Shown here: positions 1 through 64,000 of the stretch, one piece after another
How positions within the stretch are numbered: the first letter of the stretch is position 1
Layout: each line of letters starts with the position of its first letter
Assembly (NCBI GenBank): GCA_008632985.1
Contig: QPGO01000009.1
Span: 310,001 to 374,000 of the forward strand
Length of the DNA: 64,000 nucleotides
From: Psammoneis japonica
Lineage: Eukaryota
Direction: 5' to 3'
Made by a program: the position numbers and the translations under genes
The notes under the pieces: model-generated
The model's input: the letters and a program-made list of their open reading frames with translations, nothing else
Told to the model about the DNA's origin: nothing
Database searches by the model: none

Positions 1-464
1 ATGAGGTGCCAGCAGATGAACAGTTGGATTGAAAACTGTAAGACGAAAGGAACAAGGACAAATGTGACATTTTAAGAGCTTTACAACCATCTAATTTTGA
101 TTGGAAGGAGAGGCTACAACCTTTCGCTGTGGTTTCAAGGCAACGAAGCCATCAGGGGGCGAATAGTTCAGCTCTCCATGGATGAAAAGAATTCTAGATT
201 ACAGCCTTGTTCACCACAGAAGCAGCTCCCTACTCGAGCACAAAGAAGGACTCGTTCATCCAAACGCCAACATTTTCCTTGGTTGACCCACCAGTTCGGA
301 AACGATGGCATTCGAGTCACTCGGAAAATCGACCATCACTACCTTTACGGGCATCAAACTTTTGTATTGCTCGCCGCTGGCTGGTTGAAGCAACAAATGG
401 CCCGAAACCCAAATAGATCCACTCATTGACAGCCTTTAGTAGAGATTGCGTGATGCCTACTTTG

Positions 465-1353
465 TTAACCGATAGCTTGGGCATGTCGCTCTGATGCTTG
501 ACGCGAAATGTGATTTTTTGACTTGCTGCTATCCTCCTCCCGAGATTCCACCAAATAGTGAGACACTACATTGTTTGACACCACGGGATAAACGGCGAGA
601 GCCTCTTGACAACCTCCAAACAAAGAGTAAACAATTGTTCCAAAGTCATCATGATTTGAGGGCAGCGGACTATCACGTTTCTGGCAGGAATTGCTGGATG
701 CTTTCCGATGCGCATAGGCGGCATTTGCATAGACCACTTGATACGGATGCTCAGCTTGCATTAATAGTCTACGATAAACAATAGAATACAAATTATAGTT
801 TGGAATGCACGGTTCGGTCGAATGAAAAAAGAATGAAGCCGTATCTTTGAACGTACCTTGGCAATCGCGTAAAGGAGAGGGTATCTTCGAGTTCCAAGTA
901 TCCACCGAGCGTCATTCCTGGAAAATGTAATGGTAAATCTCTATTGATGTGACTTTGCTTCTTGCTGTAGATTTGTTGTGATGTCGAAGAGTGCTCTAAA
1001 TATTCCGACAAGAGTTGCGGAATCTCTCGCAGCAAGACCTCTGGAGACGAAAAGATCTGTTGCCTCGGTGATTGGAAGGAACGACTGCGTACAACTTTTG
1101 TCAAAGTCAAGTCGATTTCTGGATGCACATGGCGCCGTTTCCTCTTTTGTCTCGTCATAATTTTCTCAGAGACATGTTTCTCACAAAAGCTTTCGTCTTG
1201 TTCGTCATCGCCATGGTATCCCGCCTCTTCAACAGTGGTATCCAGCGTGTTCTGTGAGGGATCCAACTCCCGAACATGCCGTTGCTCTCTACCAAATGTT
1301 TCCTCGTTTCTTGCATTCATATTAATTATCGTCTCGCGGTATTGTTCTTCCAT
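465..1353 (-). CDS. Hypothetical protein, two exons (1353-857, 768-465), C-terminal PAS-like segment
   Basis: ORFs 793..1353 and 465..905 join in frame through a GT(ACG)...(TCGT)AG intron at ~856-769, giving ...LSFTRLPRLLMQAEHPYQVVYANAAY. Confidence 0.5.
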
Positions 1354-1802
1354 TGTTAAGACGGCAGAGTTTGACGTGCGTCTCCGGCAATTGTGAAGAA
1401 GAAATCAATCACCTGTTCCTGTTGACCATGTCGCAAAGTGATGTGTGGAATGATGGCACATCAAAAAAAAGTGTGGCGAAATCGAATGAATCAGAGGTGT
1501 CGACGTCACTTATGGCTTTGACGTAAGCACGAAATAGTCATTGACCTGCACGCGCGCAACGTGGCAGAAAATCTCTCTCACGTACTGCAAGTACGTACAA
1601 ATTGAAGCAGATGGATTCGACCACTGGTTGAAGTTCAAAAGGTACTTAACAACTCAAATTATAAGATGTGTACATACCTATAGTTTATATGATGTTAGGG
1701 CAATGTAAGAAAGCCGTCCGCACGCCGTCCGACGACGATCGACGCCTCTCATTTTTTCGGCACTTTTGATTTTGAGCGACGCGTGGAGGCGCAAACATCA
1801 CC

Positions 1803-3191
1803 ATGATGTGGAAGCACTGCGACGACGTTTCAGTGTTGCTGATAATAACCATAGCTTTATGCTTTCGACCTACTAATGGATGGAGCGCTTCTTCTTGCGG
1901 TTGTTCCAGAAGCAGAAGGAGCGGAATACATTATTCTCGCCCACCATACCGACCACGCAATGGCAAAAGCGTGATTGACGAAGAAGATGACTACTTCGAG
2001 CCTGACTACCGAAATGGTTATCGTGATGATGATAGACGAGAGTACTGGTCGCAACAACAAGAAGAAGCGTATGACAAACCCGGGGCATATAATGTTCGAT
2101 TCAGTGACTACTACGATGAATCTCAGGACGAAATCAAATGGGAATTGTGTGATGACGGCTCAACATGGGTAGTACACCCTCCGACCCATGTGGATATTCC
2201 GACTGCAGTCATCCATTTTGTGGGTGGAACGTTTTTCGGGTCTACTCCAAATATGTGGTACAAGACTCTCTTGGAAGAAGTTGTCAAGGCCACACAGTGC
2301 ACTGTGGTTGCTACGCCCATTCCCGTCACTTTGCTCAAGAATCCGCTACGACACGTATCTCTGTGTCGCAAACTGCAGCGACAGTTTCAATCCGCGTACA
2401 TGAATGTCCTGTCGGATGAATATGAACCAGAAGTTCTGACGCAGGTACCCATTGTTGGCATGGGTCACAGTTTGGGCGCACGACTCTTGACTGTTCTGGC
2501 AACACTTGCCGACAAGCCGTCCGTCATGATTCCACCGCATCAAGCGTACATTCTCATGAGTTTCAACAATTTCGGCGCTTCCGTAAGCGTTCCTGGGATA
2601 CAATCACTCTTGAAGAGAAGCAAGGAATTAGAAGATGGTGACGACGATGACAGACCCCAGAGAAGAAAACGACGACAAAGGGCGGATTACTATGATGATT
2701 TTTACGATGATGAATACGAGGAGGTTGACGATGAGGAGTGGGAAGAATTAATGGAAGAATTGCAAGACTCTCTCAAAGAGCAAGCAGAGCGGGTCAAGAA
2801 TGCCTTGACACCCAATTCGGACGATTTAGAATTTCATCCCACACCGGATCAACTATGGGAAGCATTGAAAACAGACAAACGATACCGGATACCAAAAACA
2901 CTGGTTGTTCACTTTAAAGACGACAAGGTCGATCAGAGCCCACGGCTTGCCGATTGCCTCTTGCAAACAAACACGTCCGACGTCAAGTATGCCTTTTTGA
3001 AAGGAAACCATCTAACACCCATTTCGGCAGACGGCGAGCTGGGCTGGAGTCAATGGTTAAAGTTTCCAGCCAGGGCGTCCAAGGCGCTATCTCGATGGGT
3101 ACGGAGAGGCTCTCGCCGAGAACCTTCGGGTGCCATGCGTGATTTGAGACAAAGCGTTGCAAGATACATTACCGACGTGGTTACAAAATAA
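1803..3191 (+). CDS. DUF1350-like alpha/beta-hydrolase with N-terminal signal peptide
   Basis: 462-aa intact ORF; PTAVIHFVGGTFFGS motif, GMGHSLG nucleophile elbow, late GNHLTP His motif. Confidence 0.8.
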   Translation: MMWKHCDDVSVLLIITIALCFRPTNGWSASSCGCSRSRRSGIHYSRPPYRPRNGKSVIDEEDDYFEPDYRNGYRDDDRREYWSQQQEEAYDKPGAYNVRFSDYYDESQDEIKWELCDDGSTWVVHPPTHVDIPTAVIHFVGGTFFGSTPNMWYKTLLEEVVKATQCTVVATPIPVTLLKNPLRHVSLCRKLQRQFQSAYMNVLSDEYEPEVLTQVPIVGMGHSLGARLLTVLATLADKPSVMIPPHQAYILMSFNNFGASVSVPGIQSLLKRSKELEDGDDDDRPQRRKRRQRADYYDDFYDDEYEEVDDEEWEELMEELQDSLKEQAERVKNALTPNSDDLEFHPTPDQLWEALKTDKRYRIPKTLVVHFKDDKVDQSPRLADCLLQTNTSDVKYAFLKGNHLTPISADGELGWSQWLKFPARASKALSRWVRRGSRREPSGAMRDLRQSVARYITDVVTK

Positions 3192-3305
3192 AAAAAGACA
3201 TAGATTCTGTTGTGAAAGAGAAGAGGAAACCGATTGCATTTTGAACAGCATTAGCATCCAACACTTGCGTGACTATGGCAAATGGAGCGACTCTTGAAAA
3301 AGTTT

Positions 3306-4560
3306 TTAGCGTTTTCTGTTTTTCAGTGCTCTTGCCCCCTTCTGATTCTTGACCTTTTCTACTTGTTCCGTTGTCGGCAGCTGTGTCAGCTGATCAAAGG
3401 CCAAACCGCCTACGGTAAAGGTTTTCGTTGCCCACAAGACTGGAGGCTGACCTCTTTCCATGGCTTTAAATACGGCAACCACTGCGAGAACGGCATTAAT
3501 GGCATAGACCGTTCCCAAACCTATTGAAAAAAGCACGGGCGAACGGGTGAGAAAAGTATTTTGTATTATACGGAAAACATTTCGACCTGTGTTGTACGTA
3601 CCTCCTTGAAAGCAGTTTCGGAGTGGTGTAGGAAGATTTGTTAAAGGAAAACCAGGGTATTCTACAAAGCCATGAGAGCAATGGCCAAGGCACCGACAAA
3701 GTGCCCAACCTGAAGCGGACCGGTGGGAATGCCCAAGAAGGGTTTTGCACGTTCACCCAACAGCGCCTCGACCGTGCCATACTCTTCGTCTTCGAAAAAG
3801 GAATCGTCAGCATCAATGTAGGGGTTTGTCTCCAGCAACTATGCAGAGAAAAAAGCGCTATTTGTCAGACTCTCACGGGAAAAGCATAGATTTTGCAGCC
3901 CCATCACAAACCTACCTTGTTGAAGGCTTTTGTATCACTTCGCTTAATCTTTGGCTTCTGCGCCATCTTTTCGTCTTCTAGTTTTTGTAAAGCTAATTCC
4001 AACTCTTTCGACTTGCTCAGCTCCTTCATATCCGGCAGTTCACCGCCTGTTCCAAAACTTCCTCATTGTCCATCTCGTCAAAGCCTGCAGTAGGAACACA
4101 CGTGAGCATCTTTTCGGGTACAACACACCATGGATCTAAACAGTAACTTTTTTGGCGACTCACTCATGACGTCTTCTGCATCAAACGAGACCTTGGCGTC
4201 AGGATCAAACTTAAAGTCAGCCACATCTTGCAAATCCTTTGGCATGGCTCCTACTTTCTTTGCGGGAGGAGGGGAGTGGACGTTTCAGGTTCCGACATTG
4301 TCGCTTCCGATTTGGTTTCAACTACAGCTTCTGCCTTTAGCGGGTTCCTCTGTAGCTTCTGCTGTCGGAGGAGCAGCAGTAGTGGGTGTCGCATCGGGTA
4401 GTTTCTTTCTCCGTCTTCTCTTTTTCTTGGCAGCCTCCACCACCAGCAAATTACGACGAGATTGCACGGGCGAGAAACCTTGGTGCGGCAATCCAGGAGC
4501 AAATGCATTGCACCAAGACGACAGTACCAACAACAAACAATCAACCTGACCGAATCATTT
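3306..4560 (-). CDS. Conserved hypothetical membrane protein, probably plastid-targeted, multi-exon, with apparent frameshifts
   Basis: Signal peptide plus WCNA-FAP (ASAFAP-like) in ORF 4318..4536; later exons read FLGIPTGPLQVGHFVGALAIALM and LGTVYAINAVLAVVAVFKAMERGQPPVLWATKTF. Confidence 0.55.
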
Positions 4561-5224
4561 GTCAAATAAAATTCAATGAAATAACGTTCAAACAAGCAGT
4601 CTTCCGTTGTCAATTGTTTGCAATCAACATCTCTTCGCACCTTGTCACTTTGCTTTGCTTTTGCACCTCGTAACTCGTCGCTTTCACTTCCACGCGCAAA
4701 CACGTCAGCGCCTTCCCGCGCATTTTTTACTTCCGCACACAGGCCAGACATTCCGATTTGCTCGACTGATTCGAGACTTGAATCCGAACCCTTACATGAT
4801 GCTGACGTAGCGACTTGACATCTCCGATTGATTTTACGTCATCACGTTCGTCATTTCCGATCAAGGGTTCTCCACTAACAACTTACTTATCATTTCAGAA
4901 CGAAAAGAAGGTTCTACTTTCTGATTTGACTAAACCGACAGTGCGCAAGAATTACGCACCTTGCGAATAGCATCACAGTTCAACTCTTCATTCCTAAGGT
5001 GACGATTGGCTGACGTTTCTGACCAATTGTTCCATTCAACCAACCCGGATATATCATTAAATGTTCGGCAGGCGGCTTCAACAGATGGATGTGCTGACTG
5101 TTGCCACCTCACCCTTTCTGATTTTGATTCGTTTTTTCCATCATCTTTTTCATCACCGCCTTTTCATCATCACAAACAAGACAAACGTCGTACCAACAAA
5201 CACACAAAAGAGTATCATAAAATA

Positions 5225-5656
5225 ATGGAGACACGAAAGCAAACCAACAGCATGGTGGAACTACGCTCGAACAAGCGTTCCGGAGAGGAACTGATTGACA
5301 CACGAGATACTACTACGAAGAAGCAACTACGAGGAAGCAAGAGACGACGAATCGTCGTCGTGGAGGACCAAGTTGAAGTTACTACACCACCCGAACCAGT
5401 AATTCCCGAGCGCCATTCATCCCAATCACCGCATGGAGTGGATGAAGAAGTCACCATGTCCTACGCCACATTATACAACGAAATGAACATGTACACTCAG
5501 ATACTGGACGACTGCCGACCCTTTTACAGGTTTCAAGACGAGTCGTCGTCTCCATCTCTATCCTTTTCGCTGCCACCTCGATTGGACGATGCTCTGGAGG
5601 AGGCGCGGTCTCGATCGAGCTCGGATGTTTCGGAAGAAGATGCTTCGGTATGGTAA
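5225..5656 (+). CDS. Hypothetical low-complexity protein
   Basis: ATG at 5225 after an A-rich leader inside ORF 5006..5656; no recognisable domain. Confidence 0.3.
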   Translation: METRKQTNSMVELRSNKRSGEELIDTRDTTTKKQLRGSKRRRIVVVEDQVEVTTPPEPVIPERHSSQSPHGVDEEVTMSYATLYNEMNMYTQILDDCRPFYRFQDESSSPSLSFSLPPRLDDALEEARSRSSSDVSEEDASVW

Positions 5657-6125
5657 GAATGTTTGCATTTTTCTTCTTTCTCTGGTTGTGTTTAGAGTTG
5701 CAACGATTGTTGTACATGCACGCTAACTCGTCGTCTTGCTCGTTCGCGCGTAGACACGACAGTAGGTGCTTGAGGAAACGCTACGTACCGTGTCAAGTGG
5801 TTCCATGTGCCTATGGGTAGAGCCCGGTAACCAGTAACGGTTCATAAAATAGATATCAATGTATCCATTGAAACTAGAGGTGTTTGGTATTATCGTGCCG
5901 AGGTTTGGTTACATGTGCAGGACTGCACGCCATCTGCACGAACATGATAAAGCTTGTGCACTTGATCTCTGTCGGATACATACTGTAGTGTAGCTATCTG
6001 TTTGAGCTTGAAGATTCTCGCCGATAGTCTAAACGTGGCGCGGCTGCAGCCCACAATATGAAAACAAATGGTACTTTCCTTCTTTAGACGTCGCTCAACA
6101 ACGTTTCTCAACGCCGTAGACCACA

Positions 6126-7087
6126 CTAGTACCTAAAGTAAGGTCCTAAGGGAAATGTCAAGACAACGCTCCGGATTCGAACCTGACCTCGTGAGTATAA
6201 AGCCGTAGCTGTTTGTGACCAAAAGGCGGTGCAACATAACAACAGTCGAGTGCATCTCTTAGGGCCATGTTGCATGACGTACTCGAGAAACTCCAACTCC
6301 AATCCACAGTCCTTACAGCACGCTCCAAAGACTGCCATGTCTGACTCGACTTGCTCAAAGCTACGGGGCAAGTGTCGCTGCGATTCCAATACAAAATCCA
6401 CCTGTCCCTTGACGTGATGCCCCCAATTTCGACCAAACCCACCCGGTCGACTCTTGTTGCCCTTGATCCAAATGACAAAGTCATGGCAAGCAGATGCACT
6501 CCCTTCTACAACGACAATACCGGGATAGCCTGGTTTGAGATAGCCACCGAGCGACAAATCGCGAGCTTCTTGCACAATGCTCCTCAGTCTGCCTTTATCG
6601 ACAATGTGGTGACAACAAATCCAACGCCTGCCAAAGCCAGAGTGTTCCTCCACAATCTCTTCCATTTTTTTGTTCTCTACTTTGGTGTCGTATTTTTCCT
6701 TAATATCGGAACAATGTCTTGTAATTCCTGAATCACTTGCAGTACAGCCTCGCCTCCGACAAGAGCCTCGGCTTTGGTCGTCAAGATGGCAGACAGCTCT
6801 TGACGAGCCGCTCTCGACAAGCCCTTGATGAAAATGACAGCGACACGTAAAGGGCGTTCTTCTGGATACCCAGGAACCAACGAGAACTGCATTTTGGCAT
6901 GGTCAAGAGATAGCTCCAGGTCGAGCTGTGGTATTGTTGTTGTTGTTTCAGTGGAATTGAGGTTCTCCACAAGGGATTGCGCGTGTCGTAACGCGGATGG
7001 ACTCTTGACGACAAGATCTTGTTCATAAATTGCTTGGAGAACTTCAATCTCTTCCAATGCCCTCCCGAGGGATTCTTCGAGATTCAT
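6126..7087 (-). CDS. RWD-domain protein (RWDD2A/B-like), split by a frameshift or stop near 6670
   Basis: N-part EEIEVLQAIY...LVPGYPEERP (RWD); C-part RRWICCHHI...LGGYLKPGYPGIVVVEG (RWDD2 C-terminal domain). Confidence 0.7.
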
Positions 7088-7189
7088 AATAGTCGAAGGC
7101 AAAACAGTTCAAGGGAGCGACAATAGACTGTGCACATACGATAACTGTTACAATGGGGTTGTCGGTTGTGAGCGGCGAGTGGTGGGTTC

Positions 7190-7962
7190 AGTGCGGGTGA
7201 AATGATCGCACGGATGCGGGTGATCACGCACACCCTGCGCAGGGAGAATTCACACGAGTGATCACACGGGTGAATTTGTGCTGGTTTACTCCGCAAGGTG
7301 CACGGGTGAATTTGCACTGGTTTACTGCGTAGAATTCACGTGGGTGAATTCACGTGGGTGAATTCACACGGGTAAATTTGCACTGGTTTACTGCGTACGG
7401 TAGAATTCACACGGGTGAATTCGCACTGGTTTACTGCGTAGAATTCTCGAGAGTAAACTCACACGGGTGAATTTGCACTGGTTTACTGCGCAGAATTCAC
7501 GCGGGTGAATTCACACGGGTGAATTTGCACTGGTTTACTGCGTAGAATTCACACGGGTGAATTCGCACTGGTTTACTGCGTAGAATTCACGCGGTGGAAT
7601 TCACATGGGTGAATTTGCACTGGTTTACTGCATAGAATTCACACGGGTGAATTCACACGGGTGAATTCGCTCTGGTTTACTGCGTAGAATTCACGCGAGT
7701 GAACTCACACGGGTGAATTCACACGGGTGAATTTGCACTGGTTTACTGCGTAGAATTCACGCGGGGGAATTCACACGGGTGAATTTGCACTGGTTTACTG
7801 CGTAGAATTCACGCGGGGGAATTCGCACTGGTTTACTGCGTAGAATTCACACGGGTGAATTCGCTCTGGCTTACTGCGTAGAATTCACGCGAGTGAACTC
7901 ACACGGGTGAATTCACACGGGTGAATTTGCATTGGTTTACTGCGTAGAATTCACGCGGGGAA
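7190..7962. repeat. Composite minisatellite of a 14-bp unit (GAATTCACACGGGT) and a 24-bp unit (GAATTTGCACTGGTTTACTGCGTA)
   Basis: Units directly visible and interleaved in variable order; no unique spacers. Confidence 0.95.
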
Positions 7963-8136
7963 TTGTGTTTGATTTGTGGCGAGAAATGTCTGTCGCACTC
8001 GTGTGGTCTCATGTCGGCATTTTGTGACTAACACCGACCCATGCTTTGATTTTGTTCATTCATTTCGTCTCTTTACCCACACTTCTTGGATTAAATCATT
8101 ACTTTATAGCAACAAAAAGATTGCTCTGTCTTGGAC

Positions 8137-9130
8137 ATGCCTTCGGTGGGAAATCGCGATGCTTTGTTTAGCGGTGTGTCATCAGGAGGGCAGGAACTCG
8201 CGCTGCATCATCAACAGCATCAACAACTCGCCCCACGAGTCAATCAACAGCCGAAAAACCAAAAACATCCGGTTCTGGCTACATGTACGACGAGCATCGC
8301 AAACAGGCTGAAAAGCTCATGCAACGCGGTGTTTTTTTCCAAACCCGATCCGGTCGCCGCCAGCATGTATTACAAGCGTGCCGCCGAAGCCTATATGCAG
8401 TGTGGTGAAGTACGTTTGGAAAGAATCCATCGCATTGCTTCGGCGGATTGTCAAGAACGACAAGGAGCGTATGCGACCACGGCGGCGGACTATGTGCGTG
8501 CTGCCGAGCTTGTGGAGGAATCGAATGAAGTGACTTTGGAAGAACAACGGAACGAAGCGTCTCGATTGTAATTGCAAGCATCCGAGAATTTTACGCAAAT
8601 GAATGAAACCGCCAAGCTGGTAAATACAGAATCAAGGCAGCCATGGCGTGGACGTATGGTGACGATTCTGACGTGTTGTCAAATGCAACACTGTTCGTAG
8701 CACTGGATCGTGGGTGCGTGAAGAAGAGTTGGATTCGCCAATGTTCCGGTAAAGTCCAAGTAGAAGTAACTGTCAATTGGGAGCTTCTGCATTGGCCACT
8801 CCGACAGTGGCTGACTTGGATGGGGAAGATGTCTCTCGACTTGTTAGTTGGTACCAGTATGTGCATGGTTTCATAATCTATGCACATAACCTTTACAATC
8901 GAGACGGATGGCCCATCCAGCTCAAAAATCCGGCGGAATCGCGCATTCTTGTGGAAGATGTTGCTAGTGAGACAAACCTTGAGGTCTTTGGGAGACGTAG
9001 GCGGTGACGGAGTATTTGATATGGTTGTTGTCTTATGTATCGGAGAGCCCTCCACCAGCATTACTACGTGTTTGCCCTTTCCGTAGCAACTGGGCAAGAT
9101 CTCTTGCGAAGTTTCCTCGGCCTCTCTTCG
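8137..9130 (+). pseudogene. Gamma-SNAP-like (NSF attachment protein family) gene, disrupted
   Basis: FFSKPDPVAASMYYKRAAEAY...ASADCQERQGAYATTAADYVRAAEL resembles SNAP helical repeats; in-frame TAA at 8569-8571 and further shifts. Confidence 0.45.
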
Positions 9131-10639
9131 TGGATTTGCATGGCGACAACAGCCACTTGACGTCGTATCTGCGTCGTAGTGGTACCACCTACCAAAAGCC
9201 CTCAGCCCTCGGTCGAAATGAGTGGCAAACACCCAGTTCCCAGACCATCGGACCCGACCTTTACATTATTGAGGCGCGTTCAGGATGCATCCAGACCGTC
9301 GGAAGTTGGAGACCACAATGCCAAGACCACGGTTCAGGTGGAACAAAACGTCGTAAGGAAGTAAATAATTTATTTTACTAGAGAGCTAGCGCAGTAACAC
9401 CTCGACGAGAAACTTCCAATTACATCGTCTATTACATCGATTCTGTAGATTGGTGGGTAGACTGTCGCATGCTGGGATGAGCCACATTCTCTTGATTTGC
9501 CGTCATCGCGGGGCCATCGGGATGAGTCGACGGCACAGCCAAGGGGGGGGGAACCTTGAACGTGGTAATGCGGATGTCTTTATGAATAGAAACAAAACAA
9601 AACAGAAGAATTAGAAACAAGCAACAAAAGAAGGAGATTCAAGCAACAAGCACTTACGGCGGCACCCAAACAACGGGAACAAAACCAGGAACAAAGCCAG
9701 GAGCAACAACGGGAATGGTGGGATGCTGTCGTTTCTTCATTTCCTCTTTTCTCTTCCTCTTTACGTTGCTTTGCCTTCCTTCTCTGACAACAAGTGCTGT
9801 TGCACTCTCTCTTCTTTGCTTTCCTCTCCGCTTCCTCTCTTTGGAACTTTAACTTCTGGCAGCAAATGAAAGCTCTCTTCATGAAGGGTCCACACATTTG
9901 CCTTCCCATCCTTTCTGCCATTTGTGCTGTCAACCTGCAATGGTTTTCATGTGCAGAAGCTGCCGCAACAAGATCCTTGCAATCAACAAACCATGAAGCT
10001 CAGTGCTGCACCAAATGTGCAAAAGAGTGCGGGTGGATGATTCCAGCAGCTCTTGTGTTTGGCCATGCACAGCACCTCCTCCAAAGTGACTCCAAGACCC
10101 CATCAGGCACTGCTTCCATCAAGTCTGAGTGATGTGTTGCAGCCACCGCAAGGCCATGATGCAAGTGCTCCTCTTGCTGGGAATCCTGCTGTGGCCCCAA
10201 TTGATGCACCAGCACTCTTGTTGTGATTTCATTGAAAAACTGAAACAAGAATGTTTTTTTTAGGCAGCATTCACTGTTTGGATTCTCTTGTTCAAATTGT
10301 TTGGGAACAAAAGACCCAACTTTGCATTTTTCCACCTTTGCCACCTTTGATGGATGCCAAAGACAGAGGCTTCACTGAAGAAGGAGGTTTGGTGATGCTT
10401 CAACAGAAGCTGGATTTTGACTGCTCTCCCTTGCTCTTGGCAGATGAGTGAGCATCAGATCCAAAAGACAGCATTGTTTTGAATCCCTTCTTTCCTCCCT
10501 TGTCATTGGAGGAGGATTCATGGGACCCCTTCTTTCCTCCCTTGCTCTTGGAAGAAGAGCCTGGGGATTCCTTCTTTCCTCCCTTGCCCTCAAAGGAGGA
10601 TGATCCCTTCTTTCCACCCTTGGATCTGCTCTTGCTCTC

Positions 10640-12613
10640 AGCATTCTGCCACAGAATCTTGAAGCTTTTTGCTCATCATTGCCTTGGCCAACGCATGAGC
10701 CTCATTGTCCTGCAACACTCAACACAAAAGGAAAAGTGAGACCCACCGCCAAATGGAAGAAAGACGTCATGCAAAGGTTGTTCGCAGGCACACTTGCCTC
10801 CTTCTTTTGCTTCTCCTTTCTGCACTTCTTTGCAATCTTCTCATCTTCTTCCTCCTCCATTTCTTTGGCAGCATCGTCACTCTCTTGCTTGTTCTCGCTC
10901 TCTTGTTTTACAGAATTGTCGTCCATGGAAGTGTCCTCTTCATCTGCCAAAGATGCACTGGATTCAACTGCTTGTCCATTCTCAAGGCGATCTGCTTCTT
11001 CTGCGCACGCTGGCTTGCATCCTTCCTCTTCAAATCTGCCCATGGTGACAAATGCGGAGGCAACTTGGCAGCGACTCCACACTTGGCAATGGGCAACAAA
11101 AACATGAAGTTGGCACAATCCACAATCCATTGGGGCTGACGCATTCCCGAGAAGCGGGCAGCTTGTCACAGCTTGACAGCAGCTTGGGACGATCCACAAC
11201 ATGATGTGCAATGGCCGGATCAGAGGCATCTGGAGAACTCTCTGGGCCCTCCCAGCCAACTCGTCCACCAAACAACAGACAAACCAGCTCCACATGTCCC
11301 CCAGGCACTTCCCTCAACAAAAAGAAGATGAGGCCCGCAAACAAGTTCTGTCATTTCTTGGCATCTTCATCGAGGATGACAGAGGCTTTTCCGCCCACGT
11401 TGCTGTTGTTTGCTTGGCAATGCTCTCTAGAGCAGCCTTGAGTGGTGCTCCAATTTCTTCATCATTGTCCTAGTCTTCTGATTCATCTTGACTGTCGTCC
11501 TCATTTGCAAGCTTGTTGAGAGCGACATCCACCATTTGAATGAGCTCCTTGTTCTTTCTCGTTTGTTGCTTGTTGTTTGGCTTGGTCTCCTTTTGCTGTT
11601 GCTGAATGGATTTGCTCACAACCTTGGTGCCAACCACTCCACCGGTTCACGCTGAGTCTAGCGCATTCGTGAGAGACTTGAGATGCAAGGCCAAGACAGA
11701 ACTTGCACTTCCCGGAGCAGATGTTGACTCAGGTTCCGGAGGGTGTTGCACTCGTCCAATGTCATTGCAGAGCTTGAAGAGAACAAAACTCAAGAGTGTT
11801 TCATGAAACTCGAAAAAGGTCAACATGACGCGACAGTCAACATTGGACGGCATGTTTTGTGCAAATGCATGAGGGACAACCCAACGGACACAATTGGGTT
11901 GACTGGCATTTCCACCGACAATGGAAGCTTCAAGGTGCATGCCCTTGACCAACATGAAGGATTTGGTGACACTGCAAGTGGTGGAACAGCAGGCTCCCCA
12001 TGTGGCTGCCAGTGCTTTGCCTTGTTTGTGATCTGCAGTTTGATCCGGCCTTGACTGGGTGGGCTTGCAAACAAGTGCACTGGCATCAAAGCATTGTCCA
12101 GGTCTTCTGGAGCATCCACAAAACGCGGGTGATGTTCACGCACCAAGTGGTGAAGGTCATGCGTTGGAGCGAGGGCGTGACGATGAGCCGCCTCATCCTT
12201 TTCATTCTGACCAGTGGCTTTTCGAACCCACTCTTACAACAAAAATGAGTTGAGCACACGTCAGCAACTCCACAACCATGACTCCCAAAACTTCTCGAGA
12301 ATTGGTTCACAATGTGCAATCACATGAACGTCCTTGATGTGGCAAAGTGGACTTGCCCCTTTTTGTTTCCCGGAGCACGGCCACAAGGTTCTCGGGGGTA
12401 GACAGCCTTGAGGATGCACAAGCGACAGAAATCCTTCAACGACAACTGCAACTTTTTAAGACATGCCGATCTTCCAACAAAGGTGGCATCCAGTCTGGAC
12501 TTGTCCTTTTGCTGCTTCTTTCCCATGCGAGAAAGCTTGTGCTTGCTGCCCATGCCCGAGTGGGCGGCGGCCTTGATGGACTTCTTCACTTTGCCCTTGA
12601 TGCGGTTGCCCAT
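10640..12613 (-). pseudogene. PES1: Pescadillo/Nop7 homolog pseudogene (N-terminal domain and BRCT), heavily mutated
   Basis: [84 protein letters not shown]...QWIVDCAN...LPPHLSPW; AKAMMSKK; many frameshifts. Confidence 0.85.
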
Positions 12614-13399
12614 GATTCAATGCACCTTGGCTGTGATTGTGCGGGAGAGGTTCGTGCACGAGTCATTGCAGATGTTGCTTTCAGCTCTGCAACATTGTCA
12701 AACACTGATTGAATGATGCTTTGGTCCTCGTGATCTTCAAATCTCGCAATCTGATCATTGGAGGTGCAACAGCCAGCTGGAAGTGGCCACTGGCTGCTGA
12801 GAGATGTTGGTGGATGGCAGCAAATGGGTGATGAGCTGTTCACCACTGAAAGGAGTGACAGCCACTCCCTCCAACCTCACCTCTGACAATGCCGCTGTCA
12901 CTCCCTGTGTTGCTCCCACTGGCCAAACTCCTGTCCTCAACCTGAAGCCCTCCTCCACAGAACTCTTCACTTTAATCCTCATGCCCTCAGTGAAGCCCCC
13001 ACACAAAGATCCCCCCTGAAACCAGCACTTCATCCTGCAATGGTCAAAACAAGAGATGGCATCTTGTCCCATGCCGCCACTCAGGAGCAACAAGCCTGTG
13101 CCTTGATTTAAATTGTCCTGACATGGCGCAGTTTCCCAAATCAAAAAACACATGGTTCTCACCAAAGATGAAAAATGAGGCAAAAATGAGTGAGCAAATG
13201 GTTGTGCAACATGTCTGTGCATGAGCTCCACAACAACATGTTGAAGCCTGTGGGCTCGGTGGATTTGAAATGCCCATGATGCCAATGGCAAGAACCTCAT
13301 TGGCGACACCATGTTTTGCTTTTTGATTCCCAAGCAATGTCCAAAAATGAGCACCAGTCAATGCAGCTTGTGTCAATGCAGTGGTTGCACAAATGCACA

Positions 13400-14720
13400 C
13401 TTTCTACAAGATGCATTGAACATGTTTTGAAGGAGACTTTTAAAAAAGATGCAGGTGAAGCAAAAGCAGCCAAAGGTTGCAAATGATGACCCTGAAAACT
13501 CTGAGAGCTGTGACAGCACCATTGGCAAATTGGAGGATCAAATTGGCAGTTGTCAAGAGGAAGCATTTGGCCCCATTTCCAATCACTGTCACAAAGCTTG
13601 AGATGCAGTTGCAGCAACCATCATTTGTGGCAATGTTGATGGTCAAGATCATCCTCATTAAAAATGTCTTTTGGGTGATTGAAAAATGACCCATGCCACC
13701 CAACTCTGTTGTTGGAACAAAATGAAAGTCCCAATGCACCTCAGCTTTTGTTTCAGCAGCATCTAACTGCAAAATGTTGTTCAAAGCATGGCATGTTCAT
13801 TGAAGCATGTTTTGTTTGTGGGGCAGATCTAGATGGGAACAAGGGCACAAAGGTCAAACAAAAGACCTTGTTGACAAGGTTCCACAAACAATCCGGGTCT
13901 TTGTGAAAAAACACCACATTCCAAGTTTGAAAAAGCTGCGTTGCCATCCTCCTCATGTGGCCATTCTTGGGAAAAATCATTGCATCGAAATGCATCTCAC
14001 AAGACATTTGAGTCAATGCCCAACAGCATCTTCATGCCATCTGCTTCTTGCTGCTCCAAGCATCTTCAATCCAAGTTCAACAACCAGTTTCAGGGAGATC
14101 ATTGTGGCACAACTGAATGATGTCCATTGAAGGCAGAGTTTGCAATGTGATGATTGACAGCAAGGCTGAGAAAATTGCCATGCACATCTCTCTGTTTCTT
14201 CTGAGCAAGATGCTGCAATCACAACCCATGCTCACTTGGGGAAGAGTTTGTTGCATGGTTGAAAAACTGTGACATGGACTGCAGCAGACATGGCTTGTGA
14301 TTTGGGGGGTGCACATGTGGGTGTGCCAAACAACATCAATGCACTTTGGCACTGTGATTGTTGTTTGTGTTTGCCCGTGATGCAAAAACATTGTCTTTGA
14401 CCATGCTCTGTTGGAGCACCTGGACACAGCAAAGGAGAGGTTGATGGAGTTGGACCCCACATTGAATTGTTCTCATGCATCATCAAGAAATGCAGTCTCT
14501 GCAACTGTCGCGGGAGCCAGTGATGAAGACAGGAATGTTGGAGCTGGTGCTTTGGTCATGGATGACAACAATTGCACAGTGAAGCACAGTCACTCACAGG
14601 AATGTTTGGGAATGACAGCCAGAGAAGCAAGTGCCAAAAGAACAGTTGGTGACAGGAAACATGCTGTGAGGGAATTCCTTCAAAAGCTGAACCAGGGGGG
14701 GGTGTCATCTGCAAGACCAA
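13400..14720 (+). mobile_element. Degenerate DNA transposase remnant, Sola-like (probably Sola2-type)
   Basis: Frame-hopping translation gives KFNNQFQGDHCG..MSIEG, EQDAAITTHAH, TCGCAKQHQC (~TDGCAKQY) and VGAPGHSKGEVDGV (~GHGKGxVDG) at ~14060-14450. Confidence 0.5.
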
Positions 14721-14929
14721 AATGATGTTCCCAGTTCTTTGGTTGAAGTCCAGTTGTGAGGATTGGTCCAACTGCATCAGTGGCATTGGGGCACTGGTGG
14801 GGCCATGTGCCATTTTACATTGGAGCCCCTTGTTCTTGTTGGTTGGGTTGCCATGCAACTCAATCCTTGCACTTGTGATGGCTGCCCAGCTCAGCTTGGA
14901 TGTCCTTGGGCAAATGGTGTGATCAGAGT

Positions 14930-17900
14930 CCAAGGTCCAAGACTGCAAACCTGCTGGCAGAAGTGACTTCATCATTTGTGGTTTGACACTTTGCTCCAAG
15001 TGTGTTTCTGCCTCTGCACAGAGGCTGCTCTGCCACCACAACTGCAGCCAAACAAGCCACCCAAACTGTGCTCAACCATGTGTTGAGATGCTCTGGGTCA
15101 AGAAAAGTGTGACAAGCAGATGGGAGTGCACATGATTTGGCAGAAGTGAATTTTTCCGCCAACTGACACTTTCGCGCCACACAGTGCTTTTCTGCCCACT
15201 GCCCAGAATTCACACTGACACCACAGTTGCAGGTGAGCAAGCTGCCCAAGCTGTGCCCAACCCTCAAAGCATGTTTCTTGGGACACAAGGAGTGTGCCAA
15301 GAGCAGAAGTGACTCTTTTGCTTTCTGTGGCTTGCTTGACACTTTGCATGCAGGCATTTCTGTCAGCCCAGAGGCTGCTCTGCCACTGCAGCTGCAGTCA
15401 AGCAAGCAACCAAAACTGTGCTTGGCCATTTGATGATGTTTCTTGGCACATGAAGAGCGTGCTCAGTGGCTGAGAGTGCAGAAAATTTGGCAAAAGTATT
15501 TTTTTTGCCCGCTGACACTTTGACATGAGACATCTCTCTGGCTGCTGCTGACACTTTGCTCTGCCATCACAACTGCAGTCAAGCAAGCCCCACAAACTGT
15601 GCTGAACCCTTTGAGGTCATTTCTTGGTGCAGGGAAAGTGTGCTCAGAAGCCAAAACTGCAAATTCATCGGCAGAGGTGACTTTTCATGTGGTTTGACAC
15701 TTTGCCTGCAAAGGTTTGTGCCCACCCAGAGGCTGCTCTGCCACCACAGCCTCTGTCAAGCAAGCCACCCAAACTGTGACAAACCATTTGATGATCTTTC
15801 TTGGGACATGAAAAATGTGCTCAGAAGATGAGAGTGCCAACAATTTGGCAACAGTGGCTGTTTCTGCCAACTCACACTTTCCCACCACACACTGCTTTTC
15901 TGCCTGCTGCAAAGATTCACACTGCCACCACAGTTGCAGTTGAGCAAGCCACCCAAGCTGTGCACAACCCTTCAAGCATGTTTCTTGGGACACAAGGAGT
16001 GTGCTCAGAAACCAAGACTGCAAACACAATGGCTGGCAGAAGTGACTTTTGCTTTCTGTGGCTTGACACTTTGCATGCAGGCATTTCTGCCAGCACAGAG
16101 GCTGCTTTGCAACCAAAGCTGCAGTCAAGCAAGCCACCAAAACTGTGCTCAACCATTTGATGATGTTTCTTGGCACAGGAAGAGTGTGTTCAGTGGCTGA
16201 GGGTGCAGAAAATTTGGCAAAAGCACTTTTTTTGCCTGCTGACACTTTGACACCAGACTTCTCTCTGGCTGCTGCTGACACTTTGCTCTGCCATCACAAC
16301 TGCAGTCAAGTGAGCCCCACAAGCTGTGCTGAACCCTTTGAGGTTATTTCTCAGAACAGGGAAGGTGTGCTCAGCAGCCAAAAACTGCAAATTCATTGGC
16401 AGAGGTAACTTTTTCTGTGGTTTGACACTTTGCAGCCCACCCAGAGGCTGCTCTGCCACAACAGCCTCTGTCAAGCAAGCCACCAAAGCTGTGCTCAAAC
16501 ATTTTATGATCTTTCTTGGGACATGAAAAATGTGCTCAGAAGATGAGAGTGCCAACAATTTGGCAAAAGTGACTTTTCCTGCCAACTGACACTTTCCCAC
16601 AACACACTGCTCATCCTCTGCCTGCTGCCCAGATTTCACACTGCCACCACAGTTGCAGCTGAGCAAGCCACCCAGGCTGTGCCCAACCCTTCAAGCATGT
16701 TTTTTGGGGCTCAAGGCATTTTCTCAGAAGCCAACTTTTACTTTCTGTGGCTTGACACTTTGCCTCCATGGGTTTCTGCCTGCCCAGAGGCTGCTCTGCC
16801 ACCAAAGCTGCAGTCAAGCAAGCTGGCAAAACTGTGCTCAACCATTTGATGATGTTTCTTGGCACATGAAGAGTGTGCTCAGTGGCTGACAGTGCAGACA
16901 ATTTTGGCAGAAGTGACTTTTCTGCAACTGACACTTTGACACCAGACTTCTCTCTGGCTGCAGCTCACACTTTGCTCTGCCACCACAACTGCAGTTTGTG
17001 GAGCCCCACAGACTGTGCTGAGCCCTTTGAGGTTGTTTCTTGGGACATGGAAGAGTGCTCAGAAGCCAAGACTGCAAATTCATTGGCAGTTGTGACTTTT
17101 CCTGAGGTTTGACACTTTGCCTGCAAGGGTTTCTGCCCACCCAGAGGCTGCTCTGCCATCACAGCTGCAATCAAGCAAGCCACCCAAATGGTGCTCAACC
17201 ATTTCAGAAGAAGCCTTTGGACATGAATGGTGTGCTCAGATGCTGGAAGTGAAAACAATTTGGGAGAATTGATGTTTTCTGCCAACTGACATTTTGCCGC
17301 CATCCTTCTTTGTCTTTGTCTGCTGCCCAGATTTTGCTGTGCTGCCACCACTGGAGTTAAACAAGGTCACACAATCTTTGCTTGACCCTTTGAGGTTCAA
17401 CACCAGACTTCTCTGCCTGCTGCTGAAACTTTGCTTTGTTGCCACAGCTGCAGTCAGGCAAGCCCCACAAACTGTGCTGAACTCTTTGCAGCTGTTTCTT
17501 GGGAAATGGAGAGTGTGCTCAGAATCCTTGACTGCAAATGCATTGGCACAAGTGACTTTTCTGTGGTTTGACACTTTCCCTCAAGGAGTTTCTGCCCACC
17601 CAGAGGCTGCTCTGCCACCACAACTGCAGCCAATCAAAGCCACCCAAACTGTGCTCAACCATTTGACAAGATGCTTCTGGACAGGAAAAGTGTGCTCAAA
17701 AGATGAGAATGCAAACAATGTGGCAGAAGTGACTTTTTCTGCCAGCTGACACTTTCCTGCCACACACTGCTTTTCTGCCTGCTGCCCAGATTTCACACTG
17801 CCACCACAGTTGCAGCAGCTGAGCAAGCCACCCAAGCTGTGCCCAATCCTCTGTGCATGTTTCTTGGGACACAAGGAGTGTGCTCAGAAGCCAAGACTGC

Positions 17901-18320
17901 AAACATGTTTGCAGAAGTGACTTTTTTTGTTGTTTGACACTTTGCCTCCAGTTGCCTGTCTGCCCACCCACCAGAGGCTGCTCTGCCACCACAGCTGCAG
18001 CACAGCCAAACAAACCACCCAGTCTGTGATCAACCCTTTGAGCTTGTTTCTTGGGACATTTAGAGTGCACTCAGATGCTGAGAGTGCAAACAGTGTGGTG
18101 GAAGTGACTTTGTTTCTCCTGGCTGACACTTTGCCACCAGGTTTCTTGGCCTCCTGCCCCGATTTGGCTTTTCCACCACAACTGCAGCAGTCAAGCAAGC
18201 CACCCAAACTGTGCTTGCTCCTTTGAGGTCATTTTTTGGGACATGAAGGAAGAATGTGCTCAGAAGTTGTGAGTGCAAAAACATTGGCAGAAGTGACTTT
18301 TTCTGTTGACTCACACTTTT
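14930..18320. repeat. Satellite array, ~175-180 bp monomer (~19 copies) with a ~700-730 bp four-monomer higher-order repeat
   Basis: GACACTTTG...GAGGCTGCTCTGCCACCACAACTGCAGTCAAGCAAGCCACCCAAACTGTGCT...GGCAGAAGTGACTTT recurs; ACTTTGCATGCAGGCATTTC at ~15341 and ~16068. Confidence 0.9.
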
Positions 18321-18378
18321 CCGTGGCACAGTTGGCAGCTGCATTGGGTGGAGTTGAGGTGGTGGCACCTCGGGTTGA

Positions 18379-18831
18379 TCAGCTGGCAACACCGTTGGCT
18401 CCATCCAAAGCAGGAACAACAGCCAGCACAATGGCAGTTGCTGCACCGGATGGCAACAGAGTGGGTGTTGGGGGCAGTGATGGCTGCCTTGTCGGACTGC
18501 TTGCAATGACATGATCTGGTGTGGACAGCGCATCAGTCAGAGGTGGAGTGGGTGCAGGCATCAGAGGTGGCATTGGAGTGGGTGCAGGGAATGGGGAAGC
18601 AACCTGATGTGGTGCTGACAACATGGGCATTGGCATTGGACCTGGTTGAGACAATGGGGTTTTGGGTTGAGCGGTTGGTGACATGGTTGGCACTGGTGCG
18701 GCAACAAATGCATCGGGCGCAGACAGGGCAGGTGTCGGAGGCGGCATCAAACTGGGGGCAGGAGGTGGTGCAGGAAACTTGCCTTGGAGTGGATTTGATT
18801 CAGCAAAATGACTGCACAGCACATTGACCAA
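18379..18831 (-). pseudogene. Pro/Thr-rich (PTxAP-type) coding remnant
   Basis: Low-complexity P/T/A-rich ORF of the kind seen in diatom extracellular protein linkers; lies in the mutated domain. Confidence 0.3.
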
Positions 18832-18859
18832 GAGCTGGCAAACCCGTGATTTTCCTCAT

Positions 18860-19140
18860 CATCGATGGTTGAGCTCCTCACCAACCACTCCATGACATCC
18901 AGCACCATTTCTTCCAAGCCTCGCTGAGACACAAAGAGCAAGCTGGCATCCACACCAAGGTTGCTGGCATGCAATGAATCAAGAGCATGCTCTGCATCCA
19001 CAAGGCAGCAGTTCCTCTGAGCTTTTGAGATTTGGCAATGGCATCTGAGGCAAGTGCACAGTCTTTCCAGAGCCCTCTGACCCACAAATCTCAGCGACAC
19101 GTCCCTTCAGGTGTCCGCCACACAGCACCACATCCAAAAT
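18860..19140 (-). pseudogene. recA: Bacterial-type (organellar) RecA fragment, mutated
   Basis: LDVVLCGGHLKGRVAEICGSEGSGKT (Walker A; EIYG->EICG), then after a frameshift LVDAEHALDSLHASNLGVDASLLFVSQ...WLVRSSTID. Confidence 0.75.
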
Positions 19141-19902
19141 GTGAGAAAAAAGAACACACTCATGCTGAGTTTGCATTGATGCACATCTCTTCAAGTGCTG
19201 CTTGCACCATGCATGCACGCAAGTGAAATGCACTGTGAGTGTTGATGTCCCCCCGTGCCAGTGCAGTCTGCCCTCACATTCTCTGCATTTCCCAACTTCA
19301 TCACAGATCCACACCCACAACTGCGTTCAATCTGATGCAGAGCTCCATCCAGTGTGTCAATTGTTGGCATGTTTTCATTTTGCGTGGGGTGTCACAAAGG
19401 CAGTCATTGAAACAACACAGAGCTGCAACACAGCAACAACATCAGCGCGCCTCTCTCACAACAGGTTCGTCGGCTGCCATGGCTTCTGAAGTGGCCAAGA
19501 GTCCAGCAACAGATGCAGCATTGACCAATCCAGTTTGAGCCACTTTTGCCAGATCAACAATTCCTGGTTTTCACATGGTGCATGTCACAGCACTCAAGAG
19601 TCTGGGCAATGGATCGCCTCTTCAGCATCATGTCTTCTCCTCCGCCACAAATCACAGCTGAGCATCTTCTCTTTTTCTCTTTTCTTTTCTTCTTTTCCTC
19701 TCTCACTTTTCCTTTTCTCCTTTTCAGTTGATTCTTCTGGGCTGCCTCCGGCGGCCACCTCTTTCATTCTTCCCACATGCCAAAATCTCGATGCAGTGTT
19801 GTTGTCAAAGAAGAAGAAGAAAAAAAGAAACCTCTCGCTCTCTCGAACCCTGTGACATTTTCTCCGCAAATAGTAGAAGTACAAACAACACAGAGTGGCT
19901 GG

Positions 19903-20688
19903 TACAAGTAAAAAACCGGTCTGTCCTCTACTTTTTGGTGTCTTTGTAAAAGTCGATTTTGTTTCCAAAATCGATGGGGTTTTCACTATACAATGCTTCT
20001 TACGTCTTCTACCATTGTCAATTGACATGTTCTCATGCCTGTGTTCACCAGAGTCACGGTTCTGAACCCCATAACTAGTGTCGCAAGAGGGGGCTTTTTT
20101 TTGCTCCAAGAGGACAGACCGGTCGTCAGTAGAATTCTACGTGGAAATGTACCGAGAAATTTACAAAGTTTTTTTGCTCGCTTGTGGCCATCGTCTCTTG
20201 CAACGGCAGCATGGTAAGTCCATAATACACACTCGTATCGAATTATATGGGCCCATAAGCTATGATTGATTGCTGTTTTGCTTTGTTACTCGCACTGTGT
20301 ATGCAGGTGTTTGTCACTGGTCATCATTCATCATGACACATGGGGCAACTTCTTGTTGTCGAAAACTCAACAAAACGCAGCGCGATACAGTGTTAAAAAA
20401 TATTAAATAATGAAGATAATTAATGAACGAAAATCTCTGTAAAATTTCAGACGGTGCATTTTTTTTAGAAAATGGCGATGTGCCGTTTTTAGCCCCCGAT
20501 TGCGCTATGATGCAACATTCTTTTGTCCCGCTGTTTTCACCATGATCTCTATTGACGTTCTAACTGAAGTTTGTAGGTTGGGTTTGGATGGCAAACAGTG
20601 GGAAGTTACTCATAGAGTTGCTTTACAAAGTTTGCTCTTCCAAGAGGACAGACCGGTCGGAAGAGGACAGACCGGTTTTTTGCTTGTA
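19903..20688. mobile_element. Non-autonomous TIR element (MITE-like), TA-flanked
   Basis: TA-CAAGTAAAAAACCGGTCTGTCCTC at 19903-19928 and its inverted copy GAGGACAGACCGGTTTTTTGCTTG-TA at 20663-20688; extra GAGGACAGACCGGT copies at ~20110 and ~20644; no coding capacity. Confidence 0.65.
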
Positions 20689-20970
20689 CCGGTACCGTAC
20701 GATCGATCGCGCGCTCGCTCGACCAACTGACGTCATGACACGTCATTTGACATTATGTTTCAAATGCCGTTGCGTCTGCGGGCGGCTGTGCTTTCAGCTT
20801 CATCCGTGAGAACGCAACGCAACGAAACGAAACGTAACAACGCCAACACTTTTTTCGAGTTTTCTGTTGAAAGAACAACCCGAGGCAAAGCAAGCTCATT
20901 CGCACTTGTCGATTAGACGATAACACCCTCTCCAGATCAAAAGACACCATTTGAAAGAGACAAGAAACTG

Positions 20971-22519
20971 ATGTGTAGTCCTGGAAAGGCACCAACGGAT
21001 GCCAAACGTAAGTTGGAGGATCCACCGCCTGTTCCATCAACCCCAAGTTCTTCGTCTCGAAAACGTCGTCGTGTGTCGAAAGCAAATGTTCGCAAGCCGA
21101 AAACTCCAAATGCTTGTAATCCAATGAGCATTCCTTTGGCGAAAGAGGACGTAGTCTTCCTGGAAGAGCATCTCAAGAATAACAGTGACCTTCAGCAACA
21201 AAAGCTTTGTTTACCAAGTGGAACTCGTCCAAGCATCGCCCCGTATCAGTACGACAAGGACGCCTATGAAAAGACGCGTCTTTGTGCCGTTTCCATGAAG
21301 AAGAACAAATACGCATACGTTCCTCTTGGAGAAGATGGCGATCTCTTCATGCATGGACTGTTGCTTGAGGACATTAAAAAAGAGGGCTACACTCTGTACG
21401 ATCCCAACATCGGTTATAAGTTGTCTTCGAATTTCGAACACGATCATCAAGTGTGTGTGGCGGGGAATACCCACGATCGAGTCACCAGAATCATCAAGGA
21501 TTGGAATCTGTACAATGCCAAAAGAACCATGAAAATCGAGACACGTGTTTCTGACGTGGAAAACGCCGCTTCGACTCTTCAAGCAACAATGGCCAAACAT
21601 GGTGGTGATATAGCCGAGATAGCTCTGTACGATCGTTATAAGTTGTCTTCGAATTTCGAACACGATCATCAAGTGTGTGTGGCGGGGAATGCCCACGTTC
21701 GAGTCACCAGAATCATCAAGGATTGGAATCTGTACAATGCCAAAAGAACCATGAAAATCGAGACACGTGTTTCTGACGTGGAAAACGCCGCTTCGACTCT
21801 TCAAGCAACAATGGCCAAACATGGTGGTGACATAGCCGAGCTCCAGTCGATAGTATTCGGACAGGGGGTGAAACCATTCCAACAGGAGACGAAAACGGCT
21901 CATCTCGAGACGGGTTTGGTTTCCCTTCGAGTCAATCATGGCAAATTCACGGACCGCCTTCGTGTCCAGGAAGAGCAATTAGATGTAACGCCATCGCCGG
22001 GGTGCTATTATACGAAGACTTGCACTGTGAATGCCCTCATGCGGCAGGGCACAGCGGATCCAGGGACTCTATGAGAGTGGCATAGCATGCAAAGCTGGTT
22101 GTTGAGTTTGCCGCTTGTGCAAAACCCGTCGGTTGTCTATCGGGGAGTCAATATCCGACCAGACATCATCAACGGATGGCAGAGGCCCCTGCCTGGCTCC
22201 AACAATTGTTGACGAAAGATGCTCTTGTTGAGGATCCTGGTTTACGTGTACGTCTCGTGAATGGGGAGTTGCTTGGCATTTTGCGGGCGAGGAAGAGCCT
22301 GGTTTCCAGCCAGTACGCCTTATGATTACCATCAGTCACAAGTCTGGCCGTGACATTGAAAGCTTCGCGGCCGAAGAGCACAAATGGGAGAAGGAGATCA
22401 CTCTGCCTGCTTTGACGAGATTGCGAGTTCGCGATGTGATGAAGGAAATCCCGGGTCCCCAACCGTACATGGCCGTCTTCCAATGGCCGGCCGATCGTTT
22501 CGAGGTTTGTTCGAGGTAG
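20971..22519 (+). pseudogene. Coiled-coil protein with C-terminal R-S-E clade ADP-ribosyltransferase (exoenzyme/VIP2-like) domain; one stop and two frameshifts
   Basis: YYTKTCTVNALMR, [TGA 22072], LLSLP..VVYRGV, EDPG/FTCTSRE..VAWHF, ITISHKSGRDIESFA, WEKEITLPALTRLRV; internal 222-bp tandem duplication at 21392-21840. Confidence 0.7.
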
Positions 22520-23137
22520 CATAATTCTAAAATCTGTTTTGTCTTGAAAATCGGGTCATGTTCACAAAAGTACACGAACCATTGACAGCACTTATGTAGG
22601 ATTACATTCGCCACGCATCGCTATTCTTTGGTGGAACTATCTGGCCATCGACGACGGGTACTACTTGTTAGATCTTGTTGACGTGAGTAGCTTTCGTTAT
22701 ATTCAATATCGACGCTTTTACAACGCCTCTCCTCATTTGTACGATGGTAGTAACTAGCTGAAGCAATACCCAGCTTGGAGCATTGGAGCGTCCGACGTAC
22801 TGCTACCTTCAATGTAACTGCAAATCAAAAAACTGGCATCCGATTCTCTTGAGACCTGATCAAACCAAGTTCGTTCTGAAACAAATGGTGCATGAGTCTG
22901 TTTTTCATTTGTGCAAGCCAAATGCTGCACAAACGTTTCCAGCGTACTGTACTGTATCTGTAAAAGACTGCGTTGACACCTATTCTCTACAACAAAATAT
23001 GTACATGATGGCTATCATATGGAGTAATGGTGCCGTCTGCTCATCGCTGCTCCTCTTTTCACTCTCTCTCAACAGTTGCAGATCAAAACGATGATCAACA
23101 ACAAAAAAGTTTTGCATGTGCAGAGAGCCTTTGTCGT

Positions 23138-23413
23138 TCACTGTGCCACTTTGACGAGTTCTCGAAGAAGCGTACCGTAAGGACGACAGGAGACAACCGT
23201 CCTATTCATGTCGATAAAGTTTTGGCTGGAAACTTCAATAGCTCGCAATTTTTTATGCCCCAGCGACAAGGACACATGAAAGGTAACAAGATTGTTCGTG
23301 GCATCATACACATCAATCGCGTATCGTCCCGAGTTGACATCCATGCCTACCACCAACGCATAAAGAGAACCCCTCGTCGCCTCCAGCGCCGAAGCCGCCC
23401 ATGTCTCTTCCAT
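23138..23413 (-). pseudogene. Possible VPS11-like beta-propeller fragment
   Basis: YALVVGMDVNSGRYAIDVYDATNNLVTFHVSLS resembles the VPS11 N-terminal IYDxxNKxxAx motif; no full gene found. Confidence 0.3.
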
Positions 23414-25353
23414 ATGCTTGTCCTTGCCTGGAAGATAGATGCGCGCGATTTACTCTATGTAGCGAGGAGTGCCGAGAGCAATCGGCTCTTCATTCCGAAT
23501 GTCGACTTGATCTTGTTGGCTTGATTGACAGCCACCACAAAAAGACGAAAGTGTGTGTTGATAAGTGATACAGGCAGGTTTGCTGCCTTTGAAGCAATCG
23601 TTTTCGATTTATTTCATTCTGTGTTCTCTGTATGGGCCTGCTTGTCCTCTCGAACGAACTTAAGCTGGCTGGACCTGCTCAGATAACATCAAGGAAACAC
23701 AGCAATGAGGTTACTCACTATATGGCATGTCATAGCAAAGTCTATGACAGGCAAACCTCTCTTGCAATAACCAGTTGCACGTTTTCGTGATGGTCCAAGA
23801 TACGACGTAATTCATGACCAGCGCAAGCCGCTACTTTCTTCGACTGGACACCATTTTTTTCAAAATGATAGACGGCAACTTCTCCCCCCCCTCGGGTACA
23901 GATAACGCGAAAGGGATCGACAGGTACGAAGTGCAAAAACCTTGACAAGCTCCATATCCGCCCCGACACAGACTTTCGGACAAGTAATGCGAAACAAAGA
24001 GCTGATAACTTGTCTTGATGAATTCTTCAAATCGCCACAGTAGCAGCACAAAAGGTGGCAGCGTCTTATTCGAGTTCTTGGATGAGTCACGGTACAACAG
24101 ATGTTGCTCTTGCGTATAGCTTTCGATACGATGGAAGGAGGAAGGGGCGTATTCTCAAACAAAACGGCAAAAGCTTCCGCGGCCATTTGAGATAATCTCG
24201 AGTTGGTCTGAACACTGTCCGCGGCACTCAATCCTGTCGACTGCATGGAGCTTAAAAAAAGGATTGGTACTGACCACCACACTCATGGAAGAATACGATA
24301 CTTCAAAGTAACGCGTTTCATATCGATTCAATCCATTTCTGATCAGCTCCGTTGTCGGACATAAGCTGAACTTCTGCTTCATACTTTTCGTCAGCCTTGG
24401 TCCTGTAGTCGCTGTGCCATTAGTTATCTAATGAATTCTCTCCATAACAAGTGAGTCTGTAAAAACTGTGTCATCGCGATCAGGTGCATGCCTCCCGCAG
24501 TCGCACCAGCTTGGAGTTTCTTTCGTCTAGGCTGTCAAGAGAGACATGTGCGGCCGGTACTTTAACGCATCTGCTGTTGATGCATCACCATTGAGAAGAT
24601 CACCGATCACCCTCATCTGTCACAATTTCATCCATGGGCGCTCCCCTCCGACGGCGAAGCTCTATTTTGCTGCCCATCTTTATCCCAGCTCTCTTCCACA
24701 AGCCGCTTCCTGCGTTTGAAAATCAAGCATTCAATCGGACCCAAACCCTTTTCAATGGACGAAATAGTCTAGCAGCCTTGACATCCTCCTCTTTGGTTAC
24801 ATCACAAGCGTAGGCCACGGAATTTGCAATTTCAGATGATTCGGCGGCCTATTTGTATAGAGAAAGATGTGCGCACTACAATCGATCAATATAATGTACC
24901 TGCCTTGACCTTATCGAGGCGGGTGCTTGACATATAGCAACTGTGCGACGTATCGCTTGTCAAATCGTTATAGTTATAGAGTGGTAGGCCTCCGAAGTTA
25001 ACACACCATGGTGAGGTGTGTTTTTTTGAGCGGTGGCGGTGGGGATGTACCGGTAAAAGGTTATGAGAGTGCCAATTACAAATCAGCGTACGAAGGACGG
25101 TCGCCAGGTTGCGTTTTCGCGCGAGTACGCACGCAGATGAGAACGCCATCATTCTCCCTCCGAGCTCGCAAAAAAAGCAAGGCGATGACGAAGCTCCTCG
25201 CTTCCCCTCACTTCCCCTCACTTCCACACAACACACCCACTGCAGTGAAACAAGCAACGTTGTGATTGAAACAAAACAAATATATAATGATTTCGCTGTA
25301 AAACAATTCGTTTGAGAGAGTGAGCAAAGCGCCACCAATTCGTCGTCGTCGTC

Positions 25354-26452
25354 ATGGTGTTGTTTGCACGTCAAGGCCGACGACGCAGCCCCACCGTTGC
25401 CAGCACTGTGGATGGAATCGTCAAGCATCGCCCCAAAAGGAAAACGATCCTTCTCGTCAAGGTCCTTCCGTTTGCTCTGTTTGTTTGGTACACAATATGG
25501 ATCAGTCATCATTACAAGAGACACTGTCTGAACAACAAGAGAGTAACAGTCATGTCAAGTTCAACGGCAGAGTGTTGGTGTGCGTGACGGGTCAAGTGGA
25601 GCGATTGATTCTCAAGCGCAAGGTGGAAACGCTGCTCATGCCACTGCAAAAAAAGTATGGCTTTGTCGTGGATGTCATTTTGGCACTCACGGACGACGAC
25701 GAGTCTCGTTATACCAATCCGGAAAATGGCAAGGTCCGCGTTGCAGAATTTGCGTCCTTTTCCAACGCAGTGTCGTATTTGGAGAATCACGATGAATTCT
25801 TTCGCGTCATCAACAAGAAAAGCATTCCTCCCTCCACGATATTTCTGTCAATCCACAATATCTCAATCAAATGGACAAGGGTAAAATGTCAGCCGAATGG
25901 AGAAAGAACCGAGTGGAAAACCATGCGAGACAATATCATGCTCTTGCACAGTGTTCCAAGTCCTTGTTGGATAGCGGTGGCTCCTTTGATCAGTACGAGT
26001 TTATGGTTCGAATTCGTGACGATGTCGCCTTGGAAAAACCAATGTCGCATTTACAGCCCTTGCTACGCTTGTTGGGAGACGACTCGGTCGTGACGAGCGA
26101 CTGTCGAACGCATGGTGGAATCAATGATCGCGTGGCCTTGGTGTCTCCCAGCGTCGCACAAGAATACTTGGAACGGCCCATGGAGAATTTCCATTCCAAA
26201 CCCATTCATGCCAAGGTGCATAATCCTGAATCCTATCTCTATTATACCTACCACGATCCACCGACCGATGGAGATACGCCCAATCAAGACGTTTTGAATA
26301 TTGTACAAACACCGCTCTTGCGTGGCGTAGTCAAGTACGTGACCAACCACAAGGGTAAGGCGACTCTTTCCGACAAGGAAGACATTTCGTATTGTCCCAC
26401 GAGGATGTCCAAGTTTTTGGATTTGTTTCGCAGTGAACACGAGTGGAAATGA
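25354..26452 (+). CDS. Type II membrane, glycosyltransferase-like hypothetical protein with two apparent frameshifts
   Basis: N-terminal TM (25354 frame), RVLVCVTGQVERL (25320 frame), VRIRDDV / HGGINDRVALV / NPESYL (25871 frame). Confidence 0.5.
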
Positions 26453-26534
26453 AACGTGTGTGTTTTGCTCTCGACTGTAGTATCCTTGAGTGCTGCGTTT
26501 TGCAAAGGACCTGTCAAGCAAATCTAACAATTGC

Positions 26535-26845
26535 AGTAGTGGAAAGGCTGTTGCTCGAGCATACCGGTACTGGTAGTAGCCTTGAGTAAAAACGTCTCCA
26601 CTCGCTATTTCGTTTCAAGATCTTGAGTAGTAGAAATGCTGTTGCTCGAGCAGTAGCCTTGAGTAGCTTTGCACTTTACTTTGTCTGGACAAAAGCAAGA
26701 ACGTCTCCACTCACTGTTTCGTTTCAAGATTTACAGTAGTAGAAACGCTGTTGCTCGAGCAAAGTAGCCTTGAGTAGCTTTGTACATTTCTTTGCTCGGA
26801 CAAAAGCAAGAATGTGTCCAATCGCTGTTTCGTTTCAAGATCTAG
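26535..26845. repeat. ~110-bp tandem repeat (about 3 copies)
   Basis: GTAGTAGAAACGCTGTTGCTCGAGCA...GGACAAAAGCAAGAACGTCTCCACTC...CGTTTCAAGA; same unit as 29950-30615. Confidence 0.9.
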
Positions 26846-26982
26846 CTCTTGAGTCTCCTCGTCGGCGGGTTTCAACGCGCTTCCTCCCTCTGCTGCACCG
26901 TCGGCAAATTGATCCAAAATCAAGTCGCTGTCGGGAAGCACCATGGCTCCACCATAACATTCAAGAACCGGCACGGTACCCG
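26842..26982 (-). pseudogene. Internal fragment copy of the GST gene at 30668-31479
   Basis: Near-identical to ~30975-31115 (PVLECYGGAMVLPDSDLILDQ). Confidence 0.85.
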
Positions 26983-26999
26983 TGTACCGTACTAGTAGC

Positions 27000-27375
27000 T
27001 AGCCCTAATCGATGAACTGTCAATGCTGCCAACTTCCATCTCATGTACTAACCATGCCGCTCGCGTTGCTCCACACTGAACACCTACCTACTCTAGAGAG
27101 GTTCCCCGGGTTTTAGCCATCTAGATCTGGACATGCCCGAGCAGGACGCGAGAAATGCGGTTCGTGGTCTTTTTCAAGAGAACGCTTTTGAGGATGAGCG
27201 TGTCAGGGGCATGCTGATTGAAAAGGGTTGTGTGGATTTGGAGGAAGCCTTGATACAACACAAGCAAAGAACTCACTTGATTCGAACGCTGGGCGGATAC
27301 GTTGATCAGAGTGGATCCAATCGCAAAAAGCTAGGACGGGATGCGACACTCAAAGAGATCTTTGTGAGACTGTAA
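27000..27375 (+). pseudogene. NDUFA6: Truncated copy (intron end and exon 2) of NDUFA6
   Basis: Near-identical to ~31921-32289, lacks exon 1, has indels; EKGYMD->EKGCVD. Confidence 0.85.
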
Positions 27376-27422
27376 TTATTGCAGCAGTGGCAAGTGGTAA
27401 ACCCTTTATTATTGTTATTAGG

Positions 27423-28469
27423 TCAATGGAGATCTTTGCGAGACTGTAATTGCCTCTTCAAGATGCGAGACCTTTCGTTGGATGCAAGCTGACTGATTCG
27501 CCTGCAAAACATGTCTTGATATTTCGGGTTGGAACCTTTGAACCGTTTCATCTCACTGTGTGTTAGCTTGATGCTACGGATTTCTACTCCGTGGTCTAGC
27601 GTATTTCTGGTTATCAATGGAGGACGTCGCGGGAAGTTTACTTCTCTTGAAGTTGAGGCATTGGATGGAAGCGTTTCTATTTTGAATGTTAAGCGAGATG
27701 TCTCATCACACTCGTTGTCAAGGTCTTCAAAAGCTTGAGCTGTCCCAATTTCCTCAGCCTTCAACCTTTCCCATGCAAAAGAAGTCACATTATCTGTGAA
27801 ACATCCGTGCCATTCCTTTATGAAGGGAAGAGAGTCTATTACCGTTCCGTACCTTGATCGCACCAGAAATCCACGACAACGTGATTGAATCCTCTGCGCC
27901 AGAAGAAAACGTCGAGCAATTGAATTGCCTCTCCTCGCCAAAAATAAGTGGCAAACGGCTTGAATTTTTGGTACCACCTTCTCTTGATGTAAAACCTTCG
28001 CTGCTTGTCTCCCCAGTGCTCCCCTGAAGAAAGCCTGGAGGATGACAGTTCTATTTGAACCTCGCTGAAAGAGCGTGTTTGGCATATAAATTGAGTGTTC
28101 TTCGGGGCTCTTGTACCCACCATCAGTAAGCACATGCATCCAGATTTCGTCACAAATGTCACGGTCTACAAAACGATAGTAAGCGTCAATAGACCAGCTT
28201 TTGATTCGAAGGAGGTGCTCAATAACGAATGTTCTGTCCACGACACCAACTGCATTGCGCAGATCAAGATCGCTCTCGGGTCCAACAGAATTCAAACCAG
28301 CTTGAAGTATACAGGATATGCATCTTGCATGATAAACAGCATCCATGTGTCCGTCATCAAGACGGTGAGTCTTTGTGAATGGCAAGGACCCTCGCGGAAA
28401 ATTGGGCGGAATTACGTCGCAATCGCGATAGACACGCCACCGAAAGATCTCCAAGACCTCAATCAGCAA
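27423..28469 (-). CDS. IQ-motif-containing ORF, probably a fragment of a larger protein
   Basis: 348-aa ORF with KIQAVCHLFLARR and RIQSRCRGFLVRSRY; ends at the duplication breakpoint. Confidence 0.4.
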   Translation of the reverse strand: MLIEVLEIFRWRVYRDCDVIPPNFPRGSLPFTKTHRLDDGHMDAVYHARCISCILQAGLNSVGPESDLDLRNAVGVVDRTFVIEHLLRIKSWSIDAYYRFVDRDICDEIWMHVLTDGGYKSPEEHSIYMPNTLFQRGSNRTVILQAFFRGALGRQAAKVLHQEKVVPKIQAVCHLFLARRGNSIARRFLLAQRIQSRCRGFLVRSRYGTVIDSLPFIKEWHGCFTDNVTSFAWERLKAEEIGTAQAFEDLDNECDETSRLTFKIETLPSNASTSREVNFPRRPPLITRNTLDHGVEIRSIKLTHSEMKRFKGSNPKYQDMFCRRISQLASNERSRILKRQLQSRKDLH

Positions 28470-28784
28470 AATGTGATTATTCGAAAATCGAATAGAACTG
28501 ATGTCTGGTATGATATCAACACCATATACATTGTCTCCTACTTGTGAGATGTGGTCCAGTTCACCATGTACAACAGTATGGCCGAGCGAATCCGCCCCGT
28601 ACCTTTGACTTTTGGTGACAATCGCAGTGTTCGATCAATCAGAGAGTTTGGAGCAATGCATTGCGAGGGAAACTTCAAAGGTGGTGTCTAACTAGGAAGT
28701 TTTTTCGACGGCAGCACAACCATCGTCGTGCATCAATTTTGATGGATTTCCTCTAAATTGTGCGGATAGAAATTCAACGCCTCG

Positions 28785-29305
28785 CGGATCAATGCCCAAG
28801 CTCAACGCATTCTTCCTCTAATTGGGCAGGAACTCAACGCCTCCCTCTAAATAAATGTATGTCCAACGCTTTTACTGTAGTTTATTGAATGGCTAAATAA
28901 ATAGCTTTCAGACGTCAATGCCCAAAAAAACATCACAATGCCACAATTCCGGATCAATGCCAAGCTCAACGCATCCTTCTAATAAACAGCTTCTAAATAA
29001 ATGTATGTCCAACGCTTTTACTGTAATTTATTGAATTGCTAAATAAATAGCTTTCAGACGTCAATGCCCAAAAAAACATCACAATGCCCACAATTCGCGG
29101 ATCAATGCCCAAGCTCAACGCATGCTTCTTCTAATTGGGCAGGAACTCAACGCCTCCCTCTAAATAAATGTATGTCCAACGCTTTTACTGTAATTTATTG
29201 AATGGCTAAATAAATAGCTTTCAGATCAATGCCCAAGCTCAAATATCTAATTCTTACTTAAAACAAACGCATGCTTCTTCTAATTGGGCAGGAACTCAAC
29301 GCCCC
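28785..29305. repeat. AT-rich ~150-165 bp tandem repeat (about 3 copies)
   Basis: GGATCAATGCCCAAGCTCAACGCAT...CTAAATAAATGTATGTCCAACGCTTTTACTGT...AAATAAATAGCTTTCAGA repeated. Confidence 0.9.
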
Positions 29306-29308
29306 CCT

Positions 29309-29869
29309 GAATGGAGAAACAACTGAGTGGAAAACCATGCGCGAGACAGTATCTGCTCTTGCTAGCTTGCACAGTGTTCCAAGTCCTTGTTGGACAGCGG
29401 TGGCTCCTTTTATCAATGCGAGTTTATGGTTCGAATTCGTGACGATGTCGCCTTGAAAAGCCAATGTCGCATTTGCAGCCCTTGCTGCGCTTGTTGGGAG
29501 ATGACTCGGTTGTGACGAGCAACTGCCGTACGCATGGTGGGATCAATGATCGCGTGGCCTTGGTGTCTCCCAGCGTCGCACAAGAATACTTGGAACGGCC
29601 CACGGAGACTTTTATTCCAAACCCATTCATGCCAAGGTGCACAATCCGGAATCCTATCTCTGTTATACCTATCACGATCCACCGACCGAGATGCGCCCAA
29701 TCAAGCCGTTTTGAATATTGTACAAACACCGCTCTTGCGTGGCGCAGTCAAGTACGTGACCAACCACAAGGGTGAGGCGACTCTTTCCGACAAGGAAGAC
29801 ATTTCGTATTGTCCCACGAGGATGTCCAAGTTTTTGGATTTGTTTCGCAGTGAACACGAGTGGAAATGA
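29309..29869 (+). pseudogene. 5'-truncated copy of the 3' half of the gene at 25354-26452
   Basis: Near-identical to 25895-26452 with indels; same C-terminus DLFRSEHEWK. Confidence 0.9.
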
Positions 29870-29949
29870 AACGTGTGTGCGTTGCTCTCGACTGTAGCAT
29901 CCTTGAGCACTATGTTTTTGCAAAGGACCTGTCAAGCGAATCTAACAAT

Positions 29950-30615
29950 TACTGTAGTGGAAAAGCTGTTGCTCGAGCATACTGGTAGTAGTCTTGAGTA
30001 AAAAGGTCTCCACTCGCTCTTTCGTTTCAAGATCTTGAGTAGTAGAAACGCTGTTGCTTGAGCATAGTAGCCTTGAGTAGCTTTGTACTTTACTTTGTCT
30101 GGACAAAAGCAAGAACGTGTCCAATCGCTGTTTCGTTTCAAGGCCTACAGTAGTAGAAACGCTGTTGCTCGAGCCCAGTAGCCTTGAGTAGCTTTGTAGG
30201 GCACTACATTACTTTGTCCGGACAAAAGCAAGAACGTCTCCACTCGCTGTTTCGTTTCAAGATTTACAGTAGTTGAAACGCTGTTGCTCGAGCAAAGTAG
30301 CCTTGAGTAGCTTTGTACATTACTTTGCTCGGACAAAAGCAAGAACGTCTCCACTCGCTTTTTCGTTTCAAGATCTACAGTAGTAGAAACGCTGTTGCTC
30401 GAGCATACTGGTAGTAGCCTGAGTAGCTTTTGTACATTACTTTGTCTGGACAAAAGCAAGAACGTCTCCACTCACTGTTTCGTTCAAGATCTACAGTACT
30501 GTAGTATAAACGCTGTTGGTCGAGCATAGTAGTCTTGAGTATTAGCTTTGTACTTTACTTTGTCTGGACAAAAGCAAGAAAGTGTCCACTCGCTGTTTCG
30601 TTTCAAGATCTACAG
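29950..30615. repeat. ~110-bp tandem repeat (about 6 copies)
   Basis: Directly visible units, as at 26535-26845. Confidence 0.9.
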
Positions 30616-30667
30616 TGTCAATTACCATAGCACGAAGGGTAATGATAGAATAACACAAGCGTTTGAG

Positions 30668-31479
30668 TTACCACCACCACCACCAGCTACTTTGTATTGT
30701 TTTTGAAAAGGCTTTGGTTGTCCGCATTTCTCTAGCCACGCACCAATCTTGGTGCAACCTTGCTTTTTCAACGGACCAAACTCGTCGTTGAGCCGCCAAA
30801 CAAAGGGAAACAAGGCACAATCCGCAACAGTCACCTTTTCTCCGCACAAGTACGGTCCAACGACATTGCCATCCATTCTTTGAAGCAATTCAATAACTTT
30901 CTTTCTTCCTCCTCCCAACACCGCATTCTTTCCCACGGGAATTAGCTTTGCCAAGTGGTCTCGCCATTTTGTAACTAGCTCTTGAGTCTCCTCGTTGTCG
31001 GGTTTCAACGCGCTTCCTCCCTCTACTACACCGTCGGCAATTTGGTCCAAAATCAAGTCACTGTCGGGAAGCACCATGGCTCCACCATAACATTCAAGGA
31101 CCGGCACGGTACCCGCTGGATTTAATTCCCAAAACCAATCGGGCTTTCCGCCTGCGCCATACAGTGAAACCTCCTTCATTTCGTACGGAGCATTGACAAG
31201 CTCGAGAGCGATCCATGCCTTTTGTGCAAATGGACTGGAATAATAATAATAATTTCAACGAGTAAGTCCTTGGAGCAACAACCACTCTCACAACATTGCA
31301 AACATACACAAAACATACCACATTTTGTTAGTGACAAATGTCGTTGTGGCAGGGCTCTGTCGTACCGCAAAGTTGGCAACGTCGGCCATACCCTTCGACA
31401 TTATCAACTGCAAAGGTCGACACGAGGGTAAGAGCGACAAGAGGAGGGACAAACGGAGCCGGCGGCTGCGGATGCTCAT
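30668..31479 (-). CDS. Glutathione S-transferase (Cys-type, omega/lambda/DHAR-like), two exons
   Basis: Intron 31318-31235 (GT..AG) restores TNKMCPFAQKAWIALE; KPDWFWELNPAGTVPVL; TVADCALFPF; C-terminus AFSKTIQSSWWWWW* needs one frameshift near 30715. Confidence 0.85.
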
Positions 31480-31652
31480 GGCTCATGGTGGAGGGAAAAT
31501 GATGAAACTGAAAATGAAAAAAGCAGGTGCGACGAGAATATAGTATACATCGTCGAAGGTTATTATTTACGTAGAAACGTACGAAAGACAGCGGTACAAC
31601 ACTCAGCACTCCAAAAAAAGTGCCGAACGACGCTTCGCTTGTTGTCACCACC

Positions 31653-32289
31653 ATGCCGATTGAACTTCAGCTTGCGTTAAAGGCTCGTCAGGTGGCAGCC
31701 TCCAACCCGGCGGCACAATTATATCGTAGCATTGCAAAGTGAGTTCCTCTATTGTGGATGTTGTCGTTTGATAGATACAAGATCGGGGAGACAATGTTCG
31801 TTCGTCACTCACTGACGTCGGGTGTGTTTTGGAGAAGATTCCAGATTCCGTGATAGTCTAGTCCGAGAGAGTTTCTTCGCTCATTTGTTACTGTAGAGCA
31901 GGTCGAGAGAGCATCTACTCTAGCCCTAATCGATGAACAATCAATACTACTAACTGCCGTCTCGTGTGCTAACCATGCCTCTCGCTTTGCTCCACACCTA
32001 CTCTAGGGAGGTTCCCCGGGTTTTAGCTATCTACGATCTGGACATGCCCGAGCAGGACGCGAGAAATGCGGTTCGTGGTCTTTTTCAAGAGAACGCTTTT
32101 GTCAAGGATGAGCGTGTCAGGGACATGCTGATTGAAAAGGGGTATATGGATTTGGAGGAAGCCTTGTTGCAACACAAGCAGAGAACTCACTTGATTCGAA
32201 CGCTGGGCGGATACGTTGATCAGAGTGGATCCAATCGCAAAAAGCTAGGACGGGATGCGACACCCGAAGAGATCTTTGCGAGACTATAA
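31653..32289 (+). CDS. NDUFA6: Complex I LYR-motif subunit B14/NDUFA6, exons 31653-31738 and 32007-32289
   Basis: AAQLYRSIAK|EVPRVLAIYDLD...VKDERVRDMLIEKGYMDLEEALLQHKQRTHL; in-phase GT-AG intron. Confidence 0.85.
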
Positions 32290-33169
32290 TCATTACAGAA
32301 GCGCCAAGTAGTAAACTCTTTATTATTAGTAGTAGTAGTAGGTCAATGGTTAAACATGCGGTTCTTTGACGTATTCTAGCCAATCGTCAACCATACGGTA
32401 TGCCAACCGCAAGGAAGGATTGGAGATGATTCGCGCGCCAGAAGATTCAAATCTTCCAAAAGCTACCCGCACCACCTCCACAATTGAGAGAAAAATCTAG
32501 ACTAGTCCACAACTTGCACGTGCGGTTTCGCAACGTAAAGGATACAGCCAGAATATGCTACGACATAGATATCCGTCTTGCTTTAAAAGACTGACGACCG
32601 CCTCATACTGTAGAAATGCGCATGAGCGAGCTAGAAGTAGTACTAAGGTATTGTAAATTGTAAAGAATTGCAAGCGGACGTTTTAGGAACTCTGTTTTCT
32701 ATTCCTTTTATGTGAGACGTGTTTTTATTGTCTCTCTAGAGAGGTATGATTTGTATTTTTTCGTAGGAGCCTTGTAAAATTATTGCTCCCAACGAATGCT
32801 CTATTCTCTTCCGTCAATGTTTCAACAACAAGCTTGACTTCCGAAGCGACACGACTTACATGATGCAATGCGAGCCTGAATTAGAGTGTGGTCAATGAAT
32901 TCTCTTTCGTCAATGTTGCCTCTCTGTTTCAACATGACGTCCGAAACGGCCTCGGCTTACAATACTGCGAGCCTGAATTCTTGAGCTGTAAAAGCGAACC
33001 GACATGGTGCAAACGGCAGAGAAAGCGCGTTCTCTATTAGATTGCAATGTTCTTGGACCCAGGCGTCATCAATATTCCGAGTACTAGCCTTCATATGGTC
33101 TGACATGGTCACCGGATGTCGTAACAAACACCTCTTCGGAAGGACTTGTTGGTGGAACAGGTGGGGGCA

Positions 33170-33790
33170 TCTGGTGAGTTTTAGCTACTGCTTCGAGACT
33201 ACCACACAGGTAGCCCTACTAGGCAACCCCACGACTGACGTAATGCCCCCCTTGGTGAAGACGTTGGCGAGTGTTGCGCTACTGCTTCGTGACTATCGGT
33301 AAAGGCTGATTGCCCGGTCCGCCGATGCCCTATTGGGTAGCCCCGTCTAACGTCCACCTTGCCTTTGCGGCAAAATTCGTTCTTCTCCCAACCAATGGAT
33401 ATGTGTGCGAGTTGTTGTGCCACTGCTTCGTGACTATGAATAATTGACGAGAGGCTGAAGCCTTCACATCTACTCATGCCCTAATAGGTGGCCCCGCAAT
33501 CTAACATTCCGTACTGTGAATTCGTGTGCGAGTTCGCGTTACTGCTTCGAGTCAGGATAATTGACAAGAGGCCGTCTCGGGTTGCGAGACTGAGTGCCAC
33601 GTCTATCCAAGTCCTAATGAGTAACCCCGCTTCCACGTTCACGCCGCCCCATGGCAGCAAAAGCCACAACAAGTCAAGTACGAGGATTTGCTACTGCTTC
33701 GGGTAGAGCAATTGACAAGAGGCCGTCTCTTATTCCAACGTTGTTGGGAGACTGAGTGCCACGTCTGCTCAATCCTAATGGGTAGCCTCG
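33170..33790. repeat. Degenerate dispersed/tandem repeats
   Basis: CTACTGCTTCG variants recur about 5 times; TTGACAAGAGGCCGTCTC...GAGACTGAGTGCCACGTCT occurs twice. Confidence 0.5.
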
Positions 33791-36700
33791 CATTGCTGCT
33801 GTGCTTTTCAAAACGTCCTTCTTGGTGAATCCAATCCCAAAGCACAATCAGTAAATCGCCTCGCCTTGAATATCCCAGACCGCCGTACCGCCGTGCCGCA
33901 ACCTAGACACGAGCACCTCAACGTATCCGCTTCTTGCCCACAACCACGGTGAATGATAATTCTGTCTCTGTGTACGTACAAGAAGGCAAGAGCGAGTTGA
34001 GTGGATGAAATACAAAAGAAAAAGGAACAACACGATACACGATCACGACAAGAACACACGTACCTTAATCTGCAACGACAAGGCCGGCAGCAAGCAGAAC
34101 GCCCATGGCCACTGCAACGAGCGCCATGGTCAAAAGAGAAACACAATCAACTCCTCCATTTTACTGCCGTGTTGTTTGAGTTGATTGTCAGAATTATGAG
34201 CGAATCGAGAGCGAACAGATTTCTGCATCGGATTGTTCTTGTACCAGAAGCACGTAAAATCCACGGAGCCTCAGTCCTCGGTCTTCCACGACTCGTGTGC
34301 TCTCGGTGCCTGGCAGGTTTCGACAACTTATCCTCTTGTGGGATCAGATATTTTCAAAAATGTCGGAACCGGTACTGGCATGCCGATCTTCCCAAACCAG
34401 CGGCAAATCGATCGCGAGCGTCATGGTGAAGTTTCTCGTTCTTTGATTTGATATTGTGTTGTTGTGTGGTCGCGCGTTGGGCGTTAGTCATCAGATCTTT
34501 GCGGACGCACATCAGACGTAGATTTCGAACATTTCATTTTTTATGAGCATGAATGTTATTTTGTCTTGACATCTTTCGGATCTTCCATCTCGTGGAATGC
34601 TGCATCGATCTTTACCGAGCTTCTGTTGGGAAAGAGACTACTAGAGTGGTCCCGTGCAAACAGATTTCCATGTAGAAGGAGGTCCGCGGCGCTGTGTGTT
34701 CGGGGATGGGGCCTACGACACGATTTGTCTTTGTTTCTGGCTCCTTCTCAAAGATCGCACTTGGCCTAAAACAGCTCTTGTCCATCTTTTGTGTTGTAAA
34801 AGATCTCTTTTCAACGGGATCCAGCGATGAGAAAAGCTGACAAAGATTGCAGCAGACAAGCAGTGTCAGCAGCTGCCATGGCATTGGATGCTTTTAGGCA
34901 ATGTTCTTGAATCATCATTTGGTGGTTGCAATCGCTCGCAGTTGTTTTCTGCTGGCAATGTCTTGTCAGAGAGCATGCACACAGTCCATCCAGAGATGTC
35001 TCAGGACAGCCTCATGCGTTGACCTCGCAAGTTGAGTGACTTCCTTGTCAAAATTCGTCTTGACCTGAACGAAACCGTTTGGCAATGCTGAAAAGGCGAT
35101 CGCATCAACATCCAACCAAAAAAACACACTGCAACAGTCTCTTCTCACCAAAGCAACAGGCAAACGATGCGACCGCATTTGTCACAAAACGTTGTCCACT
35201 GATTTTTCCTTGTCCAAGGCTGAGAGAACCATTCCCACAATGCAACAGACTTGCCACAGGGCTCCTCCACCTGCGCCATCTAGACTGCAACATCAATGCT
35301 CACATTTTCAAGAAGCACGCAACACAAGCCACACAGCGCATTTTGAGCACTGGGGACAGAGAAGCAGGTCCGCTCGACGATGTCAAATTCTCCGTGATCT
35401 TACGAAGATCCACAAGCAGTGGCATTGTTGATGGCTAGAATGGCATTCTTCTGCCCCGAATCTTGCCTCTTGTAAGAAGGGCGTCAGCAAATCGTAAAAT
35501 TTCCCTTCTTCAAACTGCTCCAGGTGCTCGATTGTCATGCAAAGAGATCGGTGGCGAAAAACAGAATCACACGGGTGCTCGATTGCCCCCCAAATTGATC
35601 GGTCATGTTTCAATCAAACCACAAGTTGGGCGCATGAGCTGATCTGCAGCAGAGGAGGAATCGAAGAAGTGAGGCTCTCCATGTCAGTGGAGCAGCCGTT
35701 GACACTCTTGGAGTTGCTGCTGTTGTTCCCTGATCGCTGTTGGATGATTCGTTGCTGCCGCTGCTGCTGCAGGAATCGAGGCATCAGTTCTAGCTGATCG
35801 TTGAATGTCACTCTGTTGCAGGGAAGTGACAGCAAAGATGATGGTCATTGGATTGAAACCAACAAAAAGGATTCCCAAATGGCAGTGCAACGTTGGTTGC
35901 GAGTGCACTGGAGCAAAACAGGGATTCAATGGCAGGATCCCGTGCAGCGGCGCTTCTTCGAATGACAGTCTTCGTGACAGTCCTGGCATTGGGCGAGCTC
36001 TTGCTTGAGGTTTGCAATGTCATCAAACATTTGTTCTCTTTCACAGAGAAACCCTTCCCTTTCGTTCAGAAGTTGATCCCTTTCACCACGCATTTGTTCC
36101 GCTTCGGGGTTGCGGTGACGAAAGATCCAGTTTGGGCAGAGACGGCGCATGACACAGATCACTGTTTCCCTGTGCTGTGCGGGTTGTCCAAAGCACTGAA
36201 CCTGAAATCATGCTGAAGATCGTTGCGACACAGGCGAATGTTGTGCAGGTCGACAGAACATCTTGGGGGACACGGTCCTTGACTTGGCGGAGGATCTTGA
36301 AGAATTTGCTGCTGGGCTTGACATTTGGAGCGCATTCTTGAAGGGCTTCATGGGCAGCCTTAACACCAAACGTAGAGACACCCACATCACAGTTGAAATT
36401 AACATGTGTTGTTCTGAAATCCTCCGTCAATGGCAAACTGATGAATGTCTTCTGGCGACAATCCGTCAATGGCAAACTGATGCATCTCTTCCGGCGACAA
36501 TCGGAACTTCCATCAACCTCAACAACACTCTCCTCCTCATTGTCCGTGTCCGCCTCTTCATCCGAAACATGCACTTGTGAATCTTGCCCTCCTCCGGCAA
36601 CTCGTCGTCATTGTTGTCATTCTGATCGAAAGCGGGCAGACTCACCACAGATGGATTGTCAGGGGGTGAGCCAACAAAACTCGCACAGAGCTCACGGACG

Positions 36701-37750
36701 CCCTCACCTTTCTCACGCGTGTCCCTGTGCTCCTCCGCTTGACGCTGCAACAGCTTGTCGGTCTCCTCCGCATGTTGCTGGATTGGCTTGTTGGCCACGG
36801 ACATTGTCATCTCTTTGTGAACGCTTTGCAATTGCTTCAACTCAGCAGCATGTTTTTGGCGACGAACACCTTCTAGATCAGCGCGATGCCTCATGAACCC
36901 GGGTCCATCTTTTGCCAGGCAGTGCTCCTTGTATGCCGCCAATCGCTCTGCGCCGGGCTCAGCCGTCTTCTTAGCTGCTTGGCTCTCCTGTTCCCTTTCC
37001 TTCTTTCTCCTGCGCTCTGCGGCTTTTTGACGATTCTTGCTTGTCCTGAATGCCTTCAACCCCATTTCTGAAATCTTTTTGGCTTTGCTCTTCGCCAATT
37101 TGTGGGTGTTGCTCTTGGGAACCATTGTCACTTGTTCTTGTGGGAAAATTGTGGATGACATCCGTGGCACTTGACATCGCAATCGTGGAAGATGGAAGAT
37201 TTTGGGAAAGTTTCCGTTTCATTTTCAAAATGTCCTTCATGAGAGTTTTGAGCCAGACGTGACAACAGGTTCGGGAGTCAACCTGCCGCAGATTTTGATC
37301 CGACCGAACCCACAACACGTTGGATCATCCCCGAAGTTCTCCTTGATGGGTGGCCACAGCAAGCCCAACCCAAGCGCCTGGTGAGCATCCCACAATGACC
37401 ACCACTCGATTTCCCCATTCTTCTCCTCGACCTTCCTCAGCAACAGATGCTCTCGCACCAACAGTTGCGGAAACAACCTCGAGTCCAGACATCGAATCTC
37501 CCAACTTCTTCGGTCCGCAATCCTCACAGCTCACAGCAAAGTCAGCCTCATTTTCTTTTTGTTGGCCCCATGTGTGCTGTGCCGGCAGGACTGCAACACT
37601 GTGTGCACTGGCCAGCTCAACGGCCACATTGTGGGCACATTAAAGAATGCTTTTTATCCAATCATCAAGGATGAAAATTGAAAAATACAAATTCCCAACG
37701 ATTGTGTGCAACCAATGTTTGGTGTGCGACAACTTTCCGTGAGCCACTTG

Positions 37751-37924
37751 TGCAGTGACTCACTTGCACGCTTCTGACACATGGCATTAATTTTGGATGT
37801 CAGATTGACGCAGCCGTTTGAGAGGGCTCGCCAGCACTCGCCAGCGCTTGCTGATGCTTGGGCTCTCCCTCTCTTCAGTCTGCTCACTTCTTTGTTTTGA
37901 CATCAACCTCAGCTTGAGCTTGCA
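37751..37924 (+). repeat. 5' LTR
   Basis: Ungapped alignment to 43023-43196 with 20 mismatches. Confidence 0.95.
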
Positions 37925-37954
37925 CTGCAACTGCAGTCGATTGTAAAGAGCTGA

Positions 37955-40900
37955 ATGAGAAATGACGACACAGTTGACAGGCCCACGAAACAAGAGAAAA
38001 GAACTTTGAGAGCGAAGGCAGTGAATTGGGCTTTGGAACAAAAACGAGAAAAGGAGACACGAAAACAACGCGAACAGGATTTGGCGATTCGGGCAGCACA
38101 ACTCGAATCGAAGGCAGAGTGCTTGAAACAGTTTCCTGGTGGACCAACTTGGCCTGATGAGTGATTGCGAGAGCCTTGAGGAACCGTGCATTTTGCATGC
38201 TGCGAAATTTGCTCACTCGGATTTGGAACTCGTAAAATTGACTCAATCGTATGATGATGGAAGCACGCGTACGAAAAAGTGCCCTTGTTTTGACGGAAGC
38301 AATGGAATTGAAGCGTTGTTGTTTGTGGAAGATCGTTTTCGTAAACTGGCTGCAAAACTCGAATTCACTGCAGGAGAAGAATTGTTTGATGATTTTGAAG
38401 AAGTGTTGACGGATGCAGCTGAAGACAAATGGTCCAATCTCACCATGGCGATTCCGGATGCACAGAAGACGGCAGCTCGTTTCGACCAAGAGTTGGCTCG
38501 TTTTTATTTGTCGCATTGTGAAACTGAAGCTCGTGACACGATGATTGAACACTCACTTGCTCTTAAAAAGCCGCACGACGTTGAAGTGCAGGCACACGCA
38601 GATCAAATGGAAACTTTGGTGCGACACACAAACAAGTTGCCAGGAAATAATCCAGTTGTTGCTCAGAGCCAAAAGAAGAAGATGATTTTCGACAGCTTCC
38701 CTCTGTTGTGGTGTGAGATGCACACAAGAGCAGGACGTGCAATTGGAAATGATGCACTGGCGGAAATGGTCACGCATGTGAGCACGGAGAAATCGTTTGC
38801 GGATGGGAACAAGAAGACATTGAAAAAGCGCAAAGATGGACAGAATGAAGGCGGCTCGAACAAGAAGAAAGGCAATCGCATTGACCCAGAATGCCAATGT
38901 CCGTTGCACACTCACAATCACAAGTGGAAAGATTGCGTCATGAATCCCGACTCCAACAACTGCCGTCCAAGAACTGATCGTGGCGGTCGTGGACATGGTG
39001 GCCGTGGTGGTCGGGGTGGCGGTCGCGGTGGAGGTCGTGGTTGTGGCGGAAATCAAGGTCGTGGTTGGCAAGGCCGTGGCTGTCAAGGTCGTGGTGGTGG
39101 CCAAGGAAATTGTGGCAGTCGAGGAAACTGCAGCTCTGGCAGCAATGGCGGTGAGCATCATGAAGATGGTGGCTCCTGCATGCAACATCAAAATGACACC
39201 CGAACCAATGCAGATGGCGGCGGTTGCGGCAATCCGGCCAGAATGGCTCCTCCTGATGATTGGTCTGCTGAAAGCCATCATCTTGATTCTGTGGGAGGCC
39301 TCGTGAGTGTCAAGGTGGAGCGGGAAGTTTTCGACCTGGTGGTCGCTTCTCGGGATGCGGTCGACACTGACCCAATGAGCTTGAAGAGCTGTCGTCCGAG
39401 TGTGTCGCTCCTGATTCCTGTGTGTTTGATGATTGCACTGATTGCATTGATGATTGTTGCGCACATGCTGCTGATTTGTTTGATGATGACGATTTCGAAA
39501 ATTGCATTGTGAATGACGAAGACGATGTGGGACTTGAGTGCGCTGTGCCAACCCCAAAAACAAAACCAACCAAACCTTCAAACGTGGTCCCTGCAACCTC
39601 ATTCGCGGTGCGATTCATTCAAGATGAGGAAAGCAAGCACGTGATGCGGGTGTTGCTCGACTCTGGTGGAACCCATTCAATGATTCATGCTCGGGTGTTG
39701 CCAGTTGGAGCGGCACCAGCATTGGAGGACACAGGACCAATTGTTCCGAAGTTTCGGACATTGGCGGGAGAGTTCAAATCTGCTCGTTACATTCGACTGC
39801 GGGCTGTGGTGCTCCCTGAATTTGACAAGACCAAACGTGTTGATGGCATGCATGCGCATGTGTTTGACTCACCTTGCCAGTGCGACATGATCCTTGGACA
39901 GGACTTCTTGGCGAGAGCAGGTGTCACATTAGATTTCGAACACGGAATTGTCAAGTGGCTTGATTCAAGCATTGCAATGAAACCAAGAAACCATCGGATT
40001 GGCATCCAGCAGTGGCTTGACGACTTGACTGATGAGCCAGCTGACAATGATGATGCATGGGACAGCCACATCCTCGATGCAAAGCATGAGGAGACGTCCC
40101 CTTCTGAAGTGGCGTCGGCTCAGAAGCATCTCACTGCCGAACAACAAGAAAAATTACGCCTCGCATTGGAAAAACAAACTGCTCTTTTTGATGGCACTCT
40201 CGGCAAGTGTGCTGGCAAAAAAGTTCACCTTGACATTGATCCCAACGCTGTTCCTTGCCATTCTCGAGTGCATGCAGTGCCGCACAATGATCTCGAGACT
40301 TTCAAATGAGAACTGGATCATTCAGTGGCTCTTGGCGTTCTTGAAGAAGCCGGAACAACGGAATGGGCTGCTGGCACTTTTATTCGGCCGAAGAAGGATG
40401 GTCGAGTGCGGTGGCTCAGCGATTTTTGGGAACTCAACAAAGCCCTCAAGCGCAAGGTTTGTCCTTTACCGATCATTCAAGATGTGCTGCAGAAGAGAGC
40501 CGGGTGCAAGTTTTTGACCAAATTGGACCTCTCAATGATGTGCTGTGTGTTCGAATTGGATGATGATTCCAAGGACTTGATGACAATTGTGACACCCTTT
40601 GGAAAGCACCGATGCTGCCGTTTGGCAATGGGTCTGAAGCCGGCTCCAGATGTTGCACAATGTTTGATTGAGAAAACTGTGCACGACTTGGACGTTGACG
40701 CGCACGTTGATGATCTCGCTCAATTTGATGACGACTTTGACATTCACCTTGACCGTCTTGACAAACTCTTGCAATGCTTGGAAGAAGCTGGGTTCAAAGT
40801 AAATCCCTTGAGGTGCAAATGGTGTGTGCAGGAAACGGATTTCCTTGGGCATTGGCCAACTCCGACTGGAATTCGTCCATGGAAGAAAAAGGTGGAGGCC

Positions 40901-42900
40901 ATCCTGCGAATGCAACCTCCGGAAAACATCAAGCAGCTTCGTTCGTTCCTTGGCACTGCAACGCATTGTCACAATGTGTGGCCTTGGCGTTCTCACCTGT
41001 TGAAACCCTTGACAGATCTTACAGGCAAAGGCTCATGGACATGGACAACGGAATGTCAGGCGGTGTTCGATGAGATGAAAGCAGTCCCAGCGGCCGAAAC
41101 ATCAATGGCACATCCGAATCACAACAAACCCTTCCACATCTACACCGATGCAAGTGATCACCAGATGGGCGCAGTGATTGCACAGGATGGAAAGCCTGTT
41201 GCACGCTGGTCTCGAAAGCTCAATGCGGCGCAACAAAACCATTCGACAATCGAAAAAAGAACTGTTGGCCATTGTCATGTGCTTCTGAGAACACCGATCA
41301 ATGCTCCTTGGTGGTGACTTGCATGCACTCACTGACCACAAGAACCTTGCCTTTCGCACCTTGAATTCACAGCGCGCACTTCATTGGCGACTCTTTCTGG
41401 AAGACTTTTCTCCTCAGTTTCATCACATTGAAGGCCGATTGAATGTCTTGGCTGATTGCTTTTCTTGTTTACCTCGTGTGGATCCTCCCTCTGAAGGGAA
41501 GAGCTTGGCTCCGGGTGAAGGAGCTGTTGTTGATTTTGCTCCGCTCGATTCGAAGTTGGTGCCGAGTGAGGAACCATCCGAAGTCGAGGATTTCCATGAT
41601 GAGGACTTGGAGCTCGGCACACGCTGATTCAAGTGTTGTTGCAACATTGAAAATGAAGGCCACTCACACTTCTTCTCTTCCGGAACTGTTCGATTCTTTC
41701 TTGAACCACCCTGCGAAGCAAGAGATGCAGAATCCGATGACATTACAATGCATTCAGGAGTGCCAGTTCGAGGACCAACAGTTGAACCAGATGCGCGTTG
41801 CTCACCCTGATCGTTTCCTTGTGGAATGTGTGAACAATTGACTGCTTGTGTGTCATCGCATGCGACCGAATGATCCTCCAGGACAGTGGAAAATCTGTTT
41901 GCCGACTGCGCTCATGCCTGACATCTTGCAGTGGTGTCATCTCGTCCTTGGCCATGCCGGAAGCCAGCGCATGTGTGAAACGATCCAGGCTCATTGTCAT
42001 CATCCAGGGTTGCATCACATGTGTGATGAGTGCTCTTGTGCTGATTGCCAACGCAACAAAACTTTGGGTCCTGGCTGTGGAGAGTCACCCGAGCGAGAAG
42101 CTCCATTAACTCCCTGGTCGGAAGTGGCGGTTGACCTCATTGGCCCGTGGAAAATCAAAGTGCCGAATGGAGAGATTGAGTTTCGGGCATTGACCTGCAT
42201 TGATCCTGTCTCCAATCTTGTTGAACTTGTGAGAATTGAAAACAAAACTGCCCGACATGTTGCCAACCAATTTGAAAACTGCCAGCTTGCATGCCATCCC
42301 AGACCGAATCAATGCATCCACGATGACGGCGGCGAGTTCACTGGGCACGATTTTCAGATGCTGTTGCAACAAGCCGGAATTGATGATGTGACGACTGCTT
42401 CGCACAACCCTCAAGCCAACGCCATTTGCGAACGAATGCACCAGACCATCGGCAATGCATTGCGCACGATCATTGCTTCTGACCCACATCAAAATCTTCA
42501 AGATGCAGCCAGCCTTGTGGACGATGCTTTGGCAACTGCAATGTGCGCAACTCGCTGTGCTGTTTCCCGTTCTTTACAGACTTCACCAGGTGCTGTGGTG
42601 TTCGGACGTGACATGATCCTGGGTGTCCCTGCACTGGCAGACTTGTTGACGATCCAAGGCCATCGCCAGACGCTGGTCAACGACAATTTGCGAAGAGCCA
42701 ATGCCAAGAGAAGATCCTGCGATTGTCAAGTGGGTGATCAAGTTCCAACCAAGTCGGTCGACCTGTCCAGACTCGAGCCTCGTGCTCATGGCCCTCATCC
42801 CATTGTTCAAGTGCACGTGAATGGCACGCTTTTGCTTTGTCAAGCTCCTCATGTGGTTGAGCGCCTCAACATTCGGCGCCTGATTCCTTTTCGTGGTTGA
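37955..42900 (+). pseudogene. gag-pol: gag, protease (VLLDSGG), RT (AHVDD), RNase H (TDAS, TDHKNL), integrase (VAVDLIGP, NPQANAICERMH)
   Basis: ORFs 38139, 39422, 40325, 41301, 41443 and 41848 linked through TGA stops and frameshifts. Confidence 0.92.
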
Positions 42901-43022
42901 TCAGGGGGTTTTCTTCCCAACACCTGGGTTTCCTCCTGCTGTTGTGATTTCTTTGGGTTTTGGTCCCTGGTTTTGGCCCTTTGCATGATCCTCCAGTTCT
43001 CTCGGATCATGGAAGGGAAGAG

Positions 43023-43196
43023 TGCAGCAACTCACTCGCACGCTTCTGATGTGCAGTGTCAATTTTGGACATCAGATTAACGCAGCCGTTTGAGAGGGCT
43101 CGCCAGCACTCGCCAGCGCTCGCTGACGCTTAGGCTCTCCCTCTCTTCGGTCTACTCACTTCTTTGTTTTGACATCAACCTCAGCTTGAGCTTGCA
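43023..43196 (+). repeat. 3' LTR
   Basis: Follows the PPT; followed by the TSD. Confidence 0.95.
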
Positions 43197-43302
43197 ACTT
43201 GCTCACGGTCATTTGTCGCACACCAAATATTTCTTTTTATAAAATTATGGAGGATAAAAATACCATAGTTACAATTTCTTAAAAGATATATACAAATCAA
43301 TG

Positions 43303-43357
43303 TTTGGTGTGCGACAACTTTCCGCCACTTGCTCACGGTCATTTGTCGCACACCAAA
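43303..43357. repeat. Inverted-repeat (hairpin) unit; uninterrupted paralog of the Gypsy target site
   Basis: TTTGGTGTGCGACAA...TTGTCGCACACCAAA arms; same unit split at 37718-37750 / 43197-43227. Confidence 0.85.
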
Positions 43358-46117
43358 GAATGCTTTTTATTACATTATGTAGGATAAATATAGCAGAGTT
43401 ACAGTGATCTTACGAAGATCCTCGAACGGTATTTATTCTTCTACTCTCTACTCTAGCTAGAGCTCTCTACTAGCTATAGAGCTAGAGTAGAGATAGAGGG
43501 CCCCTACACATACTGCAGACAGAGACCATGCGATCCGTTAGACCGGGCTCATGCCGTCATCATGGCGGCTTTCCCTTCTTTAAACCGCTCTAGGTACTGT
43601 ACTCTATTGTCGTCCAAAGAGATCGGTGGCGAAAAATAGAATCACACGGGTACTCGATTGCCCCCCGAATATATCGGTCGCGAATAGAATAATCATACGT
43701 TCATAGAAGAAAAGGAGGCGCGAGCTCAAGCCGCCTCCCGGAGCGCCATGCGCATCGACAATATTTCCGCTGAGAAGCCTCTTCTGTTTTCAAGTGCCTC
43801 TTAATAATCTATATGGCCAAGAAAAAAAAAAGTTGAAGGTCCAACGCGTCGACACGGTGGTCTAACTAGATTCTCGTTGTTTTTCCATTTCTGTGCAATA
43901 CGTCTCACTCCACACTTTCATTCTTCGTGGTTTAGGTCGTCATCACCATTGAAAACTTGTCCATGCTGACCCGACGATCCTTGTTGCTGCTGCACGCTTT
44001 GATGCCTTGTTGCCTCCATCTTGTCAACAAGCATGCTGTTGAAATAATGATACCGGGTACGGCAAAGATGCGGAAGATTGTTTCAAGATAATGTCGTTCG
44101 ACAATCATCATTTGCTCGCCATATCGAAGTTCCTGTGCGGCGGCATTTACGACAGCGGCGCATTTGATCAGGTCAAAGCTGTCAACACGTAATTCTTGAG
44201 ATTATCGTATGCATGCGAAACCTCCCCATAAGGGTGTTCATCGTGTCAAAATATGCGCAAGAAAGGAAGCTACCCGAACTGGCAATGACGTCCTCTTCGA
44301 TCCGGTAATCATGATTTCTGGTTCCTCAGGACGCTCAATATCATCCTGGGTAAAGTCAGAATCACTCTCACTCTCATTCTCAGAATGTGTAACGTCAGGT
44401 TCCTCTTCCAAAGAGAGAGCTAGCTGTCAAGCGATTAGAGAACTTCGTCTCTCGGACGTCTGTTCCTCATTTGCTTGTTGCCGCGGCATCCCTACTAACG
44501 ACAAGAGGCTGGAGCCACTCATCATCCACTTTTTGGAGACACTCTGTCGGGTGCGAATGGCTGAGCGGAGTGTACTGAGAAGGGTAGGAGGGATCTGCGT
44601 TCTGTCGCTCAAAGAATCAACTGCCCTCATCAGATCATAAACGTTCGCTCTCAAAGTGACTAGCGAAACTGCTTTGTTGCCTTCTTGCACTCAGAATAGA
44701 GCGAACTGCAAGACTTTGGTCGTAAAGCTACTGGTGGTCTGTCCTCGCCTATCTAGAAGTATGTGACAATGTGCCATATACCGGTTACACCGACGGTGCA
44801 CAGCTGTAGTCAGTAGTGCGCTTTTCGTCCAACTTGGAACTCTTGAGAGCTCCATATCTAAGAAAATGCAAAACAAAAAGTAAATTCGAATCACACAAAA
44901 GGAAAGACAATGAAATATAACGGAACTATCCTGTTCAAGGCAAACTCACAACAGTTTCCTGACGATCTAGTCGCTGGACATCTTATTGCAAAATTGTGGC
45001 TAGAGCTACCGTACATCGAGTCGGATGGTGAGCTTGTCACCAACACGGCTCTTGTAACCACACCTTATTGCACTAGAGTGGTGTGTGTGCTGTCATGGTA
45101 GTCGGAATCCCGGGTGTAGTAGTGCAGATAGCAGATATTCTCCTTGTTACCAGCATTAGTAGTAGGAGCTACTTCTCGCTTCTTGGAGGCTGGCGGTTTC
45201 AACGAGGCTTCTTGTAGCGGCATGGAGGAAGAGTCTTGTAGGGCCACCGCCATGATAGCTCCTCCATTTTCAAGAATTCCCGTAAAGAGCGCTTTGCCAA
45301 GCTGGTGACTGTCAACCGGCGACGACGTCATGCGAGCGACTGCGATGATGCCATCTATTTCGTGCAATTGCTTCAACCCGTTGAGCCTGAGAGTGGCCTC
45401 TAGTGCCACCAGGAGAAGGATGAGGCTGCACATCTTGAGACGTTTGGGGAGTGCTACGGTGCTTTGGTCCTTTTGGTAGGCGGCATGATGCATGATGAAA
45501 GTAACAAGCGCTGGCGGGGAACGAGAACGTCATGGCGGTGGAGCGAGGAGTCGAGATCTTTGATCTTTCTGCGTCGAGTCTGTCCATCCTTCCTATGTTC
45601 AGGGCTATGAATAGTCGGAGTATACGTGAGTACGACTTGAGAACTTGCTTTGACCGGCACTGCGTACTCTCCTACGTGGCTTTTCTACACGTGGCTTTTG
45701 GTGGCGGTCGGCGACGTGTAATCTTACGTGAGATTCAGTACTCAAACTTCTGCATCCAACGGGCGTTCGGCGCAGCTGTTTCACTTTTTCGCCGCACATT
45801 TTTGCTCCCGCAAGCCGGCATCACTATCAACTCGAGTTGATTCATTCTGTTCACTCCGTCCTGCATTCATCGCTGACGAGTTGTTTACAACACAACTCGA
45901 GTCGCCAACAAGTACAAGAAGGAAAGATTAGAAGAAGTGGTAGTTTCTTTGATCCTCCACTCTCATTTTTTTCTTTCTTTCTCAATCATCATAGCACCAT
46001 CACGTTTGAAGATATTCGGCTCGTCGTTCGTCGAGGCGCGCCTGCAAGCCTGCAACACTCGTACGGTAGTAGGAACTTCTTTGCTCAAGTTTTCGGGTTA
46101 CTCTCAAATTGAACAGC

Positions 46118-49100
46118 ATGTCCGATTCGTGTGTATACGTCCAAGACAAGATCCATGGTTGGTTGCCAGCCAATGTGCTGAGTCAGAATGAAAAGGAAGC
46201 CACCGTCAAGGTGATGAATGCGGATGGAAAAGAACTTTTGGAAGAACGAACGGTTCAATTGAAGGACTATCCAGATGGGGCGCTACCTCTCCAAAATGTC
46301 GATGCCAATGGACGTTTGATGGAAATGGGAGACATGGTGGATCTTCCCAGTTTGCACGAGGCTGCCATTCTGTACAACCTTCGTGCGCGCCATCAAAACA
46401 GCAAGCCCTACACTCGAGTTGGCGATTTGATTATTGCAGTGAATCCTTTCAAGTGGATGAAAGATTTATATTCAGAGACGGTTCGGGCTCAATACACAGA
46501 ACGACTTATTTGGGACAGTAAGTTATTCAATACCAGGCATTGAGTTTTTCTGTGCTATCTGACGAGTGCGCGACTCACGAGTTGGTTTCTCATTGCGAAT
46601 CATTTTGCGTATAGCCGATGCTGCCGGCAAAGGAGGAGATGTCAAGGCCGGTTTGGTTCCCCATATATACGAAACATCGTCCTTGGCCTATCGTGGGTTG
46701 GCCGTGGATGGTCAGCATCAGTCGATTTTGGTGTCTGGTGAAAGTGGCGCAGGAAAAACAGAAAGCGTAAAGATTGTCATGAGCCACTTGGCGTCGGTGC
46801 AAGAAGCGGTTGGTTCTCATTCGGGTGACGCTATTGCTGAAGCTGCGGATACTCCTCAGCACCACTTGGTCGTACAGCGTGTCTTGGATTCCCATCCTTT
46901 GTTGGAAGCATTTGGGAATGCGAAGACGGTCCGAAACGACAACTCGAGTCGGTTTGGAAAGTTTATTCAAATGCAGTTTGATGTTGAGGATGCAACCACT
47001 GCCGCGTTTCGTGGCAAGGCGATCCCATCGTGCCTGTTGGCAGGGTCGACTTGCGAAACTTATTTGCTAGAAAAGAGTCGTGTTGTGGGGCACGAGCAAT
47101 CTGAACGTACATATCACATTTTTTATCAATTGCTTGCTGCACCTGATGAAGTCAAGGCAGAATTTTGGGACGGACTCGTCGGCAAGACTAATGCTTCTTT
47201 TCGTTACGTTGGCGAAACAGACACAACCATAATTGAGGGCTGTACTGATGGAGAACGATTTGACCGTACGATCAAGGCGTTGGCGCTTTTAAATGTTACG
47301 GGAGACAAACTGAACACACTTTTCAGAGCGGTGTGTTCAGTCTTACAGTTGGGAAACATTGTGTTTGACGAGGACCCTAACGACGGAGACCACTCAGTCA
47401 TTACCTCAAAGGACGAATTGGATGCCTTGTCTGATTTGATGGGAGTCGCCGCAGAAGATCTCAGCAAAGCTCTGACATTTAGGACGGTGACGGCGGGAAA
47501 AGGAGAGAGCTACACCGTCCCGCTGAAAGTAGGAGACGCTCGCGATGTCTGTGACGCCTTTTCGAAAGAAATTTATCAGCAAGTATTTCATTGGCTGGTG
47601 CGTGAGATCAATTCTGCTACTTGTGCGGAGGCAAATTATGACAACGCCAAGGATGTGGAGGAATATGGCCTCATTGGATTGCTGGACATCTTCGGATTCG
47701 AATCTTTTGAAGTAAACAGGTTTGAGCAGGTGAGAGACTCGTCGCTTCGAGTATCTATCTTTTTTTCCTCCTCTCCATTAGTCCGAGCTAATCGTTTTTC
47801 GTCTTATTATTCGTGAAGCTGTGTATCAACTACACTAATGAAAAGTTGCAACAAAAATACACTAAGGACATTTTCAGATCCGTCCAGGAGGAGTACGCAA
47901 TGGAAGGAATCGCGTTGGGTGAGATCACGTTTACGGACAATGTTGACGTTCTGAATTTGATTGAAGGTCGCATGGGAGTTATTTCCATCCTAAACGAAGA
48001 ATGTGTACGTCCAAAAGGTAATAATGAAGCGTTCGTCTCAAAGCTTAAGACTGTTAATAAAGAGGCCCCGAGCTTGATCCTGGAGAAGCTTCACACGGCT
48101 ACAGAGTTTGGCATCAATCATTATGCTGGAGTTGTGAATTATCAAGCCGAGTCGTTCATTCAAAAGAATGCGGATGCCCTCCCGAAGGATTTGGTAGATT
48201 GTGCGTGTAAGAGTACGAACGAGCTGATTCAGGTCGAAGTAAAGGCCGCTGCAGATGCTAGGATCGGAGAGGCAACGAAAGGCGGTAGAAGGGTGACAAG
48301 GCCCTCGTCACACACGGTTGCGGCAAAGTTTAAGTCGCAATTGAGCCACCTGATGCACAACATTGGAAAGACGCACACGAGATATATTCGTTGCATCAAG
48401 CCTAACCCTGAGAAAGTCCCGATGGAGATGGATATGTTTTCATCAGCCGAGCAGCTACGTTGTGCCGGTGTCGTGGCTGCCGTAACGATTTCTCGGGTTG
48501 CATTTCCTAACCGACTTTTACACGAGACAGTAGTGGAGCGCTTCTCCTGCCTTTCGCCGTCAGTTGAATCTGAGAGCGAAGATGAAAAGAAGGAAGATGC
48601 TACAGACGAGGCGAGCGGGTATCGCTCTTCTGTTGAAATTCTACTGGATGAAGTGATGAATAATCTTGAGGTAAAGGGGGAAAATGGAGAAACCACAAAA
48701 GCATTTGAGTGCGGCAATACTCGCGTCTATTTCAGAACAGGTGCCCTTGAATACCTTGAAGCTCAACGTTTGAAAGCTCTAAGCGTCTATGCAGTTACCA
48801 TCGAAAGGATGGTTCGCGGTTTCACCGCAAGATCACTATTCTCGCGACTGAAATGTGCTTGCATTGTTTCTCAAGCCAACGCGAGGCGTACCATTGCCAG
48901 GCAGTCATTCTTGAGGGCGAAGAGTGCATGCATCTCTCTCACTTGCTGGGTTCGTGTAGCCTTTGCCAAAATAGAGCTCACTAGACTTCGCCAGGAGCAT
49001 GCAGCTGTCAAAATCCAGTCAAGAGCCAGGACGATGCAATGCACGGCAGAGTTTGTAAGGTGCAGGATGGCTGCCACGAACATACAAAGGATCGCAAGAG

Positions 49101-50322
49101 GTGCCATCCAGCGGCCGAAATACAAGGCAGCTCTCAGGGAAGCCGAGGAAGAGGCACGAGTGAATAGCAAGTTGGCGGCTCTGCAGAAGCGGCTCCGAGA
49201 TGCTGAAATGAAGTTGATAAAGGCAGATAAACAGCGAATCGAAGCAGAGAAGAGGGCAGAAGGTCTGGAGGGAAAAGGAGCGCCCGCTTCCGAAGAGAAG
49301 ACCTCGAAAACGGCGTATGTGAACGACGGCGAAGAAGAAGAGAACGCAAGAACTCCATCCAGTGATCAACAGAAGTCGCTCCTCGACGATAGCAATGAGT
49401 AAGTGATCGAGTCTTTTTTGTCTGGTAGAACTGAAGCTACCCCATCTTACATCTCGCTCTTTTTCTCTTGAAACATAGAATGCTTGTCTATTTTAAGGAG
49501 GAGGTGTTTAAACTCAAGAGCGCGAACTACCTGCTTCGTACCGATTTGGCAGCCGCAAAAGAGGAAAACCAGCATCTAAGCGAACGTACAATGTCCGCCG
49601 AAGCATCGTACAATGTATTGAAACAAAATGTAAGTTCGATGAGCCAAAACAACATGAAAGTTGCTGTGCAGGCCGCAAGGCAGAAAGAGACGATTGCAAG
49701 TCTGAAGCAGGAGATGAAAAAAATGAAGTTTAGGAATACAACAGAGATAAAAAGGTTGAAAGAAGAGCACGGGCGAAGAGAAAAGCATCACGAAAATGAG
49801 GGAAAAAGACTTCGAAAGGAGTTGGAACGGCTAAGGAACATCATAGCAAAGAATCCAGAACCTTCGGCCTATCAGCAATCCAGAGCCCATTTCCAAAGTC
49901 ACATTCACACACAGAATGATAAGTCGGTTTCCTCAGGATATGCGTCTTCCTCACTGCCCACCTCGGAAACATCTGGTTCGGAAGACTTGGACAACTACCG
50001 CGCCAGCAGCCTGCAGAAAGCCTCTTGGACTGTGGTCGAGAAACGGAGACGGAAGAATAGAAAATCAAGCTCTTCTTTGCAATCGGCTGCTTCTCACGGT
50101 CATTCGAAAATGAGTTCAGCGAATCGTAGAGGATCTTCGAAGCATGCGGTTTCCAAACCCCGTCCAGGTACACCGCCCAGGACTCCAAAGTCTTCTCTTG
50201 CAGCAGCAGCGGCACGAACTAACAACCGAGCGAAGAAGAAACCACTGTCTCCTCCATTGCTGAAGCACAGTAGCTCTAGTCTCGCCTTGGCCGCAGCAAG
50301 CAAGAGTCAAAGCCAACGATGA
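46118..50322 (+). CDS. Myosin heavy chain (motor, IQ repeats, coiled coil, basic tail); exons 46118-46517, 46615-47729, 47819-49398, 49479-50322
   Basis: GESGAGKT P-loop, LEAFGNAKTVRNDNSSRFGK, LDIFGFE, YIRCIKPN; three in-phase GT-AG introns. Confidence 0.95.
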
Positions 50323-50559
50323 GGATCTGAGAAGAAGAGACTGAAGTTTGAAGTTTCTTCCTAGAGTAGAATAAGAATCTGAATGATTTTTCACTAAAAC
50401 AAATAACATCCACTAGCAGTGACAAGTTTTGAACTAGCATTCGCCATCGAGCGCAAACAGTTTGCTGACGCCCTCATCTCTTGCCACTTCAACAAAGGGC
50501 TTGGCCCTGGCACAGACGGCGGGAATTGAAACTGGTCACAACCACCTCGTACCTCTTCC

Positions 50560-50905
50560 TTCTGAACGATTCATAGAGCCTGGACTCAAATCAGATTTCC
50601 GAAAAGTCTAAAACAGTGTCGTTTTTGACGCCCATGACTCCACAAGAGTGTCGATCCAGGTCCTCCATAGAGCTTTCTAGCTCTACTCTAGAGAGGCACT
50701 TCTTTTCTACAGCACTCAAGATAATCCCCGGGCTTGAGTCGTCTGATTGTCCATCTCATTTATCGCTCTTACTTCTGAACGATTCATAGAGCCTGGAGTC
50801 AAAACAGATTTCCGAAAAGTCTAAAGCAGTGTCGTTTTTGACGCCCATGGCTCCACAAGAGTGTCGATCCAGTTCCTACATAAAGCTTTCTTACTCTACT
50901 CTAGA
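50560..50905. repeat. Two-copy direct repeat (~130 bp, ~213 bp apart)
   Basis: TTCTGAACGATTCATAGAGCCTGG...CTCTACTCTAGAGA at ~50560 and ~50773. Confidence 0.85.
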
Positions 50906-51211
50906 GAAAGGGTATCGGTCTTAGGAATGCGAGCTTCATACCACTCGATCCATTCGATCGATCGATCGATCGATCTCGCGCGTTAATCGATCGCGACAGC
51001 GAGGCAGTCGGAGGATTCTGAATTGAGGATTCGGCAAACTCTTCTCGAAAGGCATTGGCCCTCTACTAGAGTAGAGTGGTAGTGAGAGGATCACCAGCAC
51101 AGAACTTGATGGTTAGTTTTGTGTCTCTGGCATGTAATGCTGGCAGATTACTTGCGATATACAACATTCAGATCCGCCGTAAAAGGATCTCCCGAGTTGT
51201 TTCGGCGACCA

Positions 51212-52564
51212 TCACCACTTCAGCAAAAGGTTTGATCCTGGTCGTGCGGGTGTTCCCTTTGTCAATGCTAGCTCTTTGGGACCAAACCTCTGCACAAAGG
51301 CCCCGCATCCTCTTTCGGAATGATTCATCAGCTCGATTCGAAATGGGTGTTTGTCCCCCTTTGAGTTGCGGCCAATGAACAACATGTCTGGCGTTGTGTC
51401 AAAAGGAGGTAGCCACCCTTCGACTTGTACTGTGGAATTCACATATAGACTCGTATCGAGTAATCCAGCACAGTAATTCTTTTTGAACTTTCCTCGCTCA
51501 TTGTTTTGAATCACATAAATATCCAAACGTCCGTCGCCATTCACATCTAGCACCTCCAAATCCGGAGCAGCATGCGGCAACGTCTTCTCATAGTAGGGAT
51601 TGTTCATGTCGAAATATGGCTTTTTTGATCCAAGTCCTCGGAATATAACCAATTTGTGATGGCGAGCAAATCCTTCAATGGCAAGCAGATCCGGCTTACC
51701 ATCACCCGTCACGTCGGCGACTCGAGCACTTCGCCACCGTTTGGAACGGGGTAGCTTGTATTTTGTAAATTTGCCGCTCTTTTTCTGTAAGAGAATTTCG
51801 GATCGCCGACTCGTTCTAGAACAGAAGAGCAAATCATCTACACCGTCATTGTTGAAATCGGCCACAAGTACTCGAGAAAGCTTGACTTCTCTGTTGATGT
51901 GCTTGTTTTGAACTTCCCTGAAAATGCGACCACTCTTCTTCTTCTTCGGTATGACTTTGTATATTCTGTGCCAATTGGGACGACCATCCTCTCTCGGTGC
52001 ACCACTGGTTGTAATTAGCACAAGTTTTGACCCGTCGGCGCCTCGTAAGGGTATCGCCTCTCGAGAACGCATGGAAGGCGTGTCGTACAAACCATGGTTG
52101 ATTACTTTTTTGAGAGACCCGTTTGGTTGTGTAATGTAAACTTCATTGTATCCCTCCCCGGTCCCCTTGACGGCTCCAATAGTACAAATCAAGTCAACAA
52201 GGCCGTCATTGTTGACGTCCATTGCTCCACAACCGTGTCGATCAATACCCTTCTTACCCCCAACTTTATCGCTGTCGGCAAGTCTTGCGGCCGTGCGCGG
52301 AACCCACTTACCCTTTTGCTTTTCACAATAGGGCATTTCCGGTTTTTGGTGTCCAACCCACCAAAATGTTCGTTTCCCTTTGCACCACGGTGATCCTTCC
52401 GGCATGAGCATTGTAGGCCCAAACACACGGGAAAGTTCCTCAACCACCGTCACCTTTGGTTGAAACGTCTTCTTTTTCTTCTTCTTCTTCTTTCGACCAG
52501 CTTTACATGGAGGAGCAGCAAAAAGAATTGCGATAACTAACAGCTCGTTCCAACGAAACTTCAT
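51212..52564 (-). CDS. Secreted FG-GAP/VCBS-repeat beta-propeller protein
   Basis: Signal peptide; four DxNxDGxxD-type motifs (DVNNDGLVD, DFNNDGVDD, DVTGDGKPD, DVNGDGRLD). Confidence 0.85.
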   Translation of the reverse strand: MKFRWNELLVIAILFAAPPCKAGRKKKKKKKKTFQPKVTVVEELSRVFGPTMLMPEGSPWCKGKRTFWWVGHQKPEMPYCEKQKGKWVPRTAARLADSDKVGGKKGIDRHGCGAMDVNNDGLVDLICTIGAVKGTGEGYNEVYITQPNGSLKKVINHGLYDTPSMRSREAIPLRGADGSKLVLITTSGAPREDGRPNWHRIYKVIPKKKKSGRIFREVQNKHINREVKLSRVLVADFNNDGVDDLLFCSRTSRRSEILLQKKSGKFTKYKLPRSKRWRSARVADVTGDGKPDLLAIEGFARHHKLVIFRGLGSKKPYFDMNNPYYEKTLPHAAPDLEVLDVNGDGRLDIYVIQNNERGKFKKNYCAGLLDTSLYVNSTVQVEGWLPPFDTTPDMLFIGRNSKGDKHPFRIELMNHSERGCGAFVQRFGPKELALTKGTPARPGSNLLLKW

Positions 52565-52936
52565 TCTTACTCCGAAACGGCAAGTAGAGCCAACACAACT
52601 TATGGTTCAGCACACACGATATGCAAACAGGATTCAAAACAAGAATTGCGAGAGGAGAAAAAATGTGGGCGATGTTTGTCCTGCGAACATTTATAGAAAT
52701 AAATATATTTTCAAGAATATATATATAATTTATCTCTTCTAATTACTAAACTGTCATACATAGAGCCTACGTAAGTCTACGAGAAAGAAAAGGGCCTCCA
52801 ACAGCTCTGTCTGTACGTCGTCCGCAATGTGTTGAACGCCACACGCCACTCTAGCCCTAGGGCCTAGATTTTTATTTTTTTGCTTTTCCTCTTTCGTCTT
52901 TCTGTCGAGTCAGAACAGAATCAAACAATCGACACC

Positions 52937-54078
52937 ATGGCGGACGACGACGACAGCGCTCCCCAAGCGGAGAACAACAACAACAATAAGAAAAAGAATC
53001 ACAACAAATACCGTCGAGACAAGCCATGGGACAATGAGGAGATTAATCACTGGGAACTGCAACCGTGGGATGAATCCAAAGGCGACGCTCTTCCCGGTGG
53101 GCACTTGTTGGAAGAATCGTCCTTTGCAACGCTCTTTCCAAAGTACCGTGAGACTATTTGCGTCAAGTGTGGCCCGTTGTGACGAGAGCACTGGATAAAG
53201 TCAAGATTGCGTGCGAACTCAACTTGGTGGAGGGCAGTATGACGGTGCGGACCACGAGACAAACATCCGATCCCTACATTATTCTCAAGGCGAGGGATTT
53301 GTTAAAGCTGTTGGCGAGAAGCATACCGGTAGCACAAGCATTAAAAATTTTGGAAGATGACTGTACTTGTGAGATTGTCAAGATTGGAGGGCTTGTCCGG
53401 AACAAGGAGCGATTCGTCAAGCGTCGACAGCGGTTGGTGGGTCCGGACGGAGCTACACTCAAGGCGCTCGAGTTGCTGACGGGTTGCTTTGTTCTTGTGC
53501 AAGGAAATACGGTGAGCATTATGGGCAATTCACATACAGGAATCAAGCAAGCGAGACAAGTTGTGTTGGACTGTATGAATAATATACACCCGATTTACAA
53601 TATCAAGCGTCTCATGATTCAAGCTGAACTGAAAAAGGACCCCAAGCTTGCGAATGAGGACTGGTCTAGGTTTTTGCCGCAGTTTCAGAAGAAAAATGTT
53701 CCGAGGAAGAAACCGAAAAAGAGCAGAGAAAAGAAACACTATACACCCTTTCCACCTGCTCAGACCCCACGTAAGGTGGATTTGCAGTTGGATACGGGAG
53801 AGTACTTTGTTTCGCAGCAGGAGCGGAACGCCAAGAAACTGTCAAAGAAAAAGTTGGAAGCCTCTCAAAAGAGCAAGGATAAGCGATTGCAATACGACTT
53901 GGAAACAACAACTGCAGTAGTAAGCAGGAAGGAGAAGAAGTCCAGTGATAGCAGTAGTGTAGACGTCGAGGCGTTGGGAGAGAAGCTATCCAAGCGCGTC
54001 AAGGAGAGCGGAGAACATATGAAGCGGTCTCGTGACGTTTCCGACTTTGTTCAGCAGCACAAGAAGCAAAGAAATTGA
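52937..54078 (+). CDS. KRR1: KRR1 small-subunit processome KH-domain protein, 1-bp frameshift near 53155
   Basis: [71 protein letters not shown]. Confidence 0.93.
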
Positions 54079-54249
54079 TAAGAAAAGCAACAACATGTGG
54101 CAAATGACGCTGTACGAGTGTGCATATTAGATTTCTCTGGTTATCCCGATCGCTCTGGAGTGTGTCGGTAGCTAGCTATGCGTTTGCATCATCCCTGACT
54201 TCCTCACGAAGACGTCATGCTCTCCATCAACCTATCCTGCACATCCACC

Positions 54250-54560
54250 AAACAGACTCGTGTGGTCATATCATGTTGAACGGGAAAAGAATTAAGGACC
54301 ACTACAAAGAGGGGATCGGATTGAAAGAAAGTGGCAGTATGCAGCTTCTCTCTCACCAGCCTGTCGCGAGCATCCGTAGTAACAATCCTGCGAAACACTT
54401 CAGGCACGAGCGCTGTTTGACTACCCTTCGAGAACGAGCTCGTATCCAATCATTTCCAAATGAATTTCAGTTTTCAGGAAACATGACACAGAAGACTGCA
54501 CAGCTTATGGCAATGCTGTACTCCTGGATGTCGGACGCGCCGTTGCAAGAGTCGTCCGGG
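54250..54560 (+). pseudogene. C-terminal fragment of a DNA (cytosine-5) methyltransferase
   Basis: RCLTTLRERARIQSFPNEFQFSG (motif IX), then frame-shifted GGC AAT GCT GTA = GNAV (motif X); no upstream PC motif seen. Confidence 0.65.
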
Positions 54561-54771
54561 AGTCTCACGCTCAGTATCAAGAAAGGTGGTATTCTCAATA
54601 TCGTTAACGCTAACAAAATACTTGCTTTCGCAGACAACGTCCAAATTCTGCAATCGTAAGATGGTAACACTACGACTCTAGTACACTGTTGTTAATATGA
54701 TGACTTTCTAATCTGAATTATCCCTAGTACCTCACGATGCTGATCGCCTCGGTTTGCAATCCTTCCCCGCT

Positions 54772-56310
54772 CTACGACGTCTCACAATGTTTCGAGATGC
54801 GAGCCCGCAATCGTTCAGTTCCCTTCTGCCAACGCTGGCACAACTTCGCATTGTACCTGTCAAATGATCCTGGCTCCATAGACGACTTTGTCTCACACCT
54901 TTTCGAGATGCGAGAATCAATTCGTCGGATTTTCTTTCGCCAACGTTTGCACTTGCCACTCTCGATGCTGCGGGTCTCAATATGTTTAGAGACACGAGCC
55001 CGCAATAGTTCAACTCCCTTTTGCCAACGCTGGCACAACTTTGCACTGTAAATGTCAAACGATCCTGACCCCATCGACGACTTTGTCTCACACCTTTTCG
55101 AGATGCGAGAATTCATGCGTCGAATTTTCTTTCGCCAACGTTTGCTCACAACACTCTGAATGCAGGGCTGCTTAGCCATCAACTTTGGCAAACCACTCGT
55201 CTGAATCCATTTAGACACGTCTTGCACTCTCTCTTTGATACTGGGCCTGTCCGACAACAACAAAAGTGTTTCAAAAGGCGTCGTCATGCCTTTCACGCGC
55301 ATCGACCAACGCCTCAACAGCTCGAACTGGCAGTCTTCGACACGATGTTTCAACAAGAGAAGCGGCATAGTCTTGTGTTCTTGCAAAAGGCGAGCCTGAG
55401 TCTGCAATCGAGTGAACAAGCGCATCGAGGCGTCTTCGACTGTCTTCCCCCAATTGTATACGCGCAACTCCAACCCGTCGCTTTCGACACTAGAGCTGTA
55501 CAAAGTTGGGATCCGAAGCGGCATAGACTTGCGTTCAAGCAAAAGACTAGCCTGAGTCTGCACTCGAGCAATCAAGCGCATCGAGATATCTTCAACTCTC
55601 TTCCCCCAATTGTATAAGATCAACTCAATCTCGTGCCTTTTGACACTGGAGTTGTACAAAGTTTGGATCCGAAGTGGCGTGAACTCATGTTCTTTCAAAA
55701 AGTCAGCCTGAATCTGCACTTGAGTGATCAAGCGACTCGATGCGTCTTCGACCGCCTTCCACCAGTTGTAAAACCTGTCGTAAAAGGTTAGCTCGGCATC
55801 CGCGTGCAAGTAAAAGTTGTCGATGGAGGACTCGATTGGAGCAATGCTGCGAAGAATTTGCTCCACGGTCTTGAGGTAGTCTGGTTCGTCCTTGTCGTGC
55901 TCATAATAGAAACAGAAAGTGCTTTTCGAAGCGTCCATTGGCTTTATAGTATTGGGCCTAGTCTTTTGTATAACTTGTAGAAGACTGTCGTCATGTTTAA
56001 GAGACAAGCAAAAGGGCACCAAGCTCGGGGTGACGTGAGCTTCTTCCGTGGGAGTCCTGGCACTGCTTGGGGCATTGTGGTAACTTTCAAGCTTTCCCCT
56101 GAGTTCACCCACAGCAATAGCCATTTTCCAAGCATTGCGTGACAAGTCTTCATGCATTACGGCGATACGCTCTGCCGCGGCAATCGAAAGAGCTCGAAGA
56201 CCGCTCTTTGCCGTGTCGACAAGCGAGGCAGGAGGGCCAGCGGCGACAGCACCAGCGCTCATGGCGGCAACAAAGGCAAAGTAGGAAAGGATGTTGATAA
56301 CAATTTTCAT
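54772..56310 (-). CDS. Hypothetical secreted protein with internal repeats
   Basis: 512-aa ORF, signal peptide, three ~60-aa YNWxKxVED repeats and two to three ~60-aa KLCQRWQKG/RISKxCET repeats. Confidence 0.6.
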   Translation of the reverse strand: MKIVINILSYFAFVAAMSAGAVAAGPPASLVDTAKSGLRALSIAAAERIAVMHEDLSRNAWKMAIAVGELRGKLESYHNAPSSARTPTEEAHVTPSLVPFCLSLKHDDSLLQVIQKTRPNTIKPMDASKSTFCFYYEHDKDEPDYLKTVEQILRSIAPIESSIDNFYLHADAELTFYDRFYNWWKAVEDASSRLITQVQIQADFLKEHEFTPLRIQTLYNSSVKRHEIELILYNWGKRVEDISMRLIARVQTQASLLLERKSMPLRIPTLYSSSVESDGLELRVYNWGKTVEDASMRLFTRLQTQARLLQEHKTMPLLLLKHRVEDCQFELLRRWSMRVKGMTTPFETLLLLSDRPSIKERVQDVSKWIQTSGLPKLMAKQPCIQSVVSKRWRKKIRRMNSRISKRCETKSSMGSGSFDIYSAKLCQRWQKGVELLRARVSKHIETRSIESGKCKRWRKKIRRIDSRISKRCETKSSMEPGSFDRYNAKLCQRWQKGTERLRARISKHCETS

Positions 56311-58566
56311 GGTTGAGCTGTGAATCGACGGCGATTCTGAAAATTATGACACAAACACTCGACACTGGAAAAAATCAGCGTGGTTGGCATCCGATGATGT
56401 TCGGTACAAAACACGTAGAATGTACGTAGAGTTGTCACGACTCGGTGATGGGCCACAGGGATGCAGGTTTGGCAATCATGTGTCGTGTTGTGTCGTGGAT
56501 ACGGATTGGTGTTGCCACATTTTTAGATACAAGTTCTAAACTACGTTCGTCAGCCGCTGTCACACAAAAGGGTGCCATCTTGACCGACTCGCCGCGTTGT
56601 TTCTCTCGAAGTCTCCTTTTTCTGGTTTTCGTTTTCGTTTTGCGCAGGGGCATCATCAAAATCGCGTGCGCAGCTTGAAGCTATCGTGAGAAGTCGGGCG
56701 CCCTGTGGTGTCGGAGGAAAAGCACGCACCCACCGGTGCCACCGCAGTCGCACCGGGGCTAACTACTAACTACTACGACTCTTGAAGTAAATCATTACGT
56801 ACACTATCTAATAAAGTACTTAGCTCACTACTAACGCCCAACCACAAACAACAACAGAGTACTTCGTCTCAGTCGCTTTACATCGAATCAATACACCAGC
56901 ATCAATCAACGTCGCTGCAGCATCTTGCGTTCAACTGGTGGCACCCGCTACCCTGTCAATTTTACACCTTGGAACCTACAATTCTCGTTGGACACATGAT
57001 GCACTGGCAAGCATTTAGCAAAATTGACATCAGCACGGCAAATGATACATTTTTCCTGTACGGAACCACTCATGCGGGGATGACTCCGGACCGCGTTCTT
57101 GAACTTCGTTGGATTCCTCGCTCAGCAACCCTTCTTTCTTCAAGGGTTTGAAAGACATCTTAATAAATAATGGCCTCGCTTCTCCGTCCGTAGGACACTC
57201 GTGTCTTTCTTGAGCTGCTGTTACTACACAACTCATTCAACGTCATGAGAAAGCAAGAAGGACGGAGTCAAAAACAAATCAATGGCCACGTTCCTCTACC
57301 ACCTTATGGCACGGTCCATTGAATGTGCAATGAATGCAATTCTGTCCATTAATCACCAATTTTTGTGTGTCTTCAGGACAAAAGCGTTGTTCGGTTGCAC
57401 CAAAGACTTGCATGGAGACATCTCGGGGTACATTGGCTAAGTCCAGCTTGATTTGCAAATAGCAGGGTGGATTCTCTTCGTGGTACATCCCGCTGAGTTG
57501 TAATTCGATCAACAAGTCAAAGGTCAGTACATTGTCGGGCGCGTCTTGTCGGCATCGCTTTCATCGTGTGTGAGATGGGGTAAAGGGTTCGCTACCCTTG
57601 GTAATGTGTGCCGCCAATCCCGAAAACATCAGGCCACCCATGACGCCCCACTTTTAAAGGCGGCATGACAATTGCGAACCGGATACAATTCGTCGTAAGT
57701 CCACGAGCTGTACACTTGTTTGGGATAATCGGTTATTTCCACTGCGTCTGTATCAAATTCCAATACACCACTTGTAGCCACAGTTTCTCTACTTCTTGTT
57801 CAACCCCTTTCAACAAAGCCTCGTACGTGGCACAGGAAAAGTCAATTGTGGAATGGCGTGATAGCCACCTTCATTCAAAACCTGTGCGCCATAGGCAGTG
57901 CAATTGGCCTTTTTAAAAAACTGTTATACTACGGAGGGATGCGTTTTCCATTGTTGAAATTCTTGATAGGAATTCAAACAGGGATTGGCATAATCCAAAC
58001 CCACCACCAATCCGACTAAAATTAAATTGGGTGCTTGATGACACAGGAACGAAACGCCAAAGCCTTTATCCGTGAGTTTGGATTGAAGCGGAAATCCGGA
58101 TTTCAATGGGTGGGGGCTCGTCGTCTGGCAATATTACTCATTCTGTCAAGCCGGTTCGATGGTGCCAACCAAAATCAAACGAAAAATAATCGCGGTCGGT
58201 AAGGGCTTGAAGTAGTAGAGACGAAAGGAGTAACCAGGCTACAGAGAGCACCAATCACATGAACGACGCCATGGTTATTCGCCATGCGACATGCGAGAGC
58301 GAGAAAGATCATCACGTACGTCGTCCATCGTCCATCGTGCTGTGAAATTTGAATACACTCATCGGGGATGCATAATGTTTAATGATCAGAATCTTTCGAT
58401 ATTCGTGTGCAGTACCGTATGTTCAATTAGATCTGCTCGGGTGATCGACAGACACAGTAAGTTTGACATGCCGCGCGCGCCGCATCGCACCTCAGACGCT
58501 GTTTGCTGTTGCTCTAGAGACGTGTTGTTTCAATTGAATCCATGTTGTCCAACCCACATTACAACC

Positions 58567-59511
58567 ATGATGACGTCTCCTGACAGTGAGCATGCAAGGT
58601 TAGCTTGTTGCGATCATGGCGAAAGCGCAGCACTCAAACTTGCAGCTGAGAGCGGCTTTCTGGACACCGTGACGCTGCGCCGTTTGCTTCTGTTCACCAG
58701 CAAAAACCTGATGCACGGCATGTTTGGCAGCAATCCTCATGACGTTTGGCGTTGCTTGTGTGCCAATGAATGGAGCTTGGATGACTTGCAGCTCACCACC
58801 AACTCCATGGGCATGACCATGGAGGAAACTTTCCGGAAGCTTCTGGTGCCTTCTGTTTTGGGAATCAACTCGTGGGCGGGAGAAGAGTTGTCCTTGCTCC
58901 CGCTGAGGTGTTCTCCAGACGATTGTCTGTTTGTTTTTAAGTTTGACTCTACCTCAGATCCAGATGATGATCACACTTTTTATCACAAGGTTGTTCCCGG
59001 CAAAGAGCTCTCACAGTTCTTCACCAAGGGCAAGGCGCGAATGCTCTTTGACGAACCAATTCTAGAAATTGAATGCGATGCAGCATTGTGTGACATCAGT
59101 TGGAGCGCACATTTGCAACTACTTCGCATCCCTGATGGAAAGATCATTGATGATTTTGCACTTTTGGACACTGACAAAAGAGAGGAAGATTGTGAGCAGT
59201 CCCTGTTGTCAAAACCAAACCATCGGAGAAAGACGCTGAGCTGCGACTGTGGATCTCGTCTGATGAAAACTTTCTACCCTGAACACAGTCATCTTCTGTT
59301 TGATGTAGATCTCATTTGTGAAACGGAAGCTGTCAATGAACGGTTGAACAAGGTTGCAGTGTGGGGTTTCAAGCTTCTCACAATGCCGCAGTCAATGGAA
59401 AAAAACATGCACCTTGATCCAGATTCGCTTCTAAAGAACAAGGTGCCTTTTGCTCATTTTTGGAAGCCTTGTCTGCTTGGGACTCGTGATTTTGAGACAT
59501 GGTCGTTTTGA
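58567..59511 (+). CDS. Hypothetical protein with a possible F-box-like N-terminus, Tyr-poor and possibly pseudogenised
   Basis: Open frame; ALKLAAESGFLDTVTLRRLLLFTSK...DVWRCLCANEW; only two Tyr after the Met at 58567. Confidence 0.4.
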   Translation: MMTSPDSEHARLACCDHGESAALKLAAESGFLDTVTLRRLLLFTSKNLMHGMFGSNPHDVWRCLCANEWSLDDLQLTTNSMGMTMEETFRKLLVPSVLGINSWAGEELSLLPLRCSPDDCLFVFKFDSTSDPDDDHTFYHKVVPGKELSQFFTKGKARMLFDEPILEIECDAALCDISWSAHLQLLRIPDGKIIDDFALLDTDKREEDCEQSLLSKPNHRRKTLSCDCGSRLMKTFYPEHSHLLFDVDLICETEAVNERLNKVAVWGFKLLTMPQSMEKNMHLDPDSLLKNKVPFAHFWKPCLLGTRDFETWSF

Positions 59512-61664
59512 TGGAACCACTCTCGAAGGCATCGTGATGAGGATTGGATTGTGAACAAACTGCGTTGTTTGGGATGGTGCCGTTGCTCACCTCAATGCAG
59601 CAAACACACACTGCACTGTTCAAAAAATTGAGCACCATCCCATCTAGGCAGCCGGATGGGATCATGAAGCATTGGCATTGCATCCACATTCATGTCACCG
59701 ACTTCAGCAATCCTTCCGTCTGATGACAAGGAAATGGGCCATCCAAAAATGCTGCACATCGGAGTCAGCCATGCCCTTCAAAGGATCAGAACCTGCCTGA
59801 ATCCATTGGCACCAGCACAACTCAATGATGCCTGTCAACAATTGACCTTCTTCTTAGAATTTGAGTGTCTTTTACAGGGCGCATTAAAGGAATCTACATT
59901 TGATGCAAACAATGTGCACCGAGATTCTCTTTTGAGTCGATCACCAAGGTTCGGCAGGTCTGTTCACATGAGGTTCACAATGGGTGTAAATGCTGCACAA
60001 CAACAAGTTGTGCTGTGCTGGATCATCGCGGATCCAAGGCCCTTCATCATCTCAACACCATTTCGGCTGTGTGTGCCACAAAAAGTTTCAAATTCAATTT
60101 GATGGCAAAAGACGATTTTTGGAACCTGACCACCAAAACAACAGCACAGAGCAAGTGTGTTTGTGCTGGTGGGCCAGGCGATTTATGAAAATTCCTCTTG
60201 TGACTGGAGGCTTTGCATCATTTGGGCAAACACTTCAATGCCACACTGGAGAGTTGACATTTTCATCATTGCAACTGGATGATTGTCACAATTGAGTCAA
60301 CTCATCATGTCATGACTTGTGTCAGAGAGTTTGCGCAGTCAATTTAACCACAGCAGCTTGTTTTAACATCTGTGGGGCATCCAACCATTTTGCCATTGTT
60401 GACTCTGGGGATGACAAGATGCCACATCCCCCAACCCTTTGCCCCTCAACTTTTTGTGGGCACCCAGATTTGCAAGCAGATCCAGGTCATTGGCGGCACT
60501 GTGAGGGACACCCAAAATGTCTTTCCAGCAGCAAATCAAGCGAAGCCCTGAAGTCAAGACAGAGAATCCAAAATGACAGTGCCGTTTCTGATTGGTCATT
60601 TTCATCTCCAGTTTTCTGCCATCAAGAGAGGGCTCATGCTTTTTCAAGAGCTTTCCGTTTTCCTCTTTTCTTGTTTGTTGTTGATCTGTTTTTCGTGCAG
60701 CGCACCTTTGCACTGCAATGTCCAAGTCTCCCACTTTCCACATCAATTTCAACCCACAGTTTTGTGTTTCCAGCACCCTGCTTTCACCTCAACAGCAACA
60801 ACAAATGCCAGGTTGGCTCTTCTTGTCACTTTGTTGACATTGCCAACCAAATCCACAAAGAAAACCTGGAAAATGCCACGTTGCTTGCACCGGAAGAACA
60901 ATCCAAGAATGGGTCTGATCACCTCCCACGTGGACTTGTGTTGAGGCTGTTCTCTCTGGGTGCAATTTGGCAGAAAACAAACTCAACTGCAGATTGAAAA
61001 TTGGGGAAAGAGAACAAGCTGTGCTTGTCTCTGAAAAAAACACCCCAGAAAATGAAAGGCCTGAAAATGGAAAATGATGGTGACCCTCCACCACCTGAAA
61101 GCCAAAGCAATGGAAAATGATGGTGACCCTCCACCACCTGAAAGCCAAAGCAATGGAGGAAAAGCCAAGGAGCCACATCAGAGGCAACAAAGCAAAGGGG
61201 TGCTCACTTGGAAGAGGCAAGGTCTGGGCCACCAAGGAACAACTGGGAACTTGTTTGACATTGTCAGCTGGTCAAAGGCAGTGAAGAGGAGAGGCTGACC
61301 ACAAAGGTGCACTGAAGGAGACAGCTGAAAAAGCAAAAGTTGAGCACTGGGTTGGTGATGAGTCAGACCAAATGCCAGCAAGATCTGTCTTAAATCAAGC
61401 TGCAAGCAACCAGCCCAGGCACTGCAATGGCTCACAACTGGGTGTTGCATTGCCGGTGCAAGAAATTGAGAGTGTGCTTCTTGTTGGTGCAACTGAGTGC
61501 TTCTGCAAGCAAAAAAATCTTGGAAATGATGAGCTCTCTGTGATCAAAGGCACAGAGCAATCAAGAAGCTAGCCACAGTTTCTGCTTGTTTGTCATCAGC
61601 TTTCAAAAACACACTGCCTCTTGCATGTGCCCCATGCATGCACCAGGCGCTGAAAAAGAAGATG

Positions 61665-64000
61665 TGTTACGACTTTGTCGTTGTGAAAATTATGAGCTAG
61701 TTTAGAGTAGAGAAAGTGGGATCGTGCGAATAGGGAATCTTGCCAAATCCCTATTCGTTCGCATTTGGATCGTATTAAATCGATCGTGCGTTCGCATTGT
61801 GGATCGTGCGAATCAAGCCATCACGCGCCATGCACGAGTGATGTCATCGTGTGGAATCACGCTACCATCGTGGGCCAGACGACGGGCCAGTGTGCTTCAC
61901 ACGGACGCTCTCTTAGCATCCTTCTGGAATTGCCTAAGACCTAGAGCCACGCCCTCCTGTGGTCGTGCTTCCCAGGTGCGTGTCAACAATGCTGCGTTGC
62001 CACGCACAAGAGGCTCATGCACGGTCTCGCCGTGTTGTCCAGCAGCGAGGCATGCTGCACACTCCCCCATGATCAGGGCCGTCAAGTGACAGGATGTCTC
62101 ACTGGTGATGGGGTGCAATCTGCCGTAGATTGCACGCATCTGTCAGCACTCCGTTCTGGACACGCAACGTGCCGTTGTCACATGCACGGACAACTCTGGC
62201 GGGTCTTGCACAGCTGTCAGAACTGCATTTAGAGGATTGTTCCTGTTTGACAAGTGCCAATTGCCCTGCGGCACATTGACACTCCTTGCATTTCTGATTT
62301 TCACGCTTGTTGTTTAAGTGGACAAGCTTCTGCTTTCTGGTTTCTATGTGCTTCCACTTGGCATGATGGGCAATGGATGAAACCGCATCGCGTCCGAAGA
62401 CCAATTGCACGGGACTTGCACGCGTGGTCGTGTGTGCCACAGCTCTGGCAGCGAAGGCTGCTGCGGAGAGGATGCCACTCCATGGGTCATCTTTGTCCAG
62501 TTCCACATCCTGCACTGAAAAGGAACGCACCATGTCACCAAGTGTCTGGTGCACACGTTCCACTGTGGCATTTGCCTGTGGACTCCGCTCACTTGTGGGT
62601 TTCTTCAAAATCCCACAGTCATTTTTAATCATCTGGCTGAATTCTGCCACAAATTCTGTCCCACGGTCATGAGCCACCTGGGTTGGCCATGGACATCTGC
62701 ATGGCCACGTTTGTTCCACGACGTTTGCTGCGACGTCTGCGCGTTTCGCAGACACTTCTTTAATCTCGAACCACCCGGTTGCTGGGTCAATCATTGTAAC
62801 TGCCCACAATTGCAAGGTGTCCTTTCCGCGTCTTTGAATTTTATGTGGCCCTGTCACATCTGTGCACAGAGTCTCCCATGGAATTGTCTCTGCAACCTTT
62901 TCTGGTGGCTTCCCATGACGCTGCGTTCGGCGTTTTGTCTTCTGGCATCGACCGCACTTGACGCACGTAGAATGCACCGTAGACCTCACACCAGGCCAAC
63001 AGAAGTGCTGGGCAACAGACATTTCCGTGCGTGTCTCACCTGGATGACACAGTGTCTCGTGGTGCCATTCAGTTAGCGGAACCTGCAATGACTGTGGTGC
63101 TGCGATTTTGTCCTTGTGACAGACCAACTGTCGTGATGACCCTCCCCCACGATGCGCGCGAATGGAGCAGTCGGACAAGTCCTCAGCTCTTGAGAGCAGG
63201 CGCTTGTCCTTTTGTTGTGCTTTTTGAATGCGCTTGAAGCTGACAGGCAGAGACAGCTCATCTTGCGCGTCTGCATTAAAAGCTTCATGCAAAGGACGAC
63301 TCGATGGAGTGTCTTTTGCATCTGGATTAGCTTCGGAAGGCAAGCTGGGTGCCAGTCGAAGGCGACTGAGAGCGTCAGCGACCAGGTCATGGGTGCCCTT
63401 AACACAGCGTGATTCGGGACCGCATTCTTTGCATGTTGACCGCCAGCGCATGACGCGCTCGGCATTGAATGCTTTGCACGTAAGATTTTTATGATCAGTG
63501 TGTGTAATTGTACGATGACCAAGGAGAATCGTTCGAAATTCTTTCAATGTCTCCACAATGGCAAGCAATTCTCTCTCCGTTGTTGCACAATTTAATTGCG
63601 CACTGTTGAGCTTTCTGCTGTAAAAGGCGACAGGTTTGTCATCTTGGGACACAACTGCTCCCAATTGACATTTAGAGGCATCGGCACGCATCTCAAAGGG
63701 TTTGTTAAAATCAGGATGTGATGACAAAACATCTTCCGACATCACCCGTTTAACAGTTTCGAACGCCTCGTCTTCAACGGACGTCCACTGCCACTTAACA
63801 GTCTCGCTTGCGAGTCGTGTCAGTGGAGCCAAGACTTCAGAACGTCTAATCCATGTGTCGCGGCAGCAGTTCACCATGCCAACAAATGAACATAGGTCGC
63901 GTTCATTGGCTGGGGTCGCGATTCGCTCAATGGCGTCGACTTTGTTGGGTGTTGGTCGCATTCCGTCTCTGTTGACCAGATGACCCAAGTGTTCTAATTG
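61665..64000 (-). mobile_element. Second Ty3/Gypsy element, 3' part: RT end, RNase H, integrase, PPT and putative 3' LTR (62061-61665)
   Basis: ORF 62099..63988 (DASK, PVAFYSRKL, TDHKNL, HETLCHPG, SPQANATVERVH); minus-strand PPT GGGGGAG at 62068-62062 followed by TG; candidate terminal ..TAACA at 61665. Confidence 0.88.

Follow-up and report, generated by a model that had tools for sequence, protein, structure and literature searches.

Probable TpA-erasing hypermutation of transposons and dead gene copies at three loci of the diatom Psammoneis japonica

Introduction

Fungal RIP is a context-dependent mutational process that changes C:G to T:A at CpA and so creates TpA. It is triggered by duplication, mutates every copy longer than a few hundred bases, depends on an enzyme of the RID/DNMT4 type, and acts before meiosis. 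Many diatoms possess a DNMT4 that is related to fungal RID and is without known function (PMC9998398).

A pattern in which TpA is removed rather than made has so far been reported only in one 2026 preprint, on the unrelated alga Bigelowiella natans, where TpA hypermutation affects integrated viral DNA (Mettrop et al., bioRxiv 10.64898/2026.01.13.699255). According to the preprint, two integrated viral regions accounted for 231 of 302 new mutations, and all but one of the mutations in these regions were A→G/T→C changes, each of them at TpA. The rate exceeded the genomic one about 1000-fold, and activity was episodic among mutation-accumulation lines. The long-term signature consists of lowered TpA with raised CpA and TpG in clustered 1-kb windows, and reverse-transcriptase and DDE domains are over-represented in the coding sequences that show it. 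The suggested agent is an ADAT2 homologue; the natural tRNA substrate of TadA/ADAT2 enzymes carries a U before the edited A (Discussion of the preprint and general knowledge). In the part of the text that was available, the preprint states no flanking-base preference.

The DNA analysed here, referred to as the window, is a stretch of 64 kb from P. japonica. A sequence-only reading of it had proposed repeat-directed hypermutation of TpA and was aware of no such system described in diatoms. For diatoms this statement stands, as no TpA-erasing hypermutation was found in the literature searched, although the same signature is described in the B. natans preprint.

Loss of TpA in three delimited domains

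Three domains of the window are nearly devoid of TA: D1 (9851-19871), D2 (34896-43196) and D3 (58602-64000), with observed/expected ratios (o/e) of 0.04, 0.07 and 0.17, respectively, versus 0.58 for the rest of the window. Measured in 1-kb windows, TA o/e is 0.01-0.13 over 10001-20000, 0.03-0.11 over 35001-43000 and 0.04-0.28 over 59001-64000, and lies between 0.34 and 0.83 in every other 1-kb window. TA counts are 23 versus 409 expected in D1 (Poisson P 1e-140), 39 versus 339 in D2 (P 2e-95) and 59 versus 220 in D3 (P 3e-38), the expectation being the background density of a gene-rich window from which the original elements may have differed in composition. Domain boundaries were placed by long gaps without TA. 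The final normal TA on the left side lies at 9850, 34895 and 58601, and normal density returns from 19871 after D1 and from 43228 after D2, within 32 bp of the end of the 3′ LTR (43196). The limits of the process lie no more than tens of bases from the ends of elements.

TG and CA are raised jointly in all three domains, with TG o/e of 1.79, 1.58 and 1.57 in D1, D2 and D3 (background 1.15) and CA o/e of 1.73, 1.42 and 1.58 (background 1.16). CpG is lost as well, CG o/e being 0.20, 0.76 and 0.62 versus a background of 1.02. Loss of CpG and loss of TA are uncoupled in degree, as D2 combines a CG o/e of 0.76 with a TA o/e of 0.07. The CpG loss is a point that the earlier reading had stressed little.

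The contents of the domains (Table 1) are Gypsy elements in two of them and pseudogene copies with repeats in the third; no viral genes were seen in the three domains. The pescadillo pseudogene of D1 bears His or Cys at conserved Tyr positions and Cys or His at Arg, and includes the peptide VDCRVMLTFFEFHETL at 11794-11841 (−). The RecA fragment reads ALDSLH in place of the RecA motif ALDPIY, with EICG at 19081-19092 (−). Pfam matches at 39371-42897 (+) in D2 follow the Ty3/Gypsy order protease, RT, RNase H, integrase and are flanked by direct LTRs. This element contains the peptide AHVDD at 40700-40714 (+), and its integrase ORF (352 aa) has no Tyr, 20 Cys and 20 His. The peptide MVNCCRD of the D3 element lies at 63857-63877 (−). 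All ten peptide strings quoted in the sequence-only reading are present where it implied them. Its description of three stripped domains with normal neighbours is borne out by the 1-kb ratios and Poisson counts, and the sharp limits and the Gypsy and pseudogene content agree with its view of a process restricted to separate domains with transposons and ectopic gene copies.

Table 1. Features of the three TA-depleted domains (positions in the window)
Feature	Position	Strand	Remarks
Domain D1	9851..19871	.	Dead host-gene copies in a mosaic with repeats; TA o/e 0.04, CG o/e 0.20
Pescadillo pseudogene, near full length	10876..12613	-	Frameshifts and stops
Pescadillo_N	11650-12233	-	Pfam
Old tandem array in D1, period about 181/358 bp	14937..18322	.	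Likewise stripped of TA
RecA pseudogene fragment	18750..19326	-	Pfam RecA match 18750-19106
Cpn60/GroEL C-terminus remnant	19445..19570	-	Directly upstream of RecA fragment
D2 left block, TA-stripped	34896..37749	.	Without recognisable protein family
Gypsy 5′ LTR	37750..37924	+	
Gypsy internal region	38127..42897	+	Gag-like ORF, protease, RT/RNase H, integrase
Gypsy 3′ LTR	43022..43196	+	
D3 left block, TA-poor	58602..62101	.	Without recognisable protein family
Second Ty3/Gypsy element	62102..64000	-	RNase H and integrase (Pfam); cut by window end

Direction, sequence context and timing of the change

The direction of change is from TA to TG/CA. It follows from relatives with Tyr and normal TA, and from a less-mutated paralogue that retains TA and CG. 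Among 51 codon rows with Tyr in at least 60% of relatives (a few rows being duplicated by overlapping frameshift alignments), the window has Cys in 21, His in 17, Trp in 3, Tyr in 2 and another residue in 8. The 38 rows with Cys or His agree with the earlier claim that conserved Tyr codons are so altered; the further claim of Tyr→Arg (CGY) found support in 0 of the 51 rows, and the sole motif cited for it, PVARWSRKL, is not resolvable. In the D3 Gypsy element, 18 consensus Tyr positions are represented by 1 Tyr, 10 Cys and 5 His, and other residues are retained (Trp 11/11, Phe 13/14, Pro 19/20); TA loss also predicts the further changes seen, 11 of Ile→Val and 6 of Val→Ala. All 13 metagenome relatives have a TA o/e of 0.57-1.02, and the possibility that active relatives already carry Cys or His at these motifs is answered by the Tyr of relatives at these positions. 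A paralogous contig of about 60x was compared with the window over 10832-11033, and 20 sites differ: the contig retains TA at 6 of them and CG at 7, the window showing TG or CA at each, while 1 site runs the opposite way and 6 are other changes. At both conserved Tyr codons of this stretch of pescadillo the contig encodes Tyr and the window Cys. These direction counts agree with the earlier assertion that the process runs opposite to fungal RIP.

The context is strictly TpA and not WA, since AA is undepleted in the domains (o/e 1.25-1.29 versus a background of 1.17) and AG is not raised (1.09, 0.83 and 0.91 in D1, D2 and D3 versus 0.97); AA, AC, AT and GA are all near background. The WA→WG hotspot of Pol eta takes in ApA as well as TpA. 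The undepleted AA and unraised AG accordingly argue against Pol eta-type mutagenesis, one of the agents suggested at the outset. Both strands are affected about equally, with TG:CA counts of 1098:1101 in D1, 834:702 in D2 and 543:520 in D3, and with Cys:His at consensus Tyr of 21:17. These dinucleotide and Tyr counts accord with the proposed A→G change in TpA context on both strands.

Survival relative to background is 0.04 for TAT, 0.08 for TAC, 0.14 for TAG and 0.26 for TAA. The process seems to prefer TAY > TAG > TAA, a rough ranking because the expected TA comes from a gene-rich background that is perhaps unlike the original elements. TTAA is scarcely depleted (27 seen, estimated survival 0.84) and is not immune, at least 3 sites having been changed. 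Any effect of the preceding base at Tyr codons was not significant (pyrimidine before, 14 Cys and 7 His; purine before, 7 and 10; Fisher p = 0.19).

Comparison of the two D2 LTRs bears on timing. Over 175 aligned bases they differ at 20 positions, every one at TA or CG sites. The differences form 14 events, namely 6 TG/CA doubles, 4 of CG type and 4 of TA type, with no other transitions and no transversions. For the TG/CA doubles, an ancestral CG instead of TA is possible in principle. As the LTRs differ at TA and CG sites only, the change was made in DNA once the element had integrated. TA sites of the LTR pair had reached saturation before a single ordinary substitution occurred in 175 aligned bases, and the TpA rate therefore far exceeds that of ordinary substitution. 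A short repeat within D2 (35500-35604) has a copy about 370 bp past the 3′ LTR end (43570-43679) that retains TA and CG; of the 13 positions that differ, 5 carry TA and 4 carry CG outside the domain against TG or CA inside, and none shows the reverse.

Targeting

The notion of a repeat-directed process aimed at duplicates was not supported. The intact parental copy of pescadillo retains TA, as do background duplicates with normal TA, a 950-bp pair (90.5% identity) and a 430-bp pair (88%), and both observations argue against duplicate pairing as the trigger. Normal TA is likewise seen in a short repeat of high depth near 20150-20520, and the short repeat of D2 is mutated in its inside copy but not in the one past the 3′ LTR. 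It may instead be the locus or its chromatin state, such as a CpG-methylated silent state, that marks a target, and not repetition alone.

Mechanism and alternative explanations

The findings probably reflect a real process acting on chromosomal DNA, with TpA→TpG/CpA change at three loci and CpG decay beside it, and of the same kind as the TpA hypermutation of B. natans. A→G change on either strand has turned nearly every TpA of three delimited loci into TpG or CpA, with ordinary CpG→TpG/CpA decay alongside. Tyr codons would be destroyed, and TAA and TAG stops removed at the same time. The outcome would be the irreversible inactivation of transposons and of ectopic or foreign DNA. The likeliest chemistry would be the conversion of DNA adenine to hypoxanthine through deamination by an enzyme of the TadA/ADAT2 type, as suggested by the Discussion of the preprint (bioRxiv 10.64898/2026.01.13.699255) and by general knowledge. 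A modified base is another candidate agent.

The same TpA mutation might also arise without a dedicated adenine deaminase, as a by-product of silent chromatin, which we regard as improbable. One route would be TET/JBP-type oxidation of thymine (5-methyluracil) beside 5-methylcytosine to 5hmU or 5fU, which would pair with G and give T→C; another would be error-prone repair in methylated heterochromatin. 5fU is mutagenic, and 5hmU in dinoflagellates prefers TpA. The decay of CpG in all three domains and between the LTRs, where 4 of 14 events are of CG type, suggests that the domains are probably CpG-methylated. Each of the two changes would also switch the pyrimidine in a YpR dinucleotide that is self-complementary, and targeting appears tied to the locus rather than the sequence. 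Yet in D2 the loss of CpG does not keep pace with that of TA, and repair of the WA type is unsupported.

RNA-level A-to-I editing of retrotransposon transcripts by an ADAR- or ADAT-like enzyme, fixed by reverse transcription, has very little chance of being correct. A 5′ U preference is typical of RNA adenosine deaminases (Discussion of bioRxiv 10.64898/2026.01.13.699255), and LTR retrotransposons occupy two of the three domains. Such editing predicts changes confined to the transcribed strand and common to both LTRs, and it is already contradicted by the LTR comparison: LTRs are identical at integration, and this pair differs only at TA and CG, often with opposite products (TG versus CA). Moreover, the strands are equally affected, the limits match the ends of DNA elements with LTRs included, and TA loss extends to a non-coding tandem array, to unclassified blocks and to gene pseudocopies.

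Read evidence bears on whether the bases themselves are correct. It comes at contig level from Logan contigs, assembled from runs of one sample that is probably the source of the assembly and hence not independent. A contig of 2124 bases with a depth of 55.4 crosses the D1 boundary (8910-11032) and differs from the window at 8 letters; single-copy background contigs have depths of 54-57. The concern that short reads would show TA at these sites was addressed in this way, the sequencing-run contigs (about 55x) carrying the bases of the window. Assemblies from JGI/IMG, Logan and ENA also yielded Tyr-free Gypsy pol ORFs with Cys or His at Tyr columns, three among 149 representatives and two among 120 relatives. 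These ORFs may belong to the same species.

Miscalls linked to methylation are known in nanopore data, and the library type of the one sample, perhaps the assembly's own source, is not recorded; a modified heterochromatin base miscalled over a true TA is nevertheless very unlikely, because the contigs of about 55x give one consistent base per site over 2.1 kb of boundary where a strand-dependent miscall would mix calls and break contigs, the pseudogenes bear frameshifts, stops and ordinary substitutions too, Tyr-free relatives occur in assemblies of three other sources, and the same spectrum was obtained from Illumina NovaSeq mutation-accumulation lines of B. natans (bioRxiv 10.64898/2026.01.13.699255).

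Comparison with known systems

Like fungal RIP, the diatom process consists of dinucleotide-specific transitions on both strands, is restricted to DNA that is mobile or duplicated, and ruins coding capacity for good. RIP makes TpA from CpA/TpG, however, whereas the diatom process removes it, and the duplication trigger of RIP does not apply to the pescadillo parent or the 950-bp and 430-bp duplicates, which keep their TA. ADAR/ADAT and APOBEC enzymes offer a second likeness, that of deaminase-like, context-specific hypermutation against mobile or viral nucleic acid, and adenosine deaminases share the 5′ U/T preference. These enzymes act on RNA or single-stranded intermediates of reverse transcription, with strand-biased changes common to both LTRs; here the changes are strand-symmetric and post-integration. 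Deamination of 5-methylcytosine in methylated transposons is the second component of the pattern (CG o/e 0.20-0.76, and the LTR and paralogue differences) and is incapable of removing TpA.

The closest parallel is B. natans, with A→G/T→C at TpA, both products (TpG and CpA), and discrete foreign or mobile regions as targets. B. natans is a chlorarachniophyte (Rhizaria), whereas the present host is a diatom, on another branch of the supergroup. According to the preprint, B. natans shows mild depletion (rho TpA 0.45 in the NCLDV region) and a rate that was measured directly; in the diatom only the end state is seen, and it is near saturation (0.04-0.17). LTR retrotransposons and dead host-gene copies take the place of viral regions as targets, and in the diatom the process ends no more than tens of bases from an LTR end, with CpG decay alongside. 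We tentatively suggest that diatoms and chlorarachniophytes might share an old defence enzyme, common to stramenopiles, alveolates and rhizarians (SAR), that recognises silenced or foreign DNA with near-base-pair precision and deaminates the adenine of TpA in double-stranded DNA (TAY > TAG > TAA). If so, a DNA adenine base editor would exist in nature as the mirror image of fungal RIP, erasing all Tyr codons and leaving reading frames open.

Three TA-stripped domains

The erasure of TA from parts of this sequence is real and striking. The three domains noticed in the sequence-only reading, here delimited as D1 (9851-19871), D2 (34896-43196) and D3 (58602-64000), are confirmed as TA-stripped both by observed/expected ratios (o/e) in 1-kb windows and by TA counts. 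TA o/e is 0.01-0.13 over 10001-20000, 0.03-0.11 over 35001-43000 and 0.04-0.28 over 59001-64000, as against 0.34-0.83 in each remaining 1-kb window. D1, D2 and D3 hold 23, 39 and 59 TA dinucleotides, where the TA density of the gene-rich remainder of the window predicts 409, 339 and 220 (Poisson P for the deficit 1e-140, 2e-95 and 3e-38).

The domain limits are sharp. The final normal TA lies at 9850 for D1, 34895 for D2 and 58601 for D3; dense TA resumes from 19871 and from 43228, the latter 32 bp beyond the 3′ long terminal repeat (LTR) of the retrotransposon in D2, and D3 extends to the window end. One contig homologous to D1 turns into unrelated TA- and CG-rich sequence left of 9869, a break 19 bp from the final normal TA.

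The loss of TA is accompanied by a gain of TG (o/e up to 1.57-1.79 in the domains versus 1.15 in the background) and of CA (up to 1.42-1.73 versus 1.16). CG is depleted as well (0.20 in D1, 0.76 in D2 and 0.62 in D3 versus 1.02), and CpG decay thus runs parallel to TpA loss. Stop triplets in the domains are nearly all TGA (in D1, 478 TGA with 22 TAA and 13 TAG), and because TGA is nearly the sole stop triplet remaining, many long open frames result. All ten peptide strings quoted in the sequence-only reading are found in the window.

Contents of the domains

Between the LTRs of the D2 element are a gag-like ORF, a protease, a reverse transcriptase/RNase H and an integrase. D3 also carries an unclassified block alongside its Gypsy element, and D1 contains no recognisable transposon gene. 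Read-through scans against Pfam in six frames found no family above threshold in 34896-37753, 58602-62104, 12614-14940 or 9851-10878, and a three-frame scan of 18320-19872 returned only RecA again.

Features of the window and their positions
Feature	Position	Strand	Location	Remarks
Pescadillo pseudogene	12613-10876	-	D1	near-full-length; frameshifts and stops
Tandem array	14937-18322		D1	period ~181/358 bp
RecA fragment	18750-19326	-	D1	
Cpn60/GroEL C-terminal remnant	19445-19570	-	D1	E 4.6e-7 to solved chaperonin 60
Unclassified block	34896-37749		D2	left of Gypsy element
Ty3/Gypsy element	LTRs 37750-37924, 43022-43196	+	D2	complete
Second Gypsy element	62102 to window end	-	D3	
DUF1350 protein	1776-3188		background	normal dinucleotides
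Glutathione S-transferase	30625-31254		background	normal dinucleotides
Myosin head	46563-49399		background	two long frames; normal dinucleotides
FG-GAP repeat protein	51215-52606		background	normal dinucleotides
KRR1	53152-54075		background	normal dinucleotides

Copies within the tandem array are only 64-79% alike and many transversions apart, so that the array is old and yields no clean mutational spectrum; it is TA- and CG-stripped like the remainder of D1. The Cpn60/GroEL remnant and the RecA fragment share a strand, with the remnant immediately upstream; this bacterial-type pair is arranged tail to head and could represent a segment of foreign or organellar DNA instead of nuclear gene copies. 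The block at 12615-14939 has a contig depth of 750-850, which suggests ~15 copies, and gives a weak zf-DNL match in a forward frame (E 8e-4; 19.7 bits against a cut-off of 27). A 425-codon open frame at 58234-59508 (+), without a family match, begins in normal sequence and continues past 58602 into D3; this may be a genuine gene interrupted by D3, or the frame may have arisen by accident through stop loss.

Direction of change

Four independent lines of evidence (codons, relatives, a paralogue and an internal repeat) agree that the change ran from TA to TG or CA. Among 51 codon rows with Tyr in at least 60% of relatives, a few of them duplicated by frameshift alignments, the window reads Cys in 21, His in 17, Trp in 3, Tyr in 2 and another residue in 8. 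Replacement of conserved Tyr by Cys and His is thus as the sequence-only reading described, and the Arg that it also listed occurs in none of these rows. At 377 positions of the D3 element the relatives share a consensus; among these, Tyr persists at 1 of 18 (10 Cys, 5 His), as against Trp at 11 of 11, Phe at 13 of 14, Pro at 19 of 20 and Arg at 24 of 27. Further frequent changes are Ile to Val (11), Val to Ala (6), Ile to Thr (4) and Leu to Ser (4), the expected products of TA to TG/CA changes within or across codons.

It had been allowed that active relatives of these elements might already carry Cys or His at these motifs. The relatives prove to be Tyr-bearing and TA-normal: median Tyr content is 3.0% (n = 120) and 3.5% (n = 149) in the two sets of protein relatives, and TA o/e is 0.57-1.02 at 13 metagenome loci. 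The integrase ORF of the window (352 residues) has no Tyr, 20 Cys and 20 His.

A second, less-mutated pescadillo sequence is present among sequencing-run contigs at a depth of ~60, versus ~55 for the window's own sequence. At the 20 sites where the two differ within 10832-11033, this paralogous contig has TA at 6 and CG at 7 where the window has TG or CA; the remainder comprise one CG-type difference in the opposite direction and six other changes. Two conserved Tyr codons in this interval are Tyr in the paralogous contig and Cys in the window. Since it retains TA, CG and both conserved Tyr, the paralogous contig represents an intact pescadillo gene or nearly so. Likewise, a short repeat within D2 (35500-35604) has a copy outside the domain (43570-43679), ~370 bp past the 3′ LTR end, and the two disagree at 13 positions. 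TG or CA in the D2 copy corresponds to TA in the outer copy at 5 of these and to CG at 4, and the reverse is never seen.

Action on integrated DNA

The LTRs of one retrotransposon are identical at insertion. Those of the D2 Gypsy element now differ at 20 positions in 175 aligned bases, comprising 6 adjacent TG-versus-CA doubles, 4 TA-versus-TG/CA and 4 CG-versus-TG/CA differences, with no transversions and no other transitions. Each LTR was therefore mutated separately, often to opposite products, and its TA sites came near saturation before any ordinary substitution accrued. Both strands are targeted about equally, as shown by TG:CA counts of 1098:1101 in D1, 834:702 in D2 and 543:520 in D3, and by the 21:17 ratio of Cys to His at consensus-Tyr rows, which bear out the claim of A to G change at TpA on both strands. 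The substrate of the process is DNA that has already integrated.

Several alternatives are weighed by these data. A sequencing artefact is an unlikely source of the signature. If a modified base were miscalled depending on the strand, each site would give mixed calls and contigs would break, yet a continuous 2124-base contig of depth 55.4 (background contigs, 54-57) matches 8910-11032, over the D1 boundary, apart from 8 letters and one gap. This agreement is support rather than proof, because the runs come from one sample, possibly the assembly's own source, and their library type is unrecorded. Gypsy pol ORFs lacking Tyr entirely or almost entirely were also found in public JGI/IMG and Logan assemblies (proteins P0275, P0293 and P0385 among 149 representatives; P0190 and P0141 among 120 relatives), with Cys or His at conserved Tyr columns. 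By these protein sequences the signature also exists outside the window, and the evidence is independent of the sample's platform. Milder Tyr-poor cases are P0365 (JGI/IMG) and P0329 (ENA).

Editing of the transposon transcript before integration is excluded as the main route by strand symmetry and the separately mutated LTRs. Intrinsic TA poverty of the elements is ruled out by the TA-normal relatives, the LTR pair and the paralogous copies, and GC-biased gene conversion by its lack of dinucleotide specificity and the concurrent loss of CpG.

Sequence context of the mutated sites

The o/e ratios of AA, AC, AT and GA in the domains are close to background. As ApA is undepleted, the motif is strictly TpA and not WA, a distinction raised in the sequence-only reading. 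TA survival relative to background depends on the 3′ base (TAT 0.04, TAC 0.08, TAG 0.14, TAA 0.26), and among tetranucleotides ranges from 0 for ATAT and 0.02 for GTAC to 0.30 for CTAG and 0.84 for TTAA. A one-flank hazard model (T >= C > G >> A after the target A), hand-fitted to tetranucleotide survival, reproduces five of six mixed contexts; by symmetry, the complementary base before T fits equally well. Tyr codons lean to the 3′ base non-significantly (Fisher p = 0.19), and of the six TA sites that the paralogue polarises, five changed from TAC to TGC on the hit strand. Tables of product tetranucleotides (NTGN) are too noisy to rank contexts. The ranking of survival (TAT and TAC below TAG, below TAA) is provisional, because the expected counts derive from the gene-rich background.

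Three cases of mutated TTAA indicate sites that are slow rather than immune. The palindrome TCTAGA recurs in 5 of 118 surviving TA sites of D1-D3 (e.g. 11428, 13830, 35281, 36874, 59063); this recurrence and the near-undepletion of TTAA are attributed, short of proof, to flanking-base preference. Blocking of A to G change by a 5′ T is ruled out, as T precedes 4 of 21 Cys and 3 of 17 His outcomes, and so is protection by a methylated CpG after TA (survival of TACG 0.115 versus TACA 0.118).

Targeting and mechanism

The proposal that mutation is repeat-directed is not supported. Two background duplicate pairs have normal TA: a 950-bp pair (25895-26844 and 29309-30266; 90.5% identity) with 65 differences, including 19 transversions, 19 other transitions, 11 CG-type, 14 TA-type and one double, and a 430-bp pair (26999-27429 and 31920-32349; 88% identity) with 34 differences (10 transversions, 6 other transitions, 13 TA-type, 5 CG-type). 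The TA-type share (14/65 and 13/34) may point to a weaker bias of this kind across the genome. A short repeat at ~20150-20520, directly beside D1, has a contig depth of at least 250, hence many copies, and is TA-normal. The functional, parental pescadillo paralogue is spared, as is the outside copy of the D2 short repeat. The targeting mark would then belong to the locus or element, perhaps as a silent state with CpG methylation, rather than to a family of sequences.

The chemistry is most readily envisaged as adenine deamination, and the process would serve in defence against mobile or ectopic DNA. The main rival is that thymine is oxidised in silent chromatin, and this would take the place of adenine deamination as the source of the changes. 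No natural enzyme is known to turn A:T pairs of a defined dinucleotide into G:C in chromosomal DNA, and such an enzyme would interest the base-editing field. CRISPR/Cas9 knockout has been reported in Phaeodactylum tricornutum (PMC9998398, in the portion available); some diatoms are transformable and gene-editable, and therefore the enzyme and the targeting signal are directly testable. In such genomes, open frames free of TA and Tyr will lead gene prediction and the dating of transposons astray.

Comparison with known systems

A full-text literature search returned no report of TpA loss or A to G hypermutation in diatoms, and a TpA-loss process is absent from the available portions of PMC12730594 and PMC12344493. 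The sequence-only reading knew of no described system of this kind in diatoms, which holds within that search. The same TpA signature is described in a chlorarachniophyte, Bigelowiella natans, from mutation-accumulation lines (Mettrop et al., bioRxiv 10.64898/2026.01.13.699255). According to the available preprint text, 231 of 302 new single-nucleotide mutations fell within two integrated viral regions, and all but one of these were A to G or T to C, every such change on TpA. Only some lines acquired the mutations, and the rate came to ~6e-7 per site per generation. The B. natans genome has 124 clusters of TpA-depleted windows, and reverse-transcriptase and DDE domains are over-represented in its TpA-poor coding sequences. 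An adenine deaminase resembling ADAT2 is the agent proposed by the authors, who liken the process to RIP. DNMT4, a relative of fungal RID with unknown function, is present in many diatoms (Hoguin et al. 2023, PMC9998398, in the portion available) and is no more than a lead here.

The KRR1 protein of the window has 64-67% identity to those of the pennate diatoms Seminavis, Nitzschia and Cylindrotheca and up to 78% to transcriptome proteins, and pescadillo relatives include Thalassiosira profunda; the window is diatom DNA and not from Bigelowiella. If active here, a mutator first reported in 2026 would have a second, independent and ecologically dominant lineage, and the phenomenon would look less like a single-alga curiosity and more like a genome defence widespread among eukaryotes. 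The preprint text available is silent on several points that the window supplies: mutation reaches saturation, occurs after integration and stops at element ends, the functional parental gene is spared, CpG decays alongside, and there is a provisional flanking-base preference. The process in the window is of the same kind as the B. natans hypermutation, here in a diatom, and differs in being saturated and in lying on LTR retrotransposons and dead gene copies.

Follow-up and report, generated by a model that had tools for sequence, protein, structure and literature searches.

In three broken gene copies within a window of 64,000 nucleotides of Psammoneis japonica DNA, A>G or T>C changes were found at 20/96 TA-step bases compared with 10/464 of the other A/T bases (P=6e-10), and it is very probable that a TpA-specific mutator acted at this locus. 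The best overall explanation, which we favour with moderate confidence, is that sporadic bursts of A->G change at TpA fell on silent duplicate DNA and were targeted via silenced chromatin. The window lies on contig C10; the other contigs mentioned are C41, C205, C239 and C317. The features of the locus were as follows.

25302..26452, + strand: DUF7796-like gene, intact left copy (open reading frames, homologue P0005)
26453..26584, + strand: 3' flank of the intact left DUF7796-like gene (three-way comparison with the C205 copy)
26591..26844, no strand: left 111-bp tandem array, TA mostly retained
26842..26982, - strand: internal fragment of a GST gene (alignment and orthologues)
26999..27429, + strand: broken NDUFA6 copy with intron end, exon 2 and 3' UTR (alignment, homologues)
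27451..28614, - strand: inserted fragment of a large host gene with an IQ motif (long open frame on C239)
28782..29308, no strand: 146-bp tandem array belonging to a dispersed repeat, TA intact here
29309..29869, + strand: DUF7796-like copy, 5'-truncated and frameshifted (alignment with the left gene)
29870..30616, no strand: right 3' flank and right 111-bp array (alignment)
30622..31400 (upper end approximate), - strand: intact GST gene, DHAR-like, intron 31235-31318 (Pfam, homologues, X2 spliced joint)
31653..32289, + strand: intact NDUFA6 gene, intron 31739-32006 (homologue names, X2 spliced joint; start read off the sequence)

A sequence-only reading of this DNA had proposed that 25895-27430 and 29309-32350 are paralogous, and self-BLAST gave three matches between them: 25895-26844 with 29309-30266 (90.5%), 26842-26982 with 30975-31115 (94.3%) and 26999-27429 with 31920-32349 (88.0%). 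The GST and NDUFA6 labels of that reading were borne out by Pfam and homologues and by homologue names, respectively, while the gene it called glycosyltransferase-like gave no match in a Pfam search, DUF7796 being carried instead by the left gene's one homologue and some Atlas neighbours. The duplication was also described as young, which does not agree with the roughly 2% non-TA transitions, 1-2% transversions and several indels between the copies, nor with a third NDUFA6 copy at C10:477-478 kb that is far closer to the right copy than to the left. A repeated element on C10 shares the final 120-200 bp of the NDUFA6 piece; the single copy of this element that was inspected had no long open frame.

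The left DUF7796-like gene and the right GST and NDUFA6 genes are matched by X2 contigs that lack both canonical introns; by these spliced joints X2 behaves like a transcript assembly, although none of the read runs containing the locus is catalogued as RNA. The X2 contigs have no cover over 26.7-30.4 kb, to which we give no evidential weight. The left DUF7796-like gene contains an apparent assembly frameshift 5' of its duplicated section, and the X1 and X2 contigs that span the gene require 2 gap letters apiece. Both contig sets possibly come from the assembled sample itself, and therefore are not independent biological support. The layout is that of a directly duplicated unit comprising the 3' half of the DUF7796-like gene, the 111-bp array, GST and NDUFA6, in which each gene has a single working copy on the outer side and the dead pieces form a strip on the inner side. 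A fragment of an unlinked gene and an array of repeats separate the two units; the order of these events is inferred.

All seven changes that had been listed for the DUF7796-like gene, and the three change clusters given for GST and NDUFA6, were present in the alignments. Direction was counted from TA-context transitions in the pairwise alignments as TA in the intact copy against TA in the broken copy, which gave 10 versus 3 for the right DUF7796-like region, 2 versus 0 for GST and 9 versus 3 for NDUFA6, in line with the estimates of about ten and at least ten changes. The three apparently reversed changes in the DUF7796-like region had a different meaning, as the left 3' flank lost TA in two of them and the right copy gained TA in the other. 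The right DUF7796-like copy has nine TA losses (29395, 29418, 29475, 29487, 29642, 29662, 29693, 29745 and 29774) together with four CG losses, and its 3' flank has two more (29898 and 29908). On the left, TA was lost at 26892 and 26895 in the GST fragment (VV->AA), at ten positions in the broken NDUFA6 copy including YM->CV at 27230/27232, and once by T>C in the first full unit of the 111-bp array. The truncated copies are changed as proposed, but not exclusively: 40-80 bp past the stop of the intact left gene, its 3' flank has undergone three A>G changes at TAC (26492, 26495 and 26533), all derived on the left. The targets were said to be non-TE duplicates and most are pieces of ordinary host genes, although 4/26 sites fall in the repeat-shared end of the NDUFA6 piece and so are not strictly in non-repeat DNA.

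The excess was specific to the TA context. Divided by preceding base, the changes in the broken copies fell at 20/96 TA, 3/159 AA, 3/146 CA and 4/159 GA positions, with TA loss at 20/96 and TA gain at 3/145. TAY was changed at 16/53 sites compared with 4/43 for TAR (P=0.02). Twelve non-overlapping TA-normal duplicate pairs on C10, with an equal rate of other A>G changes (447/20397), served as controls and gave 106/2032 for TAY, against which the broken copies differ at P=2e-8. These pooled per-site tests were used in place of single-pair sign tests, which were non-significant (P=0.09 and 0.15). CG loss was mildly higher in the dead copies (9/135 versus 170/5143, P=0.048). The partial state noted previously, with many TA steps left, was evident from the same counts.

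Polarity was assessed from the C205 copy, protein homologues and repeat-family copies. Voting within repeat families carries a bias wherever erased states are common to most copies, and is used as a rough background only. TA was ancestral at 16/26 sites, which agrees with the proposed direction TA->TG/CA, while 8 sites were without polarity and 2 leaned the opposite way: at 26895 the orthologues mostly have Ala or Ser, and at 27372 two older copies also have G. At four sites in the DUF7796-like gene the change is synonymous, and there the intact copy could have gained TA instead.

The altered pieces lie inside the locus among tandem repeats, as had been described, but the middle 1.9 kb was spared: the central host-gene fragment was changed at 4/58 TAY sites and the 146-bp array at 0/8 and 1/9, all at background level. 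This fragment is an internal control spared by the TA mutator, and its position in the very middle means that neither being dead nor being central is sufficient; a uniform central domain is ruled out by this insert. Working copies retain about 25 neutral TAY sites with at most one lost (P=0.008), and the left DUF7796-like gene retains 29 TAY targets (25896-26449), 9 of them synonymous. Selection against whole bursts could be an alternative cause of this sparing.

Neighbouring changes fell on the same strand in 84/140 cases compared with 50.5% expected (P=0.016). Changes in the left copy occurred at 10/17 sites on the + strand and 0/15 on the - strand (1/16 with the array site), a bias spotted post hoc, and an X1 contig contains an extra T>C at 26977 on the opposite strand. 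The right DUF7796-like copy had no strand bias (5/16 versus 3/13). Another C10 duplicate was changed at 43/94 TAY sites in its first 2.5 kb and at 0/106 beyond, and such changes ending part-way along a duplicate fit domains rather than whole-repeat pairing.

The same footprint was found along C10, where TA density is bimodal, with 317/848 kb windows below 0.15 and 453 at 0.4 or above, so that TA is erased from over a third of the contig. In erased DNA RTAY occurs at 0.5-2.6% of normal density and TTAA at 49%, and CG observed/expected drops together with TA observed/expected (0.33 versus 0.98). Nine other affected copies were changed at 215/494 TA, 22/635 AA, 24/528 CA and 6/510 GA positions, and the 146-bp dispersed repeat has copies outside the locus from which TA is erased. 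Spread from an adjoining erased block was considered but is not supported here, as the nearest erased 500-bp windows begin at 19251 and 34751 and are set apart from the locus by untouched DNA. A gradient next to erased DNA is present at C10:783-788 kb.

An assembly artefact, either haplotypes joined in tandem or miscalls at modified bases, is scarcely credible. There are small indel errors or alleles in the assembly relative to the reads, the gene pair on C41/C317 resembles a duplicated haplotype, and the read comparison rests on 40 of 231 read differences. However, depth was 47-63 on copy-specific contigs, 43-63 on the flanks and about 115 on shared words, and the copies are 6-12% apart with large deletions, whereas a single mismatch separates the C41/C317 pair over 3.3 kb. 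The short-read X1 contigs break off at 26025, 31090, 31069 and 31745, the limits of the 31-letter words common to the copies (25996, 31061-31098 and 31716), which, assuming k=31, suggests that both copies were present in the reads, as were the differences at 29395 and 29418 and one or both of those at 26892/26895. If pseudogenes simply decayed neutrally under a TA->TG/CA bias acting across the genome while selection held the working copies, this would account for the mild TAY excess in TA-normal duplicates (5.2% versus 2.2%) and for the non-significant sign tests of single pairs. This reading is nevertheless highly improbable and already largely refuted, as the locus stands about six times above background at equal non-TA divergence, the adjoining dead fragment decays without a TA excess, neutral sites in working copies are spared and TA density along C10 is bimodal.

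Homology sensing like that of RIP, in which linked direct repeats pair, both copies are struck and bursts in working genes are purged by selection, appears unlikely but draws on several observations. The partner of every changed piece lies 3.4-4.9 kb away, while that of the spared middle fragment, which is at least as diverged (27 transversions/1149 columns), is on another contig; the single unique non-coding stretch that the two units share is changed in both (left 3, right 2), and RID-related DNMT4 genes occur in many diatoms (PMC9998398). Because three linked duplicate pieces were changed and an unlinked duplicate between them was skipped, the process could be a mirror image of RIP in diatoms, an adenine deamination that senses linked duplications of any origin and picks the dying host-gene duplicate in processive one-strand TAY bursts, an idea we regard as doubtful. 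Against pairing, 14/21 local C10 pairs at most 25 kb apart are unaffected, including 1.9- and 2.0-kb direct repeats (7/21 were affected at P<0.01, two of the seven from this locus), changes can end half-way along a repeat, the neutral sites of working copies are spared, and the target region in Bigelowiella natans is reported as single-copy (bioRxiv 10.64898/2026.01.13.699255). The same targeting might instead act through other chemistry, by polymerase-eta-like patch repair begun by 5mC deamination or by a miscoding modified adenine at TpA. Polymerase eta prefers WA, that is both TA and AA, and although CG loss accompanies TA loss and the short same-strand runs fit repair patches, AA was not elevated (3/159 and 22/635) and the alignment site lists of the locus contained no transversion excess at TA, making such chemistry improbable.

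Under the preferred explanation of TpA bursts on silent DNA, a TpA-specific A:T->G:C mutator acted on the dead pieces in a single brief burst or a small number of them, as the statistical footprint indicates. It alters the A of 5'-TA on either strand with TAY preferred, and shows a modest tendency to favour neighbouring sites on the same strand. The chemistry is probably deamination of adenine in DNA to hypoxanthine, carried out by an enzyme of TadA/ADAT type and made permanent by replication, judging from the spectrum and the proposal made for B. natans. Given that a mutator acted here, targeting through silent chromatin is rather likely; this may be CG-methylated chromatin, patchy on duplicate DNA and excluded from transcribed genes. 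The genome contains 27 DNA-methylase matches, methylase types pooled, as well as ADAT2-like and TadA-like genes, which are of ordinary housekeeping types and are no evidence for the mutator enzyme.

The closest known system is B. natans, in which integrated NCLDV and virophage DNA undergoes TpA-specific hypermutation at a rate, taken from mutation-accumulation lines, about 1000-fold above baseline in some, and for which an ADAT-type deaminase (an ADAT2-like candidate) is proposed but unproven (bioRxiv 10.64898/2026.01.13.699255). As described in that preprint, both systems share A>G/T>C change at TpA alone, on both strands, regional and sporadic, in silent DNA; the direction TA->TG/CA; and the sparing of the rest of the genome. 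The host here is a diatom-like stramenopile while B. natans is a rhizarian, the targets are not viral DNA but fragments of spliced, conserved host genes, lying in a 3.4-kb strip with expressed genes on both sides, and a footprint alone stands in place of a measured rate. The TAY preference and same-strand runs have no counterpart in the passages of the preprint that were consulted, and its text does not mention diatoms; its supplements could hold strand or context data. Neurospora RIP likewise acts on duplicated DNA, duplicates of host genes among it, by transitions in a specific dinucleotide, and is tied to heterochromatin and 5mC (PMC11969663). Diatoms carry CG-methylated, DNMT5-dependent transposon islands, isolated marked repeats in an otherwise unmethylated genome (PMC9998398). 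CG loss goes along with TA loss at the present locus, but 5mC decay yields CG->TG/CA and cannot give TA->TG/CA.

RIP mutations run along one strand, and the process depends on RID/DIM-2 and on the premeiotic stage. RIP creates TA from CA, whereas the P. japonica process removes TA, and CA>TA changes were found at only 3/145 sites in the dead copies. RIP mutates both copies, and here both were changed in the 130-bp 3' flank while the coding parts and intron of the working copies were spared, possibly via selection on bursts. Linked duplications are efficiently struck by RIP, unlike the many that escape here, although these pairs may be of mixed age and expression.

Within the literature covered, in which subscription journals were thinly represented, TpA hypermutation was described in the B. 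natans preprint alone and in no work on diatoms or host-gene duplicates. The partial state of this locus gives clues that fully erased blocks cannot: the TAY preference, the absence of an AA excess, the same-strand runs, and the escape of both the transcribed copies and an unlinked duplicate. With working and dead copies within 7 kb it forms a compact test bed. The locus shows that TpA hypermutation, previously seen on viral DNA in one unrelated alga, reaches the cell's own duplicated genes, and the process may therefore shape the fate of gene duplicates beyond silencing parasites.

The duplicated sequences were aligned in three segments, for which the simplest history is direct duplication of a unit that began midway through the first gene and took in a 111-bp array, GST and NDUFA6.

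25895-26844, aligned with 29309-30266 (duplication alignment 1)
26842-26982, aligned with 30975-31115 (duplication alignment 2)
26999-27429, aligned with 31920-32349 (duplication alignment 3)

The left unit contained the whole first gene but only a minor part of GST, and its NDUFA6 was missing the 5' part, while in the right unit GST and NDUFA6 were whole and the first gene was truncated. The DNA between the units comprised a host-gene fragment of 1.16 kb (the central insert) and an array of 146-bp units that is present elsewhere too. The host gene in question has its long open frame on another contig, C239, and carries an IQ motif and putative P-loop helicase motifs. The labels GST and NDUFA6 given by the sequence-only reading were borne out by domain match and homologues, the named homologues of GST being from diatoms. 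Its description of the first gene as glycosyltransferase-like was left unconfirmed, as a Pfam search of this gene gave no matches, and the tie to DUF7796 consisted of one homologue with the domain in a different part of the protein and 13% of the members of one Atlas neighbour set. An older 5'-truncated DUF7796-like copy with a related tandem array was located at the start of contig C205 (359-1325), with TA gains and losses in balance (3/21 vs 4/21). A repeated element of approximately 3 kb occupied 32226-35604, with almost all of its matches on C10, the contig that holds the window (copies at 37, 53, 267, 416, 477, 485, 522, 525, 600, 740 and 757 kb). These copies extended variably into the NDUFA6 locus, to 32505, 32460, 32297, 32255, 32226 and 31716, as in rolling-circle read-through capture.

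The presence of both copies was examined using contigs assembled from two read runs of one sample (X1 and X2). The X1 contigs ended at 26025, 31090, 31069 and 31745, and the 31-letter words common to the copies began at 25996, spanned 31061-31098 and, for those shared with a third NDUFA6 copy, began at 31716. Every X1 end thus lay 29 letters from a border of shared words, as expected if both copies are present in the reads. Assuming k=31, we infer that the first break at 26025, with none earlier, requires both 25972/29395 and 25995/29418 to differ, each being a TA change, and that the GST contig running through 30999-31040 would need a difference at 26892 and/or 26895. Depth, which does not equate to copy number here, was 47-63 for copy-specific contigs, 43-63 for the flanks and approximately 115 for shared words. 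None of the 26 TA sites was among the 40 read differences listed, of 231 in total. The X2 contigs covered 25240-26414, at the left first gene, and also 30519-32328, from which the two canonical introns were spliced out, with few other letters changed; the intact copies are therefore the transcribed ones. Single-letter insertions or gaps relative to the assembly were found in both runs at 30718, 31479 and approximately 25770-25890, within intact genes, so some of their apparent frameshifts are probably assembly errors. At a deaminase locus elsewhere, C41:504740-508090 and C317:54248-57598 differed by 1 mismatch and 5 gaps in 3.3 kb, and are probably a retained alternative haplotype.

The excess of TA changes was counted with the intact copy as reference, over the first-gene CDS, the GST piece and the NDUFA6 piece. 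A>G/T>C changes affected 20/96 bases of TA steps in the dead pieces and 10/464 other A/T bases (P=6e-10), with 29/994 for all other transitions and 3/145 for TA gains. TA followed by a pyrimidine (TAY) was changed at 16/53 and TA followed by a purine at 4/43. The control comprised 12 non-overlapping C10 duplicate pairs, excluding the target locus, of at least 400 bp and 86-97.5% identity with TA observed/expected (o/e) of at least 0.5 in both copies, and was counted in both directions. It gave 106/2032 for TAY and 447/20397 for other A>G, a non-TA rate equal to that of the target (P=1.0) and a TAY rate sixfold lower (P=2e-8). A sign test on each pair alone was not significant (10 vs 3; 9 vs 3). 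The TA-context excess noticed in the truncated copies was thereby confirmed, and exceeded that of the control pairs.

The TA-context sites numbered 26, of which NDUFA6 contributed 10, GST 2, the first-gene CDS 9 and the 3' flank of that gene 5. The direction proposed by the sequence-only reading, from TA to TG/CA, held at 16 of the 26. With the C205 copy as outgroup the right copy was derived at 26241, 26276, 26328, 26357, 26481 and 26491, and the left copy at 26492, 26495 and 26533. The tyrosine at 25995 is retained in P0005, a protein homologue of the first gene, the YM of NDUFA6 is present in 4/4 homologues, and repeat-family copies supported TA at 27381, 27396 and 27414. Eight sites received no call (25972, 26053, 26065, 26221, 27025, 27028, 27030 and 27118) and two, 26895 and 27372, leaned against the proposal, with G in two family copies at the latter. 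Among 13 aligned GST homologues of 120 listed, the second valine was kept in 12, and the position of the first held Ala in 9, Ser in 3 and Val in 1. The third NDUFA6 copy groups with the right copy as its sister, so it gives no polarity. The reverse differences comprised gains in dead copies (26192, 27255), a loss in the right lineage (27377) and 27047.

TpA-specific, TAY-preferring transitions have struck dead pieces of host genes and spared their transcribed neighbours. Hits lay in 26492-27414 and 29395-29908. In the working copies approximately 25 TAY sites at synonymous positions, in introns or in UTRs were retained and at most one was lost (P=0.008 vs 16/53), a sparing that could alternatively arise by selection against whole bursts. 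Relative to its C239 source the central insert had 4/58 TAY changed and 2/57 in the opposite direction, which is background although the insert too is dead and at least as diverged, and TA was retained in the 146-bp array and, for the most part, in the 111-bp arrays. The earlier proposal is partly supported: a TA-directed process on non-TE host duplicates stands, while a position in the centre among tandem repeats is not by itself enough, as the insert and most of the arrays are spared. In the dead GST fragment an X1 contig carried T>C at the TA step at 26977, beyond the TA losses of the assembly, which may be a recent hit that is still polymorphic.

In nine other hit copies A>G followed T at 215/494, A at 22/635, C at 24/528 and G at 6/510. 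TAY changes in the left copy fell on the plus strand (10/17) and not the minus (0/15; P=0.0003, post hoc), the minus count becoming 1/16 when one array site was added (P=0.002), and the T>C at 26977 in X1 would be another change on the minus strand; in the right copy both strands were hit (5/16 and 3/13). Across 18 other C10 copies, neighbouring hits at most 60 bp apart shared a strand in 84/140 cases, compared with 50.5% by local shuffle (P=0.016), and in 75/123 at 30 bp and 100/169 at 150 bp, a modest sign of processive bursts.

The assembly, diatom-like by its GST homologues, comprises 91.4 Mb in 597 contigs, the window being G000:C10:310001-374000. TA o/e was bimodal, approximately 0.6 in gene-rich DNA and below 0.15 in window blocks 10-19.5, 35-43 and 59-61 kb; of 848 one-kb windows on C10, 317 were below 0.15 and 453 at or above 0.4. 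CG o/e fell together with TA (0.33 vs 0.98, 504 kb of C10). Surviving TA steps in this erased DNA were chiefly YTAR, with relative densities of 0.005-0.026 for RTAY and 0.49 for TTAA. On either side, over 4.5 kb separated the hits from the nearest erased windows. An inverted 10-kb pair (C10:109591-119715 and 189693-179569) of 99.3% identity and TA o/e 0.78 represents a very young element, as yet unhit. In a 5.3-kb duplicate (C10:771069-776406 and 783454-788688) the second copy had lost TAY at 43/94 in its first 2.5 kb and at 0/106 beyond. The hit part adjoins an erased block, giving a sharp domain edge within the duplicate.

These changes probably arose by adenine deamination in DNA, in bursts, with silenced chromatin as the putative target. 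CG loss in the dead pieces was slightly raised (9/135 vs 170/5143, P=0.048), in line with the CG methylation of silent islands described for diatoms (PMC9998398). The strongest rival is that linked copies are sensed by homology, which recruits the mutator; this would account for the skipped, unlinked central insert and the hits in both copies of the 3' flank, but not for the many spared local pairs, since 7 of 21 on C10 were hit at P<0.01 and 14 were not. ADAT2-like and TadA-like genes are present in the genome, as are 27 sequences matching the cytosine DNA methylase family (at C43, C10:682 kb, C59, C78, C27, C301, C297, C34 and others), and neither set links a particular enzyme to these changes. 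The methylase copies on C297 and C301 lie in TA-erased DNA and others in normal DNA, and those at 611 and 617 kb of C10 are broken.

RIP was rejected because the chemistry is reversed. In B. natans, 230/231 new mutations in two viral regions were A>G/T>C at TpA, for which an ADAT-type deaminase was proposed (10.64898/2026.01.13.699255). The locus behaves in a like manner, but the DNA struck there is foreign and here it is not. In the literature searched there was no report of TpA hypermutation in diatoms or on host duplicates. By analogy, the locus would be a variant of the B. natans system, in which a similar process strikes copies of host genes rather than foreign DNA.

Follow-up and report, generated by a model that had tools for sequence, protein, structure and literature searches.

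TpA-restricted hypermutation of integrated viral DNA has been described in Bigelowiella natans, a chlorarachniophyte (Rhizaria) (Mettrop et al., 2026; bioRxiv 10.64898/2026.01.13.699255). According to the available text of that preprint, the changes are almost exclusively A→G or T→C and fall only at TpA, the strand deciding whether TpG or CpA results; they are bounded to foreign regions, the nuclear genome being otherwise normal, and reverse transcriptase and DDE domains are over-represented in the TpA-depleted coding sequences. The evidence consists of de novo mutations in mutation-accumulation lines, at about 1000 times background, the target is a single-copy giant-virus insert with mild depletion (rho TpA 0.45), and the authors proposed a regulated defence, naming an ADAT2-like adenine deaminase as its candidate agent (bioRxiv 10.64898/2026.01.13.699255). 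The words ‘diatom’ and ‘stramenopile’ are absent from the available text, and a full-text literature search returned no other TpA-destroying chromosomal process, and none in diatoms. Some diatoms carry a RID-like DNMT4 of unknown function (PMC9998398). Fungal RIP consists of C→T changes mainly at CpA and creates TpA, while 5-methylcytosine deamination in silenced transposons turns CG into TG or CA on both strands. The APOBEC3 and ADAR footprints in vertebrate retroelements come from editing that acts on cDNA or RNA ahead of integration, so they affect one strand and are alike in both LTRs.

The locus studied here lies in a 64-kb stretch of DNA (the window) whose host is a diatom as judged by homology, and is a single insertion of a Ty3/gypsy LTR retrotransposon; that there was one insertion event follows from the ACTTG target-site duplication that flanks the element. 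Its parts are as follows.

37746..37750 (left) and 43197-43201 (right), + strand: target-site duplication ACTTG, 5 bp, read from the sequence
37751..37924, + strand: 5′ LTR, 174 bp, TG...CA ends; one TA left (37788, context TTAA)
38139..39512, + strand: gag-like frame; RGG-type repeat, 38971-39101
39371..40309, + strand: protease region; the Asp_protease_2 match falls slightly short of the Pfam cut-off (E = 1.1e-4)
40310..41317, + strand: reverse transcriptase and RNase H (profile matches)
41842..42900, + strand: integrase (H2C2 zinc domain and rve core), reached only past frameshifts at about 41300-41840
43011..43022, + strand: polypurine tract GGAAGGGAAGAG, adjoining the 3′ LTR, its role being assigned from general LTR-element anatomy
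43023..43196, + strand: 3′ LTR, 174 bp; three TA left (43078 TTAA, 43131 TTAG, 43153 CTAC)

The TG...CA LTR ends, the short target duplication, the polypurine tract and the order PR-RT-RH-INT are hallmarks of Ty3/gypsy elements, and the homologues of the reverse transcriptase (RT) are diatom gypsy elements (51-60% identity). The catalytic YxDD motif of the RT now reads HVDD. A Pfam search with the gag-like frame gave no match. An uninterrupted copy of the target (CCGCCACTTGCTCACGG) is found near 43320-43340, about 130 bp downstream of the element.

The two LTRs of one insertion are copied from a single template and are thus identical at insertion, so that the differences between them arose after integration. 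As an earlier note on this DNA had reported, they align over 174 bp without gaps and differ by 20 mismatches, all of them transitions in pyrimidine-purine (YR) steps; its tally of six TG/CA, four TA versus TG/CA and four CG versus TG/CA steps was reproduced exactly, and the strings it quoted (CTGA-CACATG-G-CA-T-TA-A and CTGA-TGTGCA-G-TG-T-CA-A) are both in the sequence. The discordant steps are CA/TG (6), TA/TG (3), TA/CA (1), CG/TG (3) and CG/CA (1), the concordant ones CG/CG (6), TA/TA (0), TG/TG (9) and CA/CA (13). Shared YR steps cover 84 of the 174 positions, and the probability that all 20 mismatches fall there by chance is 4.7e-7; that of 20 transitions out of 20 is 3e-4, assuming a 2:1 ratio of transitions to transversions. 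The six TG/CA steps are located at:

37756-7, 37778-9, 37780-1, 37782-3, 37785-6 and 37798-9 (span 37756..37799), + strand: discordant steps in the 5′ LTR
43028-9, 43050-5, 43057-8 and 43070-1, + strand: their partners in the 3′ LTR

As a control, 22 terminal-repeat pairs from related metagenomic elements were taken, and the 12 with at least two mismatches were analysed (the 10 pairs with 0 or 1 mismatch were left out). Their 150 mismatches comprise 91 transitions and 59 transversions, 50 lie in YR steps and none is a TG/CA discordance. The LTR pattern of this element was not found in three sequence collections.

The depletion extends over the whole element, which has a TA observed/expected ratio of 0.07 (24 TA in 5446 bp) with TG at 1.62, CA at 1.37 and CG at 0.79, and no depletion of AA (1.27), AT (0.97) or TT (1.22). 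In 78 related metagenomic elements, a set biased to intact copies, the TA ratio has a median of 0.72 (range 0.45-1.00) and none has the TA-loss signature. The direction of change can be read from the codons. Not one of the 21 conserved tyrosines of the whole pol region is kept (10 are now Cys, 10 His and 1 Arg), whereas other conserved residues are kept at 300 of 344 columns; TAY has become TGY or CAY at 20 of the 21 columns and CGC at one. The relatives have Tyr in 1419 of the 1524 cells of these Tyr columns of pol. In the RT subset, compared with 35 homologues, all 10 Tyr columns are changed (6 Cys, 4 His), and of the other conserved columns 116 of 144 are unchanged. Since the Tyr codons now read TGY or CAY, with 10 Cys to 10 His, the ancestral state was TA and its loss took place on both strands. 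Cys and His alternate along the element without order (11 runs, 11.0 expected). The direction TA→TG/CA put forward in the earlier note is supported by the element-wide ratio and the tyrosine columns, and its placing of the changes on both strands of chromosomal double-stranded DNA, rather than in RNA editing or reverse-transcriptase error, by the 20 LTR differences and the 10:10 split.

Decay of the methylated-CpG type is present as a second, minor process. Besides the CG ratio of 0.79, it is seen at the four CG versus TG/CA sites of the LTRs and in conserved arginines, which are changed at 5 of 26 pol columns, always to Trp, His or Cys (CGN→TGN/CAN). It is about 7-9 times slower than TA loss in the element and fails to account for the loss of TA or for Tyr→Cys/His; two metagenomic relatives, L076 (CG 0.11) and L053 (CG 0.27), have lost CpG and have normal TA. 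A model with both processes, fitted to the LTR step counts, gives retentions of 0.75 for CG and 0.15 for TA, matching the estimates from the element body (0.77 and 0.10). Under this model the odds for TA ancestry are 17-28:1 per discordant step, and the probability that all six were TA is 0.71-0.81; the six steps are thus most likely former TA, in which case five of them had the context A-TA-N, the most mutable class. LTR divergence is 11.5% (K2P 13.1%) with no change at the 90 non-YR positions, so dating by it overestimates the age, as the earlier note had warned. Its description of the insertion as young holds in a relative sense only, in view of at least two frameshifts, in-frame stops and the decay of about a quarter of the CpGs, and its reading of a TATA-like run as a lost promoter finds no support, TATAWA occurring in 0 of 13 terminal repeats of relatives.

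The loss of TA is not confined to the element. Four TA-poor blocks together make up about 22.2 kb of the window.

9800..19600, no strand: older block with 181/358-bp satellite and pseudogene pieces; TA observed/expected 0.00-0.10, CG 0.00-0.59
11650-12233, − strand: Pescadillo pseudogene piece in the older block, Tyr→His/Cys
18750-19106, − strand: RecA pseudogene piece in the older block, Tyr→His/Cys
35100..43196, no strand: block including the element; 0-5 TA per 500 bp versus 11-37 outside
58500..61400, no strand: TA-poor and CG-poor block, no content assigned
62102..64000, − strand: fragment of a second, unrelated Ty3/gypsy element (RNase H and integrase), TA observed/expected about 0.2

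The blocks have sharp limits. The right edge of the block that holds the element is the end of the 3′ LTR, where TA rises from 1 to 37 per 500 bp, and genes adjoining the blocks have normal TA; within them TA/AT is 0.05-0.09 and (CA+TG)/(AC+GT) is 1.6-2.0. The second gypsy fragment keeps none of its 11 conserved tyrosines (6 Cys, 4 His, 1 Phe). Comparison of a paralogue in the element's block (35500-35604) with the copy beyond it (43570-43679) shows five TA→TG/CA changes, three CG→TG/CA changes and four transversions. The left part of the same block, 35.1-37.75 kb, falls outside the retrotransposon, and 35.8-37.5 kb is TA-free even though it lacks a homologue and its summed contig depth is low. 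One-kb duplicates in normal DNA, 90% identical, fall short of saturation; the target of the process is not fully described by either ‘repeat’ or ‘transposon’. Among the matches listed, contigs from a public DNA run likewise show this low-depth stretch to be TA-poor; 10 letters differ in a contig of 595 bp over 36965-37558 and 7 in one of 237 bp over 36507-36742, and most of the differences listed are CpG transitions. This agreement is not independent, because the run may come from the same sample as the window assembly.

TA loss prefers R-TA-Y, whereas Y-TA-R is spared, TTAA most of all. TTAA makes up 24.5% of the surviving TA in the blocks (n = 98) versus 3.6% elsewhere (n = 1670), ATAT 0 versus 6.2% and GTAC 1% versus 9.3%.

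We consider it probable that a process converting TA to TG or CA after integration inactivated the gypsy insertion, with slower CpG decay alongside. The process would change 5′-TA-3′ to TG or CA through A:T→G:C transitions that hit the A of TpA with equal frequency on the two strands; it would act on chromosomal double-stranded DNA, strike sites independently rather than in strand-coordinated runs, and be limited to sharply bounded foreign or silenced DNA (this element, the second gypsy, the satellite and defunct host-gene copies). Ordinary decay of CpG to TG or CA would run in parallel, at the lower rate given above, and because TG and CA would be dead ends of both processes, identical LTRs could have drifted to different TG/CA states. 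Direction, dinucleotide specificity, strand symmetry, post-integration timing, sequence context and block structure are established by the data above. The agent may be a DNA-editing defence of the host, with an adenine deaminase (A→inosine, read as G) as the likeliest enzyme and chromatin or small RNA as its guide, a reading already proposed for the same signature in B. natans.

The same TpA-directed process could instead rest on thymine chemistry, an enzymatic oxidation or modification giving a 5-hydroxymethyl- or 5-formyl-uracil-like base that mispairs with G. The two chemistries cannot be separated by sequence, as T→C on one strand is A→G on the other, and the base ahead of the Tyr codon does not tell them apart (8 Cys and 8 His after a pyrimidine, 8 Cys and 6 His after a purine). 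Dinoflagellate DNA contains 5-hydroxymethyluracil with a preference for TpA and TpC, and thymine oxidation promotes A:T→G:C transitions, both of which speak for thymine. As far as the available preprint text goes, the sole published proposal for the signature is an ADAT2-like adenine deaminase (bioRxiv 10.64898/2026.01.13.699255), and we regard thymine as an unlikely but serious candidate.

Methylated-CpG decay by itself would require that the six discordant steps were once CG, their strands deaminated differently in each LTR, and that the TA versus TG/CA steps are secondary. CG and TA are equally parsimonious as the source of TG versus CA, the CpG decay described above is real, and at 37849 the base is C in 5 of 5 contigs (among the matches listed) and T in this copy. 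However, CpG decay cannot remove TA, which is at 0.07 with none of 21 tyrosines kept, and given six CG/CG and four CG/x steps the two-process model predicts 0.33 discordant TG/CA steps from it where six are seen (P = 1.4e-6). A locally hypermutable CGCGCG cluster behind the six steps is possible; with CG retention forced to 0.5 their P is still 6e-4. We judge decay of CpG only to be very improbable. There is a similarly slim chance that TA loss is a by-product of error-prone repair, a Pol-eta-like WA→WG signature from dense 5mC deamination in methylated repeats. TA and CG loss share blocks and the Pol eta WA motif includes TA, yet AA is undepleted, 12 of 12 conserved Asn columns and 15 of 18 conserved Lys columns of pol are intact, and TA loss is not secondary to CG loss because in the element it is about 7-9 times ahead.

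It is scarcely credible that real TA was misread as TG or CA because base calling or polishing erred systematically where silenced DNA carries modified bases. The blocks are likely methylated repeats, in which some sequencing platforms make such errors, but a systematic error gives the same call in the same context, whereas the LTRs read TG and CA at one step; TA is near zero over about 22 kb and normal in the flanks, and the public-run contigs, possibly from the same sample, agree with the TA-poor state. ADARs are, to our knowledge, metazoan. Editing before integration, by ADAR-like A-to-I change of element RNA or by reverse-transcriptase error copied into DNA, is the least probable reading even though ADARs favour a 5′ U/T neighbour (cited in the available text of bioRxiv 10.64898/2026.01.13.699255), since LTRs from one template differ at 20 sites, sense-RNA editing gives Tyr→Cys only, and non-retroelement DNA (the Pescadillo and RecA pseudogene pieces, satellite and left flank) is struck too.

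The TpA-only signature was already reported for B. natans (bioRxiv 10.64898/2026.01.13.699255); the literature searched gave no diatom example. The A:T→G:C transitions, their restriction to TpA, their occurrence on both strands and the bounded foreign regions are all found here. Unlike the de novo mutations of the rhizarian, the diatom holds a fossil record near saturation (0.07), and unlike the viral insert, LTR retrotransposons, satellite and host-gene pseudogenes are struck, with CpG decay in addition. The LTR pair serves here as an internal clock, and the preference for R-TA-Y over Y-TA-R emerges. With fungal RIP the locus shares dinucleotide-specific transitions on both strands, sharp boundaries, the inactivation of repeated or foreign DNA, the destruction of coding capacity and inflated divergence-based ages. 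RIP itself is rejected, as TpA is destroyed here and CpA/TpG created; unlike in RIP, one-kb duplicates are unsaturated and TA loss reaches a stretch whose summed contig depth is low, so that the data do not show a dependence on duplication. The CG→TG/CA changes on both strands, strong in the older block, are those of 5-methylcytosine deamination, which differs in lacking the TA loss and Tyr→Cys/His seen here. Like APOBEC3 and ADAR footprints, the pattern is a deaminase-type hypermutation recorded in genomic retroelement copies, but the changes are post-integration and strand-symmetric.

The chances seem to us evenly balanced that diatoms, and possibly the SAR algae as a whole, possess a TpA-directed DNA-editing defence that acts on silenced, foreign or duplicated DNA as the mirror image of RIP. 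Such a defence would make A:T→G:C changes at R-TA-Y on both strands with base-pair-sharp targeting, and would erase Tyr codons and TAA/TAG stops, leading with CpG decay to an end state of TG and CA only. A diatom signature at saturation would make the process older or wider than one lineage, and it would strike retrotransposons and dead gene copies beyond viral inserts. The context rules (R-TA-Y preferred, TTAA spared) would constrain any candidate enzyme, and a dinucleotide-specific dsDNA adenine deaminase, if real, could be directly useful to base editing. In genomes of this kind, systematic error would enter LTR-divergence dating, Kimura repeat landscapes and homology-based transposon annotation. 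If it exists, the defence would represent a new and general class among the genome defences of eukaryotes, its putative enzyme modifying adenine (or thymine) in dsDNA.

The element at 37751-43196 carries protease, reverse transcriptase (RT)/RNase H and integrase, in Ty3/gypsy order, between LTRs at 37751-37924 and 43023-43196 that have TG...CA ends. A polypurine tract lies directly 5' of the 3' LTR, a 5-bp duplication (ACTTG) is found on both outer sides, and the target sequence is present without the insert in the next 130-bp unit downstream of the element. When an LTR element replicates, both of its LTRs are identical when made. The ACTTG duplication and the uninterrupted target copy therefore identify the element as one single insertion whose LTRs were identical at the start. 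Alignment reproduces the LTR pair described in the earlier note: 174 bp each, no gaps, and 20 mismatches, of which 20/20 are transitions and 20/20 lie within pyrimidine-purine (YR) steps common to both copies [such steps make up 84 of 174 positions; chance 4.7e-7]. The step table is identical to the tally given there, with six CA/TG steps, four pairing TA with TG or CA (TA/TG 3, TA/CA 1) and four pairing CG with TG or CA (CG/TG 3, CG/CA 1); the rest are CG/CG 6, TG/TG 9, CA/CA 13 and TA/TA 0. Inter-element recombination as the source of the LTR differences is ruled out by the intact ACTTG duplication. The 64-kb window has no second copy of the element and no LTR of this kind beyond the pair, and a degenerate LTR pattern is without a match in three contig collections (metagenome, genome and viral). 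The control comprised 22 terminal-repeat pairs of related metagenomic elements, some of which may be contig-end overlaps; the 12 pairs with at least two mismatches were analysed and the 10 with none or one omitted. These 12 pairs hold 150 mismatches (91 transitions and 59 transversions), 50 of them in YR steps, with 0 TG/CA discordances. A TATA box gains no support from the relatives: TATAWA occurs in 0/13 of their terminal repeats, several of which are probably contig-end overlaps and not LTRs.

Over its 5446 bp the element has 24 TA and 269 CG. The observed/expected ratio (obs/exp) is 0.07 for TA, 0.79 for CG, 1.62 for TG and 1.37 for CA, with AA, AT and TT normal or high, and TA loss per site is about 7-9 times faster than CG loss. 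In the three forward frames there are 4-5 Tyr in about 1800 codons. The RT homologues are diatom gypsy elements (51-60% identity); compared with 35 of these, the element is changed at 10/10 Tyr columns, defined as at least 80% Tyr (6 Cys, 4 His), and keeps 116/144 other conserved columns. Scoring of the whole pol (protease, RT, RNase H, integrase) against 78 related metagenomic gypsy elements gives 0/21 conserved Tyr kept, with Cys in 10 columns, His in 10 and Arg in 1, and 300/344 other columns kept. The catalytic YxDD of the RT is now HVDD. Conserved Arg is changed in 5/26 cases, all of them CpG transitions that give Trp, His or Cys. At the same Tyr columns the relatives keep Tyr in 1419/1524 cells and their TA obs/exp has a median of 0.72 (range 0.45-1.00, n = 78); the clade is thus not natively TA-poor, TA is ancestral in the element, and a natively TA-poor element is ruled out. 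Two individual relatives, L076 and L053, have CG obs/exp of 0.11 and 0.27 with normal TA (0.76 and 0.81), the pattern of classical methylation decay where the TpA process is missing. In the element the outcomes TA to TG (A to G, sense) and TA to CA (A to G, antisense) are equal, as the 10 Cys and 10 His at conserved Tyr positions illustrate, bearing out the proposal of loss on both strands, and their order along the element is random (11 runs versus 11.0 expected). The base before the Tyr codon, tested as a determinant of strand choice, is uninformative.

A step that is TG in one LTR and CA in the other requires one change per copy from CG or from TA alike, leaving parsimony undecided. A model of independent loss in each copy was fitted to the LTR step counts. 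For CG, the 6 CG/CG steps and the 4 steps with CG in one copy give a retention of 0.75 and about 10.7 ancestral CpGs; CpG decay alone is rejected, as it predicts 0.33 discordant TG/CA steps against the six seen (P = 1.4e-6), and with CG retention forced to 0.5 the P for six such steps is still 6e-4. For TA, the 4 steps with TA in one copy, the 0 TA/TA steps and the leftover discordances give a retention of 0.15 and about 16 ancestral TA, a plausible figure since the true LTRs of two relatives, 214 and 207 bp long, have 13 and 24 TA respectively. Estimates from the element body, which are independent of the LTRs, are 0.77 for CG retention (0.79/1.03) and 0.10 for TA retention (0.07/0.72). This agreement of LTRs and body suggests that the TA loss of the element is essentially all post-integration. 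The modelled odds that TA was ancestral are 17-28:1 per discordant step, and the model puts the probability of all six having been TA at 0.71-0.81. The TA ancestry claimed for these sites in the earlier note is supported by the two-process model, as a model-based result.

Counting TA per 500 bp along the window reveals four TA-free blocks, together 22.2 kb of 64 kb, which contain several recognizable features.

About 9.8-19.6 kb: TA-free block, sharp edges
11650-12233, minus strand: Pescadillo pseudogene piece, frameshifted, conserved Tyr changed to His or Cys
14937-18322: satellite, 181/358-bp, in the 9800-19600 block
18750-19106, minus strand: bacterial-type RecA pseudogene piece, frameshifted, conserved Tyr changed to His or Cys
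35.1-43.2 kb: TA-free block, sharp edges, includes the element
58.5-61.4 kb: TA-free block, sharp edges
62.0-63.4 kb: TA-free block, sharp edges
62102-64000, minus strand: second gypsy fragment of an unrelated family, RNase H and integrase block, 633-codon open frame running past the window end

The end of the 3' LTR marks a rise in TA from 1 to 37 per 500 bp, but at the 5' end TA stays scarce across the LTR edge and for 2.6 kb beyond it; this DNA left of the element (35100-37750) is as TA-poor as the element and has only low summed contig depth in X1, a public DNA run whose contigs were compared with the window. Within it, the 105 bp at 35500-35604 differ from a paralogue outside the block (43570-43679) by 5 changes of TA to TG/CA, 3 of CG to TG/CA and 4 transversions. 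The insertion site is a 130-bp tandem unit (37620-37750; 43194-43453) that contains a palindrome, TTTGGTGTGCGACAA ... TTGTCGCACACCAAA. Units to the right are TA-rich and the TA steps of the left one are changed, the left flank reading TTGTGTGC and the corresponding right-flank stretch ATATATAC. The second gypsy fragment has a TA obs/exp of about 0.2 and keeps 0/11 Tyr (6 Cys, 4 His, 1 Phe). The 9800-19600 block is nearly devoid of both TA and CG; transitions about equal transversions between its satellite units, which are too old for inference. The satellite and the Pescadillo and RecA pieces indicate that non-transposon DNA and dead host-type gene copies are also hypermutated. TA saturation precedes CG saturation in every block. 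The open reading frame at 36469-37218 (minus strand) matches nothing in Pfam or in a set of 1.84 billion representative proteins, and that at 58300-59508 has no homologue.

The 98 TA left in the blocks differ in context from the 1670 TA elsewhere in the window. A precedes TA in 2% of cases in the blocks versus 26% elsewhere; TTAA makes up 24.5% versus 3.6%, ATAT 0 versus 6.2% and GTAC 1% versus 9.3%. The process prefers R-TA-Y and spares Y-TA-R. The four TA left in the LTRs have the contexts TTAA (twice), TTAG and CTAC and, if formerly TA, 5/6 discordant steps have the A-TA-N context, the most mutable class. CGTA accounts for 9/98 surviving TA in the blocks, some of them in a cluster at 38233-38342; here the adjoining CpG may protect TA, or the TA may be secondary.

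Elsewhere in the window TA is normal in four compact, ordinary host genes.

1776-3191: DUF1350 gene
46563-50322: myosin (head domain and IQ motifs), three long open stretches
51212-52606: FG-GAP repeat protein
53152-54078: KRR1

Among the proteins of the collection searched, the closest relatives of KRR1 (73-78% identity) are from araphid pennate diatoms, and the other named matches are also diatoms. Low-copy duplicates (25895-26844 versus 29309-30266 and 26999-27429 versus 31920-32349; 88-90% identity) likewise lie in DNA with normal TA and are not TA-depleted. TA versus TG/CA accounts for 14/60 and 12/32 of their mismatches (undirected), which may reflect the TpA process acting at a low level. 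The one-kb duplicates among them (90% identity) retain 40-42 TA, so duplication alone is insufficient for targeting; a stretch without homologue and with low summed contig depth is fully TA-depleted.

X1 contains 46% of the sampled words. At 80% likeness, 2381 X1 contig pieces fall on 34500-44500, with 721 transitions and 142 transversions at variable places. This suggests that the sample contains numerous diverged relatives of the element, the summed depth not being a copy number. Between 35836 and 37558 X1 differs from the window by 1.7-3%; the differences listed are mostly CG versus TG/CA, in both directions, and are likely allelic or strain variation from ongoing CpG decay. TA is also rare in X1 contigs over the low-depth stretch. 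As X1 may be the window's own source, its agreement weighs lightly against an artefact; a stronger case is made by the LTR pair, in which one copy has TG and the other CA at a step with identical context.

The process changes A of 5'-TA-3' to G, hits both strands equally and sites independently, acts in chromosomal DNA after integration and stays within bounded blocks. It can go no further once TG/CA is reached, since C then precedes the partner A, and CpG decay likewise ends at TG/CA. The agent behind it would be an editing activity of the host aimed at silenced or foreign DNA, in the simplest case an adenine deaminase making inosine. A thymine-modifying route in place of adenine deamination would fit the sequence equally well. 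A Pol-eta-like WA signature is rejected, as AA shows no depletion, 12/12 Asn columns are kept and TA loss is ahead of CG loss. Undepleted AA, AT and TT and the lost catalytic Tyr lead to the rejection both of GC-biased gene conversion and of selection on RNA against UA. RNA-level editing or RT error fails because the LTRs of one insertion differ and sense and antisense outcomes are equal, in agreement with the earlier argument for change in chromosomal dsDNA. The observation is confirmed, and its interpretation as TA loss by the A-to-G process is supported, the suggested promoter destruction aside.

A full-text literature search returned one matching report, a preprint on Bigelowiella natans (bioRxiv 10.64898/2026.01.13.699255). 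According to the accessible part of its text, an integrated giant virus and a virophage form the two hypermutable regions in mutation-accumulation lines, and 230/231 single-nucleotide mutations there are A to G or T to C; every AT-to-GC change falls on TpA, at a rate of about 6e-7 per site per generation. Reverse transcriptase and DDE domains are enriched among TpA-depleted coding sequences, an ADAT2-like deaminase is put forward, and this part of the text mentions neither diatoms nor stramenopiles. As far as it can be compared with that part, the diatom case shares the TpA-only signature but has a host from a different supergroup lineage, is near saturation and affects a satellite and host-gene pseudogenes as well as LTR retrotransposons. 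Its additions are a tetranucleotide context and an LTR pair, which proves that the process acted on DNA once the element had integrated. The RIP of fungi is a functional analogue with opposite chemistry, in that RIP creates TpA. Some diatoms have RID-like DNMT4 genes, described as of unknown function in the portion available (PMC9998398). The accessible portion of a description of diatom gypsy elements (PMC2806351) mentions no TpA effect, and that of a study of repeats in an araphid diatom genome (PMC12718438) does not mention hypermutation, RIP, deamination, methylation, dinucleotides or Kimura.

The window thus extends a kind of case so far reported in a single recent preprint, widening the phenomenon to diatoms and to transposons and supplying constraints on the enzyme. 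All LTR mismatches being YR-step transitions, the expectation that LTR-divergence dating overestimates the age of the element is supported, and dating of repeats by divergence is invalid in such genomes.
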